NCBI GenBank assembly: GCA_026770705.1
Contig: JANJGN010000035.1
Span: 7,130,001-7,194,000, forward strand
Source of the DNA: Isurus oxyrinchus
Taxonomy: Eukaryota
Length of the DNA: 64,000 nucleotides
Direction: 5' to 3'
Shown here one piece after another: positions 1-64,000 of this stretch. The notes under the pieces were generated by a model, which was not told where the DNA came from, did no database searches, and saw nothing but the letters and a program-made list of their open reading frames with translations. Numbering within the stretch: position 1 is the first letter of the stretch; every line of letters starts with the position of its first letter. Both the position numbers and the translations under genes were made by a program.

Positions 1-388
1 AGAATAGGGTCAAGAACTTTACGCTCATAAATGCGTCGCTCTAACTTTGGTCGATGAAGCATGGCTTGTAATGAGTTCAACAATAGGCTGGAACCATTTA
101 CCATACTTTTTGTATTTGCAGCATTTCTCTCGGATGAGTTTCGTGTACTGGAAAGTTGTGCATTGGCTGGTGTAGACTAGGCTTTAATCTAACAGAAGGC
201 AGCGAGAGGTTTTGTGGGTGGATTGACTCTGGGGCGGGGAGGGGGGGGGTATGCGGTGTTCAGTTGAAAGAAGAATTTAAAATTGAAACAGACAATTCAA
301 GTGTTTGAACAGTATAGTGATGTTGTCAAAGGCCAGGAGAGTGGGACTGCAATGAATATATTGCTTAACCACCATTATACGTAACAGA

Positions 389-487
389 GTTCAGACAAAG
401 GGTCATGAAGACTCGAAACCTCAACCCTTTTCTTCTCCGCCGAAACTGCCAGACCTGCTGAGTTTTTCGAGGTAATTCTGTTTTAGC
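389..487 (+). mobile_element. Short (~100 bp) Penelope pLTR-derived element with degenerate hammerhead-like motif
   Basis: gttcagacaaagggtcatgaagactcgaaacctcaac...ctgccagacctgctgagtttttcgaggtaattctgtttt aligns by eye with the copies at 50471, 61054 and the 3' ends of the PLEs at about 34510 and 54427. Confidence 0.75.
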
Positions 488-599
488 TGAAACTGAAAGT
501 TGGTTATCAGGATGCTTGATATATCCGCAATAAGTAAGGTAAACTACTAGCACAGAAAGAGACATACTATAGATCTAATCTCCATCAAGTACAGATAAA

Positions 600-2780
600 A
601 ACATTGCAAACAAAGCTGAAAATAAACCAGTTTTACAGGATTTGTGAAAGATGGAGAGAATGGAGAACAGTGTTTAGTAATAAAATTAGAAATAGTTGTT
701 TATAATAAGATGTGTGACAGTAAATAATAACATAAATGCATTAGTGGGGTTGTTCAGAAGAGTGTTAACTTGAATAAGTAAATCTGGGTATTATGAATGA
801 TAAGAGTCACAAATCACTAATGAGAGTTGTCTACAGGCAACCCAAGGGCAGTTATATCTTTGGAAAGTACATTAGGCGAAAATATTGATGCTTATAGCAA
901 TGATTAATTCATGTCTGCGGACTAGAATAATCTTCATATTCAGCAAAATAATCACATTCAAAAGTGTTCTTTACAAGATGTGATGGTAGAATATTTTATT
1001 TCAGAATGCGTTATGGAACAGACTAGTCAAACCTAGATTCGATATTTATATTGGAAAGTAGATATAATGTAACCTAGTTACATTAGATAAACTATTTTGA
1101 AATGAGGAATACTTAATTTATCTTCTCATAAGTAAAATATCCTTTCGTAAAAATGATTATTAAGTAATTTATTTTTATGTTGATATTGAACACGATACAA
1201 CCCAATCACAACGAGAAACTAAGCAAAGCCAACTACATAGGTACAAGTAGAGAATTGGCTGAGGTTAATGCAATAAATGCACTGAAATCTGTCATTACAT
1301 AAACGGTGAAATACTGTTAAAGGAAAAATAAACAATCAAAGCATAAATGAAAGTAAATTTCATTGAGAAACTTAAACGCAGCCAATAATCATTCATCCAT
1401 GGCTTGCTCAGACACTTAAAGATAGTATTAAATCAAACAAAGAGGCGTCTACTGATGCAAAGATTAGTGACAAAGGAAGGGAGTTGTTAAAATAATTGTT
1501 GTTACCTTCGGAGCAGAGACAGGAATTAATTCATTATATATAAACAGTTAAAGTGTAATAGATAATGAAAAAAGTATATGCCCAAAATTCCAAGGCACGA
1601 TGAACAATAATGTGGCAAACTAAGCGAAATTGGTGCAGTGATTTTACACAGTATAGTAAGTTCTGCAAGGCACGATCAACTTGGTTCCTGAAAAAAACAA
1701 GCTACTCATTTGTTGGATGGCATCATTCATTACTAAACAATTGGAATCGGTATTTATGGGCTTCCTAAAACTATACCTAGAACATGAGAGTTTGGTCGGA
1801 TAAAATCAGGACGGTTTTAAGGTAGGCCAAATTTGTTTGTGCTTTTTGGAGTATTTTAGGGGTAGATAAAGCGGAATAGCTCATTGTAGTCTGGTTGGAA
1901 TACCAAAAAGGGATTCGATAATCAGCTATGAGAAATCAGTAATATGGCAGGAAAAAACTTGTGGAGATGTAATTGTGTCAAAGTATTAATTTGGACAACG
2001 GATTAGTTCAGGAGCAGAAAATAACCATTAGATTTAAATCCGGCGTTATCAAGTTTGCAGGCTGTTACTTGCACAGTGTCACAATCTTAAGTGTGTTGGT
2101 CTGTGTCAGGTTTTTAGATGCTCGGACATGGAATAAAGCAAAGTTGCATGCAAGCACAGCAAGCAATTTGGAAGGAATGTTTCAAGCTGCCGCTTATTTC
2201 AATGGGATGGGTGCATAGAAAGTTTTGCCAATATTATACAATGTTGTTGAGGCCAGAAGTGGAATTCTGTATAATTTTTGTCTCCATATTTCATGAGCGA
2301 TATATTCCCCTTGGTGACGTCTTGGAACAATTTCACTAGATTGCTCCATAGGAGGAATTGTTTGTCCGATGATTGGTACTGGAGTAAATGTGGCCCGTGG
2401 TCTCTGAAAGCTTTGAAGAATGAGAACAGCCCTAATTGAAAAATACAAAATGTTGCAGGTGCTAGACAGTAATCAGTGAGAGGTTCTGTCTTCACCGTCG
2501 TGTCGATATAACACGAGGGTGCATTCCCAGGATTAAGTAGTAATCGTTTAGAGCTGTGATGTGGAAACATTTCTCTACTCTAAGGGTGGTGATTCATTGA
2601 AATTCCATAACCCAAACAATTGCGGAAGTTACATTTTTTAACACATTGAAAGCTGAGAATGAACAATTGTGGGGCTGTCTGGAAAGCGGAAATATGTAGA
2701 TTTGTTGGTAAAGTGCAGTTGAAACCTCCGATCAACCTTGATTTCTCTGAGCAACTGAAATGACGCAATGAGTTCGTGCT
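600..2780 (+). mobile_element. Highly degenerate CR1 LINE ORF2 (endonuclease to RT to C-terminus)
   Basis: Residual CR1 signatures: ggtagataaag...ccaaaaagggattcgata (VD...FQKAFD), attaagtttgcag-like KFADD region, and ttttgtctccatattt...tttcactagattg (FWSPY...FTRL). No long ORF. Confidence 0.55.
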
Positions 2781-4269
2781 CGTAACTTGTTTGAGACTTT
2801 GTCTTGCATTCGCCTGTTTCTGCATGAATATTTGATCTTGAAAAATCAACATCATACGTTTTGCTTCACCTTATCCTACCATACATTTGGAATGATTTCA
2901 GGCTATTAATGCACATCTATACATGTCACATCACTGCTGCGGTGGCCTGTGTGGAAATCATTGCATTGTCAGACCTGAAAAAAAAAATGCACAGAACTCA
3001 CGCATGCTCAAACAATTATGCTGGCTTGCTGTAAGGAGTCATTTACTTCCATTGCACCAACCATCAGCCTTTCCCTTTCTTCCCGTCCTTCACAATTGGG
3101 TCTCTTTTCCGACCGACTGCACCACACCCAGCAACCCCATTAGGGTTGAGAGCTAGTGAAATGGTCGTCACCAGAATATGCGCAGGCGGCCGTGATCAAT
3201 TGTTTTGCAATTGCAAAGAGCGCCCGGGTTCAAGGTTTCATGTTACACTGGTGTACTGCTTATGCACAGAGTTTTCATGTGCTTATTTTTCTGTCTTCGT
3301 CTGTTGTTGTGCAACGGGCAACGGCAAACCACATGAATGCATGAACGCACGAGAAATGTGAGTGGAATTAGTCCACAGTTAGACCCCGTGCATGCTGACC
3401 TTGAATTTTACCCTGCAAGACCGAAATGTTCTTTCAAGTTACATGACTGCTCCTCCTGATCTAGATTGTCGATCAAAAATAAACAACTAATCAGTGTCCA
3501 AAGTGTCAGGCCCCTTCCAATCTTTCATGTCCCCAAATGATTACCTTGCTTTAATTTGAACACCAGAGTGTTTTGGCAAAACGTGCTTATTCTCACATTT
3601 CATCACAGCAATATCACTACATGTAACAAAATGATTCCCCATGTTGAAGAACAGAAACATATAATTAGACATTGAGTTCTTAATTCACGCAGTCGTCATT
3701 CTGTGATCCCCACAAAGAGCAAAGCTATGGAGGTAAGACTTCATTTTAATTCAGTCATTTATCTTGAAAGATAGGCCAATATGCGAATTTCTCGTTTTAT
3801 CACTTGAAGTAATTACGTGCTGACTGTTCATCTCTTATGTAGGAGCACAGCTGGCCTCTCCATACATCGATTTTTTTAACAAGTGACGAGTTTTTAAAAA
3901 TTCTGCTGTACTAATTCCCGTTCCAAATTGAGCGATCTGAGCCTTCATAAATGTTATTAAATCTTTTGCGTTCCTAAATATTATTTCCGCCTTTCTTTGC
4001 TTAATAACAGCGATTGTATGCCCTTTATAAATCCTGTTCTCATCTCCTTTGGGTTATCTGCGAAATTGAATAAATCGCTACACCTAATTTAATAACCTAG
4101 ATTGCAAAGCAAGTAATAATCAGACGTGATCACACACAGCGCTCCTCTACTGACGTGACAATGCTTTGTTTATATATCATTTCTGCTCAATTTGCCGAAA
4201 ATAAACGTCAATTTAGCCTAAATCATTGTCCCCAAATCCATGTGCTCGTACCGTGAGTTTAACTTTTTT

Positions 4270-5850
4270 TTTCATTTCTGGGATGTGCACATGCCTGGCG
4301 CGGCAAGCATTTACTGCCTGGGCCTAAATTCCTTTAGAAAAGTGATGAAACGTTAAATTCTTCAAACGCTTTCGTTCACTGCGGGAATGTACAACCTGAG
4401 GGAGGGAGTCCCATGACTTTGGCCAAGAGACAGAGCAGCAACGGCGATTCATTCACAAGTCATGTAGTGAGTGCCTCGGAGGGGAACTTTCAGGGGATAT
4501 GGGGCCCGTATGTGCCTCCTTCCCCTGCCTTCCCGGATGATAGAAGATGCAGGATTGGAAGGTGCTGCCTAAGTTGATTTGGTGAGTTTCTGGAGTGCAT
4601 CTTTCAGATGGTACACACTGCCATCAACGTGCATCAATGGGTGGCTGAGCGATTGTTTGTGGTTGGAGTGTGTATCAAGAGACCTGTTTTGTCCTTTATT
4701 TTTTGAGTGATGATGGTAATGCACCCATCCTTGTAAATGAAGAGAATTCCACCAAAGTACCAATTTATGCATTTTAGTTGGTGGTCAGACTTTGGTGAGC
4801 CAAGGGTTGAGTTAATCGCTGCAGGATTGCTTGGCCCTGAATTTCTCTTGTAGTCAAACTAATTATGCGGCTCGTCCAGCTCAGTTTTTGGTCTATGATA
4901 ACCCCCAGAAAATTCATAGTGCTGGAGTCAGCATATAATGCTATTTAACGTTGATGGGCGATTATTAGTTTCTCTCTAATTGGTGCTGGTCATTGTTATG
5001 ACAACACCCGGCATTAACTGCTTTGCAAAAAAAAAAATCCCTCATCTTCTTTCCGAACACGAGAAGATGTCGTTCTGATCTCAGCAAGAAGGCTGCAGTA
5101 ACATTTCTGGCATTTAAAGCAAAATAGTTAATTTAACAAAAAATAAAAGCAAACCTCAGCACACAAATTTCAGTCGCATAGTTAAACTTAGTCTTACACC
5201 ATGTCCCGCCAAAAAATATTTTTTTATGGTCAGGCTCACTGTTAAACACTGTCCTGGCAACATTCGTTGTACCTGCATAACTACAAAACATGTCAGTAAT
5301 GTCATGTATGCAATCTGTAATAGCTTTAATACAGGCTTACCAGATGGCCTGTATTTCCCTTCCAGAATGCTGTGGAAATCCAAACATCAAAAAAAAATGT
5401 TTTCCAATCCCAAGGTTTTCCTGCGTTGAATGAATGGTTATTTCAAACTGCATACTCACCCAGCTAAGGGCTAGCAGTCAGTGCCTGGAACTTTAGTGGC
5501 GTGAATGTCTTTTGCCGCCTGCCAGCCATAGCCCAGATATTGTCCCGGTCTTACTGCATTTGGACATGGACTAATTCAGTACGTGGATATTCAGGAATGG
5601 TACTAGAAAATGTGGAAACCTCAGCGAGCATCTGCAGTTGTCACTTTAAGATGCATGTAAGGTCATTGATGAAGTAATTGGAAATGGTTGGGCCTAAGAA
5701 GCCACGTTGTTTTTCTGCTACAGTGATGACCCGGAACAGAATGATTGATCTCTTACATCTACACCCTTCTCCAGTTGTGCTGGATCCGACACCAACTAGC
5801 GGAAAGTTTCCCTCTAATTACCAGTGACCCCAGTTTTAATTTCCCCCGTT
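4270..5850 (-). mobile_element. LINE family B 3' region (RT end plus 3' UTR), interrupted by a solo LTR
   Basis: Reverse complement of the 3' end seen at 14520-14570 (aataaatgct...gcccacatc...gaatgaat). The RT sequence stops at 4993 and resumes at 5477. Confidence 0.7.
4994..5476. mobile_element. Solo LTR (483 bp)
   Basis: Begins TG (tgttatgac), ends CA (gctagca), flanked by gtcat (4989-4993) and gtcag (5477-5481). It splits an otherwise collinear LINE. Confidence 0.65.
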
Positions 5851-8199
5851 CTTTCTCATACCACATTAACCCATTGAGAACTACATTTCAAGAGCCTTTG
5901 GAAGCACTGGTGTATTGTGTCTTCTCCTTCCCATTTAAATATTCATTTTGTTACGCCCTCAACAAAGCTCGAATGCATTTTTCAAGCATGGTTTTCCTAG
6001 CGTAACAATAGTCACTGCGTCTGCTTATAAATCACATTTCTAAACGCAATGTTTTAAACCGTTAGTACATTTCCAGCTTTCATGCGACGGTGTTGACAAG
6101 CTTTGCCGATGCAATTCTATCTTGTAAATAGCAGTGTCATATTTTTTCAACTCCAAGTCTACTGACAGCTTTCAATAATCTCTAAGGAACAATGTTTTCA
6201 TTCGCTGCCCTCCTATTCTCTGAATAATCTGATATTCGGCTCCCTTTAAACATCACTTCTCCTGCTTAATTAAGCTCCTATGCAATGAATTATGTTGTTC
6301 TTAGAAAAAAAAAGATGATTCAAAACTTTACTTATTCTCATAGCTTCCTCTACATATACTAAAACAAAAACGGACAACCACAATTTATTTATTTAACGGA
6401 TGGATGTACGAAATTGAAATAAAGTAAATGAGCATGTGAAATGCTTGTTATTCCATACACGCTGCATCGAAGGCATTTTTTGCTGTAAATAATTGCTGAT
6501 TTACCGTTTATCTCTCTGAATCAACTTGTGCATTGTCATTCTAAGGCGAGGGATATTACAATTATCATCATGGGAATATTCCCTGAAAGCTTTGCTTTTG
6601 CCAACCACTTGACAAGCTACTTTAAAGGAGGCTCGACACCAATACACGTCATTTTCCAAGTCTGTAATTACCGCAGAAATTACTATTGTTACATTTATTA
6701 ATTTCACCGTCATGTATTGTCATAGAATAAATGGCATGTATCATTTGAATAGAGCATAAATAATAAGAACAAGCGTAGGAACTAAATTGATCTTGAGCTT
6801 GATCCAACATTCGGTATGATAATGTCTAATCCACGTCAAACCGGCTTTCATAAAAGTTCCCACAAATCCTCTGACTCGCAGAGAGTTCACCAATAATTCT
6901 ATCTGGACCTGGAATGTACTCAAACATGGAGCGTGCACTGCACGTCGTGTTGGAGAAATTTCAAGACATACAAGCCTCTTAGAGGGAAAAAAATTCTCCT
7001 TACCCCAGTATTTTTAAATCAACCCCTATCATTCTTACATAGTACAAAACTCCGTACAGCTCCAAAGCTGTTCTCTGTTCAATGTCCAATTTAGTTTCAT
7101 AGGTTCTGGAGGGAGCATCAATATTTTGAATAAAAAAAAAAACAGGTTGTGTTGACAAATAGAACTATGCCACGGAAATTCATATAATTAAACGAATTAT
7201 ATTTGTAAAGCTCCCACCTGGTCTTAACACTGGACCAGTAACAGTGAAGCCTGACTTGGTTTGTCCTTACCTTCTTTTTTTGAAACCATGGAATTCAGTT
7301 CCTGAAACATTAAACACGAGCCTGCCGGGAAACTGTTTAAGAATAAGACATGTGTTATGCAAGAAAGGAAAATACAATAAAACACTAAATACAAATGTTG
7401 AAATGAATTCAATACAGTTAATAGACAATGTTTCAAACTCATGCTATTTTTTTTTTTGCCAGGAACCCGAACAGGCACAAAATACGCTTAACCATTTTGC
7501 ATTGTCACAATATGAATGTTTCATGGGGAGGTTTGCTCAAATTCAATTCTTTACTTTCTGGCAGGCTTTTCAGCTTTCTCTAGATGATTTTCTTCAGCTA
7601 TTAGCTCTCCCTGGATCACCCCAAACCACAATCTTAGTTCACTGCTACTTTACTGCGGAGCAAACACACGATTTGCCTAAATTACGACTCCCAGGATTTT
7701 GTATGATTTCCAATGAGAAGAATTAGACTTTCTGTCTGAAGTCTCTTGTAAACAAAAACTATGTGACTGCTCTTTTGCATGCCGTGCCAGTGTGCGTGTA
7801 TGCCTGGAACCATGTCGCTTATCAACAGTACCGGTTTTTTTTGTAGTTTATTTACTTTTAACTTAACTAAAGTACTAACCCCTTGGTATCCCATCTGTTC
7901 ACGCAAATAGTTGTAACACCTCATCAAAAATGCAAGTATAAATACATGCTCCCAGAGCTTTTGGAACCCTGGTCACAAAAAACTCCAAACTAAAGTAATA
8001 GCAGGTTTCACCTGTCTTAGCAATAAAAAATATTATATAATGTAAATTAACAGATAGGTATTCTTTTTAACACCTACCCGCAGAAACATAAATTATAAGG
8101 TTACCTTTAAGAGGCATTTACAAACTTTTGCAATCTCTTCTTATCGCTTTCTCTATTTTAATGATAGAGATATTTGTCGAGCACTGAAAATGTATATGC

Positions 8200-10450
8200 T
8201 TCAAACGTTGCAAAGAGTTGTTGGACATGTGGACTTCAAAATGTTTTTGAGCCAACACCAAACACTAAATCTAGTTTCCCATAGTTGAGAAACTCTGCTG
8301 GACAGAAATATTCTTTCCAGAAAAGAAACTTCATCGCCATTTGATCCCCATGCTGTCCTCCTGTATTTAATCTGCACCAATACCTACATTTCTGGCATCA
8401 TCAGCAGTTCAAATGTTTTAGCATAATTTTGCGCTCTGATGATCGATGTGGTAGCCAGTGCAATTTTCAAGCTCTCGAAGCTCTTTTACACTCCTATATT
8501 CATCCAAACATCTTTTCCGTCTTTAAGAAGCTTATCAGGGGAGCCTCAGTAATGCTGAAATTCTTAACGAACTTTCAAAGAAGTATACTCATTCCTATGT
8601 ACCAAATAATCTTGGCTTGTCTCACATTGTGGCCCAAATAAGGCATGCTGTTTCAGAAAAAAACATAGTTTAACAACTTTTATGACTTTTAGTTACTGAT
8701 TAAGCAATTTGTGCATCTCTTGTAAATTGCCATCAAATATTTGACTGCGCACACCCAAATCATCAATATGTGAAACACAGTTAGATAATAGTTCAGTCAA
8801 ATATCCATGATGTTGCAACATACCGATTATCACTTTTGGTTTTCTGGTAGTGGGCATTGAGAATTTATTATGGCCCTGCTAGCATTTTCTTGAAACACTG
8901 AATTCGAAATTATTGGTGCAGCTTTATTGGTGAATGGCGCTCTCAACTACGTGACATGTATGGCATCATTGGCAGTATTTAACCACACCCTTCTCTAATC
9001 TTCACCAATAAACCTGTTTCAGCATTTCACCCTGAATTTTCCCATACCTAAGTGACATGCCATTGGAGTTTCGTTAGCCACTCATATAATTTCATTTCGA
9101 TGCCCAGAATGAACTACCATCTGTCGACCTGCTGCACACTTCTCCTCTGCCTATATTTGATATGGTACCAAATTCCTCATTCGTCCTTCGGATTTCAAAT
9201 AATAGTAAAAAAGCAATGGTACTGATTCCGTCTCTGAGCAGCCTGTTTGAAACAGCTCGCTGAACTCAGGATCACTCTGTTGCTTTTCAGTTTGAAAAGA
9301 TGGCTTCAACATGTCATCCTGATCCTCTGTACATTCTTCAATTTTACACTAATGCTTGAATACATAAATCACCACTTAACCTGCAATCCCCAGCATAAAT
9401 ATGTTTCCTTTTACCTGAACAACTTAAATATGCACTTAAAATTGGACAATTGATTTGCAAAACTCTTTCTTTTTAACTTGAAGCCAATATTATCAATCTG
9501 TCATATCCGGAAAAATCATGCAGGTTAAAGTTATTGCGCAGAAATTTTCTATTAATAAAGATAAAATGCACATTTTTTCCCGTTTTTAAAAAAGCTTCAA
9601 TTTTATTATTAATAATTTGATTTTGATTTCATTCTACCATTGGAATTAATGATGTACAATAATTTAGATTTTGCAGCATACTCTAAGTTAATGTCCAGTC
9701 GATGTTGGCGTTCACTGATATCGACAACAATAATGCTGTATCTTGTTTAAACATGACAACTCTCCTCTATCTAACTTTCTTTCAAATGCCAACAAACCCT
9801 TCTGAGATGACTCCTTGTAGTTGAAGTTCTGCATCCCGGAATTCCTGCACTGAAGAATGATATACCACTGCTCCGACTTCATCCAGCTTGACTTCTGTGT
9901 GACATAGATAATATTTGCTCGATGACGTTTTTTAATGTGTTATGGGACGGCTGATGGTAAATGCAGACCTGTCCAAATCTCAGAGGGAAATTTGAAACTG
10001 CTTCCAAATCGGTATTTGCAATTTGCATAGTAAGGATGCTTCTGAGATCAGAAAATGATGTCCCAGGCCCCTTGTAATGATTTTATAGTAGTTTGAATTA
10101 TTATCAAATAGTGTTTTCCCTCTCCTTGAGTTGCTCCAGGAAGCTGACATAATTTGGTCCACCATACCTGGCCTTGTTGGCACTGATTTCCGCAAGTTAT
10201 TACAGCATTCCTGCTGTCTTCTGGGAGATCTTTGAGAGCTGTCCCCTCGGGGAGATTTCAGTATTTCCATAAATACGTTCCTTCCCTTTATTCTTTCTAT
10301 TGCCTCAATTAGTATCAACAGAAATGCTTTCTTCGCAGGATGAATTACTCATTCCTTTACTCTAGCCTTTAGGCTTAAATAAATGTCCCATCTTTACCTT
10401 AGTTACTTAGTGCTTTTTCAAACATCTTATATTTGTCTTTGACTAAAGCA
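8200..10450 (-). mobile_element. Degenerate Gmr1-type Gypsy LTR retrotransposon internal region, copy 1 (gag-PR-INT-RT-RH, internally deleted)
   Basis: Minus-strand remnants in order: gag (~10300-9980), protease-like ISEGFV..FKQDTA (~9830-9730), integrase zinc region ETPMACHLG..YW..CHTCH and core start CPLPENQ..TIMDI (~9080-8800), RT SHIDDLG (~8770), RT-RH linker FESLKIALATT..ADDARNVGIGA (~8480-8370). Confidence 0.7.
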
Positions 10451-10639
10451 AATCAAATTAAAACTGATCTTATTCACTTCTGTACACTTCTGATTAAAGT
10501 TGAACTTGGCTAATTAATTTGTCAAAACATGTCGTTACTGTTTTTTTGCTTCTTGCAGTCATACTGAACCTTTCTCCAATTATCTTAGTTAAAGCCAGAA
10601 AAAGCCAGTTTTCCAATACATAAGAAATATGAAAGTGGC

Positions 10640-13600
10640 ATTACCGGAAGATGAGCAGTCAAAAGATGACTTCAATTTCTCAACCACAATTTCCTAATTA
10701 CTACTTACCATTTTGCACTATGTTATTATATGATAAATTGCCGTATTCACGTGATAATAAGCCCAAGATTTTGGCAGCAATGGAATAATTTTCTCCCGAG
10801 GATGCACTTGTCGAATCTTCCTTACAACTTAATCCTTTGCTCATGCACCTGCAGTTATGTTACTTAGTCCAGCCACATACATTATTTATAAGTTAAATGG
10901 TTGTAAATAATGAACTCCATTTAAACAGTCAAACATTCCAGAATTATTCCTGTGGTATAGACAGTGCAAACAAAATTTTCTGATGAATTGTTGGTGAAAT
11001 AATTATTCAGAAGTTGCATTGCCGGCACCAAACTCACTGTTTTCTTTTCAGAAGTGGAAAACTTTTATTGTTGAATTTTTAACTTATTTGAATAATATCG
11101 TACACTCTATTTAATGCCTGTTTCGTCTCCATGCAGCAATACAGCAGCTACGCACACATCACCTCCATCAATTGCCAAATTTAACTGATTGGCATGTTTC
11201 GAGGTAACTAAAACAGGTGCTGTTGTTAAAACATTTTAAAATTTTTGAGAGTATTTGGGAACACGAATGTCCAGTTGCATTGTTATTATTCTGTCAAGAG
11301 CTCAGTTAATAATGTAACCACGATGATAAAAATTGGCACGATCCTCCTGTCTAAAATATTCATACCAAGTAATTGTAAAGCTTCCCTTTTCTTTGAAGCC
11401 AACCATCCATCGGCTTGAATTTTACATCTCGGTTGGCCATCTAATCATGTCCGGCAGTTTAGCTCAAATAAGTGCCCTATCCTTTCTCAAATTATCTGTT
11501 AGCCGAGCAGCAACCAAATTAGCTTCTTGCAGACCAACAACTCGTTCTCACAGCTTCCGTAACTGTCCCTCAGATGTTTGACTGAATACCATCAGAGTGA
11601 TCAATGGGCACAGTACAGTGACGCTGTCCAATAATGAACTTATGCGCTAGTCTCTAGAAGTTGGCTGGTGAACTTTTCATACAAAATTAAATAACTTCAA
11701 CTGATATATTCAAACTGGCATTGCAAAAACCAAAATCTATGTTGGTCTATCTGATGACACTACTAACTAATATCCTCTCAGGTGACAATTTGTGGGATAA
11801 AGTGTGATGGTCCCACGTTCTCTAAGCAATGTTCCAGAAGTGGAATGCGAAATGAATTCATGTTTGCCACTGTGATTACTTTTCAATATTCTACAAACAG
11901 TCTTTATGATCCATGTTGCTTTGGTGCCACCACAATGGTCGAACTCAAATTTCAAAAAGGGTCAAAGGTGTTGTTTTGAAGAATGAATTCAATTTACTTC
12001 TCTAGATGCGATAGCTTCACTCGATTAAATCTATATTTGTCTTGCCTGAACGACACCAAATCACCTACATATACAATAAGTGGACCTAAATTTGTTTCCC
12101 ATGCTTATTCCTACACATGGATTTGTGTGTTTTCAACAACTTCTACAAATCACTGTGTAATTTTTCTGGAAAGTAACTCAATATTACATTTAAAGTTATA
12201 AGCATCCCCACATTATCAAAATTGATTAGAGGAAAGCCTATGTCAGGAACATTTATTTGTACACCGCCTCCTTATTTACCACCACTATGACCTTATGGTG
12301 ATCATTTTCGCTGTAAAATAGATTTTTAGCATATTAGCATGACAGACCTTTTGCTTCATTCTTCTATCTTGAGTCTTTGTTAAATAGTTCGCTTCACTAA
12401 TCTTCTTCTCAATCTTTTAATGTCTACTAATCATTGCATTTAATGGTTCACCCAAAACTCATAATAAAACGTACACAGCTTGACACACGGCAAAACTCTG
12501 TGCTTTGGCTCTATTTTCTGCCTTGGTCTTCATTCCCTGCTGTGATGTATTGAAATGTTTCTTGGGTAACTCACAAGCCTGGTTTAGTCTTTTGGTGAAA
12601 TTTGATAATGCATCCAAGAGTGTGTTTTCTGAATAAGCTGTTTAATATAACCGCTTTAATTTCGGTCCTTTAGGTTTAACTCTATCAACTTCAGCGTCAT
12701 TATCCTCCATTCCATTTTCCTTTCAATCTTATCAAAGATAGTATTGATAATTGTACATCAGTTTCTTTCCACTGCCTTGCAGATTCCTTCTTCTGTCTCG
12801 ATTGATGGCATTGTAGTCGTGTATATTGGTAGAGGAGGATCAGAAGTTATCCCCGTTATCAATGATTAAGGAGCCTAGTGCAGCAGTGGCAAATATAAGG
12901 CTGAACTATTCGAAACAACATTCCTCCAACAGTCCGGAGTGGATGCTCCAACTCAGCCATTCTCAGGACGTGCCAAGCATCAGAGATGCCAGTCTTCAGC
13001 CATTTCGGTCCACTCCATGTGATATCAAGAAACAGCTGATGGCAACGGATGATCCATAGGCCATGAACTCTGTCAATATTCCGACATTAGTAGTGAGGAG
13101 TAGTGATCCAGGACTTGCCGGACCTCTAATCAAGCTGTTCCAGTGGCTCTATACACTGGCATCTAGCCAGCTATGTGGAAAATTGCACAGTTTTGTCCTG
13201 TGCCAAAAAATGAGGAGAAATCCAACCGAGCAAAATCCCCCCATCAGTCCACTCTCGATCATCAGTAAATTACTGGAAGTGTTCATCAACAGTGCTACCA
13301 AAATGCAATTTTTTGACGATAATCTGCACACTGATGCAAAGTTTCTAGTCCACGAGGGCCACTCAGCTTCTGATTCAATACAGACTTGTTTCAAACATGG
13401 GCAAAAGAGCTGAACTCCCGATGTGAGGTGCGAGTGACTGTCCTTGACATCACACCCAATATTTGACCGAGTGAGGCATCAAAGAGACCGAGTAAAACAG
13501 GATACAATTGGAATCTGTGCGTCAATCACCGCGGTTGGAGTCATACCTAGCACAAGGGAAGATGTTTGTTGTCTTTGGAATTCTGTCACCTCAGCTCCAG

Positions 13601-15120
13601 GACTTCGTCAGGGTAGTGCCTTAATTCGAACCATCTCCAGCTGCTTCATCAATGATCTTCCTTCCATCAAAAGTATAGAAGTGGGCATGTTCGTTAATGA
13701 TTGCACAGTCTTCAGCACCATTCACAACTGCACAGATACTGAGGATTTGCATGTCCAAATGCAGCAAGTACGGTATAACATCTGGGATTTGGCTGACAGG
13801 TGGCAAGTAAGGTTTGCACCATACACGAATCAGGTAATGATCATCTCCAAGCAGACATGACACCACCATTACCCCTTGATGTTCAATTGCACGAACATCA
13901 CTGAATCCTCCACTATCAGCTCCCTGGGGTTACTATTCACCTGAAACTGAACTGCACCTGCAATGTAAATACTTTGGCTGCAAGAGCACATTAGAGGCTA
14001 GGATCTGTGCGACGATTAGCTGACCTCCTGATTTTTCAAAGCCTGTCCATCATCCAAAATGCAGACGTGAGCAATGTGATGGAATACTTCCCGCTTGACT
14101 GGATGAGTGAAGCTTCTATAACATTGAAGAAACTGGACATCTTCCAGGGCACAACAATCCGCTTGATAGGCCCCAGATCCACAAGCATCCTTTCTCTCCA
14201 ACACAGACCTACATTAGCAGCAGTGTGCACCATCCACAGGACTTCACCCATGCGCCTTAGACAGCACATTCTAAACCCAGGACCACTACCACCTTGAAGG
14301 ACAAGGGCATCAGTTAAATGGTAATTCCACCTCCTGGAAGTTCCCCTCGAATTCACTCGCCTTCCTGTCATGGAATTTTCTCGCCGTTCGTTCCCTGTCC
14401 CTGGGTCAAAATCCTAGAACTCCCTTCCTAACAGCAAGGTGTCTTGTACCTATACCACATGGAATACAGCGCTCAAGGAGGTAGCTCACCACCACCTTCT
14501 CAAGGACAACTAGTGATAGGCAATAAATGCTGTCACAGCCAGCAAAGCCCACATCACGTGAATGAATAATATATATATATATGCATTTAGTGGAATATTA
14601 TGCACATTAATCTCTGCATGACAATAGGTTCCCTATTTTAATGCCCTTATCGAACTGCCCATGCTACATTGTTTGACTATTTCAAAGTAAATATAAGTCT
14701 GTCCAGGCCTTTTTTAATATTCAATAATTAAGGACTGTATGATTAGGAACCAACTCATATGTACTCAAAATAGCTTGTTTTACTGCCTCATAATACATAG
14801 ATACCCCTTCTGCTAGTGTAAGCATCTACCTCATGAACTCCAACTACCTTTCTGGACTGTAAACGCAATGCCCATATTTAATTTCGATATGGCATCCACT
14901 TCCATATCTTCTGAAACTATTTCTTTTTAAAAAGCGCCACTGCATTCCTTTCCTCAAACTCCAGAACAGTCTGCAGATTTTTAACAGTTTCCCAACGAGT
15001 TTTCATATTCATAGCGGTCACTTTGTTCTCAGAACCTCGCTCAGCTTTCTAGTGTCACTTAACCTCAACTTCTGGTATGTCTTTTTAAACTGTCAATTTA
15101 GTCAATCTTGAAAGTTTATA
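10640..15120 (-). mobile_element. Degenerate Gmr1-type Gypsy element, copy 2, split by a LINE at 12826-14570
   Basis: gag YEAVKQAILSTYELVP..PGQTYIYFE (~14800-14680), integrase C-terminus IEKKISEANYLTKTQDRRMKQKVCHANMLKIYF (~12415-12317), RT MKSSPANF*RL..VFSQT..LQEANL (~11680-11515), RNase H linker VLTTAPVL..LAIDGGDV (~11230-11150). Confidence 0.7.
12826..14570 (+). mobile_element. 5'-truncated LINE family B (non-LTR retrotransposon RT plus 3' UTR), frameshifted
   Basis: ORF remnants PPISPLSIISKLLE, PIFDRVRH, RQGSALIRTISSCFINDLP, GMFVNDCTVF (YADD box) and DRWQVRFAP. Ends aataaatgctgtcacagccagcaaagcccacatcacgtgaatgaataa followed by a TA run. Confidence 0.85.
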
Positions 15121-15458
15121 ACTGTAAATTATGGAATTTATGAAGCTCCTGAGAAAAATACTCTAATACATCCAGCCAGATTACAAACAGTGACATTGCC
15201 TATATGACTGCTGAGTTTACTGATTTGGTACCATGAAACTCCAAATAGTGTGTAATTGCCAATATATGAAATTCTGCGATGAAATGCGGTTTGGAGCAAT
15301 GCATTTCTTAACGTGTGTTCTGGTTGAGCACGGCTGTCATAATGTATTCGCCTTCCAGTAAACATATTGGAACGACATTGGTACTATGTGGATATATTCA
15401 TGTTCCCTTTGGTGGCAGAATTTTTGTGCCAGACATCAGTCGTAGGTTTTTCTTTTAG

Positions 15459-15790
15459 CTATGAAACCATCTCCATGTGGAGAAGAAATGTCCAAGTGTT
15501 CGTCTAGGAGACTTAGAAAGAATGACAAAACTTTGGGTTACCCTGGAAGTTCTAAGGAATTAGAGAGTGAAAAAAGCATACCCAATAATATTAGTGAAGC
15601 TTCACCCAAAACATCACACCAAACAAAATAGAGCATTAAAGAAGGACTCGCTAAAGACCGCACCACTTTTTACATTAACAAGAGTTTGCCAAAAAAAAAA
15701 ATGACATCCGTATTACTCCTGCCCGAACAGAATGGAGTGACAAGGCTGTTGGGGACGCAGCTAGTGCAACATCGGAAGACAGGATAAAAG
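15459..15790 (+). pseudogene. NLR pseudogene 1, putative N-terminal exon (S/K/E-rich, no recognisable death fold)
   Basis: Acceptor ttttcttttag, ATG at 15461 (MKPSPCGEEMSKCSSRR..), internal TAG and an A-run frameshift. Ends ..AASATSEDRIK g|gtatta, which joins in phase 1 to ag att cag gag aaa (E-IQEKLKEDLRQQCE). Confidence 0.55.
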
Positions 15791-16142
15791 GTATTAGCTG
15801 AATCACGTGGACCCCATTAAACGTTTAATAATATGTGAGCAACTTTTCCAATATTCTGTTGATAACAATTCAGAACCATCAACTGCTAAAGATATTTTTG
15901 TTCACATAATGAAGATATTTGGGATCATGAGTCTTTAGGAGTGCCAGCTTATTTGAAAGTTCGTCCTGTTTAAACATACCGGTCAAAATGAAAGCGCCAG
16001 TCAGTAACTATGGAAGAAGCAATTCACTATTAAAAGTTGCATTGCATGTTTTTTATACATCACTCATTGTAGCAAAGTGAATATGATTATCATTTATTAA
16101 ATGAATTCAATGACAACTTTCGTAATCTTATTTGATTTGCAG

Positions 16143-17831
16143 AGATTCAGGAGAAACTTAAAGAAGATCTCCGACAACAATGTGAGATGATGAAGTTGAA
16201 AAGTGGGGCACTGCCATATATTCGCTTAGTTAATGATAAATGCACAACTTTATTAATCATTACGTGGCCTTTAAGTAATTTTGTTGCAACAAATGAAAAT
16301 TATGCAATAAGTAGAAATCCGAATATGTCGGAAAGGGGGAGTACACGTGACCGCCTGTGGGGAGTTAAGATTGATGAATTATTCAGAAGCAATTGCAATT
16401 AAAAAATCCTGTCAGGAACGTTGGTAGTAACAGCTTATGCCGGAATCGGTAAAACCACTATGGTCAAGGAGATTGCCCTGGACTGGGAAGCAGGAAAAAC
16501 ATGTGAACAGTTCAACTTTGTGCTTCATTTCAAATTCTGTGACTTGAGTGTCGTAAAAGAGAAGACAAGTCTGAAACAGCTGCTGCTACATTCATATAGT
16601 CATTTAAACAATAACCTTGCGTGTGTTTGGAAAGACCCTGAGTGAATATTTTTTTTATTGGACGGCTTAAATGAATTTCACGAGAATATAGACTTTCGTG
16701 ACAACAGGAGGAAGTTGTACGCTGAAGATCAATTTTTGGATCCCGAGTGTCAGGTTGATGTGTCAGATATTATTCGGAGTCTTGTCCAGGGGAAATTACT
16801 AAAGGGCTGTACAGTGTTGATCACGAGCCGTCCGGCTGCCCTAGAGTCACTGAATGAATCTCATGTCAATGTTTGGGCTGAAATTCTGGGATTGCTATCT
16901 CATGAAAAACGAATATATTGTCGGAGCCTTTGCAGAGACGGGATACTGCCGGAAACTACTTTCTAATACCTTGAAAAGAACGAGACCCTAAACAACCTGT
17001 GTTATATTCCCTGGTACTCTTCTTTCACCCGTTCCGCATTGTCAACTGCTGTTATTGAAGGACACAGAATTGAAAACCAACATCCCGAAAGTATCACCAA
17101 GCTGCTTTGCTATTTTGTGACCAGGCAGCCACAAAAAAATGCTGGTATTACTGAAAACTGGCAAGATAATTTGCTCAAGCTAGGCCAAATGGCCTATGAG
17201 GGAATGCGGAACGGCAGCTGATATTTTATGATGAGTCTTTTCACCATCACAGACTGCAACCTTCACCGTTCGTATCCAAGTTCATGACATCAATTCTGCA
17301 CGAAGACAATTCAGCCGAGGCTAGGATAGTTTTTTTTTTACCAAGAGTTTCTCACTGCTCTCTCATTGTTCCTGCATTGCAGCGCAGTGGAAGTGAAATG
17401 TGGCATAAAAGAAGCATCCAGCAAATGCGTTGTCTATTTTGAAATGTTCCTCCAGTTTCTAGTTGGCTTTACCTCACCATATTCAATGCGAGAGCTAAGT
17501 AATTGTCAATATCTGACCAGGTGCAATACTGGCTGATGGAAGAGATTAAAGAAAGTGTTGAAAAAGATGGCGGCCACGATACGAACAAAAAAAAGTCTAG
17601 ATTTTTCCTAACCTATGAATGCAGAAAGATAGAGCTAACTGAATGTCTGTGTGCTTGTATAAAGAAGATTGATTTTTCTAGTTTAGAACTTTTTCAGGTG
17701 GATTGCATGATACTAGCAACAGTCTTAAATTCGTGTGACATTTTAGAATAAATTGATCTTTCTAAGTGTTCAATACAAAGCGAAGGAATGCAGAGATTGT
17801 CAGGGGTCGTACATAAATGCAAAATCCTAAG
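16143..17831 (+). pseudogene. NLR pseudogene 1, NACHT/HD1/WHD/HD2 plus first LRR exon
   Basis: Acceptor gatttgcag. Walker A AYAGIGKTTMV, F.F.DL, Walker B FFLLDGLNE, sensor-1 VLITSRP, LCYIPWY, LLKLGQMAYEG, QEFLTAL, FEMFLQFLVG, IDLSKCSIQSEG. Stops at 16400, 16643, 16964 and 17749. Frameshifts near 17210, 17340 and 17500. Donor reads AG|GCATTT. Confidence 0.92.
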
Positions 17832-17989
17832 GCATTTATATTATAATCCTGAGTAATTTTAGATAATCAAACAAATAATTCCAAAATAATTTTGAACATC
17901 ATGTCAGATGAGAAATGGAAAGGTTTTATTTCCATTGCTCCTTTGGGAAACCGAATATATCCAGAGTTAGAAATTAGATGAACAATAAA

Positions 17990-19450
17990 GGAGGAAAATG
18001 CTCGAACTGCATAGGTTCAGGGCACAAATTAGTTCACTGTACAGAAGTGCCCTGTTACTACGAGGAATGTACAACATTTACATTAATAGGAGGAATGTTG
18101 CGAGACGAGAGGCTAATAAGTAGCGTAGATCTGATAACTTGTACACTAGATTCTTAAATTAAGTGGTTGCAGATCAGATGGCTTCGTTGTATCCTTCAAA
18201 AATCTCATGATGCTGATTTGAACGCTGAAGATAATGAACTTAAAATGTCCAAGACATGAAGGTCCTTGATAGTGGTATAATTTAGGCAAGTTAGACTAAC
18301 ATTTGCCATTGGGAGCATGCTAGAGCGCATTATTAAGGAATTAGTTAGAAAATATATAAAGAGAGGACGTATTTGAATAATTTATTGTGGGGGGGGGGGG
18401 GGATGTTAGGATGGAACCAGCGGAGTAAATAATGGAGAAACATTACTTGAAGTATATTTATGTTTCCAAATCATGTTAGATTATGTGGTATGTGAAATAT
18501 TCCTGCAAAAAAAAGGACTATTGGTCGTGCGGAAAATATATTTCCAGGGATGAAAAATTTGCTACAATGAAGCATACAGCTGACGTAAGTGGATCATTTG
18601 CACCTTAACAAAATTGCACAAGTGCAGTGTCGCACAAGTAGGGCGCTGGCCTCAAATGCTGACGACATTCACGGCTTTGAGGATGAGACAAAGTGTATTT
18701 ATCGAAATTTGCGTGCAATGCATGGAAACGTTCGGGAGCAAGTTAGGAAGATTGTAGAAAGTGTCTGCAACGAGGTTAAGTGATTGCAAAACAGTCCAGC
18801 TACAAATAGAATGATTTGAAGTTCTCCACTTTGTTGGGGAAATACTAAAGCAGATTGAGAGAATAAAACCTCATAACATAAAACATGGAGGAGAAAGTGT
18901 GACCTTGTGCATGAATGGCATAATGAAATTTACGTACTGCAAGTAATTAGGATTGAAAATTAATGTTGGCATTTATAACGCTGTGAACGTTGTTTGACAA
19001 CTCTCGAGGCTATTGTTGATGACACACATCGAGTTCGATGTACAGATTTGATATCCTTAATTTAGAAGGGACATGCATGTTTGGGGACATTTAAGAACAA
19101 ATTTATTAGGTTGGTTCTGTAACTACATCTTCTATTGTGGCAAAATGTTGAACAATTTCCTTATGCATTCGTTGGACTTTAATATTTTAAAGATGATTGC
19201 ATACATCCATATACGATTCGGATGGAGAATTACAACATAAATGCTAGTCAGAAGCTTTCCTCTTCTGGGGGACAGGAATGACGAGAACTTTAATCTTTCA
19301 TGGTTCCTTGGTATTTGCAATTCTATGCTGCAGAAAGCAGGTTTGTGTGTTATCAGATATATTCAAGAATGAGTTAGGTGTATTATTGACCTGAGAGTCA
19401 ATGATTGTTGTGGCAGTCTCAGATTATTTAATTCTGAGGTTTATGGGCTT
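17990..19450 (+). mobile_element. Degenerate CR1 LINE RT fragment (intronic)
   Basis: gtagatctgataacttgtacactagattcttaa (GPD.L.PR.L), ttagactaacatttg..gggagcatgctagag and gtacagatttgatatcctta (VQFWSP) remnants. Confidence 0.55.
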
Positions 19451-20419
19451 TTGAAAGGTGTCCTCAACCTTGATTGTTCGTCCGGTGGGTAATCAGTCCG
19501 ATTGTTCAAAATCCGTCATTCCAAAGTAAAGGTTGAAACAAGTTAATTTGCTGCTTAGAATAAACGGAACACTTGATTAAAAATAACCTGCATGGAATAA
19601 AGGGGGCCAAAATGAGAATTGCTGAGCTGAAAGGGGGTCTGAGAGATTAACAGTGGATCTGGACAGGCAGGATGTTGTGAAACTCACACAGGTAATCGGG
19701 GGAGAATAAAAGAGTCCGAACATGAAATGAGAGATTGAGAGAACAGAGTATTTTGTGGGAGACTCAAAGAGTATGTGTAAGGTTCAGAAAAAGAGGGAAA
19801 ATTAGCAGGGGGTGTTGCTCAGGGAGATCGCGAAACAGTGAGTATGGAAATTCCTATTAGATATAGCGTGGGAAATGGAGAGAAAGTCAGGAGCAGAATG
19901 AGCTGGAGAGTTCTATTTTTGGAAGTCGGCTTCAATGGTTCCAGAGTAAATAAATCGTCCAATTTCTCGAGTCAATACTGCAGATGGACATACACTTTTA
20001 TTTTTCCTTAGAGTCTCTAAGTTAGAGCAGGATTTTCAGTCCGAGCTAAATGGACATTGCTTTGAGTTTTCAATATCGACGCTACCTGCTTGCTACTTAA
20101 TTCTTGAATCTGTAAAGTGAATCAATGGCACCTGGCTGCATCACACAAAGCAATTGAAAGGCACATAAGAAGCTGTCTCTGATTCTGTTTGCTAAGTGCT
20201 ATTTGAAATGAACTCTTTCCGCATGTCATATTATTACAGCACAAGGACATAACCACCTACCCAATTGCTTCAGGTTTATTACACCACTACCCCCCTCCTC
20301 AACTGCTCCCTCCCGATACAAACACACACATCAAACTACCGTCTTTAATCTTGCCAACTATTTCGAGGTTAAATTCGAACTTGCCGATTTTTTTCCCTTT
20401 CATTCAGGGATTTTTTTTT

Positions 20420-21430
20420 TCATTCATGCGATTTGGCTCACTGGCTGGGCCAGCAATTATGACCCATCCCTAATTGCCCTTGAAAACATGGTGGCGAGTT
20501 GATTTTTCGATCCACTGCACTCGGTGTGGTGTAGATACATTTACAGTACTATGTGGGATGGCGTTATAGGATTTTCACCCAGCGACAGTGAAGAAATGAC
20601 GATATATCTACAAAGAAGGATGGTAAGTTACTTGGAGGGGAACTTGATGGTGTACCCATGCGTCTTCTGCCCGTGTATTGTTCGATGTCAGTGGCCGTGT
20701 ATTTGAAAGGCCCTGCTTAAGGAACATTTTGTGAATTCCTGCAAAGCCTCCTGTAGATGCTATACACTGCTGCCTCTATCATTCCGTGGTGGAGGAATTG
20801 AATACTTCTGGATGGCTATCAAGTGGGCATGTTTGTTCTCGATGATGTCCAGCTTCTTGTTGTTGGAGCTGCAGCTATCCGAACAAAGGAAAACATTCCT
20901 TCCCATTCCTGACTTGCGTCTCCTAAATGGTAGACAGAATGTCTGGAGGTCAGTTATTCACCCTTGACTCCTAGCCTCTGGCCTGCCATTTGTGAACACA
21001 TAATTTATATGGATACTGGAGTTCATTTTGGGCATGTCCCCAGGTTGTTGATGGTGGGAGAATCCACGTTAGTATTGCCAATGAGTATCAAGGTGCGCTG
21101 GTTAGCATATCAGTTGTTGAAAGAGATGATTGACTGTTATTTGTGTGGCACAAATATTACTTAGCACTTGTCAGCCTAAGCAATGATACTGGCGAGGCCG
21201 CCATGCTTTTGGATAATCATTTTTTCAATATCTGAGGAGTCACACAGAGTGCTGAACATTCTGTTACCATCAGTGACCATAAGCAGTTATTACCTTAGGA
21301 TAGAAGGAAGGTCATTACTAAGAGCTAAAGATGGTGGTCCTAGGACACAGCCCTGAGTAGCTCCTGCTGCATTGTCCTGAAATTAAGTTCATTGACCACG
21401 GACCAACACAACCTCCTTCCTTTTTGCTAG
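20420..21430 (-). mobile_element. LINE family B 3' fragment (intronic)
   Basis: Starts ttcattcatgcgatttgg..gctgggccagcaattat, the reverse complement of the family 3' end. Contains gaaggaaggtcattact (reverse of INDLPS). Confidence 0.7.
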
Positions 21431-23539
21431 GATGCGGTTGTGTAAAATGCTGTTTTGATATAGCAAACAGATTTTCCGACCTCAACACTAAACACCATTG
21501 CGCCGTGGGATTTAAGCTGATGAAGCCCAGGATTTCATAGTTATCTCAATGGATCATTCTGACAGAGTGACCAATATGGGCGGTGAACGGCCAACCAATC
21601 AGGTCAGCTAAAATCTCTTCATTGTAAGCTGAATTCTGGAAAAGAAAGGTTCGCAAGACAGCAGGAAAATTGAGTTATGACTATAATCAGATCGTCTTCA
21701 TGGTGCCTTTGGGGGAGCAAATCGATGGATGCAATCGGTCATTTTCTGTTCAAAGTTGTCATGATGTTACATTGCAATATTCTAATAAGGCTCCAAGCTG
21801 GCAAATAGCATGTTGGAATTTCAACTGAGATATATCAAGATCAATACATTATTTGTTGACTTCCTCTAACTCTTAGCTTAAAATTGCATAAGCTTTTTCA
21901 ACGCATTGCTGGAACTCTGTTGATCGTTCAGCATTTACTGTGCTGCCTTAATGTTAAGCCTCTGTGCATAGCTAATCTGTATTTAATTTTCACTTAAATT
22001 TTTTTATCACACGCTAATGTTTCTTTAGGTGTATAAGATGTATCAAGTACGCCATCACACTTCATATACACTCTCAAAGATTCATTCGCCACTCAGATTG
22101 TGCTCCCATTTTTTCTAAACATGAAAGCAAAAATAGTTGGAAAATAAAGGTGAGGTGAGAGTAAAAGCAAATGAAGTCAATGCATGATCTGACGGAATGT
22201 GGCCTCATAGACCTCGTGCACGGCTCAAGAAAATTGAAATGCGCAGGGAAACGCACCACTTGTTGGAGTCATACCTGGCACAAATAAAGAGTTGGTGCAG
22301 GTTAATCATCTGCCCCGGCCAGAAATCAGTGAGCAAAATATACATCAGTGTCAACCTGATTGCTCGATAATTTAATTTCATAAGATAAATCATATTGTAA
22401 AAGGCTAAATGGAAATGCAGGATTAACCATGACACATCCAGTTCATGTTCTAACATTCCAAAAATAAGTAGGGAACCAATTATCTTTAAAGCGCTGCTAA
22501 CAACCAATTTGAATTCCGGAAATTAATTTCCAAACAAATGCACAAACATGTGTTTACATTTCTAAGGCAGAGCTTTGGTCAATATAGACGGTTTGACTGC
22601 AATGGTCAAAATTTCCATTGCCTCATGTATTAAACCTCTTAAGAGATCTTATTTGTAATTTTAAAATAAAGCCACGTCCAGCGCCCAGTATAAGGACTGG
22701 AAAGGTTGTCAGATGCCCAGTCCTAAGCTGGTACATCCTGGAACATTGTTGTATGGAAATGAAAACAGCTAGTTTGTCATTTTAGCATCCAGCAGGTAAC
22801 ATCATAAAGTCCTCTGAGAAGAAAAAAATACCTGGCCCTAATGTAAACTAAGAACTAATGGAACACTGGAGGTTGTAAAAAATGCACCTCAGATCTAATT
22901 ATTTTTATTTTCTCCGTGTCTTCTCCCATCTTGGAAGTCCGCATTTCTGGAAATGAGAATCCCCCTGCAACAATTAGCCCACTATGCTTTGAAGGAATAC
23001 GCCACTGTGTTTTTTTGCTCTGGAACCACGTGAAACCATAACTCTTATTTTTATCCTGTTCTTGTCCTGTACCCCGTTATTTCCCTTTTCTCTCTTTTTT
23101 TTCTGAGTGCAGAAGTTGCATAACCCATTTACTGTGTTTTGAGTGTGCTTCAAAATGAACAAACTATCTTAATTCACATTATCTCGAGTTTGTTGTGCGT
23201 TTCTAAATGGAGGATTGGACCACGCCACGCTGGAAGTTTGGGAACAAATATGCTAACACCTGTCGAGCAGAAATCAAAAATCAAAATTCTTTCTATTTGC
23301 ATGCAGGTGGAGAGAGGGTAAATATATATATATTTTTTAATTAATCGCTCTCTTGTCCATAACGCGTCTTAGTCTCGGGTCATTGGTGTAAGATTCCTCA
23401 ACGTACTACCCTGGTGTTAAGCAGATTCCAAAACTTCATATGTGGTATTTCTTCCCTTGTAACGTCAGACGTGTGAATTTGCTCTGATAATTGCACAATC
23501 TTCAACACAATTCACAAGTCCTCAGAAAATGAAGAAGGC

Positions 23540-24870
23540 ACTGTCAATATTTAGATTCACCTGTGCAATATTCAGGCATGGGCCGATAACTGGCAAGCAT
23601 TGTTCACGCTATAGAAGCATCATGCAATGCTTATCTCCAACAAGATAAAACAAAGACTACCCCATATCCTTCAATGGCATGGCCGGAGCTGAATCTCCCA
23701 CTATGAAAATCGTGATCTACAGCATTGAGCAGAAAGTGAATTGCGTGAGCCATTTAAACAATGTGGTTACAACAATTGAAAGGATGGTAATTATTCAAAG
23801 ATAGACTCATATCCTGACTGCATAACACCATCAACAGGGCATAAGTGAGGAGTCTGATGAAGTACACGGCAATTGTCTGGATAAGCGTAGCTCCAACAGC
23901 ACAAATGGAGTTCGAAGGCTTCCAGGACAAAATGTCCCACTTGTCCATCAGCGCATCCGCAACGTGAAACAGTTACTTCCTCCATCACTGACACAGTGGC
24001 AGAAAGGTGTACCATCTGAAAGATGCATAGAATCATGGATACATAGAATTAAGGAGCAGCGGTAGGCCACTCGGCCCTTCAAGTCTGCTCTGCCAATATG
24101 ATTATGGCTGATCAACCAACACAATAGCCTGCCCTGGCTTTTTCCACATAATATTTGATCACTTTCATCCCAAGAGCAATACCTAACTCCTTCTTGAAAA
24201 GATACAATGCTTTGGTGTCAAATACTACCTGTGATAACGAATTCCATATGTTCACCACCCTCTGGCTGAAGAAATTTCTCCACACCTCAGTCCTGTGAGG
24301 CCTATCCCATATCCTCCGATTGTGAACCCTGGTTCTGGATTCCGCTACCTTCGGGAATATCCTTCCTGCATCTACCCTGTCTAGCCCTGATACAATTCCA
24401 TAGGTGTCTTTGACATCCCCCCACCCCCCTCATATTGCTGAACTCCACCGAATATAATCCTAATCGACTCAACCTCTCCACATAAATCTGCCCCCCATCA
24501 CAGGAATTAGTCGGGTAAGCCTTCGCATAATCCCTCTATGGCAACTATATCTTTCCTCAGCAACGCCCCAGGACTGCTTGGAAAGCACCTTTCATAAACA
24601 CGATCTCCCCCGTGCAGAAGGATAAGAGAAATAGATGCATGGTGACAGTGCCACTTTCATGTCCCCACGCAGCAGTCTGAGTTGTAAATATATTACCGTT
24701 CCTTCATTTTCGCTGTGCCAAAGTCCTGGATAGCACTTTCTAACATCACTGTGCCTATACATACAGCAAATATGCTGCAACAGTTCAACCAGAAGTCTCA
24801 CAGCGCCTTCTCATGGAAAAGTAGTGATGGGTAATAAATACTAGTGTTGCCCATATCCTGTGAACGAATA
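23540..24870 (+). mobile_element. LINE family B 3' fragment, split by a CR1 3' end
   Basis: gggccgataactggcaag (WAD.WQ), aggagtctgatgaagtac and the 3' end taataaatactagtgttgcccatatcctgtgaacgaataa. Confidence 0.65.
24026..24560 (-). mobile_element. CR1 LINE 3' end (5'-truncated)
   Basis: Starts with the catagaa tail repeat, then ggagcagcggtaggccactcggcccttcaagtctgctc and ttcaccaccctctggctgaagaaatttctc (reverse of R.NFFSQRVV). Confidence 0.75.
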
Positions 24871-25589
24871 ATAATACGAAATAATCACTGTTACAAACAG
24901 CAACATCACAGCTCCAGTTTGTAACTTGGTGAAATGTTCCTCAAGTTCCACACGATTTCTGTATTTTTACATAAATGTCATAAATCTGAGGTCTTCCTGT
25001 TCCCCAATAGGAGAATCTCAGAACAATGCCCACCAATGTCAATGCACATCCATGTTTTTATATACGTATTTTATGATAACTTTCTAGCGAAGGCGCACAC
25101 ACTGATGATAATATCCCGAGTTGATCCAAGGAGGTGAACCATCTCCAGGAACTCCTTTTGAAAGTCTATACTCTGACATTCATCTGGAATACTCCACTTA
25201 TTATTTTAAGAAACACTGGTTGCATTGATATAGAAATATTGTCTATGTATTTTTTTTTTATTTAACCTTACCCCTAATTGAAACCAATGAATTAATTGAA
25301 CCCAGAGCTGAACTCAACAAAAAAATATGACATCTGCTTGGTAAAAACTTAATATGGGCATGATGATTGTGTCTGTCTTTTATACCTGCATCCTGTGCTC
25401 CATGCATTGACCTCAATGGATCCGAATATCTCGATGTATATCTGATGGGTGATGCCATTCCATTTGCTTGAATTTACCGCTGGAGATGATATTTTTAACG
25501 ATAGTCTGAAACACGTGTATATTTCCCCAACTTCTTTGGGTTTTCTCCAATTTAGATAAACTTTGGTAAAATGTACTTTTCATTTTTAG

Positions 25590-25676
25590 GCTTAATGAAA
25601 ATAAACTAGCTGATATGGATGTGAAAATCCTGTCGACAGCATTGAAGAAAAATGATTGTTATTTTCAAACTCTAGA
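25590..25676 (+). pseudogene. NLR pseudogene 1, 87-nt RI-type LRR exon
   Basis: tttttag|g..ga|gtaagt, phase 2-2, open frame: LNENKLADMDVKILSTALKKNDCYFQTLE. Confidence 0.9.
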
Positions 25677-26189
25677 GTAAGTACAACTAACTAAAATATG
25701 AGCATAGGAATGGTGATTAAAATGTAAAAACAAGGGAAAATAAAGAAGCCTGTTGTTTTCCGGCTGTGGTTTAGGATCCAAACATATAGGAAAGCCATTA
25801 ATATTCCAAAAAAGAATAACCTTTACACTCCTTCGATATACAGCTGTAACAATAAGCTATTTGCTACCGCATGAACATTGGAGGCGATTGGCAATTTGAC
25901 ATTAATAGAAAATAGAATAATAGAAAATGTTTTAACTTCTATGTTAATAGAGTGAGTGATTTTGCAATAAAAAAAATGAGAAGAGGCTCCGTTAAACATG
26001 AACATGAACTATAGCATAGTTCACTTTATAAGGCATTTTATGTAATACTTTGTAAATTGACTACCGCCATTTTCATACATTACCAGGCAAGCCATTTCAT
26101 ATCAACAATTCCCCTTTGCTAATTTCCAACACATTAAAAGTAGCAGTCAATAATGTTATGTCTGCGTCACTCTTTTCCTTTTATCACAG

Positions 26190-26380
26190 GTTAAGAGCCA
26201 ACGATCTCACGGACAATTGCATAAAAGAGCTCACATCGGCTATTAGCGGAAAACAGTCACTGGTTAATCTGGACCTTTTAACTATAATCAGACTTGTAAA
26301 CATGCTAATGCACTATCGGATGGATCCACTCCTGCATTGTGACAACTCATTTTGCTGAGCAAAAGTCTGAGAGAAATCAG
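26190..26380 (+). pseudogene. NLR pseudogene 1, LRR exon (191 nt, 1-nt deletion and internal TGA)
   Basis: ttatcacag|g..atcag|gttaga. LRANDLTDNCIKELTSAISGKQSLVNLDL, then frameshift, then NYNQTCKHANALSDGSTPAL*QLILLSKSLREIR. Confidence 0.88.
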
Positions 26381-27349
26381 GTTAGATGGGGAAAACAAAA
26401 TTGTTTTGCATATTTATTCCATGCTTACAACGAAGAATCTTGATGTTCATTTTAATTGGAAGCTGTGTTTGTCGTGGCAGAGATGCTAGTGCTTTAGCAT
26501 TTAATGGGAATGACACTGGTTTACGTCTGAAAGTGAAAAATCGACTAAGGTTTAATACAATACCGGTGGAATGTTAGAGATGCTGCTAAACCGTTGCCAC
26601 ATTTGTTCCTCTAAATTGATGGTGAATTATAAGTCGAGGGATATTTTTTTTTCCCAGGAAATATAAGTCAGCATATTGACAAACCGAAAATGTATAATCA
26701 TGCAGGTTCTGCTCCAAACCCACAAACCATTCCGTGTTGAATGTACATCACCATCCCTTCACAGTAGCTCGGTTAAAATGGTAAGATGCGGTTCGAAATT
26801 TCCCTGCAGTTTTCCCTATACCACAATCATTATTACACCGCAAAATCATATGGTTGGCAAGCTGCATATTCAGCTCTCTTGATAGACTTGCAACTGAGCA
26901 TAGACCGCAACATATGAATGGTGACTGGTGCGTTACCATCTTTTTCCTGACCCTGCCTGATTCATTATTTTACTTTTTAACCAAGTAAATTACGTTTAGT
27001 TAAAGGATAACTTCAAAAAGTACTATCGATCCTCAGTTTTGTGACGCCAGTTCTTTGAATGTGGGAATCGCTGTTCCAGTGTCTCATGCAAAGATGATAT
27101 TGCTTTCCCCCGATTTTCGGAATGATGGGCATTTGGATAACTAGGGCACAATAACTGTTTGAGCTCAATCATTAGAAGCTCAACTTTGGTGAGACTGGAT
27201 TAACACGGGCAAGGATTGAGAAACAAAATTACTTTTAAAATGGTTTGGATTTTGAACAGAATCAAAGTAGTGTTGCAGGTACATATTTTATATCAGGCTT
27301 CAAAATAAATATAAGACAAAACCGTGAAGCAAACGACAATCAAATACAT

Positions 27350-29260
27350 AGATTTGCAGATTGGAGGTGAAGAGGGATAACCAAATGCTGCATTTGAAAA
27401 TAGGTGCTAACTCGGTCATCCTAGCTGTCCCTTTTGTTGTGGCTCTGTTCCATCATATTAGTATGTAATTGCGTAAAGTAATTAGTAAACAACTGAAATG
27501 GGCAGAAAATGTTAGATAACAATAATAATGGAACTATTGGGGTATGAGAGGAAAATTGTACGGAACATTCAATAGAGCAAGTAGCAGACGCTCCTGCAAC
27601 ACATGATGAATAAATAAGTAGCAAGATTGTGCCTTGCTCCCTAGATTTAGAAAACGTGGTATTAATAAAGGAACAAGGAATTAGCAGAGACCGTCAAGAA
27701 GTGTTTTGCTGGCCTCCAAACAGTATAATACACAAAACATGTTATGAATAATGTAAAATCAAGAATCAAAACCAGGGATGTACAGAAGAATGTTATGACT
27801 GCTGGAGAGGGAAACAATTACAATACTACATACACTACTGGGAACAAAGAGTGGTAAGGACCCTAGGATTGATGGCCTGCGCCGTATGACCATAGGCGAC
27901 GTAGACAGAAAGTTACTGAAGCCATTGATGCACTGTTCCAAAACATCATAAATCTGGACTGTTCCCATGGGTTTAGAAAGCCGCAAATACTGAACCGATG
28001 TTCAATAAAGTGCTGTTAATGGGGAGAGGAAACAAAGAACCAGTCGTGAATTAAACTAACAACTATATTTCTGTAAATGTTCAATTTTATTCTTAATGAC
28101 ACTTTGCAGGGCACTTTAAAGCTCATATTTCAGCGAGGCGTTTCAGCATGAAATTATGAAAGGGAGATACTTATAAATAATTCAGTAGAGGACTTTGAGG
28201 ATTTAACAAGCAGGATGGATAAAGGGGAGTCAATAGAGACAGTGTGCATGCATTTGCAAAACAGTTAAATGAAATGATAGTTAAAAAAGTTTACAGCACC
28301 ATGTCAAATCTCATGATGTTGGGGAGACATATTCGTGTCATCACAATTATTTATACGCCAATATATCTCCCCAACAGACATGTAGGATACATGGATCATT
28401 TTCAGTTTGCGAGATACAACTCAGGAATTACTGTTGGGATCAATGCTCAGGTGTAAATTGTTCATGATCCACGGAACTGCTTTAGAGGAGGAGGCTGCTT
28501 GCTTTGTAGCCTACTTTGTTTCTGATAAACATTTGGTTTGAACAAATATCTTTTTGGGGGGGCTGCAAGGAATCTCAAAAAATGTTAAAGGACAGGAAGA
28601 AAAAATTGGCTGGTGCAGTTTAAGGTGAAATAAATGTGAGGTTTAGTACTATGGAAATAATAAATATAAATGAAAATATTGTTTCATTTGAGAGACAGGC
28701 AAGATGACGATAAGTTACAGACAGGCTTCTGCCTTTCTGCAAGAATAACAAATACAGCTCGCATTCAGTTAAAGCCGGTAACTAAGCAGGCAATTCGAAA
28801 GGTATACTTAACTGTAGGGAACAACTAGTAGGGAAATTTTGCTACAAGTAGAATGGAGTTAGGAAATTGAAATCTGACCTGTAGAAAGTTATGAATTCCT
28901 TAGGAGGCGTAATGGGAGAAGCGCTGAGAGAACGTTTCTCCTCCTGTTGGAATTAACAAACTAAGGGTACAGTTCAAAAATAAGTGGTTTCCGTTTAAAG
29001 TGGTGATAGTCCGAGCCTTCTGCTCCTGTGAATTTCCTCAGACCTTGCAGTCTCCGACACAAAGAGTAGTTGAGCCTTTTATACTGGCTGTACTACAGTA
29101 TTAATTAAACAGAGTTTTGATCTTTTACAAAGATAGGCAAGGGAGTAAGTGGTTAGGTGATCAGGGAATTAACTGAAATTAAGGCCACAGTTAGGTCAGC
29201 TATGATCTTACTCACTGCAGATAGGCGCCTTTTTTCTCGGCTCTTTCGTAGGATATTATG
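27350..29260 (+). mobile_element. Degenerate CR1 LINE ORF2 and 3' end (intronic)
   Basis: ggaccctaggattgatggcctgcgcc (PG.DGL.P), cagcatgaaattatgaaagggaga (QHGF.KG), gcaggatggataaagggg and tggctggtgcagtttaaggtgaaataaatgtgagg (W.MQFN..KCEV). Confidence 0.65.
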
Positions 29261-29538
29261 ACTTTGAAAGTCGATTATTTCCGGTGGCTTCCAATGTCTA
29301 ATAATTTTACATTTAGCGATAGAAGCAAATCACATCTGGGCCTGCGAATTTTCAGTCAAGCTAAATCTGAAGAAAGATAATGTTTGCTCGATATTGACTG
29401 AACTGAAGCAAATTATGTCAGCTTCATTATTAAGATGGCCCCTGCGATTTAATATTGAGTTATACATTGTATCTAACTGAGTTTCAAAATACTTTCACAA
29501 CGTTAACTTTTTTTTTTGCTTTAGAAATGTGGTTCAAC

Positions 29539-29626
29539 GTTGAGCTTCAATCAGTTCAGCGAATCTGCAAAGGAATGTTTTAGGTACGAGGAGGATGCCC
29601 CACCCGAGCTGACTGTTCTTATCTAG
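29539..29626 (+). pseudogene. NLR pseudogene 1, terminal exon (last LRR/cap) to the stop codon
   Basis: LSFNQFSESAKECFRYEEDAPPELTVLI*, matching the L..N.FS...(P).L.V cap pattern. The in-phase acceptor reads AC instead of AG. Confidence 0.7.
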
Positions 29627-30719
29627 TGTAGTTTGGAAAGAACGTTCAAGTGACCACATATGCATTTTTCGTACCTGGAAACTAGGGACATCCGTGAGTT
29701 ATTATGCGGATAGATTTTGGTGAGCACTTAAAAAAATAACACAAAGCTGTAAAACTGCTCACCAGTTACGCACACAATCTAAAAAATTATGATTTTATCT
29801 ATAGGAATTAGATTTTGTGAGCAATTTTAAAGTAACCTGATGTCGGAACCCTTTTCAGCTTAATTTAATTGCATAGTGACTTCCGACTTCTATAATATAA
29901 TTGTTTTCAGAATGAGGGTCAACGATTCTACAATGATGTTCATTCAAAATAGCACAAAACATTAGAAATCCTCTAGTTTAATGTCGTGATTTGCATTTAG
30001 TATATATATTCTCATTTTAGCCTGAATTCAAAAGAAATCGTGTCCTTTTATTACTCCTTGGGTTCATTCAAAACATAGCATGTGATATAATCTCTGTCTC
30101 ACGGTGATATTTTACAATGTTGCCAGGATTATATTTGTGAATACTCAAAACAGATGATTAACCGAATGACTGCGCATTTTCTGCTGCAAATGGAGAAAAT
30201 TACTAACAATTTATCTTGTTGCACAAAAAGAGAAAACAAAAAATAATTTGAGCTGGGGGCAAACAACAATGATTTAAAACAAAAAATATTTTCATGGGTG
30301 TGGAGGCTGGGGGGATGTAACGTGATTTCAGCATCAGCAGGGAACTGATTGTACTCTAAATAAAAACCTTGGTTTATTTTTCAGATGCAGTTAATGTTTA
30401 ATTGTTGTCGATGGGAAGGATCATAATTTTCGACACGGCGAATTTTGAGTTGCAATGGTTTTCTGTTATGATAATAGCCCAATTGCAAAGGAACCACACA
30501 AGCAATTGGTTAGATCTTCTGATGGCAAGAAGGGTGAATGTTGAATTCTCCATTCACATTGCGCTTTCAGGCACATTTTAAACTCTAGATGAAAATTGGC
30601 ACTTTACATTCTTAAGAAGTTTAACATGTCACATATCAAGTGGGGCACTGAAATAATCTCTCCAAAAATGAACTTTGCTGCACCCTGCTGGCTAACAGCG
30701 TCATTCAAATCATTACTTC

Positions 30720-31325
30720 ATCGAATCCCTACTTACAAACGCCCAACCACTCCACCCGACCAAGCAACCACACACATTGACCACTGTGAAAATCCGTCGC
30801 AAAACTAACTGCCAACAATCTCACTACACCCCCAACAACACAGCAACCGTCTCACGCATGAACACATTTACATACAAAGTACTCGCATATCAATTGACAC
30901 ATACAAAAATTTCATCACTAAATCACACACAGTTACTCACCTATGCGCCTGTCCACACTGTCACCTATCTACCAACCATCACACAGACTTGCAACCGTTC
31001 ACTCGTTTACCCACACCCAGACTCTTCAAATCACTCACTTACTCAATCATTCAGAAAATCAGCCATTACGCTCACACTCACTCACCTACGCACTCACTCA
31101 AGTACACACTCAGCTGCCCATTTTACAAAAAAATGGATCAACCCATGCACCCAACAGGTCAGTCACCCACCCATCCATGCAACCATCCGCCCACCAACTC
31201 TTTCAATACCTCACGCACTAGCCAATGAGAAAAACACTCATTCACTCACTGATCCAATTACTCAATCATTCACTTAGCCACTCACCCACTGACGTGCGTT
31301 CCCTCCGATCACCTCACTCAGTCAT
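30720..31325 (+). repeat. Degenerate (CACT/CACC)n low-complexity tract
   Basis: Recurrent cactcactca and cacccac units, which explain the overlapping H/T/P/S-rich ORFs. Confidence 0.75.
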
Positions 31326-32149
31326 CACAATCCCAAATAAAATGTCTCTGTTACCTAGATGAATATTGCATTTTACATTTAAAAAATGTGTGGTCCTTTG
31401 ATTTCTTCTTTTTCGCAATTCCTCCCTTTGCATGTTTGCTCTGATATATCGCTGTTGAAGGATATTAGAAATACTGGTCAAACATATTCCAAAATATAAA
31501 GGAACAGTAATCTCCGCTGTCTGTAGGGATCTGAAATAAAACAAAATGCCTTTTACAAGATGACCCGGCCGATATATTACTACATGATCTGTTGTTTTCT
31601 ACTAATTTCGAAATTGATTTTTATCATTATCTGAATAGAGAACAAAAGAAATGCAGAGGAACTGGAGGAATTTGTCATATGTAATAGTTAATTTTTCTCA
31701 CATAGAAATGGGACGAACACAACAGAATTAATAGTTTCTACGTGTGGGGAGAACAATCAATGAAAGTGTGACTAGATGACGTCACGGAATTTTATTTTCA
31801 ATATTGTCACATGTCTTACCGGCGCTCCACAGCTCACCACTCATCGAGAGTGGAGTTTTTGATGTTCCAAGTGGCAAGCCAATTGGAATAAAACCTGTGC
31901 TACTGTTTCTTTCTCATTGGTTGTGTTCTTCTCGAATAACTGCATGTATTATACTTTGAAATGTAGTTCCAAGAACAAATAATCATCATACTAACTATTT
32001 CTCCTGTAGAGATGCACGAAGTATTAAGACAAAATACAGCGTTTTTGAGGCAAACATCAGAATCTCAATGTGAAATGAAATAATTTTGCTAAATATATCA
32101 ACAGCCTAATAGAACACAATTGCGTAGTTAAATACAAACACAGATGACA

Positions 32150-32217
32150 ACCACACACACACCCATACACACCCATTCACACACACATACACACACACAG
32201 ACACACACACACACACA
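32150..32217 (+). repeat. (CA)n microsatellite, imperfect
   Basis: Directly visible. Confidence 0.9.
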
Positions 32218-32239
32218 TTAACAGACAAAATCCATGTGA

Positions 32240-33410
32240 GAACAAGGAAGATGGCACTGGCTACGGCACTGACAATATCCTGGCACTAGTGTTGAATACA
32301 TGTTCTGCAGAACTTGCCACGCTGCGAGCCAAGGTTCTTCCAGTGCAGCTACAACACTGTCATCTACAACATTACATGGACAATTGCCTCATATGTTCTG
32401 TACAGCAGAAGGAGGACACATCAAAACCGGCCAATTAACACCAGGCCACTCTCCATCATCACGGAAAGACCTCGGCAATGCTATTATTGCCTGTTTCACC
32501 AAGGACCTTCCTTCCATGATAAGTTCAAAAGTGAGCATGTTCGCTGATATTTGAACAATGTTAGCAGCAATCTTCACTTCTCAGATACTGAAGGTGTACG
32601 TTACCAATTTTATAAAGAACTGGGATTTTCCATGCTGGAACAGACGAATGGCATTAATATTCACGCCACACAAGCATCAGGAATAGACAATCTTCAATAA
32701 CAGAGCATCCAGATATCGTGCCTAGATGTTGAATTTCATTACTATTACTGAACCCCTCAAAATCTACATTTTGAAGGTTACCATTGACCAAAAACTGAAC
32801 TGGACTAGCTACTTAAATACTTTGGCTACTGCAGTAGGTCAGAGGTCAGGGATACTGTGACGGGTAGCCCAACCCATGACTCCCAAAAGACGGTCCCCCC
32901 CTACTGGGCACATGCAGGGGCATGATGGAATGCTCCCCAAATGCCTGGACAAGTGCGGCTTCTAAAATATTCAATAACATTGACACCTCCCAGGACAATG
33001 CAGCCTGCTTGATTAGCACCACACCGATAACGATTCACTCCTTCCACCACTCCATCCTCTACCATATAAAGGATGCACTGCAGGAATTCACCGAGTGTTC
33101 TTCGCCAGCACCTTTCAATCCCACGACCATCATAATTTGCAAGGACAAGAGCAATAAATAGATGAGAACACCACGACCTCGAAGATCACCTCCAATTCAC
33201 CCAGCATTCCAAATTGGAAATATACCTTCATTCCATCAAGGTCGTTTGGTCAAAAAAAACTGTAAATGCCTTCCTTACAGCACGCTGGGTGTACCTGCAC
33301 GAAATCGGCCGCAGCTCTTCAAGGAATCCACTCAGCCTCACACTCCCAAGGCCAACTAGGTGAGCGTAATAAATGCTGGCCGTACAGCGAAGCTCACATC
33401 ACATGAATAA
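32240..33410 (+). mobile_element. LINE family B fragment (internally deleted RT plus 3' UTR)
   Basis: ACFTKDLPSMISSKVSMFADI and MMECSPNAWTSAA, ending taataaatgctggccgtacagcgaagctcacatcacatgaataaa. Confidence 0.8.
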
Positions 33411-33582
33411 ATATGCAAACACACGAACACACAAACAGAAACACGTATAAAAATAAATATTTTCCTTATATAACCATGTTGCACATTTTGGTATGTGCGA
33501 CACATTCTGGCAAAAGTAGTATGTTGTCATTAGCATGAACATATGAATAGTATTCACGAAATGGAAACAATAATCCTTGATA

Positions 33583-34577
33583 AATGCAAAAAAAAACTGT
33601 GGATGCTGGAAATCCAAAAAAAGAAAACAAAAACAAAAACACCTGGAAAAACTCAGCATGTTTGACAGCATCTGTGAAGAGGAACACAGTTAACCTTTCG
33701 AGTCCGCATGATTCTCCTCAGTGTCCAAGAGCCCAGCAATCCTTTCAAGTGAAAGAGCATTTTACCTGCTTCCCTCAATTCAGTCTATTGCATTCGCTGC
33801 TCCGAATGCACTTCCCTCTACACTGAGGAGATCAAACGCAGACTCACCGACCACTTTTTGGAACACTTTCAGCCTGTCCGCAATCATGGCCTATGCCTCC
33901 CTGTCGCTGGCCATTTGAACACACCATGCTGCTCTCATTTCCACATGTCCGTCTTTGGACTACTGCATTGATGCAAAGAAGCTCAACGCAAATTGGAGCA
34001 ACAGCACCTCATCTTCTGGGTAAGCACTTTAAAGCCTTGCGGACTGAATATTGAGTTCACCAATTTTCGGTCCTGAAATCTCTCTTCCATCCCCACCCTT
34101 TTTCCGGTCCACCTTTTTTCCCAATAATTTATATAGATTTTTATTTTCCCACCTATTTAAATGATTTTTAAATGTGTTTCATTCCCTTGTTTTATCTCTA
34201 TGTTTTAGTGTATTTCGATCCCTTACCCGCACCACACCCCCCCCCCCCCCCCCCCCACCCCCGCCATCCCCAGTTCCACTCCGGCTGTCTGCACCTTGCT
34301 CGTCCTGCTTTCTAACCTTAGTTTCAGCTATTTTCACATTCCTTAGATAATATCACCACCTTCCTCACCTCTTTTCCCTTTTGGCTATGACATCTTTTTG
34401 TTATCTCCACCTATCACTGGCCCTCTATCCAGCTGTACCAGTTCCATTCCTCCCCCAGCACCCTCCCTCCTTAAACCAGCTTATATTTCTCCTTTTTTCT
34501 ATTTTTGCTTAGTTCTACTGAAGAGTCAAAGTGACTCGACACGTTAACTGTTTTCCTTTCCGCAGATGCTGTCAGAG
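33583..34577 (+). mobile_element. 5'-truncated Penelope-like element with inverted pLTR, GIY-YIG endonuclease remnant and 3' pLTR
   Basis: 33583-33721 is an inverted copy of the terminal repeat at about 34510-34577. QSFQVKEHFTC / VYCIRCSEC..YTEEIKRRL.DHFLEH is a GIY-YIG remnant. Confidence 0.85.
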
Positions 34578-34789
34578 AATAATCTTCCATGTGATATCTT
34601 TCAAATTACTTTTTGAAATCCTTCCACACTTAAACTATTATCATTAATTAAACTTCCCTTTGCTCAAGGGGCCGCACGTCCTGACAAGTGTATTATTTTA
34701 CTCGTTGTCTGTCCTCCCTTTTTTCCATCTAATTATATTCCGAAGTTATAGCCCATCTGTTTTCTGACGATGAAAGAACCTTTGTTATA

Positions 34790-37500
34790 ATATGTTTAAT
34801 TTAACACTGGTGGTGACTGACCCTTCAAAAAAGAAATTCCACTGTCCCCTATCCTCCCTTTCCATGACTCTCGTAATCTTGTACACTTCGATCATTTCAC
34901 CTCTCAGTCTGCCCTGCTCCAACGAAAACAATCCATTTCTTTCCAATCTCTTTTCATAACATAAATGTTTTATCCCAGGCAAGATTCTGGTGAATCTCCT
35001 CTGCACCCATTGCAGTTGTATCACATACTTCCTATAAAGCCAGGTACAGAACTGCACACTGTACTTCAGCTGTGGACTCACCAACATTCTGTACAACTCC
35101 AACAAGATCTCCATACTTTTGTAATGTATGCCTCGATTGATAAAGGCATGTGTCCCATCTGCCCACTTCACGAGCCAACGATCATGCCTCTCCACTTTCA
35201 GAGATCTATGGACACACATGCCAAGGTCCCTTTCATCTCCAGAAACGCCTAGTTTCATGTCGATGATTGAATACTTCCTTGTCAAATTTCTCCTTCCAAA
35301 GTCTATCACCTCACATTTTTCAGGGTTAAGTTCAATTTGCCACTTATTTGACCGCTGGGCAATACCTCTATCTTCTTGCAGGCGAAGATAATCAAGCTCA
35401 CTGATAAACACCATGCCACGATTGTGTTATCCACACACTTACTAATCCTACCCACTTCAAAGTTATCTATGTAGACATATAAATGCAAATAATAGGGCAC
35501 CCAAAAAATAAACCCTTGGGTGCGCCACTGGCCACTCGCTTCGAATTTGTAAGGTATGATTCTGCCATCACACCTCTGTGTCCTACAAGAATAATCGTTT
35601 TGAATCCACCTAATCAAATTGCCCTGCATCCCATGTGTAGTTGCCTTCTTTAAACGTCTCTCATATTGGACATTTTCAAAGGCTCTGCTGAAATACATGC
35701 AAACTGCATCAACTGCATTCCGCTCATCTACATACCTGGTCATATGATCAAACAAATTCATTCAAATTTGTTAGGCATGGTCTCCATGTGACAAAGCCAT
35801 GCTGACTATCCCTGATAAAAACTTGCCTCTCCCAAGTGAAGATAGATGCTATGCTACAGAATTTTTGAAATAGTTTCCTTAGCACTGACTTGAGATTCAG
35901 TGGTGTCTAGTTACATTGATTGTCTCTGCAAAACTTCATAAATAGCGGAACCACGTTAGCTGTTCTCCAGTCCTCTTGCACCTCCCCCGTGGCGTTAGAG
36001 GAATGAAAATATGAGTTTGAGGCCCTGCATTCTCCTGCATTGTCTCCCTCACAACCCTGGGACACCCATGATACGGACCTAGGGATTTGTCAACTATTAA
36101 GCTGGCCAATGCGTCCAATTTCTTGTCACTCCCCACATCAATTTGCTCCTGAACTTCGCAGCCTCAGACCCCAAGCTTGATATCTTCATCCACATTCTCG
36201 AGGGTGAAGAATGATCAGAAGTATTTGTTCAATACTCTAGCAGTGCCCTCTTTGTCCACCCACAGATTCACCCACTTGCTGCCTAATGGGCGCTAGATTT
36301 TCCCCGGTTTTCTTCTTCCCAATGATCTGCTTGTAAAATCTATTGTTTTTTTCTCTACTCTTACCAGCCAAAGCTTTCTTATGTCCCCCCTTTGCTCTGC
36401 AATGTTGATTTCTTAAGCTCCACCCTGCAACTTCTGCACTCCAAAAATGCCTCCGCTGATTTGTTCCATTTGGACCTGTTAAGTCCGCTTTCTATTTTCT
36501 CAACTTCTCCTGAATATCTCTGGTCATCCATGGTTCTCTGGGCTTGCCCTTCCGTCCAAACAACGCAAAGGGAACATGCTGAGCCTTTAACCTCCGCATT
36601 TCCTTTCTGATTGCTCTCGACTGCTCCTATGCAGATATCGCCATGATATCGTTCCCAGTCCAACTTGGCCAGATCGTGCCTTATTTTTCTTAATGTGTAC
36701 CATTTTGTGGTCGCCATCACGAAAATGCCCCCCCTTCCCCCACTCCACCCCCGCTCTCAATTCCCACCACCTCAGCCATCTGTCTTGCTTTATTCCACAG
36801 AAATATATCCAGCGCTGTGCTGTCCTGCGATTTCCCCTCCACATATTGACGTAACTAAAGCTCCTCTACATATTTCAGTAAATCCACTCCATCCAAAATG
36901 TTAGCAATATGCGTATCCAAATTAATGTTAGGAAAGTTGAAATCACCTAAAATAAATAACCTATTCTTATTGTTTTAACAAAACTCCGTACGTTGTGTAC
37001 ATATTTTCTCCTCAATATCCCGCTGAGTACCTGGCGGCCTATAATAAACACCCAACAATGTTGCTGCCCCTTTTTTTATTCCTAAGCTCGACCCACAAAA
37101 ATCATTGGATGCCACCTCCATGGTATTATTTCTCCTTACTGCATTTAATGATACCATAATTAATAACACAGTTAATCCTCCTCTTTTACTCCATCCACTG
37201 CCTCGGCTGAAGATTATATCCCGGAATTTTGAGCTGCCTATCATGTCCCTTCCTCAACTACGTCTCAGTGATAGCTACTATATAGCAATTCCACGTGCCA
37301 AACCTCACCCTCAACTCATCCGTTTTGCCTGCAAAACTCCAGGCATTATTTTAGAGGCCATCCAGACTTTCCTTGCTGCCTTCAAACTTAAAGCAACTGT
37401 ACTCCCTCTGACTTGATTGTTATATTTTATTATGATGTGCACCTATTCTGCTAACATTCTGTCCTCTCCAGTGTTTTGTTGAATTGTCCACCAGCATTCA
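34790..37500 (-). mobile_element. CR1 LINE ORF2 (APE endonuclease plus RT), frameshifted
   Basis: KRGGLTVLL, TLLGVYYRPP, KSLGPYHGCPRV, VDAVCMYFSRAFENV, KWQIELNPEKCEV, LYRMLVSPQLKYSVQF, VQRRFTRILPG. Confidence 0.9.
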
Positions 37501-37599
37501 CGACTCGATCAGTCGGGACAACAGTCATTAGATCTTTCTGTTGGTTGTGGAATTATTTAGCTCTATTTATCATTTGCTGCATATGTTGTTTAGCACAGA

Positions 37600-38680
37600 A
37601 GTAGCCCTGTCACGTAGCTTCTCCAGGTTGACTCGTAGTTTTTACGTACGCCTGGTACTGCTCCTGCCACGACCTCCTTAACCGTTGTGAGGCAGGGATG
37701 ATCTCATTGCTTTGCAGTAATAGTAGAAAGAGTGATGTGCCGAGCCATTATGTTAAGATTGTATTTGCGTACTGCTCTGCTACTGCTGATGGTTCACAGG
37801 GACTCATGCTTGCCAATTCTTGAATTGGTAGACACCTTCAAAACCTATCCCATTTAGTAAGGTAACCAGGCCAAACAACGCGTTGGAGGGCACTTTCGAA
37901 GTGAGGGCGGGGCTTCGAACACAAAAGTCATGTCTGCTGTAAACTCAGAGCAATAATCTCATGGACTGATGCACGTGCGGCAGGCAATTTGTTGAGGGTG
38001 AGGTCAGGAAGCATTTTCCACTAGCTGGTTCCCTCATCACCTGCCACAGAATCCTCTACTAACAAGCTCAGTAAGCAGTGGTGCAGTATAATTAGTCTTG
38101 GTAATGAGCACAGCGGTTCCCCAGCCAGTGTGCATATTGCACACTTGCCACACATAGTGCTTGCTCTAATTGATTACCAACATGGAGGAGTGCTAATGCA
38201 TCAGCTGTAGGTGTGTGGAATGTGATAAGCAGTAAGGGGCTCCCTTCCACATGTTTCACATTATACCATGAGAATTTATGTGGGTCGGGGTCAATGTTGA
38301 GTTTTACTATATATACTCCCAACGCGTATATATCACTATACTTCCACTTCTGCTGTGTCTGTTCTGCAGGTGGGTGGGGTCACACCCAGGTTGGGTTATC
38401 GTTTTTGCTCGGACATTGCCTGTCAGGCATGGTTCCATGAGTTTGACTATGTCAGGGACTTGCTTGATTAAACTTCGAAGCAGCTCTCCCAATGTTGTGC
38501 CAAGCTTCCAGAGGTTATTAAGAAAGGATTTGCAGTTTCGGCGGGGGTGAATTTGCCATTATAATTCCTGACACCTAGACCGATGGCATTTTTAATTCCT
38601 TTGCAATATATTGCAATTTTCAACACCAGGCCTTTTGACAAATATTGCTCTTCAGATCTGTCTGCCTCTGAGCCAATTTG
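37600..38680 (-). mobile_element. LINE family B endonuclease-region fragment
   Basis: IKQVPDIVKLMEPCLT..TITQPG and SPLLLITFHTP..ALALLHV..LEQALCVA..WLG (APE-like). Confidence 0.6.
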
Positions 38681-38738
38681 CATGTAGATGTGCAAGGAAC
38701 CCGGACACTATTACCCCTGAACTTCTTTTCAGGGACTC

Positions 38739-39222
38739 AGGGAATCACAGCATCACAGTGCAGAAGCGGACCTTCGGCCCATCGAGTGTGCACCGAATTC
38801 CGAGAAACACCACCCCTATCTAAACACATTTATGAACACTTGGCACACAATCTTGAATGTTACGACGTGCAAGTGCTCAGCTATGTAATTTTTATGGTTG
38901 CGAGGCAACCCACCTCCACCACTCTCCCAGGCATTGCAATCCGTGCAGTCACCACCCTCTGGCTAAAACCATTTTTCTTGACATCCTCCCTGAACTCCCA
39001 GCCCCTCACATTTAATTTATATCCCCACGTGACCTCCCCTTCATATAAGGGAACAGATGCAGCCTATCCACTCTGCCCTTGCCCTCAAAATCTTGCACAC
39101 CTTGATCAGGTCGCCCCTCAGTCTTCTCTGTTCCAGCAAAAACAACCAAAGTCTCTCCAACCTCTCTTCATTACTTAAATGTTTCATTCCTGGCAAGATG
39201 CTGGTGAATCTCCTCTGCTCCT
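38739..39222 (-). mobile_element. CR1 LINE 3' end (5'-truncated)
   Basis: cacagtgcagaagcggaccttcggcccatcgagtgtgcac at the start and cctggcaagatgctggtgaatctcctctg (reverse of QRRFT.ILPG) at the end. Confidence 0.8.
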
Positions 39223-39529
39223 CATTTTATTTTACTTTAGAGACTAACTCCTGATCATTTGTGAACGTGGCATTCCATCAACCAAAATGCCACTTGTTCC
39301 AGCATGCATGTCCACAATGTGATGCATTCCATACCTTTCCATGTTTTTTTTTTCTCGAGACGCCACAAAATCCCCGTTCACTTGGCCCAGGATAGGCAGC
39401 AAAAATTTCATTGTTCTGTTTATTAGCTACAGGGAGCGCTACTGAACTCCCAGTATAATAACCCGGCTACTCGGTTGTTCCAACCCTCCCCACTTCGGAA
39501 AGCTTTCTGAACCACAGTACCGACGTTCC

Positions 39530-40350
39530 AAAATGTGGTAATGCTCTCTGCACAGTCTCTAATCGTCCATGTGTCACAAGCGCATGGTAACTTTTGTACA
39601 GTCCAGTTTTTAAGGGGCCTCCCGCTTAACGTCTTCTAATCGCCACGACCAAACTACTTTATAGTCATATATCCTCTTCCTGCATCTATGCTAACCCCAG
39701 AAGTTCCAATATAATCTGGGTAAAACTGTCAAGATGCTATTTTCACTCCTATGTATGTTGGAAGTTTACCATTCGAATTCCACCTAAATGACTGAGAGCC
39801 TGAAAGATTCTAGATAGAAACATCTCTGGAGACATCTTTACTGGGACAGCATTGCTACTTACAAACTCCATAAAAAATGCTGTCGTAGATACATGTATAC
39901 AGCTACAATAGCACTATCCATGTCAAAGCAATGCGCTTGTTTGGCACCCATTCACAAATTAAACTACCCCTTTTTCCAACATCGGTGCAGATTGCCTTTC
40001 TTGTGTACCATCTGCAGCATTCTCTGCAGCAAAGTGCAAATCGTTCTTCCACAGGTCCCCCCAAATCAGGGAGACTACCAGACAGAACGACAAGACAGCT
40101 GGAGCGTTGCAAGGCTATGAACTGCAAATTTTCCTCCAAGCTTCCCAATATCATTATTGATCGATGATTGTCAGTATTTCTCATTAGGCCACGATCCTGG
40201 AAACCTCTGTCTCACAGCCCCGTGGGACCACCCCGATCACAAGGATGGTAGTAATTCTAGAAGAACTCCAATCACTACCTTCTGAAAGGAAATCAGAATA
40301 GACATACTATCCATCAATTTTTGACATAAGGTCAACGACTCATTAAAATA
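39530..40350 (+). mobile_element. Very degenerate LINE 3' fragment (family B-like)
   Basis: gtgtaccatctgcagcattctctgcagcaa and tcctggaaacctctgtctcacagccccgtgggaccacc resemble the 14220-14470 region. Confidence 0.45.
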
Positions 40351-40538
40351 TATACTTTAAATGTCAGGAATAGGTTGTTGGGAGAAGATTGTCAAAAATG
40401 TCACATGGAACACAGCTTGGAAAAGAATCAAACCACCCGTTGTATGTAAGCCGGCTTCAGATGTGCAAAAGCTTTTCAATGAAATGTGTAGGTAACACTA
40501 AGTGTTAGAGAGTGTAGAGATGTGAGGTTGATATCTCT

Positions 40539-40540
<2 letters not shown>

Positions 40541-40584
<44 letters not shown>
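40541..40584. repeat. (AT)n microsatellite
   Basis: Directly visible perfect AT run. Confidence 0.95.
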
Positions 40585-40589
<5 letters not shown>

Positions 40590-40754
40590 TATATTTGCAT
40601 TTTTTCCAAACAGCTGGCACAGAAAGATCGTTCTAATATTATTCTGCCTTGCTGTACGATTCAATGATTTATATGAATTGCTAAACGTTAAATTTCCGAA
40701 GACTAATGAAGAGAAGCAATATCAAGAAATTACCTGCAGGTCTGATAGCAACTG

Positions 40755-40935
40755 TGGAGCGGAAGACAGAGTCCATGTTTCAATTCCGTATGACGTTTCA
40801 TCAGAAAGAATGATACAGACTCAAAACGTTGACTCTGTCTTCCAGTCCATTAGATGCTGTCAGAACTGGTGAGCTTTTTCCGGTGACTTTTGTTTTCGTT
40901 TCACATTTGCATCATTTGCAGTATTTGGCTTATAT
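40755..40935. mobile_element. Head-to-head Penelope pLTR remnants
   Basis: gacagagtccatgtttcaattccgtatgacgtttcatcagaa (inverted copy) is followed by gactcaaaacgttgactctgtc..gatgctgtcagaactggtgagc..tttgcagtattt. Confidence 0.7.
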
Positions 40936-41559
40936 TTTAAAGAAATTATCAAGCGTGTTTTGGAAGATCGAGTCGTATCTCCAGCAATTACATTTCGCAG
41001 TTAAACAACAATTGGCACTGCAGAGTTTTAACTTGAAATATCTTGACACCCAGATACCTCCATTCCTTGTTAACTCATCCTCATGAGAAACACGTTGCAG
41101 TTCAGATGCGGGTCTGGAATAAGTTCATGTATGCAACAGTACATATTCCGACATGGAATCCAAAACTAACTGATTGCGTTGCTACAATGTTAGAACCATC
41201 GACTGGCTCCAGGTGCCATCACCGCTGCTGGATGCTTTAATTAAATGAAAAGCGTTTACCGGCTATCTGAAAGAGACCAGCAATGTATTGCATTTATGCT
41301 GGTGACAATTAATTCTGTTTTAGAGCATTTCAAGCCTTTGGTCTCAAACAAAGGGCATTGTGTCCAGTGCTCACCCATCCACACCGCAACAAAAAAATAA
41401 AATCACACTCCGCCACCCCCTTAGCCCCCATGTTTGCAAATCACTCGACCGTCTGATATGTTATAGTCTAGTGCTCCATGTCTCTTCTATCCCAGGTCTG
41501 CACTGTTTCACTATCCAAAGTCCGATCCATTGATTTCTTTCATCATCCATTATTGAGGA

Positions 41560-41900
41560 CGTAGTAGCGATACGGTAATGCAAATTAACTAGTAATCCCC
41601 AACAACTGTAAGAGCTCTGTTCACACGTATAAAATCTTATTACGGCAGCAGGACATTTGGAATTCAGCTAATAAATCTGGCAATGAACACAAGCATTACT
41701 AATAGATCACATTTGGTTGAGTAATGCTCTCTAGGGAAGTAAATCTGTTGTCCCTAGCTAATGTGCCCTGCATGCGACTCCAGAGCAATAACAACTCGGA
41801 TTGTATCCAAGAAAGCTCTCTGGAGTGCCCAAGAAAGCGACAACCTGCCCCTAGCCATCCTCAAGTTCGAAACAAAATGAAACAAAATGGACAAGGCAAA
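41560..41900 (+). mobile_element. Degenerate SINE-like fragment with tRNA-type head
   Basis: A-box-like gtagtagcgatacggtaatg..actagtaatcc, then aataaatctgg and ctctagggaagtaaatctg..catgcgactccaga, resembling a common shark SINE body (recalled, not searched). Confidence 0.4.
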
Positions 41901-41989
41901 ATCAGCCTAGACCAGCATCACGGCAAGCAGGCTCTTGAAAACGTGACGTCAGCAAAAAGGTAATAGCTGATTAGTGATTGATAAACTAA

Positions 41990-43260
41990 AGAAAGGGAGG
42001 TAAAGTTTGGTAGGAATTTTGAGGGAATGAATCGATCTGAACTTGGAGAGGCAGCAGGTTATCAAAGCCAGTTAGCAGAGTTTTGTTAAGGGGAAGCCAT
42101 TTCTGCCCAATTTGATTGAATTTTTCGAAGGGGTGACCAGTTGTGTGCATGATGGCAATGCATTTGACGTAGTCCACTTGGACTTCAGCAAAGCTTTTGA
42201 TAAGGCTCTGTATGAGACACTGATAAGTAACGTAAGAACCCATTGGATCCAAGGCAATTTTGCAAATTGGATGAAGAATTGCCTGAGTGGCAGGAAGTGG
42301 AAGGCGATTGTCGATGGTTGTTTATGTGACTGGAAGCGTGTGGGCTATGTGGTTCTTGCTGATTTCCGTATTGTCTCCATTGCTGTTTGTTGCAAATATA
42401 TAATGATTTAGACTTGAATGTATGAGGGTTATTACTTAAGTGCGCCAATGACATGAAAATTGGTGGCGTTGTAAATATTGAGTTGCAGGATACAGGAGGT
42501 TGTAGAGGGGCTGGTCAGTTGGGCTGATCAGTGCTAAATGGAATTTAAACCGGATTAGCTTCAGGTTATGCATTTAGGCAGGACAAACAAGGCTGGCGAT
42601 TACACGTTGAAGGGTAGGATCCTGGAAAATACAGATGGTCAGTGGGAGATTGGTGTATATATACTCCATTCTCCTAAGGAAGCGGCAGAAGTAAATAAGT
42701 TGGGTAAGAAGCCAAATGGGACGTTTGCATTTGTTAGCCGAGGTAGAGGATATAAAAGCAGTGATGTTATGCTGGAACTGAATAAAACGTTGGTTAGGTG
42801 ACAGCTCGAGTATTCCCTGCATTTCTGGAATAGGCATTATAGGAAGGATATGATGACACTGGAGAGAGTGAAGAGGAGATTTTCCAGGATATTGCCTCGG
42901 CTGGAGAGTGTTAGTTCTGAGGAGACATTGGATGGACTGCACTTATTTTCCCTGGAGAAGAGCAGTTTCTAGTGGGATGTCATTGAGCTCTATAAAGTTA
43001 TGAGGGAAATACACGGAGTAGACTAGAAGGAACCTTTCCCTTGGCAGAACGGTTGAACACGAGGAGGGATAGAAATACGGTGATTGGGTGGAGGTTTAGT
43101 GGATCAATGAGGAAGAATTTGTTTTCATCCAGAGTGTGGTAGCAATCTGAAATTCACTGACTGAAAGGGTGGTACATTCAGAGGCCCTCATAACATTGAA
43201 GAAACATCTTGATCTGCACTTGTGATGCAATGGCATATTAGGTCATGGACCTATAACTGG
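41990..43260 (+). mobile_element. CR1 LINE RT plus 3' end
   Basis: LIEFFEGVT..DVVHLDFSKAFDKA, WMKNCLSGRK, MHLGRTNK and MLELNKTLVR. Confidence 0.9.
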
Positions 43261-43871
43261 ACCTATTTACATTTCGATGATTTTCAGGTTTGTAAATCTG
43301 GGGATTAGATCATGTTTTATTTTTCATTGGCAAATAGGAGCGTAGGTGAGTTGCTCTCTCCAATGAAATCTGAACACTCCGGAGAAAATGTTAATCCTGA
43401 AAACCAAACCATGGAAATCAAATACAGTGCAAAACGATATAACATTTTTCAGTACTGCTGAGAAAATTACTGTCACACATAAAGAAGCGCTCAAAGAATC
43501 AGAAGCTAAAACAGCTGATGCTTAACGGATATTGCAACATCAGCTTGAGAAGGAAGCGTTGTGCACACCTGGAAACGAATTGAATAGCTAGAGCTATGCT
43601 TACTGGCAGAAGGTAAGGAACCCATCACAATTATCGATATCACCGGTACTCTAAGGTGATGGTGAAACAAAATAAAGTATGTTTTAAAACAAATGTTTCT
43701 GCCACAGCGTTGATGATATGATGGACATGCGACAAATGTTACCTGTTATTCAATTCAAATTGAAATATCAGCGTGATGAAGGTATTGTTTGTTCCATAAG
43801 CTAAGTAGACCCTCTCCGTGCAAGTTAAAAATACAACGACCACTATTGCTGCTGCTACACTTGATAGTTGT

Positions 43872-43925
43872 AGTAATAATAATAATAATAATACTACTAA
43901 TAATAATTATTATTATTATAACAAC
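43872..43925. repeat. (AAT)n/(ATT)n microsatellite
   Basis: Directly visible. Confidence 0.85.
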
Positions 43926-45929
43926 AATAATATGAAAAATTACACAACGAAGAAAGATCAAGAGCTAGGAAAATAAAGAGAAGAAAAGAAAAGTCCATGA
44001 ATATCTGTTTGCAAAGTAAGATCTGATGTTTCGACTGATTGTAGATCTAACCCGAAAGGATGTCCATAGGCAGCTAGACGATTTTCCTCAAATAAGGCCG
44101 GCGTACTTACAGGAAATGACGCGGCGTTGATCCATTGTCACGTGACACTACGATTAAGCATGTTGAATAAATGTTCAGCAATGCGGCTATTCATACTTTC
44201 TTCTCATCTTATTGCATAAAAAAGCGCCGCAGGCTTGGAACAGAACCGAGATAAAGAAAATGACAAGGCCTTGTATTTGTCCGAGGCGGAAGTAAAGGGG
44301 ATTGCTGAATACATTGTGCAAGAAGCATTTTGAAGAGGTGTAGCATTGCTTTCCAACTCATGTCTGCCTGTGCAGGGAATCTGCGGGATTGTAAAAGGCC
44401 TGCAATGTTGTTTCTGAAAGGACATCGATAAATTATGAAAACTACGCGATGGGCCAAAAGCGACTGAGTGCTTAGTAAAATGAAATTACACCAAAAGTCG
44501 TAAAAGCAATCCCCGTTTGCAATATTCTCTACACATTCGAGGCTTTGTTGCATGGTTGTGTTTAAGCTTTATATTTCCAGATAAGGTGGCGTTTCGTAGC
44601 TGCGAGGGTGATTTGCCTTTTTACTCGGTCTTGCCATTCCCTTGCCATTTGCACTGCTTGAATTTGGGTTGTCGCCCAGTTCAAAATCAAGCGTTTTATT
44701 GATTTTATGAACATATGATAGCCACCGTTGTTCTTCGTGCTGGTGGTCACAGTGATTCGGAGATTCTGGAAATGTCAAAGTTTGATGGATGCTATTATTA
44801 ATTTATTACGACAAACACAGCTGAACACATGAAATCATGTGGTCTGATCCTATGAGTCCCTGATAGGTAATTAAGAATTATAAGATTGTCGGTCTTTCTG
44901 AGGAACACAACAACGTGGAATTATTTTTCTGCATTTGGAACTCAATTCGATTGAATGTTTAACTCACAACAACCAGCCCATCTCCCACCGGTAATTACCT
45001 TGAATGAATTGTCGTGAGTACTAACGCTAAATGACAATCGTCAGAGCGACATCATTAGAAGCAAATACATTTCAATGAAGGGCCTTTGTGAAAGACTGAC
45101 ATTGTGAGAGGAGGGGAAACATTGCAGGCAAAGTTATCTTCTAATTTTGCACAATTTTGGCACGTGTTCAACTTCAAGTTTCTTGGTGTCAATATCGAGG
45201 TTCAGGATTTAGAGCAGTGCTTAATGCATAAAGTCCGGGAATATTAGACATTCACTTCTCCTTCCATCTATACCATGGGATAATTTTAATCGAGTTAAGA
45301 AGGTGACCTTATATTTAGGTTGAAATTTAATCCAGAATTATCACTTCAATCGTGCAGCGTTGCTTTGGCAATGCAGTAAGGAGAAGGCAAATATATCTCA
45401 CAATCTTCAGGTTGCTGCAACATGTTGAAGTCGCATTGTTTGCAAGCTAACTCGTCAGTAGGCCTGTTACTATGCAAAAGAAGTATGTAAATGAACGCAA
45501 TCAAACAAAACATAAGAACAGAAGCCCTGCCTTGAAAGCTCGAATTCGCTTTCAGAAGCCGAGGCATGAATACTTTTCACTTCAGATTTTGGAATTTATG
45601 TTAACGTTGTTTCCATTGAACCTCAAGTACAAAGAATATGGCACCAGGAGCAGAAAACGATACCTACATTTATTTGTTCAATTCTTTATAAGATTCAGTG
45701 GGATATTCCCGTTGGCTGCACTGTAAGGCATTGCCAACATCTCCTGACTGAATATATGGAACAACGTTTCTAAGCTGAAATGGTTGAATTCAAAGTTCAG
45801 CAGATCAAAATAAGAGCTCCTCCCACTGGAGGGTCGATTGTACTTCATTGGCTTCATTATCAGAGGAAGGAGAAGAAAGCGTTTGAAGGGGACAGTGGAA
45901 AAAAATGGCAATGGGGCTGGGACTCAGGG

Positions 45930-46680
45930 CCAACCTGTTTGCTGACTAACTGTATATATTCAGATTACCACTTATGTGTTTGCAGAACCAATTTCTAGGA
46001 GACAGCACCTCTCTTATCTCGAACCCACCCAGGATTACAGCTGGGCATACAGTTTTCCTCAGACTGTTGTTCCCGCCGCATCCTGGGACCCATACTGAGT
46101 GTCTTACCCCACTAGATGTAAAACGTGGATCTTTCTCCAGCCTCACCAAATCACCCTATTGCATTAAGTACTTTTCCACAGTTTCCTTTCATTCTTCACC
46201 ACCTCGACAGCTTAACACGGAGCCTTTCCTTTCCTTCAGTTTAGGAACATCACCCCTAAGGACTTTGTGATTCCAACGTCATTCATATATCCTCCTCCTC
46301 ATCCCGTACTTCTGATCAAACATTTCTTCTTACTCAGTTCCTGCCGTGTATTGAACAAACATTCTGACCTCCCCAAATCTGATACTAAAAGTTATGTTAT
46401 CAGCAAATTACTGAGTATCTCACTCTTAGGCCCTCAACTGAATGAAATTCGTGTTCTGCACGCTGCTGAACTACTCCCATGTCACGCTCATCTCCCTTCT
46501 CACTTCTTTGGGTATTAGTCATGCCTGCGTTCAATGGATAATTTCAACCACTCCACCATTCTCCCATAACTCACCCCACCCTCTGACCTCTTAGATGCTT
46601 TGGTATTTTCACTGAGAACAGTTGGTGTGTCCTCTGGCACATTAATTTATTTCCTCATCTCACACACTCCAAACATTTCC
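45930..46680 (+). mobile_element. Possible L2-type LINE endonuclease remnant
   Basis: Pyrimidine-rich, with ctaggagacagcacctct..gctgggcatacagttttcc (L.GD...PPGY.F-like), atatatcctcctcct (YRPP-like) and gataatttcaac (GDFN-like). Confidence 0.35.
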
Positions 46681-46947
46681 TCCTGAGCTTGCTGCAATCC
46701 GTTCCCTCTGGTCCAACCACAACTCTATTATCATATTTGCCAATAAGGGTCTTGTTGTTTGTGGCATACTGACGTGAACCTTGCAAAGGCTGAGTGAAAC
46801 GTCTCAGATACTTCCTTGCAAAACGCTCTCACAGCCAGCCCCCAGCTCGCACCCCTCCGAAATGCGACCCCACCACCGAACACCATGATATTATTTCCTG
46901 GCCTGTCACTGGCCTCTCCTACTCTGGAAATCTTCCCTCCACAGCTT

Positions 46948-49900
46948 ACGTGAAAAAGCAAAGGATGATGTCACAGGAACACCATACGTTCATTGGTTGG
47001 CAAGCATCTGAAACTTGGACTACCTATTCTAAGTTGATTTCAAGTTACAGGTTGTGCCCAGGATCGATGGCTTAACACTTCAGTTTTATCTCACTGGATA
47101 GAGCTAATTCCAGTTGTTTTTTTTTTTTAAGTGCATTTTGGATCTCCATTCTAACTTGCATTCAGGTTTTAGAGTGGAAGTGTTGTAGCCGCATGATATG
47201 GGGGCTGGTCGATGCCATTGTGGATAATGGTGACCACAATTGCAGCAAATGTTGGTTGTTCGAAGACATCCAAATCAGGGTTGATGAGTTGGAGTATGAG
47301 CGCCGGATGTTCCGTCACATCAGGGAGGGGAAGAGTTAGCTAGACTCTGTTTCAGGAGACTGGCACACACCTTAGAATAACAACAGTAAATTCGGCCAGT
47401 TGTCAGGGCCAGGAGGATGTGATTCTGAATGAGGCAGGTAAAGGAAACGAAGACGTAGCACTGCAGGAGACTAAGATTTTGCCCTTATCCAACAGTTTCG
47501 AGAGTATTGCTCCCTGTGTGGACGAAAATGGCTACTCCGGGGAAGATGAACAAACTAACCATAGCGCCGTGGTGCAGGGAGCCAATTAAGAGAAATGTGG
47601 TTGTTTTTGGGGATAGCAAATCAAGGGAACAGACATTGTCCTATGTAGCCGGTATCGAGGGTCCTGAATGTTGTGTTGCCTACATGCTGCCTGGGTGAAG
47701 GATTTCATATCCGGCGTGGAGATACATTTGGGATGGTCGGGGAATGATCCAGTTTGTGGTGGTCGACGTAATTACCAGTGATATTTGTTGGATGAGGAAA
47801 TAATATCTGCTGAGGAAATGTGAACAGGTGAGGGCTGCATGAAAAAGCAGAAGCAAAATGGTAATAATCTCCAGATTACTAACTGAGTGAAGAACTAACT
47901 GACAGCATATCAGTAAGATGATAGAGATAAATGCATGGCTGAAAGTTACGTGCTGGATGAATGTGCTTCAATTAATGGGACATTGGCACCAGTAGTAGGA
48001 AAAGAATGAGCTCTTCCATTCTGATGGGCTCCACTTTAATGGTGCTGGGTCCAGTGTTCTGGCGAATTGCATAACTTGCAGTGTGAACAGGGCTTTAAAC
48101 TAAATAGTAGTGGGGTGGGTTGATGTGTATGGACATATAACAAAATAAATTTAAAAAAAAGCTTAACATTGCATCTTAGAGACGAGGCTGATTGTGACCA
48201 AAAAGTGAAAGGAAGTGACAGAATTTGTGAACACAATATTACATCAAAGATTCATAAAAGATTAGAGAAAATTGAAAGTAGCATAAACTTAAATGCGTTG
48301 CACCTGAGTGTGTGTCGCATTTGGAAAAAAAAAACAAATGAGCTAAGAGCAGAAATAGCGATAAATAAATATGATTTTGTAGTGATTGCAGAGACATGGT
48401 TACATGGGGAGCAGGTTTTGAATTTGAATATCCAAGGTGATTACGTGTTTCAGAAGGATAGGCAGGAAGAAAAAGAAGGTAATGTAGCTTTGTTACTAAA
48501 GGAACAGATCAGTGCTGTAGTGAGGAAAGATATAAGGCACTGGAGAGCAAGACGTAGAGTCAGTCTGCTTAAACATATGAAATATGAAGGGAAGGGTGCC
48601 CCTGGTGGGAGTAGTCTAAAGGTCCACAAAACATATCTCGGCCGTACGACAGAGTATACACCTGGAAAAACTGGGAGCATGTAAGAAAACAATGACAATA
48701 ATCATGGGTGAATTAAAACGCATACAAACTGGACAAATCAGGTGGCAAGGGTAGACACGAGGGGACGCTCAGAATGTTTATTACAGGTTGTTTCTTGCAG
48801 AAAGATTTTGTGGAACCAAGCATGGATCAGATTATTCAGAATTTGGTTTTGTGTAATGAGATTTAATTATAGAGTTATCTCATATAGAGAATCCTCCACC
48901 GAAATGTCTACTTTGCATCCTGGAATTTGAAGTTCAGTTTGAAAGCGAGGCACTTGAGTCCCACACCAGTTTTGTAATTTAAAACAAAGTCAATTACGTA
49001 GGCGTGAGGGTAGGCTTGGTCCTAGTGGACTGGGCGAGTCTGCAGGTTAAGACAGTGCATAAACAATGGCAGATATTTAAGGAGATCTTAAATTTCTCCA
49101 AATTAAAATAAATTACAAACAGAAAGGGAAATGGTAAGCTAGGGAAAAATCATTCATGCCTAAGCAAGTAATTTAGAGATAAAAATATTCAAAACATAAG
49201 GATACCATATTGCAGAGGACAGTGCCCTGCTGGATATTTGAGAAAAGTTTGAAGATTGGCAAATGGTTACTAAAACAAATAATAAGAAGAGGAAAGAGAA
49301 ATTATGAAAGAAAACCTACGGAAAATGAAAAAAAAAAACTGACAGGAAAAGCTTCTAGAAATATATAAAATGAATGAGAATAGCTGAAGTAAATATTCTT
49401 CCCTTGGGAGATGAGAGTAGGGAGTTAAAGTGGGGAACACTGAAATAGCAGGGGCGCTGAATGAATACGTTGCCTGAATTTTCACCGTGGAGGACAATTG
49501 TGCCACCCCAATAGTAACAGATAGTGCAGAGGGTATAGAGAAGGAGGAAGTTAGAATAATCGACATCACTAGAGAATATGTACTGAGCAAAATAATGGGA
49601 TTCAATTGTGGAAAGTCCCCAGGGTCTAATTGCCTACACCCAAGCGTCTTAAAAGAAGAGGCAGCAGACATAGTGCATGCATTGGCTATAATATTCCGAA
49701 ATCCACTGGAATCTAGAAAGGTTGTAGTGCATTTGAAAAAAATACTAATATAACGCCTTGATTCAAAAATGTTGGCGGGTGTCGGGCTGGGGGGTGATGG
49801 GGGGAGGAGAGTGTTGGCTCCGAGGTGTGGTGAGAAAAAAGCAGAAAGTATGAAACTATTGACATGTTATTTTAACGTCTGTATGAATCCATTATTAAGA

Positions 49901-51249
49901 ATGTAGTATTTGGGCATTTGGAAAGTCAAATGCAATCCATCAAAGCCAGTATGGTTTAATGAAGAGTAAATCGCGTTTGATAGTTGTCTGTCTTGTTGCA
50001 GTTATTTGAAGATGTGGCAGGCGTAGTGGATAATTTGGTTCCTGTACATGTTGTATATTTGGATTTCCAGAAGGACTTTTATAAGCTGCCGCACAAAAGA
50101 TTAATACAGAGGATTGGTTCACTCAGAGTTAGGGTAATATTTCAGCTTAGATAGCCAGCAGAAATCAGAGAAGTGGGTTAAATGGGTATCTTTAAGCATG
50201 GCAAGCTGTAACTAGAGGAGTGGCATCGGTTTGCCCCTTGGGCCACAACTATTTACAATCTATATGAATGACTTGAATTCAGAGATCTATGGCACTATGT
50301 ACACATTTCCAGATAACGCCAAATTTGGTGGGCAAGTTAGCTCAAATGGAGAAATAATAAAATTTTCAAATGGATATGGACAGTTTCGGTGAATGGACCA
50401 AAATTTGGCAGATTAATTTTAACGTGGATAAGAGTAGGTTATCAATTTTGGACAGAACAATTATAACGCGTTCAACTGTTCTGTTGAAGGGACATGAGGA
50501 CTCAAAACATCAACTATTTTCTTTTCGCCGATGCTGCCAGACCTGCTGAGTGTTTCCAGGTAATTCTGTTTTTGTTTTCAACTATAAGGCGGGTTATTGA
50601 AATGTAGATAACCGTCAGAATGCTTCTGTGCAGAGGGATCTGGGTCTCCTCTTGCATTAATCGCTGACAGATAGTAGGCAGGTACAGCATTTAATAAGGG
50701 AGCCACATTGAATTTTGGTCTTTAATGCTAATGCAATAGATTCGAAAAGTAAGGAAGTCCTGTTGAAACATTACTGGATGTTGGTGAGGCCGCACCTGGA
50801 GCAATCTGCTTCGTTTTGGTCCCCTATCTGAATGATTTATTTGCATTGGAGGCGGTTCAGGGGCGGTTTACTAGGTTGATTCCGGAGATGCAGGGCGGGT
50901 CCTATGAGGAGATATAGAGCAGTTTAGGCCTATAATCGCTAGAGTTTGGAAGGATGAGATAGGTGTAATTGAGGTGTATTAGATGTTAAAGTGGATAGGC
51001 AAAGTGGAAGTGGAGCGGATGTTTATCCTTTTCTGACATTCTAGAAGATGTTGCCATATGTATGCGAGGGCGCTGAACAAAGTTAAGGTAGGGATAGACA
51101 GAATTTTAAATCGTGATGGGTTGAAAGATTAGAGGGATTTTTCGGAAAATTGGAGTTGATGCAGAAATTATATTCGCCATGATCGTACTGATTCGGGGGG
51201 CAGGCCCGCAATGCTGAATTGCCTACACCTGCTCCTCGTTCTTATGTTC
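46948..51249 (+). mobile_element. Near full-length CR1 LINE (5' UTR, ORF1 zinc finger/zipper plus SGNH esterase, ORF2 APE-RT, cttatgtt tail), decayed
   Basis: ORF1: C..CSKC..RVDELEYE, RNVVVFGDS and FHSDGLHFNGAG. ORF2: YDFVVIAETWL..FQKDRQEEKEGNV, KSPGSNCLHPSVLKE, YLDFQKDF and LVRPHLE. Ends cctgctcctcgttcttatgttc. Confidence 0.9.
50471..50578 (+). mobile_element. Short pLTR/hammerhead-like element inserted in the CR1 RT region
   Basis: gttctgttgaagggacatgaggactcaaaacatcaact..gtaattctgtttttgtttt flanked by caattataacgcg (50458-50470) and caactataaggcg (50579-50591). Confidence 0.8.
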
Positions 51250-53499
51250 CCTTAACCTCATTGTTTCGTAACCTCCGACTGTGCACAGCTATTTACTTCC
51301 CAAACCTGCAAACAAGGCAGCCCCAGCAGACACATTATGTCGACCTGTGTTTGCCCAACAGAACTTTGTTGTTTGTAATTTGGGTCCTTTCTCTCTCCCC
51401 TTGCCCCGTGTCTCCCTACCAATGTTCACGACTGCTGTAATGCCCTGCGACTATCGACAGTTTCCAGTTCCATGACCCTAACCAGCTTCTGAATGCTATG
51501 GACTTCCTATCCATCTAGAATCTCATGCCTCACCATATTCCTGTGAGCTATCTACACTTATTACTTGAACAGAAGCCTAATAAATTCCCAACCACCTCCA
51601 GTCTCTCCAACTGACTGAATTTGTAGTCTCACACAACAAAATCTCCTTTAACTAGACACATTGTTCCAAACAAAATGTGCAGCTTTGGGTGCATGGACCC
51701 CAGGTACATGTTTTTTTCATTATGCGGTGCATGGAAAATTCATTGATCCAGTTCTACTCAGGGTCCTTATTCGGTACATCGATGGCTGTATCAGTTCTAT
51801 GTTCTCTTCTGGACTGGGAATCATTTGTCGATTTTGCTTCCAATTTAGACACCCCCATAAGCATATTGCGAATTTTCCGACGCTCCCTTCCGGTCTTTGA
51901 CTGCTTTGCCTGCACTTCCGTTCATAGGCTGTCTACCAATAATCACAACAACGCGCCAACTCCTCCAGCTACCTCCACTACAGCTCCATACACGCTGCTT
52001 CCCGTAAGGACTCCAGCCCATTCTTTCAGTTTCTCCATCTCCATTGTGTTTGTTTCAAATATGCCACTTACCAAACCAGCGCTTCTGAAATATCTTCATT
52101 TTTCCTGCACAGTTGGCTCGCCACAAAATTGTCGACGTGGACTTCAACCGTTTCTGACCCATCTCCCATGTGTCTGCCCTCACCCCATCCAATTCCTTCC
52201 AGAAGCATGATAGGATCACCCTTGGCCTCACTTTTCATGCCACCAGCCTCCACATTCAATGCGGCTGCCTCCACAATTTGATGAAACACCATAATGTTGC
52301 CGTGACCAAACTCATCTTCCCCTCACTCTGCCCCTTACTCCCTTTAAGTATTCGGGAGGGACGGTTCCCTCCGTGGCAGCCTGGTGCACTCTCCGATTAA
52401 CGCTTAGTATGAATTCCCACGGCATATTTCCATGCAATCGCAGAAGTTTCATCGCCTGCCACATTACGTCCTCCCTCCTCAACATCCAAGGCCCCAAACA
52501 TTAATTTCAGGTGGAGCAGTGATGCAATTCCACCGGTCTAAATTTGGTCTTCTCTATGCAATGATCGTAATTATGCTTCCCCGGTAATTGTGTGACTAAA
52601 TGCAGATTTGCTGACTGCTTCGTGGAACACCATGACTCAGGCTGCAAGCATTACCTTTGCCTTTTTTTCCTTCCCATTTCAACACCCAATCTTTCTGTCA
52701 TACCCACGCACCCGCCCTTGGTTTGCTGCAATGTGCCAGTAATGCCCACAGCAAACTAGTGGAACAGCACCTCAGCTTAGAAGGAGCCAGGTTACAGCAT
52801 TTAGCGTTTCCAATCGTGTTCAATAACTTCAAACAATGAAACATTTTCTTCTTGTTTACCTTCTTCCCCTTTAATAAATGTTTAGATTGTTTAAAATTAT
52901 TTGTACTTATTTATGTATTGATTTATTATCTCCCTCATTTCCTCAACGACCACCTTCACCCAACGCATGATTGTGCATACCCTTGTTCTGCTATTTACTC
53001 ATTCTGCTATTTTATACTTGTGTCACTGTTAGCCTTTCTTCCATCTTCACCACTGTCATTGACACTCCTTTTGCCTTGGCCCACGATATCATTGTCAATA
53101 TGTATTTAAAGCCCACTTATCCCTCAACATATCTATTGCTCTAACTACTCCACTGCTGTAATGCAGTAAGAATTCCATCGAATTACTGCCTCTCTTGAAG
53201 CTCTCAAGAGGAGGCACGCGTGCTCGAAACATTAGTTGTGTTTCCCTCTCCACATATTTTGTCAGACCTGCTGGGTTTTTTCCCCCAGTTTCTGTTTGTA
53301 TCTCAGATACCCAGCATGCACAACAGTTGTATTTCTTCGACGAATTCAAATATTGAATAATTAGCACCATATCATAAAATTAATGAATTATAAGTACATT
53401 GTTCTCCGAGAAGGGCAGAGGATTTTTACAACTGGATTGGGGATGTGGATAAGTAAAAAGATGGATTTTGCATCGTCCATTCCATTGTTGGTTTATTTC

Positions 53500-54522
53500 T
53501 CAACAGCAGATCCCAAACAAGAGGTTTATAACCACCCCCTACCCTCACGGGGCGGCATTCTGTAGGGATCATTCCCTCGGGGACACCCAAGTGCACTCCT
53601 CCATCAACCCCTACACCTCAACACCCACCTTTGTCACCTCCCCATGCCCACGCAAAAGATGCAACACCTGCCCCTTTCACTTCCTCTCTCCGCATCGTCC
53701 AACGGCCAAACAGTCCTTTCAAGTGAAGCAGCATTTCACTTGCATTTCCCCAAACTTAGTCTACTACATTCGTTGCCCCCAATGCGGTCTCCTGCAGAGA
53801 CCAAATGTAAACTTGGCGACCACTTTGCAGAACACCTGTGGTCTGCCCGCAAGCATAACGCAAACCGCCCTGTTGCTTACCATTTTAACACTCCACCCTG
53901 CTCTCTTGCCCACATGTCTGTCCTTTCCTTGCTGCCTTGTTCCAGTGAAGACATCGCAAATTGGAGGAACAGAGCCTCTTCTTCTGACTAGGCACTTTAT
54001 AGCCTTCTGGACTGAATATTGAATTCAACTACTTTAGATCTTGACCTCCTCCCTCCATCTCCATGCGCTTTCTCTTTCTTCCCTCTTCCTTTAGTTTTTT
54101 TTCCCCTAATAATTTATATAGATTTTCTTTTCCCACCTATTTCCATTATTTTTAAATCTTTTATGCCCCCACCCCCAATAGAGCTATACCTTGAGTGCCC
54201 TGCCATCCATTCGTAATGAGTATCTTCGTTTAGATAATATCACCAACTTCAAGAACCTTTGTGTTCTTTTGTTCTTTTGTCTGTGACACCTTTTGATTAT
54301 CTGCTCCTATCACTGTCTGCTTGTCCCTACAACTACAAGAGCCCCCTCCACTTCTCTCCCCGCAACCAAACTCCCACCCCCAACTTTAACCAGCTTATAT
54401 TTCACCCCTCTCCTTGGATTCACCCAATTTTGTGGAAGGGTCCTGAGGATCGGAAATGTGAACTTCTTTCTTGTGCGCCGATGCTGCCAGACCTGCTGAG
54501 TTTTTCCAGATAATTCTGTTCT
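53500..54522 (+). mobile_element. 5'-truncated Penelope-like element (GIY-YIG plus 3' pLTR)
   Basis: PCPRKRCNTCPF..KQSFQVKQHFTCISPNLVYYIRCPQCGLL / ETKCKLGDHFAEHL..PVAYHFN, with a terminal repeat at 54427-54522. Confidence 0.9.
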
Positions 54523-54859
54523 TGAAGTGGTTTGTAAATATTTGTGAGTCAACAAGGTTTCATGGAAAAGAGCAAAATAAATCATTCGAGAAATGATTAT
54601 AAGCTGATTCTCATCATGTAATTATAGTTATATGTTATGATGCCTGGACTTACTTCCAGATGTTATGTCCTTCTGTAGGGATTTGATTGTTTTTCAAACT
54701 GAAAAAAAAAAACATAAAAAACAAACAATTCAGTATGGAATCTACTTTTCTATCCATTATGTGGAGCGTGAGCATTAGTTTCAAAAATAAATGCGTAACA
54801 TATTTAATTCCCAATTACCTTTCAGTCAAATATTACGAACGTCTCTGGCTATGCGAATA

Positions 54860-55960
54860 TTAACATGCACCGCTAATTGCCCTTAAGAACTTAGTCGTGG
54901 CAATGGTATGCCTGTATTGCTCCTGGGTCAGATCATTGTTTGTCGTGAATGGAGGTGGATTGGTTGCTTTTGAAGAAGCTACTCCTTACTTTACTTTAAG
55001 AACAACGTATTTCCCGAACCAAGAGGGTCTATGGGGTTGCAGGGGAAATTTCTGGTGACGGTGTCACTATTTGCCAACGCTCTTGTCTTTCTCAGCGTTA
55101 CAAATCTCATGTTTGGATGATGTTGCAAAATGCATCTTGAGGATGTGCTGTAGCACATATTCTAGAATGTACCATCTGTATCCATTGTGCGTAGCGGCAG
55201 TGGGCATATATTCGTGTTTTGGATTCGAATAAAGACATACAATTTGTGCTGGATAGGGTTTAGCTCCTCCAGTTTTGTTGTTGCAATCGTTCAGAGAACT
55301 TGATTGTGTAAAATTCTATAATTACACCCTGCCTTGGAAATGGTGGACAGGAGGTGGAAAAGAGGAGATGGTTTACTCGCGATATATTTTCCGGCATAAA
55401 CAGTTATTTTGAGCAAAATTAACTTCAGTTGTTCATCCGGTTAACATTTTGGCTGTTGGTGCCCACTATTACATTGATGGTGGACAGTTAAGTGATAGCA
55501 GTTCATTTTTCCATCAGGCAGATACTTTTTTCTTGTAATGGTCAGTCATCTTTGTTGTGAGCGACAATAGCCCATCCTGCATACAGTTCATCAAGTAATG
55601 TTCTAAGTATATATTTTGGAGTGAACGGGTCTGGCAGAAATTTGAAATATGCCCGAGACTTTAGGAGGATGCGGCAACACATCCACATTTCTAACTGAAA
55701 ATGGTTGCAGATACTGTCAACCTGTATTTGGAATTGGGGTATTCTGACACCCGTTTTTGAGAATGAATTTGTTTGTAGAGCCTCGTTATTTGATTACTTG
55801 TTAATTCTGCACCACCATTAAAAATTGAATGTGCCAGCAGTTCAAGGTGTTTATCGATCCATTGGATGTGCTATCGTTTTTTCTTTGAATAGAATGCCAT
55901 TTCCACTGTTTAACATACATGCATTTCAGTGTTGCAGCTTCACCAGATTGTGAAATCAAA
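54860..55960 (-). mobile_element. Very degenerate LINE family B 3' fragment
   Basis: ctaattgcccttaagaac, ttgcaggggaaatttctggtgacggtg and gtagcacatattctagaatgtacc resemble 20470-20760. Confidence 0.5.
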
Positions 55961-57437
55961 GTAAATTATGCCTGTCGCTTTTCGTGGCAGCCCTTCCATC
56001 AGTCAGTCAGGATTAGCTCACTGTACTGTTGCTCATGGCAGATTGAATCATATAATATTGCTGATGCATAATGAGTGCAAATCTACGGCTGCTGATTGTG
56101 CACAATGCCTCATCGATATTTGTTATTGAGATGCTAAATGTTATCAGTCTGTTACGTTTGGCACATTATAACTTCTGAAACAGAATGCAGCATGTCCACA
56201 GTGCATGGGCGGGCCTATTTTTCCACAAGCTGGTTTATTCCTGCTACACTTACTTTCATGGGGAAAAAGAAAATGTTACTTTTTAGCTTGATTTCTTATA
56301 AAAAAAAATGTAGAACATCATGTCACAGCTGCTGTGTTCTCAGCAATTGTTTTGAGCCAATGTTCGCATATATGTCTTTCCTGCTCGGCATAATCGTACG
56401 ACATTGTGCTATTGAACTTCTCTTGACGTTGAATTTCCCAACCGAATTATATTCTGCGGTGTTGTTCCCATGAGTGTTTCTTCCAAGCGATGTACAATTT
56501 GGAGGACAACTTATTCTTTAGACGAAGATTTAAAAGTAATTTTAATCAAAGACTGAAGCGAAATGCTTTTGCAGTAAGCAGGAACAGGAGCAACTGGTTG
56601 AATAGCTTCCATCTAAGCTGTAAACATTACATCACTCTCTGGAATCCTTGCCAGTATTTGCCCGAGTTCCGGAGACAATGTCGGGGAAATAAAGTCATGC
56701 TTCCTTCCATCTCGATATTGCATTGCCACCAGGTCTGTTGGCTAAGTCAGACCCGTAAGTACAATATATCCAATAATGTTCAAAGAGCATTCTTCGAAAA
56801 GTTTTATCTTTTTTTCTCAGTGAGAATGAGTATCGGCCTGCCCTTTGTTAATTGCTTTGGAAATCTCCATTCGCTTTTTTTTGGCATAAGTACCCAGCTG
56901 CTAAAGAAGAGGAATTTTCTTGGTTGTCAGCGTGCTCATCAGCGTAGTATGTTTCCTCATTCGTGCTAGACTCCTGCCCCGTGCGAATTTGGTTTCAATT
57001 TTGTGCGCCACCGAATTGATTTCTGGGTTACTTCTAACCGCACTAAAGACTCAAGGCAAATTATTTATAATCTGCAATAACATTTGTATCAGACCGGCTG
57101 CGGAGAGCAGTTTTAATTCACTGAAGACCATTCATTCCCAGATGATTAACTTATTTGATTTAACGTATTACTACAGTTTTTTTTTTTGTGACAACTGATC
57201 ACATCTGCATTTTTGTGTACCAACTCATAGCGTGCAAACATTATATCAGACCTCTTGATTTATAGGGCTGTCGCATTACCGTTACGCTGCTATTTGTCAT
57301 TGGCTTGATTATGATATTTCATGCATAATAAACCATTAAGTTTCCGATAGAAATACCAGAATATTTGACATGCAAACAAATATTTAAGTGCTGTTAAAAC
57401 GGCTCATTGTGTGCTTTTAGTTTAGAACGTAGCTCAC

Positions 57438-57629
57438 CCGAATTCTTCCAGGTTAGCAGAACTCTGCATTAGCCGTTGCAAAGCGGCGATATCTTTGTCA
57501 GTCAGTCGGTTGGCTTGGTCGCCATCCAGTATATCGTAACTCAGATCCAATTCCGATAATGAGCCGTTTTCATTGAGAGAGGAAAGTAACATTTCCACAC
57601 AATCATCTCTCAAGTTGTTAGATTTTAAA
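57438..57629 (-). pseudogene. NLR pseudogene 2, 192-nt LRR exon (open frame)
   Basis: catcactgcag|t..gg|gtgagc. LKSNNLRDDCVEMLLSSLNENGSLSELDLSYDILDGDQANRLTDKDIAALQRLMQSSANLEEF. Confidence 0.92.
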
Positions 57630-57894
57630 CTGCAGTGATGAGAAAGTAAATGTAAATCATATTAACGTTGCTATATAAAATAAATAGGAGCAGCTGAAAA
57701 ATTCCAAAATAGTAAGGGGTGGGGCAAAGGCAGCATATTTTGTTTTATGCAGTTTCAATTGGTCTAAACTATATCCATTCCATTAAATGTCAAAAATTGA
57801 AACCGCATGCTCATCGTTATTTTGGTAGTTGATAGTCCTATAAATAGTGAATTGCATAAATATGTGCGTCGATATTTATAAGAGAATTACTCAC

Positions 57895-57981
57895 TCCAAT
57901 CTTTGTATTTTGCAATCCTTTTTCTTCAGAGCTCTGGAAATCCATTTCAAGCCCAAATCTCCCAATTCATTATAATTGAGT
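57895..57981 (-). pseudogene. NLR pseudogene 2, 87-nt LRR exon
   Basis: LNYNELGDLGLKWISRALKKKDCKIQRLE. Donor ga|gtgagt, acceptor reads tttAA instead of tttAG. Confidence 0.9.
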
Positions 57982-58429
57982 TTAAACATGAATAATCGAA
58001 ATCAGTAATGAACAAGCTGCATTTGATTAAAAAGAAAGCATTAACAAACAATATTCAATGTGCGTCACTTTAGCAAAAACGTCGTGCACAACACACATTT
58101 CATTCAATTTAAAACAAGTTATTTATATTTAGTGTCTTAGACGCAGGGTCATGAGTGAAGATTTAGGCATTGCTAACACCGCAGCATTTTGAATGTCCGT
58201 GTTCAATATACAACACAAGTTATCAAATGATCACATGCACATAAAAATATGCGCAGACCGTGTGATGTCTTATCATAATTTCCATCGTTCCGGGCATTCC
58301 ATTGTAACTCAAAACGCCGATATCACTGGGAAGCTGTTTGGGCTGTGACTTTCGGTTGGAAGGCTGTTTTAAATTAGTTTTTCATAGCATGTGAGGGTCT
58401 GTTCCATTACCAATAATTGCTGCCCATCC

Positions 58430-59250
58430 GTCTCCCTAATTTATAATGACTAGTTGGTAATGAAACTTCATGTTGAAAAATTGCAATCCACAAACTGCTG
58501 TGGAAATGCGACGTCCAGGATTTCTGGGCCAGGAACAGTGAAGAAACATTATTTTGTTCCAAGCTAGGAGGCTCAGTGGCTTAGATGAGAACTTGCAGTT
58601 TATGGTTCTCAAGGTGTTTGCTTCTTTGCTTCTTAATAGAACAGATAATTTGTCTAGGCGGTGCTGTTGAAAAATGGATGGCGATTTGTTGCATTGCAAA
58701 TTTTGATTGGAACGCACTAATACCACTCTGCCTAAGCCGTGTAGGGAACGGATGTTCCTCATAAAGCCTCCAAATTGTGCTTCATATTGTTATTCAGGCT
58801 TTGGGAACTCAGAATTTGAGTCACACTCTACAAACTGCCAGCATGTGGCTCTTGTTGTAATACTATTCTTATATCACTCGCCAACTTAGGCATATTGTCA
58901 AATGTGCTCTCACGTGATCAAGACTTGGAATTCAGTGATTGAAAATGGTTGAACATTAAAATGACGTTAATTCCTCCTCTGATTAGAAGAAATTACTGTT
59001 TGTAATTTATTTAGCATAAGTTACTAGCCAAGTATGTGCTCAAGCTTGAATGTTCTCCAGGCTCCGCATGAATAGGGTTTGATCATTACCTCAGAAGTAA
59101 CTAATGTGCTGAACACTGCACAGCCAGGAGATGACAACCAGGATTCCGCTGCTATCTTTAAGGCATGCACATTGATGAAGGCGGCCATATGTTTGGACTT
59201 AGGAATGCAGTCTAGGGAAATCCTGCAGTGAACATCTGGCGCTGACATAA
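58430..59250 (-). mobile_element. LINE family B fragments (intronic)
   Basis: ataattgctgcccatccgtctccctaatt..ccaggatttctgggccaggaacagtgaagaaac and gtgctgaacactgcacagcca..attgatgaagg. Confidence 0.55.
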
Positions 59251-59644
59251 ATGGTGTTCTAAGTTTAAAACTTTATGTTACACATGCAACCAATGTTGCA
59301 ACTATTTCCCCTTGCTTGCCATGGTATTGGAACTGAATAAATTTTATCTCTTTATGCAAGCACCGGATGATGCCAAAAGTGCACTGTATTCGGATAATGA
59401 CTTTACAATATCTGAACTGAACTAATTATTTAATTTAAAAATATGATAGCCTTGTCATTCTCTACCCGAACATGGATGATATTTTTTTAACATTTCCATT
59501 TCCGGCACTGAGATTATAACAGAACGGATGATTAAATTGGTTCAAAATAGAGGATAGGCATTTTTTTAGTTTTTGCTATTGTCGTTCCAAATTCTAGGAA
59601 TATATTTCTAGCTTATATTGCCATTTAACCATTTTGGGAATTAC

Positions 59645-61349
59645 CTGAGTATTTTATAATTTGGGTAGCAAGAGTTCAAGCTGACGGATGCCTGTTGCAT
59701 TCATGAGTGCTTCTTCCAAGCGATATTCAATACCACAGGCAGCGAGGTTCAGCTGTTCAATTCGTTCTAAGTTCATCAGTACGCTTGACAGCACAACCCA
59801 GTCAGAATAGTTAAGAGTATACTCTGTCAATTGTACAGCCTTATTTGGTGTTAATTCGGCTTTCACCAGTTTTGGGTTGCCGAATTAAAAGTAAAATAAT
59901 GCAACATGTCCAGGAGGCTTCTGTGGGTTTCCCAGTCTTCTAAATTCCGAATATGACGTTCGACACCTTCATTGAGCCAATCAGATACGCACGAAGGTGT
60001 CCCAGCGTTAACCTCGGCCATTTTCCACTCAAGCTGATTTGTTGAAATTCCTGATGAGAGGCCAACAATGAAAGGTGACATTATCTTAGAATCTGTCGTT
60101 CTTGCTCCAGTCACTGAGCGATCGCATCAATTCTTTTTCTTGTGCTACCTGAATTTTCATAATTGCAGCTATAAAGTTTTATAAAATGGAGAGAGTGAAT
60201 GTGTACACAAAAGTTCCCCGACATTTGCCTTGAATGTCTTTCATTAAAAACAGCGATAACACTGGAAATTCTAGTTTGTGGTGAAAGAGTTGTGACCTCT
60301 GAAAAACAAAGCTTTGGTTACAAATTCCCCTGAAGGCCATGTCACCCAATGTCAGCAAGACATCGGTGGCCCATTGCTCTAAAAGACTGTTGTAGTAAGC
60401 ACGGAACACCTGTGTGCTGGTCATGCGGAACATAGACCTACTCTTTGTCCGTTGTGTCAAGTGTGGCGCTAATAATGAAGAGAGGACAGCACAGTACTAT
60501 GGGTTACAGCACATGCTGTTCAGCATTTTATTTGGTCACCTCTGCAGCGAACTGCTCACCTCGATATCTTTGGTGAAAGTATGTTTTCAATTGTTCAGCG
60601 TTAAATCCCAGGAATGCGACTCTTAGATTTTTTTTTCTTGCTTTTTCAAGTAAGTCCAGTTTCCACGGCCTTGTTGTCAGTACTGAATAGACCCTTACTA
60701 ACGCTCCTTGCATTAGGCAGTGCACGATCTCTGATACCTCACAACACCACTCGCGATCTAAACAATGATTTTGCTGATCGCCGCTTCTGTGGACATCGCT
60801 GAATTCGATTGTTTTCTCAAAGAGGTCAAAATCTTCAAATACAAATACTAATTTGGACAGTTCCTGCCACAGATGACCCAGAACATTTTCTAAATATGGG
60901 TATGAGTCCCGAATCAAGCTAGTTAGTTTGTTCTGGCCGTTGTTAAATTTAATTGTGAAATCTTTAAATGGAACACCAATGTGAACTGTTCGTAGATTTT
61001 CCCCCATTGCCAATTCACGGATCATCTTGTCTATCAGGTTACTTTTCCCAATGGTTCTGTGGAAGGTTCATGAGGACACGAAACGTCAACTCTGTTCTTC
61101 TCCACTGATGCTGCCAGATCTCTTGAGCTTTTCCAGGTAATTATGTTTTTATTTTACTTTTCCCAATGCCTACCACGCCAATTACCACCGTGACTTCAGT
61201 CCGCCTTCCTTTGCAGCAAACTAAAATCATCATTTTTGTGTAATTATTATTCAGGAGAGATGTCTTGCGGAATACTACTCCCCCAGTGATATTGGCTGAA
61301 AGCCTTTCGGACTGTTCTCGAACATTTTCTCTGTGCTTAAATTATATCT
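59645..61349 (-). pseudogene. NLR pseudogene 2, NACHT plus first LRR exon
   Basis: Acceptor ttttatttgtaag. FKHRENVREQSERL, Walker A GVVGIGKS (interrupted), LVFVFEDFDLF, VLTTRP, LGFNAEQ, LLTLGDMAFRG, VYTFT, PFIVGLSS, LLDMLHYF, LNLAACGI. Donor ctcag|gtaa. Confidence 0.92.
61054..61153 (+). mobile_element. 100-bp pLTR/hammerhead-like element inserted in the Walker A codons of NLR pseudogene 2
   Basis: Perfect 15-bp target-site duplication ttacttttcccaatg at 61039-61053 and 61154-61168. Confidence 0.92.
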
Positions 61350-64000
61350 CTTACAAATAAAAATAAACATAGTTAGCACAACAATCCTGAGACAGATGTT
61401 TTTATATCTTAGATTAGCGTATCGAATGGAAAATTAATGCTGAAGGGGAAGGAAAAAAATCCTTAAATGAATTTTGTAAGATGACTCAATGCTCTCTTCT
61501 GATGCACTTTGTGCTGAGACTTTACAGGAAAAATATATTGTTTTGACGTTATTAGGTGTGGTAACACATTTCAGACATTCCAGAAATGGGATTGAATTCT
61601 GTGAAGCTGGATAAAGAATACTGGATATATTGCATAGTGACGATGCGCTGCCTCTAGCCAAGATTTGAACATAAGGATGGACATCAATAAAAAAAATACG
61701 TTTGAAATTCCCGTTGCAACTTTATACTAGTTGCCATATATTGTTCTGCTCAATGAAATAACGATTACAGACTTGGAGTGACAGAATAAGTCACGAACGG
61801 CATATTCTGTCTCAAGGCGTTATAACTCGTTTCTAGGATCCTCATATCCATTCAAGTTAATATTTTGACAAAGGTCAAAATCTGACACAAACAGGCAACT
61901 TGCCTTTAACCAGGAGCATGAATATAGGCAAGGTGGAGAAATTTTCAAAAGCAATTTGAAAAAAATATATTTTTCAGTGCAGATGAAATTCTAATGTACT
62001 TTGAAAAAAATAGAATCGTTGTAACAGTTCGTAAATCGCAAAATGCGTTATTTTCAGTTTAAATTGCGGAGGCCCTGCGTTCAGAGTGAGAAATCTTTCG
62101 GGAAGGAAAGGAGTAAAGTCCTGCAGTGGTCTTGGCTAGGTAATTGCTCTCTGAATTTTTTTGCATGCACAGCGAAACAGGAAGACAGCACAGCATGGTA
62201 CTGTTAAGAAACAAAGAAACACAAAATACCACATTGCATTTTTCAATTGAAAACGTGCTAGAAAAAATCGAAGCGAGTGTTTGTGCAGGCTGCAGAATTA
62301 TCGATCCAAAATAATCATACTTTCATGAAACGCTTTTATAAATAATGATATTTTTGGAACTAATTTTGTGTACCAAACTGCTTAACGTGGTTTCATGTAA
62401 ACTTAGCTTTTTCACATAAATTTCATCATTGATTGCAAGACAAAATTCCGCATTTGTTGCTATAAACATAATTGACAGGGCGACACAAATGAATTTGGTA
62501 TGTTCGAAGATTGCAATGTTGGAAAAAATGTTCCAATCATGTTTTGGGACAATTGGAACAGAAAATTCTGCTTCTGCTCCGTTAGGGAAGAATGTGAAAT
62601 GTGTGACTGGTGCACCGCAAATGCGTGCCTGAGCATAGCTTTTGAGTATGAATCCAATTATTAGGCAGCTCAAGAACTTGTCAGCTAATTGCAATAAACG
62701 CGAGGATTGGCATCAGCCTGACATTAGCTTTTGCCTTTTATAATAAAATGATGTCGGTATAGTTTTATTTTTCAAGCCGATAGATTTATAACCTTGCAAA
62801 CAGTATCTCAAGTAGAACCCAAAATATAAACAAAATATTTTTTCCTGAAAGGTGCCTTACTAAAAATACCAGAACTAAATGGCATCTATTTCTGCATCAA
62901 AGAATGCTGAAAAATTGGCTAAGTTTTATTAAACATTCAAAGACGACATTTTCTGCCACACAGAGCGCTTGCACTCACTCTCCAGGTGGAAATATGCAGA
63001 ACAATTCTGAAAATGCCAAACACTCTGTAAATCATCAACTGAGCACTGATGCTTGTACATCTTTTATCGTTTGTTTTCACTTAGTTTATCAAAGTGCTAT
63101 AATTCTTCTGCATGTATTTGCAGTTTAGAAATGTACCATAAAACTCCAAAAAATCACTACCATTCATGTTATTTATTAGTCATAATTCTGCTCTATTATA
63201 AAAAAAATATGCAATTGAGAAATTTGAAGCAGTGACTCTGACCATTTCATTAAAGTAGCTGCTTACCGAAGAAAAATTCATTGGACACTTGTCTTTAATA
63301 GGCTTTGCGATTTCTGGAGCCAGTGTATTCCATGCCTATTCAGTTTGGAATGTTGAACCTGTTAACACAATTTTCCGTATATTTTTGTTAAATACGAAGC
63401 AATACATTGTTCATAATATTTCAATGTATGTTATGTCATGTCAGTCGTCACTTTTCTCGCCTTTTTCCGACAAAATCGTTTTCCATTCTCGGTTGTGAAT
63501 CAGCATTTTAGCAAATGTGATCCACATCGTCCCTTCTCCCTTAGCCTTTGCTTTCAGAATCATCTTGAAAAGCATTTTGGCTGCAGAATTTCTGCAATAT
63601 TTTCCAGCCATTTAACAGATTTTCAAAAAAAAAAACATGCTTATAGTATACTAGACACTGTTTGATTGAAATATTGAAAGAGCGGACACACTTGACGAAA
63701 AAAAATCATTTTCCTCGGTATTCCCCCCTCTTCTGTTCATTACCCATTAGCAAAATATATTTTTAATTGGTCAGAAAACATGCACTTATGCAAATGTCCT
63801 ATTATTCTCAGTGTTGCACGTCATTCGCATATTTATTCAATTTACATTTCCATGCTCTTTATGTACATTTTCTGATAGGGGAGGTACTGAATTTGTGATA
63901 AAATGGCAGTTACTAGGCCAAAACTGTTATTATCCAAAATCGGCATTTTATGGCACGTTAAAAGCAAACTGCATTATTTTGCTGACAACATGTGCGGTAG

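Follow-up and report, generated by a model that had tools for sequence, protein, structure and literature searches.

Stand-alone hammerhead units in the genome of Isurus oxyrinchus as probable by-products of a Penelope-like retrotransposon

Introduction

The closest described parallels to the element examined here are Penelope-like elements (PLEs) of the Neptune/Nematis type. As portrayed in PMC8557442 and PMC3846280, these endonuclease-bearing (EN+) elements encode a single ORF in which a reverse transcriptase (RT) is followed by a Cys-rich linker and then, at the C terminus, by an endonuclease of GIY-YIG type, and their copies carry partial tandem pseudo-LTRs (pLTRs), an inverted 5'-truncated arm, a one-ended 30-40-nt tail and target-site duplications (TSDs). 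A CX2-5CxxC linker is given as defining the Neptune and Nematis clades (PMC8557442), and pLTRs are reported to contain promoter or Inr-like sequence (PMC2377424, PMC3846280). The shark element shares this ORF plan and these copy structures, and its solo units recall the solo pLTRs mentioned for the PLEs of Adineta. It differs in its very high copy number (about 450,000 unit ends genome-wide, extrapolated from 120 evenly spaced 10-kb stretches) and in a quantified hot spot of 5' ends at stem I, for which the available portions of PMC8557442 and PMC3846280 offer no counterpart.

The hammerheads of metazoan PLEs, as described in PMC4209133, are minimal type I ribozymes with a short helix I, an extra nucleotide between A9 and 10.1 and a palindromic 15.2-16.2; they occur mostly as dispersed single motifs tied to truncated PLEs. 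All of this applies to the shark unit, as does G10.1-C11.1 in most subfamilies, whereas its helix II has 5 bp rather than 7-8, and its younger subfamilies have a fixed A6U change where U3-A8 is the sole core variant named in the available text. In the Anolis Poseidon element PAc, two internal RT start sites match the tail, the template is uncleaved RNA and insertion in vitro is independent of hammerhead cleavage (PMC11167929). The shark element resembles PAc in the two start sites that would define its tail and in its proposed uncleaved template, but its ORF starts about 170 nt downstream of the hammerhead, not inside it as in the Poseidon clade element. Animal non-LTR retrozymes likewise combine a type I hammerhead, pLTR-related sequence and dispersed monomers, although what defines them is the tandem repetition of hammerhead-bearing units (bioRxiv 10.64898/2026.07.22.740005), and such arrays are essentially absent in the shark. 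A natural position-6 substitution is described for the phage Bcep176 hammerhead (PMC3088659, PMC7151607), there a C in a single monomeric ribozyme, here a U in a family of tens of thousands of copies.

The hammerhead unit in the window and the genome

The window, the whole 64-kb stretch of DNA analysed, contains nine copies of a hammerhead-like unit of about 100 bp, as found by a profile search with a profile made from those same nine; the reversed window gave no match at E<0.01. Eight copies lie at the eight places listed in a first-pass annotation, and the ninth (plus strand, 40801-40902) is absent from that list. The consensus drawn there by eye is the dominant genomic form, its 35-nt motif having 73,232 exact matches genome-wide and none in the reversed control. 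An independent profile returned 111 matches, one of them a duplicate, from the 120 evenly spaced stretches, or about 110 units per 1.2 Mb, with no match in a reversed control run on the first 60.

Stems I and II, an extra nucleotide after A9 and a palindromic stem III give the unit the minimal type I anatomy of PLE pLTRs that had been ascribed to it. In the stem comparison 90.6% of cells are paired, with a two-sided change in one pair and three pair types in another, and stem I is nearly invariant. An Rfam scan of the window gave no hammerhead match at E<=5, and folding z-scores for seven copies ranged from -1.36 to +0.46, none significant. Neither monomer nor cofold minimum free energies favored the dimer hammerhead fold, and folding energy was therefore left out as evidence.

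Below, unit coordinates count from the G of stem I, which places the ribozyme cut site at about +34. The features of the window are:

389..490, plus strand: solo pLTR/short-tail unit, 89% identical to element -1..+95
33579..33711, minus strand: inverted long-tail arm of a composite PLE insertion, element +137 to +14
33713..34618, plus strand: direct arm of the same insertion, with the end of the GIY-YIG ORF, 3' UTR and short tail; hammerhead motif at 34512-34548; 77% identical to element -751..-282 and 71% to -67..+64
40705..40806, minus strand: arm of a head-to-head pair, older canonical-core (A6) subfamily
40807..40926, plus strand: partner arm of that pair, overlooked earlier
46006..46947, plus strand: 5' portion of the ORF of a long PLE that is old and interrupted, 65% identical to the intact copy
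50478..50576, plus strand: solo unit with U6 core, inside the 4.3-kb gap that splits the old long PLE
51254..53317, plus strand: remainder of the old long PLE, its 3' pLTR being the copy listed at 53200; 66% identical to element -1995..-423 and 71% to +23..+114
53553..54524, plus strand: 5'-truncated PLE with Cys linker/GIY-YIG end, 3' UTR, hammerhead motif at 54427 and short tail; 81% identical to element -884..+97
61054..61153, plus strand: solo 100-bp unit with U6 core

The copies at 34510, 53200 and 54427 are the 3' ends of longer Penelope fragments. The three stand-alone copies do begin at the 5' arm of stem I, each at its G (389, 50478, 61054), as first noticed. That two of them have TSDs holds firmly only for the unit at 61054, which interrupts a NACHT exon of the minus strand at its Walker A codons and lies between exact 15-bp repeats (61039-61053/61154-61168). 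The 7-bp repeat of the 50478 unit (50471-50477/50577-50583) touches both junctions but is graded weak because it is short for this element family. No TSD was found for the 389 unit, whose tail places it in the young (U6) lineage and whose core has decayed. Both minus-strand copies need qualification. Alignment of the 33579-33711 arm to the element begins no earlier than +14, and its hammerhead is incomplete. The canonical CTGAGGA core reported at 33721, which lacks a 5' arm of stem I, is an artefact of the inversion junction and belongs to the antisense strand of the neighboring ORF fragment. The copy at 40806 belongs to an older canonical-core (A6) subfamily and is one arm of a head-to-head pair.

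The parent element

An intact element in sequence L121 has a 3,314-nt monomer and a 918-aa RT/GIY-YIG ORF. The unit stands both before and after this ORF, and the sequence can be read as including an inverted 5' arm and a 15-bp flanking repeat. Pfam matches to RVT_1 (E 1.9e-5) and GIY-YIG (E 0.004) both fall below the curated cut-off. Between RT and endonuclease lies a C-x4-C-x2-C linker that fits CX2-5CxxC, and by this Cys-rich linker the element reads as Neptune/Nematis in type. The unit adjoins one ORF that combines RT with a GIY-YIG domain at the C terminus, and the pLTR in partial tandem or inverted form, the 30-40-nt tail on one side and the TSD of PLEs are all present. In essence, the units are the pLTR and tail ends of an autonomous, endonuclease-bearing Penelope-like retrotransposon.

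Insertion ends, tails and target-site duplications

Ends were surveyed in 100 consecutive tail-selected copies of a single contig (C1), all within its first 3.8 Mb; among them, arms belonging to one insertion event are not independent. Forty-five copies extend to -39 or beyond, 37 are inverted arms, 4 are joined to other element sequence and 14 were called solos by script, two of these being composites on inspection. Rather than scattering at random, 5' ends cluster at stem I, as the first-pass annotation anticipated: 33 of 88 at risk fall in -10..+10 (peak versus flanks, p 1e-6), and at the ribozyme cut site (+33..+35) there are none among 97 at risk. At base level, the youngest subfamily has 24 ends in -4..+2 versus 6 in -5..-27 (70 copies; rate ratio 8.5). 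The evenly spaced stretches give 11 of 45 ends in -5..+5 for A6 families and 13 of 53 for U6 families, with 2 and 1, respectively, within two bases of the cut site. Solos and inverted arms share the hot spot, as do old canonical-core families.

The 5' edge is 7 nt wide and unsharp, with many ends at +6..+30. The oldest family also shows a minor pile-up of 5' calls at +22..+30, which was discounted, since ends there are blurred by divergence of 10-25% and by copies assigned to the wrong family. Raw genome-wide counts are near flat, with 14.7% of copies lost over +4..-1 (63,658 to 54,276) and 12.6% over the comparison interval -8..-13 (48,342 to 42,249); the peak emerges only after a point-mutation correction drawn from small samples, in which truncations make up 12 of 14 versus 2 of 5 losses.

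At the other end, 3' ends are bimodal, at about +100 and +137, and a long tail is paired with a short one in 32 of 33 inverted (head-to-head) events. TSDs measure 8-16 bp. Those of at least 8 bases flank 16 of 18 inverted events and 7 of 14 solos, the remaining half of the solos having none, versus 3 of 182 mismatched pairs, which bears out the proposed insertion by PLE machinery.

Origin of the stand-alone copies

We favor, at a probability of roughly 0.8, an account in which the units are PLE ends and the stand-alone copies are short by-products of the element's own target-primed reverse transcription. The PLE endonuclease would make a staggered cut at the target, and RT would prime internally on the RNA at either of two tail sites, a behavior demonstrated in vitro for the anole PLE. 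Where the RNA starts at a pLTR promoter a short way upstream of the hammerhead, RT would reach the end of its template and run off once it had copied 100-140 nt; a single primed strand would yield a solo unit, priming of both strands a head-to-head pair, and read-through RNAs the longer copies. The template would be uncleaved RNA, such that self-cleavage would not set unit boundaries. The 5' hot spot likely reflects run-off at the pLTR transcription start. With the by-product origin kept, the same heap could instead be built by RT that stalls or switches template at RNA structure, or by splice-acceptor processing. For example, each of the 7 subfamily consensuses examined has AG at -1/0 preceded by a pyrimidine-rich tract, the intron of D. 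virilis Penelope is described as ending where helix I has its 5' end (PMC4209133), and ends spread across -4..+30. However, RT reaches the hammerhead from the 3' direction, and stalls would be expected to pile up at +25..+37, where ends are few; 13 of 24 heap ends retain 1-4 nt upstream of the G, which would be intron sequence; and the four RNA-type sets of assembled contigs, in which RNA ends do not show, contain no GT-AG joint, a weak argument. These alternatives seem to us unlikely, and a splice-acceptor origin is ranked below run-off at the transcription start.

The first-pass annotation went further in proposing a non-autonomous, ribozyme-bounded, retrozyme/SINE-like element mobilised by PLE machinery. 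Such a unit of 100-140 nt would be transcribed, processed by its hammerhead and amplified as its own lineage with PLE proteins. Solos with TSDs and a common 5' start do exist, animal retrozymes are reported as pLTR-derived, including one chondrichthyan case (bioRxiv 10.64898/2026.07.22.740005), and in Adineta pLTR sequence is described as enough in cis for trans-mobilisation (PMC3846280). A solo that keeps its internal promoter could even re-transpose at a low rate. Yet the genome holds just 3 head-to-tail junctions (long-tail form, spacer <=10 nt) against 104,210 exact tail motifs, the window has no tandem array of the unit, and the cut site is devoid of 5' ends in the 100-copy survey. Nor do solos show up as a separate lineage: they fall 6:6 into two subfamilies, both of which also comprise attached copies, and none of 12 is nearer another solo than PLE-attached copies, a comparison of low power over about 90 nt. 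Moreover, most young solos stem from families with a non-canonical core. Such an element is accordingly very improbable, and a new class of mobile element does not stand.

A core change in the younger subfamilies

The suggestion that T in place of A in the core is a lineage variant was well founded. A occupies position 6 in 108 of 73,232 exact young motifs, the rest of the young family departing from canonical CUGANGA, while older families have the canonical core (3,261 matches); A6U is a fixed lineage trait that marks all younger subfamilies. In the contig sets of RNA type from four organisms, no letter other than U is listed at position 6, a weak hint that U6 is shared. Lunse, Weinberg and Breaker reportedly treated PLE hammerhead variants, and position-6 variants may be listed there.

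Fixed in the master lineage, A6U is predicted to lower cleavage strongly. Following it, 5 of 6 consensus changes fell in 7 free positions (N7, loop II, N17; p 0.0014, in a test partly circular because the families are defined on those positions), and the sixth preserves a stem II pair. Constraint on the U6 fold probably persists, whether because it acts as a weak ribozyme aided by protein or as a cis element. That it was selected, as an attenuated or protein-rescued ribozyme or a non-cutting fold needed for transposition, and replaced a near-invariant A6 before the largest waves, is a speculative prospect to which we give low odds. A dead relic, its other core positions kept by short time or by overlap with a promoter or protein site, has odds a little short of even. 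The reported behavior of A6C is in keeping with a relic, with k_obs below 0.1/min for the natural variant (PMC3088659) and an engineered mutant whose rate in Mg2+ is over 10,000-fold below that in Mn2+ (PMC7151607), as is the dispensability of cleavage for insertion in vitro (PMC11167929). The downstream tail also has long invariant blocks, and the contrast between 29 constrained and 70 downstream positions reaches a Fisher p of only 0.055. Against a relic stands the avoidance of other core positions by the changes after A6U, with the circularity already mentioned.

Significance

The 5'-end hot spot and the strict pairing of long and short tails amount to genomic footprints, drawn from large samples, of internal priming that starts on each of the two target strands. 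Should U6 prove to be selected, the largest recent waves, with more than 70,000 identical motifs across at least 4 successive subfamilies and the other catalytic positions fixed, would constitute a natural experiment on the purpose of PLE hammerheads. Because the family contains the motif in both an A6 and a U6 version, each dated, the importance of catalysis can be addressed in a single cleavage assay.

Units in the window and across the genome

All eight copies of the hammerhead-bearing unit listed for the window by the first-pass annotation are present, together with a ninth at 40801-40902 (+). The consensus read there by eye is the dominant form genome-wide: a 35-nt motif with positions 6 and 7 free has 73,232 exact matches in the 4.98-Gb genome, and a 35-nt tail motif has 104,210, with 0 for either reversed control. 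A profile search of 120 evenly spaced 10-kb stretches returned 111 matches, one a duplicate, from which we extrapolate about 450,000 unit ends in the genome. Judging by its repeats, the host is probably a cartilaginous fish. In the element numbering, 0 is the G in the 5′ arm of stem I; positions 3-9 are then C3-A9 of the hammerhead, and cleavage is predicted between +33 and +34. Among the window features are:

34510, 53200 and 54427: ends of longer Penelope-like element (PLE) fragments
40806/40807: head-to-head pair of units
13060-14570, 20416-20645, 32491-33413, 34785-35850 and 42031-42965: decayed RT-like fragments, CR1-type LINE-like by eye (Pfam, run on one of them, gave no confirmation)

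The three stand-alone units (solos) begin at position 0, as first described. Of the target-site duplications (TSDs) ascribed to two of them, one holds (15 bp); another solo has only a 7-bp repeat, and the third has none. The core at 33721, initially taken as canonical, is the product of an inversion junction, in an arm whose alignment to the element begins at +14, with the 5′ arm of stem I missing.

The solo at 61054 lies within a NACHT exon (60528-61335, -), at the Walker A codons (GIGKS); its TSD duplicates those codons, and the insertion breaks the reading frame of an NLR-like gene. A second NACHT-domain fragment lies at 16646-16966 (+; Pfam E 1e-10), and the window may fall within an NLR-like gene cluster.

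The parent element and its insertions

The units derive from a PLE, a known kind of element. An intact copy comprises an inverted 5′ arm, a direct pseudo-LTR (pLTR) bearing the unit, an ORF of 918 aa, a 3′ UTR and a second unit whose tail runs to about +135, the whole flanked by a 15-bp repeat. This is the layout described as typical of EN+ PLEs in sections of PMC8557442 and PMC3846280. Pfam detects RVT_1 and GIY-YIG in the ORF, each below its curated cut-off, and the linker C-x4-C-x2-C matches the Neptune/Nematis definition in PMC8557442.

Insertions were sampled blind to their 5′ ends, by taking the tail-motif copies of contig C1 in the order listed and examining all of the initial 100. Forty-five extend to -39 or beyond, 37 stop at an inversion, 4 join other element sequence and 14 were called solo, two of these proving composite on inspection. 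The 3′ ends are bimodal, at about +100 and +137, and 32 of 33 inverted events pair a long tail on one arm with a short tail on the other. TSDs of at least 8 bases flank 16/18 inverted events and 7/14 solos, compared with 3/182 mismatched flank pairs. Paired arms often have the same minor variant (by eye), suggesting that each event drew on a single donor.

In one insertion on this contig (500849-501897), a pLTR with about 1 kb of ORF start jumps to another unit, which begins near -3 or a little further 5′. The pLTR starts at the 5′ hot spot in both parts, which suggests a template switch after run-off.

The proposal of a retrozyme- or SINE-like family finds no support. Because retrozymes are defined by tandem units (as characterized in part of bioRxiv 10.64898/2026.07.22.740005), the unit does not belong among them: long-tail-to-head junctions number three genome-wide. 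Nor do solos look like a separate lineage. They divide 6:6 between the two subfamilies that also supply attached copies, and in 0/12 is another solo closer than an attached copy, a low-power comparison over about 90 nt.

A fixed change in the hammerhead core

The T-for-A core at position 6 (A6U), suspected to be a lineage variant, is indeed one: A6 occurs in just 108 of 73,232 young motifs. Older families keep CUGANGA (3,261 matches), and an intermediate form combines U6 with stem II, loop and GUU triplet of the older type (4,684 matches). Median divergences are 0.128, 0.116, 0.095 and 0.057 in four A6 families and 0.027, 0.042, 0.018 and 0.014 in four U6 families of the evenly spaced sample, on n of 4 to 31, the middle two U6 families being orderable either way. 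A single A6U change followed by several waves is the simplest reading.

Of the six consensus changes that came later, five are in N7, loop II or N17; the sixth converts a stem II A-U to G-U. This placement (p 0.0014; 0.055 against downstream sequence) is only suggestive of core constraint, since these very positions served to define the families, which were retrieved in part with core-fixing patterns. In an alignment of 19 copies, one stem II pair has changed on both sides and one is seen in three pair types (covariation 0.175; shuffles, 4 of 500, a figure that should not be taken as a probability).

Four copies carry C at position 6 (L165:1955-1993, L049:8804-8842, L009:1565-1603 and L140:2859-2897), which may make up a small subfamily or have arisen by repeated T-to-C change. 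Natural and engineered A6C reduces hammerhead activity in accounts within PMC3088659 and PMC7151607. Architecture, tail and minimal hammerheads are already known; a literature search confined to available main texts turned up neither a PLE hammerhead with A6U fixed nor this PLE family, and no activity figures for A6U in such a setting.

A 5′-end hot spot and how it may arise

The clustering of 5′ ends noticed at the outset is genuine, and its position is some 34 nt 5′ of the cut. Among the 100 insertions, 33 of 88 copies at risk end within -10 to +10, and ends avoid the cut site (0/97 at +33 to +35). At base level in the youngest subfamily (70 of 71 listed copies), 24 end in -4 to +2 and 6 in -5 to -27, a rate ratio of 8.5; 38 read through, and 2 end at +4/+5, apparently by deletion. 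Raw genome-wide counts are nearly flat, with losses of 14.7% over +4 to -1 versus 12.6% over -8 to -13, a stretch that includes a CpG. Truncations account for 12/14 sampled losses in the former and only 2/5 in the latter, and correction yields a roughly 2.5-fold contrast whose error is wide. Among copies from the evenly spaced stretches (98 of 111, at most 15% diverged), the heap at -5 to +5 holds 11/45 copies of A6 families and 13/53 of U6 families, so clustering is independent of core state; 2 and 1, respectively, end at the cut site.

Just 5′ of stem I (-20 to 0), all seven subfamily consensuses carry a pyrimidine tract and AG, weaker in the youngest; this may represent either an initiator or a splice acceptor. 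A heap produced instead by RT stalling, or by a splice acceptor at -1/0, is in our view less likely; 13 of the 24 heap ends in the youngest subfamily retain bases upstream of the G, which argues against splicing. We favor run-off: RT would reach the end of its template at a pLTR transcription start near -4 to -1, and pLTRs are among the places where promoters occur according to parts of PMC2377424 and PMC3846280. In PMC11167929, internal RT initiation at two sites defines the tail, uncleaved RNA is used and the hammerhead is protein-assisted. Priming may proceed from one nicked strand or from both, and solos and short palindromes would then be the outcome of such priming combined with run-off.

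Follow-up and report, generated by a model that had tools for sequence, protein, structure and literature searches.

The window, a 64-kb stretch of DNA (contig C35, positions 7130001-7194000, of a 4.98-Gb genome), contains a broken NLR exon and, within it, a 100-nt insert between two copies of a short direct repeat (Table 1). Eight paralogous exons were found on the same contig, two of them open (L004 and L009) and six broken. In L004, Pfam detected the NACHT domain above the cutoff (E 8e-32) and the HD2 and WH domains just below it. The window exon aligned with L004 over residues 22-612, with 275 of 526 residues identical, and no paralog closer than L002 was found in the assembly. Same-species contigs (X1 and X2) were approximately 90% like the window exon over 60500-61500, closer than any match in the assembly, and judged by their sequence would be either an unassembled paralog or a divergent haplotype.

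Table 1. Features of the NLR exon and of the insert (positions within the window)
Feature	Position	Strand	Remark
Broken NACHT-WH-HD2 exon, NLR pseudogene in a tandem cluster	59660..61395	-	From paralog alignment
Stop at the codon of L004 residue 546, indel nearby	59883..59890	-	Common to the empty-site paralogs L002 and L003
+1 frameshift	61006..61010	-	Likely younger than the insertion; lacking in X7 record 25 (insert-bearing, organism B)
Left target-site duplication copy	61039..61053	+	Probably 61040-61053 (14 nt) when inserted
Solo 3' end unit of an EN+ Penelope-like element (pLTR part, tail-less)	61054..61153	+	Antisense to the NLR gene
Minimal type I hammerhead-like motif	61054..61091	+	Read by eye against the minimal hammerhead description (PMC4209133)
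Splice-donor-like CAG/GTAATT, unit position +84	61134..61142	+	Predicted 5'-UTR intron of the element
Right target-site duplication copy	61154..61168	+	First T probably element-derived
Walker A GVVGIGKS	61156..61179	-	Whole; insert-derived stop at 61141-61143, 5 codons later

The repeat, TTACTTTTCCCAATG, is a 15-mer that occurs only at 61039 and 61154 in the 64-kb window, cannot be extended, and leaves exactly 100 nt between its copies. Exact 15-mer repeats spaced 40-300 nt apart numbered only two in the window; the second pair (31039-31053 and 31258-31272) flanks a CA-rich tract. Frameshift-aware alignment to the open-frame paralog L004 placed, unprompted, a 115-nt insertion at 61053. In the closest paralogs, L002 and L003, both sides aligned by blastn with a 15-nt overlap and the insert was absent, which establishes both as empty sites; MAFFT misaligned the empty site at the junction, and blastn and the frameshift aligner were used for these sites. 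These findings bear out the claim of an earlier, sequence-only reading that a 100-nt insert is flanked by a direct repeat, and the search for empty sites that it had proposed returned the two empty paralogs as well as contigs of a second species (organism B) carrying the insert at three distinct copies. The perfect 15-bp target-site duplication that it had described holds as an exact 15-nt repeat today, but the duplication made at insertion was probably 14 nt, since L002, L003, L004 and one of the insert-bearing copies from organism B all have G at 61039; the fifteenth match would probably be a later change together with the element's next T.

Both junctions were bridged with 0 differences by same-species contigs (X2 records 10 and 12), from a sample that may be the assembly source and would then be non-independent, and raw reads of a second individual covered the flanks at a depth of 1-3, too low to lend further support. 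In organism B, the left junction was bridged by X6 record 18 (15 differences in 170) and by X7 record 25 (18 in 180, reaching just 31 letters into the insert), and the right junction by contigs of X7 and of X14, three distinct ones from each, with approximately 90% identity. Contigs from two species across both junctions rule out an assembly artefact. That the insert might be an intron spliced out of a working gene has a negligible probability as well, because the 115-nt excess is in no register GT...AG on the gene's strand and the exon has approximately 10 further lesions.

The insert had been placed inside the P-loop, its removal restoring the Walker A. It does lie in the NACHT Walker A region, but GVVGIGKS is intact upstream and the insert follows it; in L002, L004 and L005, GKS is followed by Thr. 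Near the other end of the exon, a 27-nt in-frame insertion, absent from the compared paralogs, lies within a 39-nt stretch (59693-59731) that matches 56460-56498, 3.2 kb away, at 32 of 39 bases. By this match, the 27-nt insertion was possibly locally templated.

The element family of the insert

A 29-mer of the unit had 117,021 exact matches in the genome, against 0 for the control, giving at least 117,021 family ends. Upstream of the unit, long copies contain a pyrimidine-rich 3' UTR preceded by a GIY-YIG frame. Tandem full-length copies hold a single frame of 926 aa with a reverse transcriptase domain (RVT_1, E 7e-8) along with a C-terminal GIY-YIG domain (E 9e-4; 19.9 bits, under the curated cutoff of 22.6). 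The L200 frame contains VYCIRCSQCGLLYIGE, a CCHH motif as judged by the pair of cysteines that lie between its GIY and YIG, and, upstream of GIY-YIG, CPRKRCNTC, a linker of the CX2-5CxxC type (CX4CxxC). The family identity is thereby established: judged by these copies, the insert is the 3' end (pLTR) of an endonuclease-positive (EN+) Penelope-like family, as had been proposed when it was described as a Penelope-like terminal-repeat part with no coding sequence. Arrival by target-primed insertion is supported.

Positions in the unit are numbered from +1 at 61054, with 0 as the preceding base. The family was sampled twice. Sample 1, anchored at the 3' end, drew on 30 loci together with 40 ten-kilobase stretches around further matches, none of them beyond the first 2.9 Mb of contig C1, and yielded 125 arms. 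Sample 2 was anchored on +1 to +27 of the G variant to which the insert belongs and comprised 90 loci among 1,656 places, over 200 Mb of C1, with 92 arms; by design it omits arms truncated downstream of +1. The family has two 3' ends, one at +100 and one with a tail of approximately 35 nt. In sample 1, the tail was found on 64 of the 125 arms and a head-to-head arrangement in 58. The pLTRs are also arranged in 3.3-kb tandems of full-length elements, and target-site duplications vary, from 14-15 nt at the insert to 7-15 nt at other solos. Near-intact 3.3-kb tandem elements with open 926-aa frames were present at L200:1207-7900 and L201:4584-7912, and the parent family looks recently active.

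The first ATG of the long frame is at approximately +174 in family copies. In L200, the donor-like site at +84 and an AAG just ahead of this ATG would bound a candidate 88-nt 5'-UTR intron (+84 to +171), which would contain both reverse transcriptase start sites. AAGTTCTGT, near +194 in L200 (within +187 to +202), repeats the start of the unit.

The window holds other remains of Penelope-like elements. Two further solo units of the same family (389-484 and 50478-50581) both start at 0/+1 and have decayed or unclear duplications. Decayed or 5'-truncated bodies lie at 53553-54524, 33713-34576, 51352-52801 and 46006-46947, and an inverted arm at 33589-33711. Among the NACHT paralogs, L006 (C35:8148644-8152301) is broken near residue 537 by the same element family, likewise antisense, and L005 has a head-to-head pair of the family nearby.

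As read from its sequence, the unit begins inside helix I of a minimal-hammerhead-like motif. In the insert, the first base of the helix I 5' strand is absent and the 3' strand is at 61088-61091; the core is CTGTGGA (61057-61063), with U at the position that is canonically A6; and helix II (61065-61079) has two broken pairs and is followed by GAAACGTC at 61080-61087. The helix I and II architecture and the GAAA-palindrome-NUH arrangement were present in family copies by inspection and are damaged in the insert. The core was CTGTNGA, with U at A6, in 222 of 226 motifs from loci chosen for this family, which thus departs from the canonical CUGANGA. No hammerhead match was found in an Rfam scan of the window, and single-strand folds of three hammerhead stretches gave z-scores of -0.3 to +1.0, a low signal being expected for dimer-type motifs.

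Age of the insertion and state of the gene

Compared with the majority of 80 G-variant copies, the insert had 11 differences in 100 sites, and compared with its nearest copy 9 in 100; among 40 candidates scored out of 3,210, its best genome matches were 91% identical. The family majority was built from younger copies, which makes the divergence of 8-11% approximate. The gene branch since the split from L002 and L003 was 0.099 (0.078-0.119) substitutions per site. In organism B, the duplications were mutated at 61043, 61161 and 61164. These values and the bridging contigs establish an age bracket, and by sequence comparison the insert is old, not young, and predates both the species split and a local duplication. 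The proposed comparison of insert divergence with the lesions of the exon thus gave 9-11% against a branch of 0.099 with approximately 10 lesions. In contrast, late arrival had been read from the unmutated duplication, and this does not hold: the odds that a perfect 14-15-nt duplication survives 8-11% divergence are 3-10%, and the copy is lucky, not young. A perfect target duplication does not date an insertion; the insert itself is a clean shared-insertion marker for the two species.

Pairwise dN/dS among the window exon, L002 and L003 was 0.87-0.99, compared to 0.60 for the open pair L004-L009. On the window exon's own branch it was 0.77-0.87, with intervals (0.50-1.53) that include functional values; the per-branch values rest on three-point distances. 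In residues 150-612, approximately 10, 11 and 17 frameshifts and private stops fell on the three branches, whose lengths were 0.099, 0.114 and 0.138, respectively, so that the lesion load per branch length was similar in the window exon, L002 and L003. The codon-546 stop, which both empty-site paralogs have as well, the dN/dS near 1 and the lesion load favour a gene that died no later than the split and thus earlier than the insertion; the NLR gene was probably dead already when the insert came. Homoplasy of the codon-546 stop is possible, and L008, of another clade, has its own 1-nt deletion in the T run holding this stop. A protein cut at codon 546 would still hold the NACHT domain.

The same element, with the same origin, might itself have killed a still-working, possibly LRR-less, gene, although we consider this rather unlikely. 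Its divergence of 9-11% is about that of the full gene branch, which would put it among the earliest events there; it is older than the +1 frameshift, from which X7 record 25 is free; it introduces a stop 5 codons past the Walker A; and the branch has the lowest dN/dS of the trio. Against this stand the codon-546 stop common to both empty-site paralogs and the number of lesions per branch length, which equals that of the sisters. Moreover, an in-frame deletion of approximately 126 nt (42 codons) near 61216, upstream of the Walker A, and a -1 lesion at 60927 were also present in the insert-bearing contigs of organism B and are therefore equally old at this resolution. Of the two orders considered at the outset, inactivation by the insert or arrival after death, the latter is the likelier, on the grounds of the shared stop, dN/dS and lesions and not of the duplication.

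The common start of the short copies

The 125 arms of sample 1 comprised 38 that ran at least 398 nt upstream, 58 in head-to-head arrangement and 29 solos, a few of these solos being arms of larger units. Among the 87 truncated arms, 29 began in an 8-nt interval from -3 to +4 (binomial p 4e-29 against a uniform distribution, and p 8e-17 within -60 to +59, both overstated because both arms of inverted pairs were counted). Nine of the 29 solos started at -2 to +2, as did 5 of the 12 with a duplication of at least 8 nt. The arms of sample 2 divided into 35 long, 30 inverted and 27 solo ones; of the 27 solos, 13 started at -4 to +1, and 8 of these 13 had a duplication of at least 7 nt. A fixed 5' start common to many copies is thus established, in agreement with the suggestion that the unit is consistently truncated at this point. 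In open-licence papers, supplements aside, no description of a fixed start of solos was found, nor in those on shark Penelope elements and on insertions in shark NLR pseudogenes; it may be covered in Repbase or in subscription papers.

In 50 of 51 long copies, TATATTT was found 30-33 nt above +1, with a spacing of 30-31 in some subfamilies and 33 in others, clean solos being few. The start falls on TCAGTT or a close variant in long copies, which we take to resemble an initiator. In Penelope and Chlamys-3, transcription begins in the pLTR and there is a 5'-UTR intron, as far as the available texts describe them; the donor-like site at +84 fits this layout. From the TATA-like box, the initiator-like start and the published layout, the fixed start could be run-off at the RNA 5' end, with roughly even chances. 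The solos would then resemble strong-stop cDNAs, primed at the internal start of the upstream pLTR and run off at the capped mRNA 5' end, a reading that in our judgement stands in equal balance.

The 5' end may have been set otherwise, by a 3' splice site (AG/TTCTG) or by cDNA fold-back or stalling at the start of hammerhead helix I, but this seems the less probable course. For an acceptor, 48 of 51 long copies keep AG at 0/+1, preceded by a pyrimidine tract, and the end of a D. virilis intron maps to helix I in the portions of PMC4209133 available; the arms at the hot spot have no common upstream leader, however, and no donor-to-start junction was found in the 818,635 bases examined. CTTCAAG, which recurs at inverted junctions, was considered as a spliced leader and rejected, because solos do not have it and it equals the reverse complement of the pivot. 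Fold-back would agree with inverted pairs that pivot at the same position, often as near-perfect palindromes, and with a GAAC-N4-GTTC hairpin at the start in one subfamily, but the hot spot is also found in a subfamily that lacks the hairpin.

The solos gave no sign of a lineage of their own. No diagnostic site separated 20 solos from 92 long copies: the majorities were identical, with a smallest uncorrected p of 0.03 over 100 sites. At position 8, each of the three variants seen in the long copies also occurs among the solos, which are scattered among the variants of the autonomous copies. On this pattern, namely the lack of diagnostic sites and the presence of all position-8 variants, the solos are repeated by-products and not their own lineage, and the suggestion that the minimal unit retrotransposes as a lineage falls, the solos matching the long copies at every site. 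A self-propagating, non-autonomous 100-nt element (SINE-like or a retrozyme) is accordingly very improbable. Many solos of the same length do have their own duplications (5 in sample 1 and 8 in sample 2), and retrozymes derive from pLTRs according to the available part of bioRxiv 10.64898/2026.07.22.740005. However, besides the shared variants, the unit has no TATA-like box, nearly all motifs show U at A6 of the hammerhead core, and no tandem units each with a complete hammerhead were found in the window or among the 125 arms, where tandems were of full-length elements.

Taken together, the insert is fairly probably a lone, non-coding 3' end of a Penelope-like element, inserted long ago in an NLR gene that by then was likely dead, and likely a short by-product of the element's enzyme rather than a unit that copies itself. 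The GIY-YIG nuclease of the element would have nicked the target with a stagger of approximately 14 nt, and the reverse transcriptase would have started at the tail-less one of two internal sites (+100 versus +135). Approximately 100 nt would have been copied up to run-off at the RNA 5' end, at the initiator-like TCAGTT approximately 30 nt below the TATA-like box, and the cDNA would have been joined in a form lacking the second, inverted arm found in most of the family's short insertions. The gene would already have had a stop near the end of the exon, and decay since would have been neutral.

The locus itself is minor, a single end from a family with more than 100,000 of them, and the NLR genes clustered around it are decaying. 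The fixed start is a modest lead on an open question, the way in which Penelope-like elements come to form pLTRs, inverted arms and solos, and if this start is the RNA 5' end, the step at which pLTRs and solos form becomes directly testable. If the solos are indeed like strong-stop products, the transcription start would be recorded to the single base by thousands of stubs and by the point at which inverted pairs pivot, and the 5' pLTR copy, besides the 3' one, would act as a template.

Comparison with known systems

The comparisons below follow the available portions of the cited texts. Cartilaginous fish have lineage-specific NLR expansions with rapid turnover (PMC8455134), and the cluster in the window resembles these in its tandem NACHT genes, with six of eight paralogous exons and that of the window broken. 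The minimal hammerheads of metazoan Penelope-like elements are mostly single motifs, "probably related to truncated PLEs", and also occur as opposite-strand pairs 100-700 bp apart (PMC4209133). The insert's family shares with them a 4-bp helix I, a 5-bp helix II with an unpaired 5' base and palindromic 15.2-16.2. In contrast, its core is CUGUNGA, and in the insert two pairs of helix II are also broken and the first base of helix I is absent. Non-LTR retrozymes are, like the unit, short, non-coding, hammerhead-bearing, pLTR-related and dispersed as monomers, but they are defined by tandem repeats with complete hammerheads (bioRxiv 10.64898/2026.07.22.740005), whereas the unit occurs singly or head-to-head and forms no separate lineage.

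In PAc, a Poseidon element of Anolis carolinensis, two adjacent internal start sites of the reverse transcriptase define the tail in vitro, both target strands are primed, and the pLTR hammerhead is dispensable for insertion in vitro (PMC11167929). The two ends of the insert's family, at +100 and with the tail of approximately 35 nt, match these two start sites. The PAc ORF begins inside hammerhead stem II, unlike the first ATG at approximately +174 here, and no description of a fixed 5' end of short copies was found in the available portions of that text (PMC11167929). Penelope and Poseidon lack the CX2-5CxxC linker that the insert's family has. The linker is common to this family and Neptune/Nematis, a likeness that rests on the linker motif (PMC8557442).

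A further parallel is found in the EN+ Penelope-like elements of Adineta vaga, which have a pLTR, an inverted arm, an optional tail of 30-40 nt and solo pLTRs; pLTRs, solo pLTRs, head-to-head arms, tails and variable duplications have been described before (PMC3846280, PMC8557442). These elements share with the insert's family a reverse transcriptase with a C-terminal GIY-YIG, tandems, palindromic head-to-head junctions, a one-sided tail, variable target duplications and solo pLTRs, and their pLTRs contain TATA and initiator-like motifs (PMC3846280). Some solo pLTRs of A. vaga are without duplications and were ascribed to recombination or deletion (PMC3846280). In contrast, many solos of the insert's family are each flanked by a 7-15-nt duplication of their own and begin at a fixed position, which argues that these were inserted as solos.
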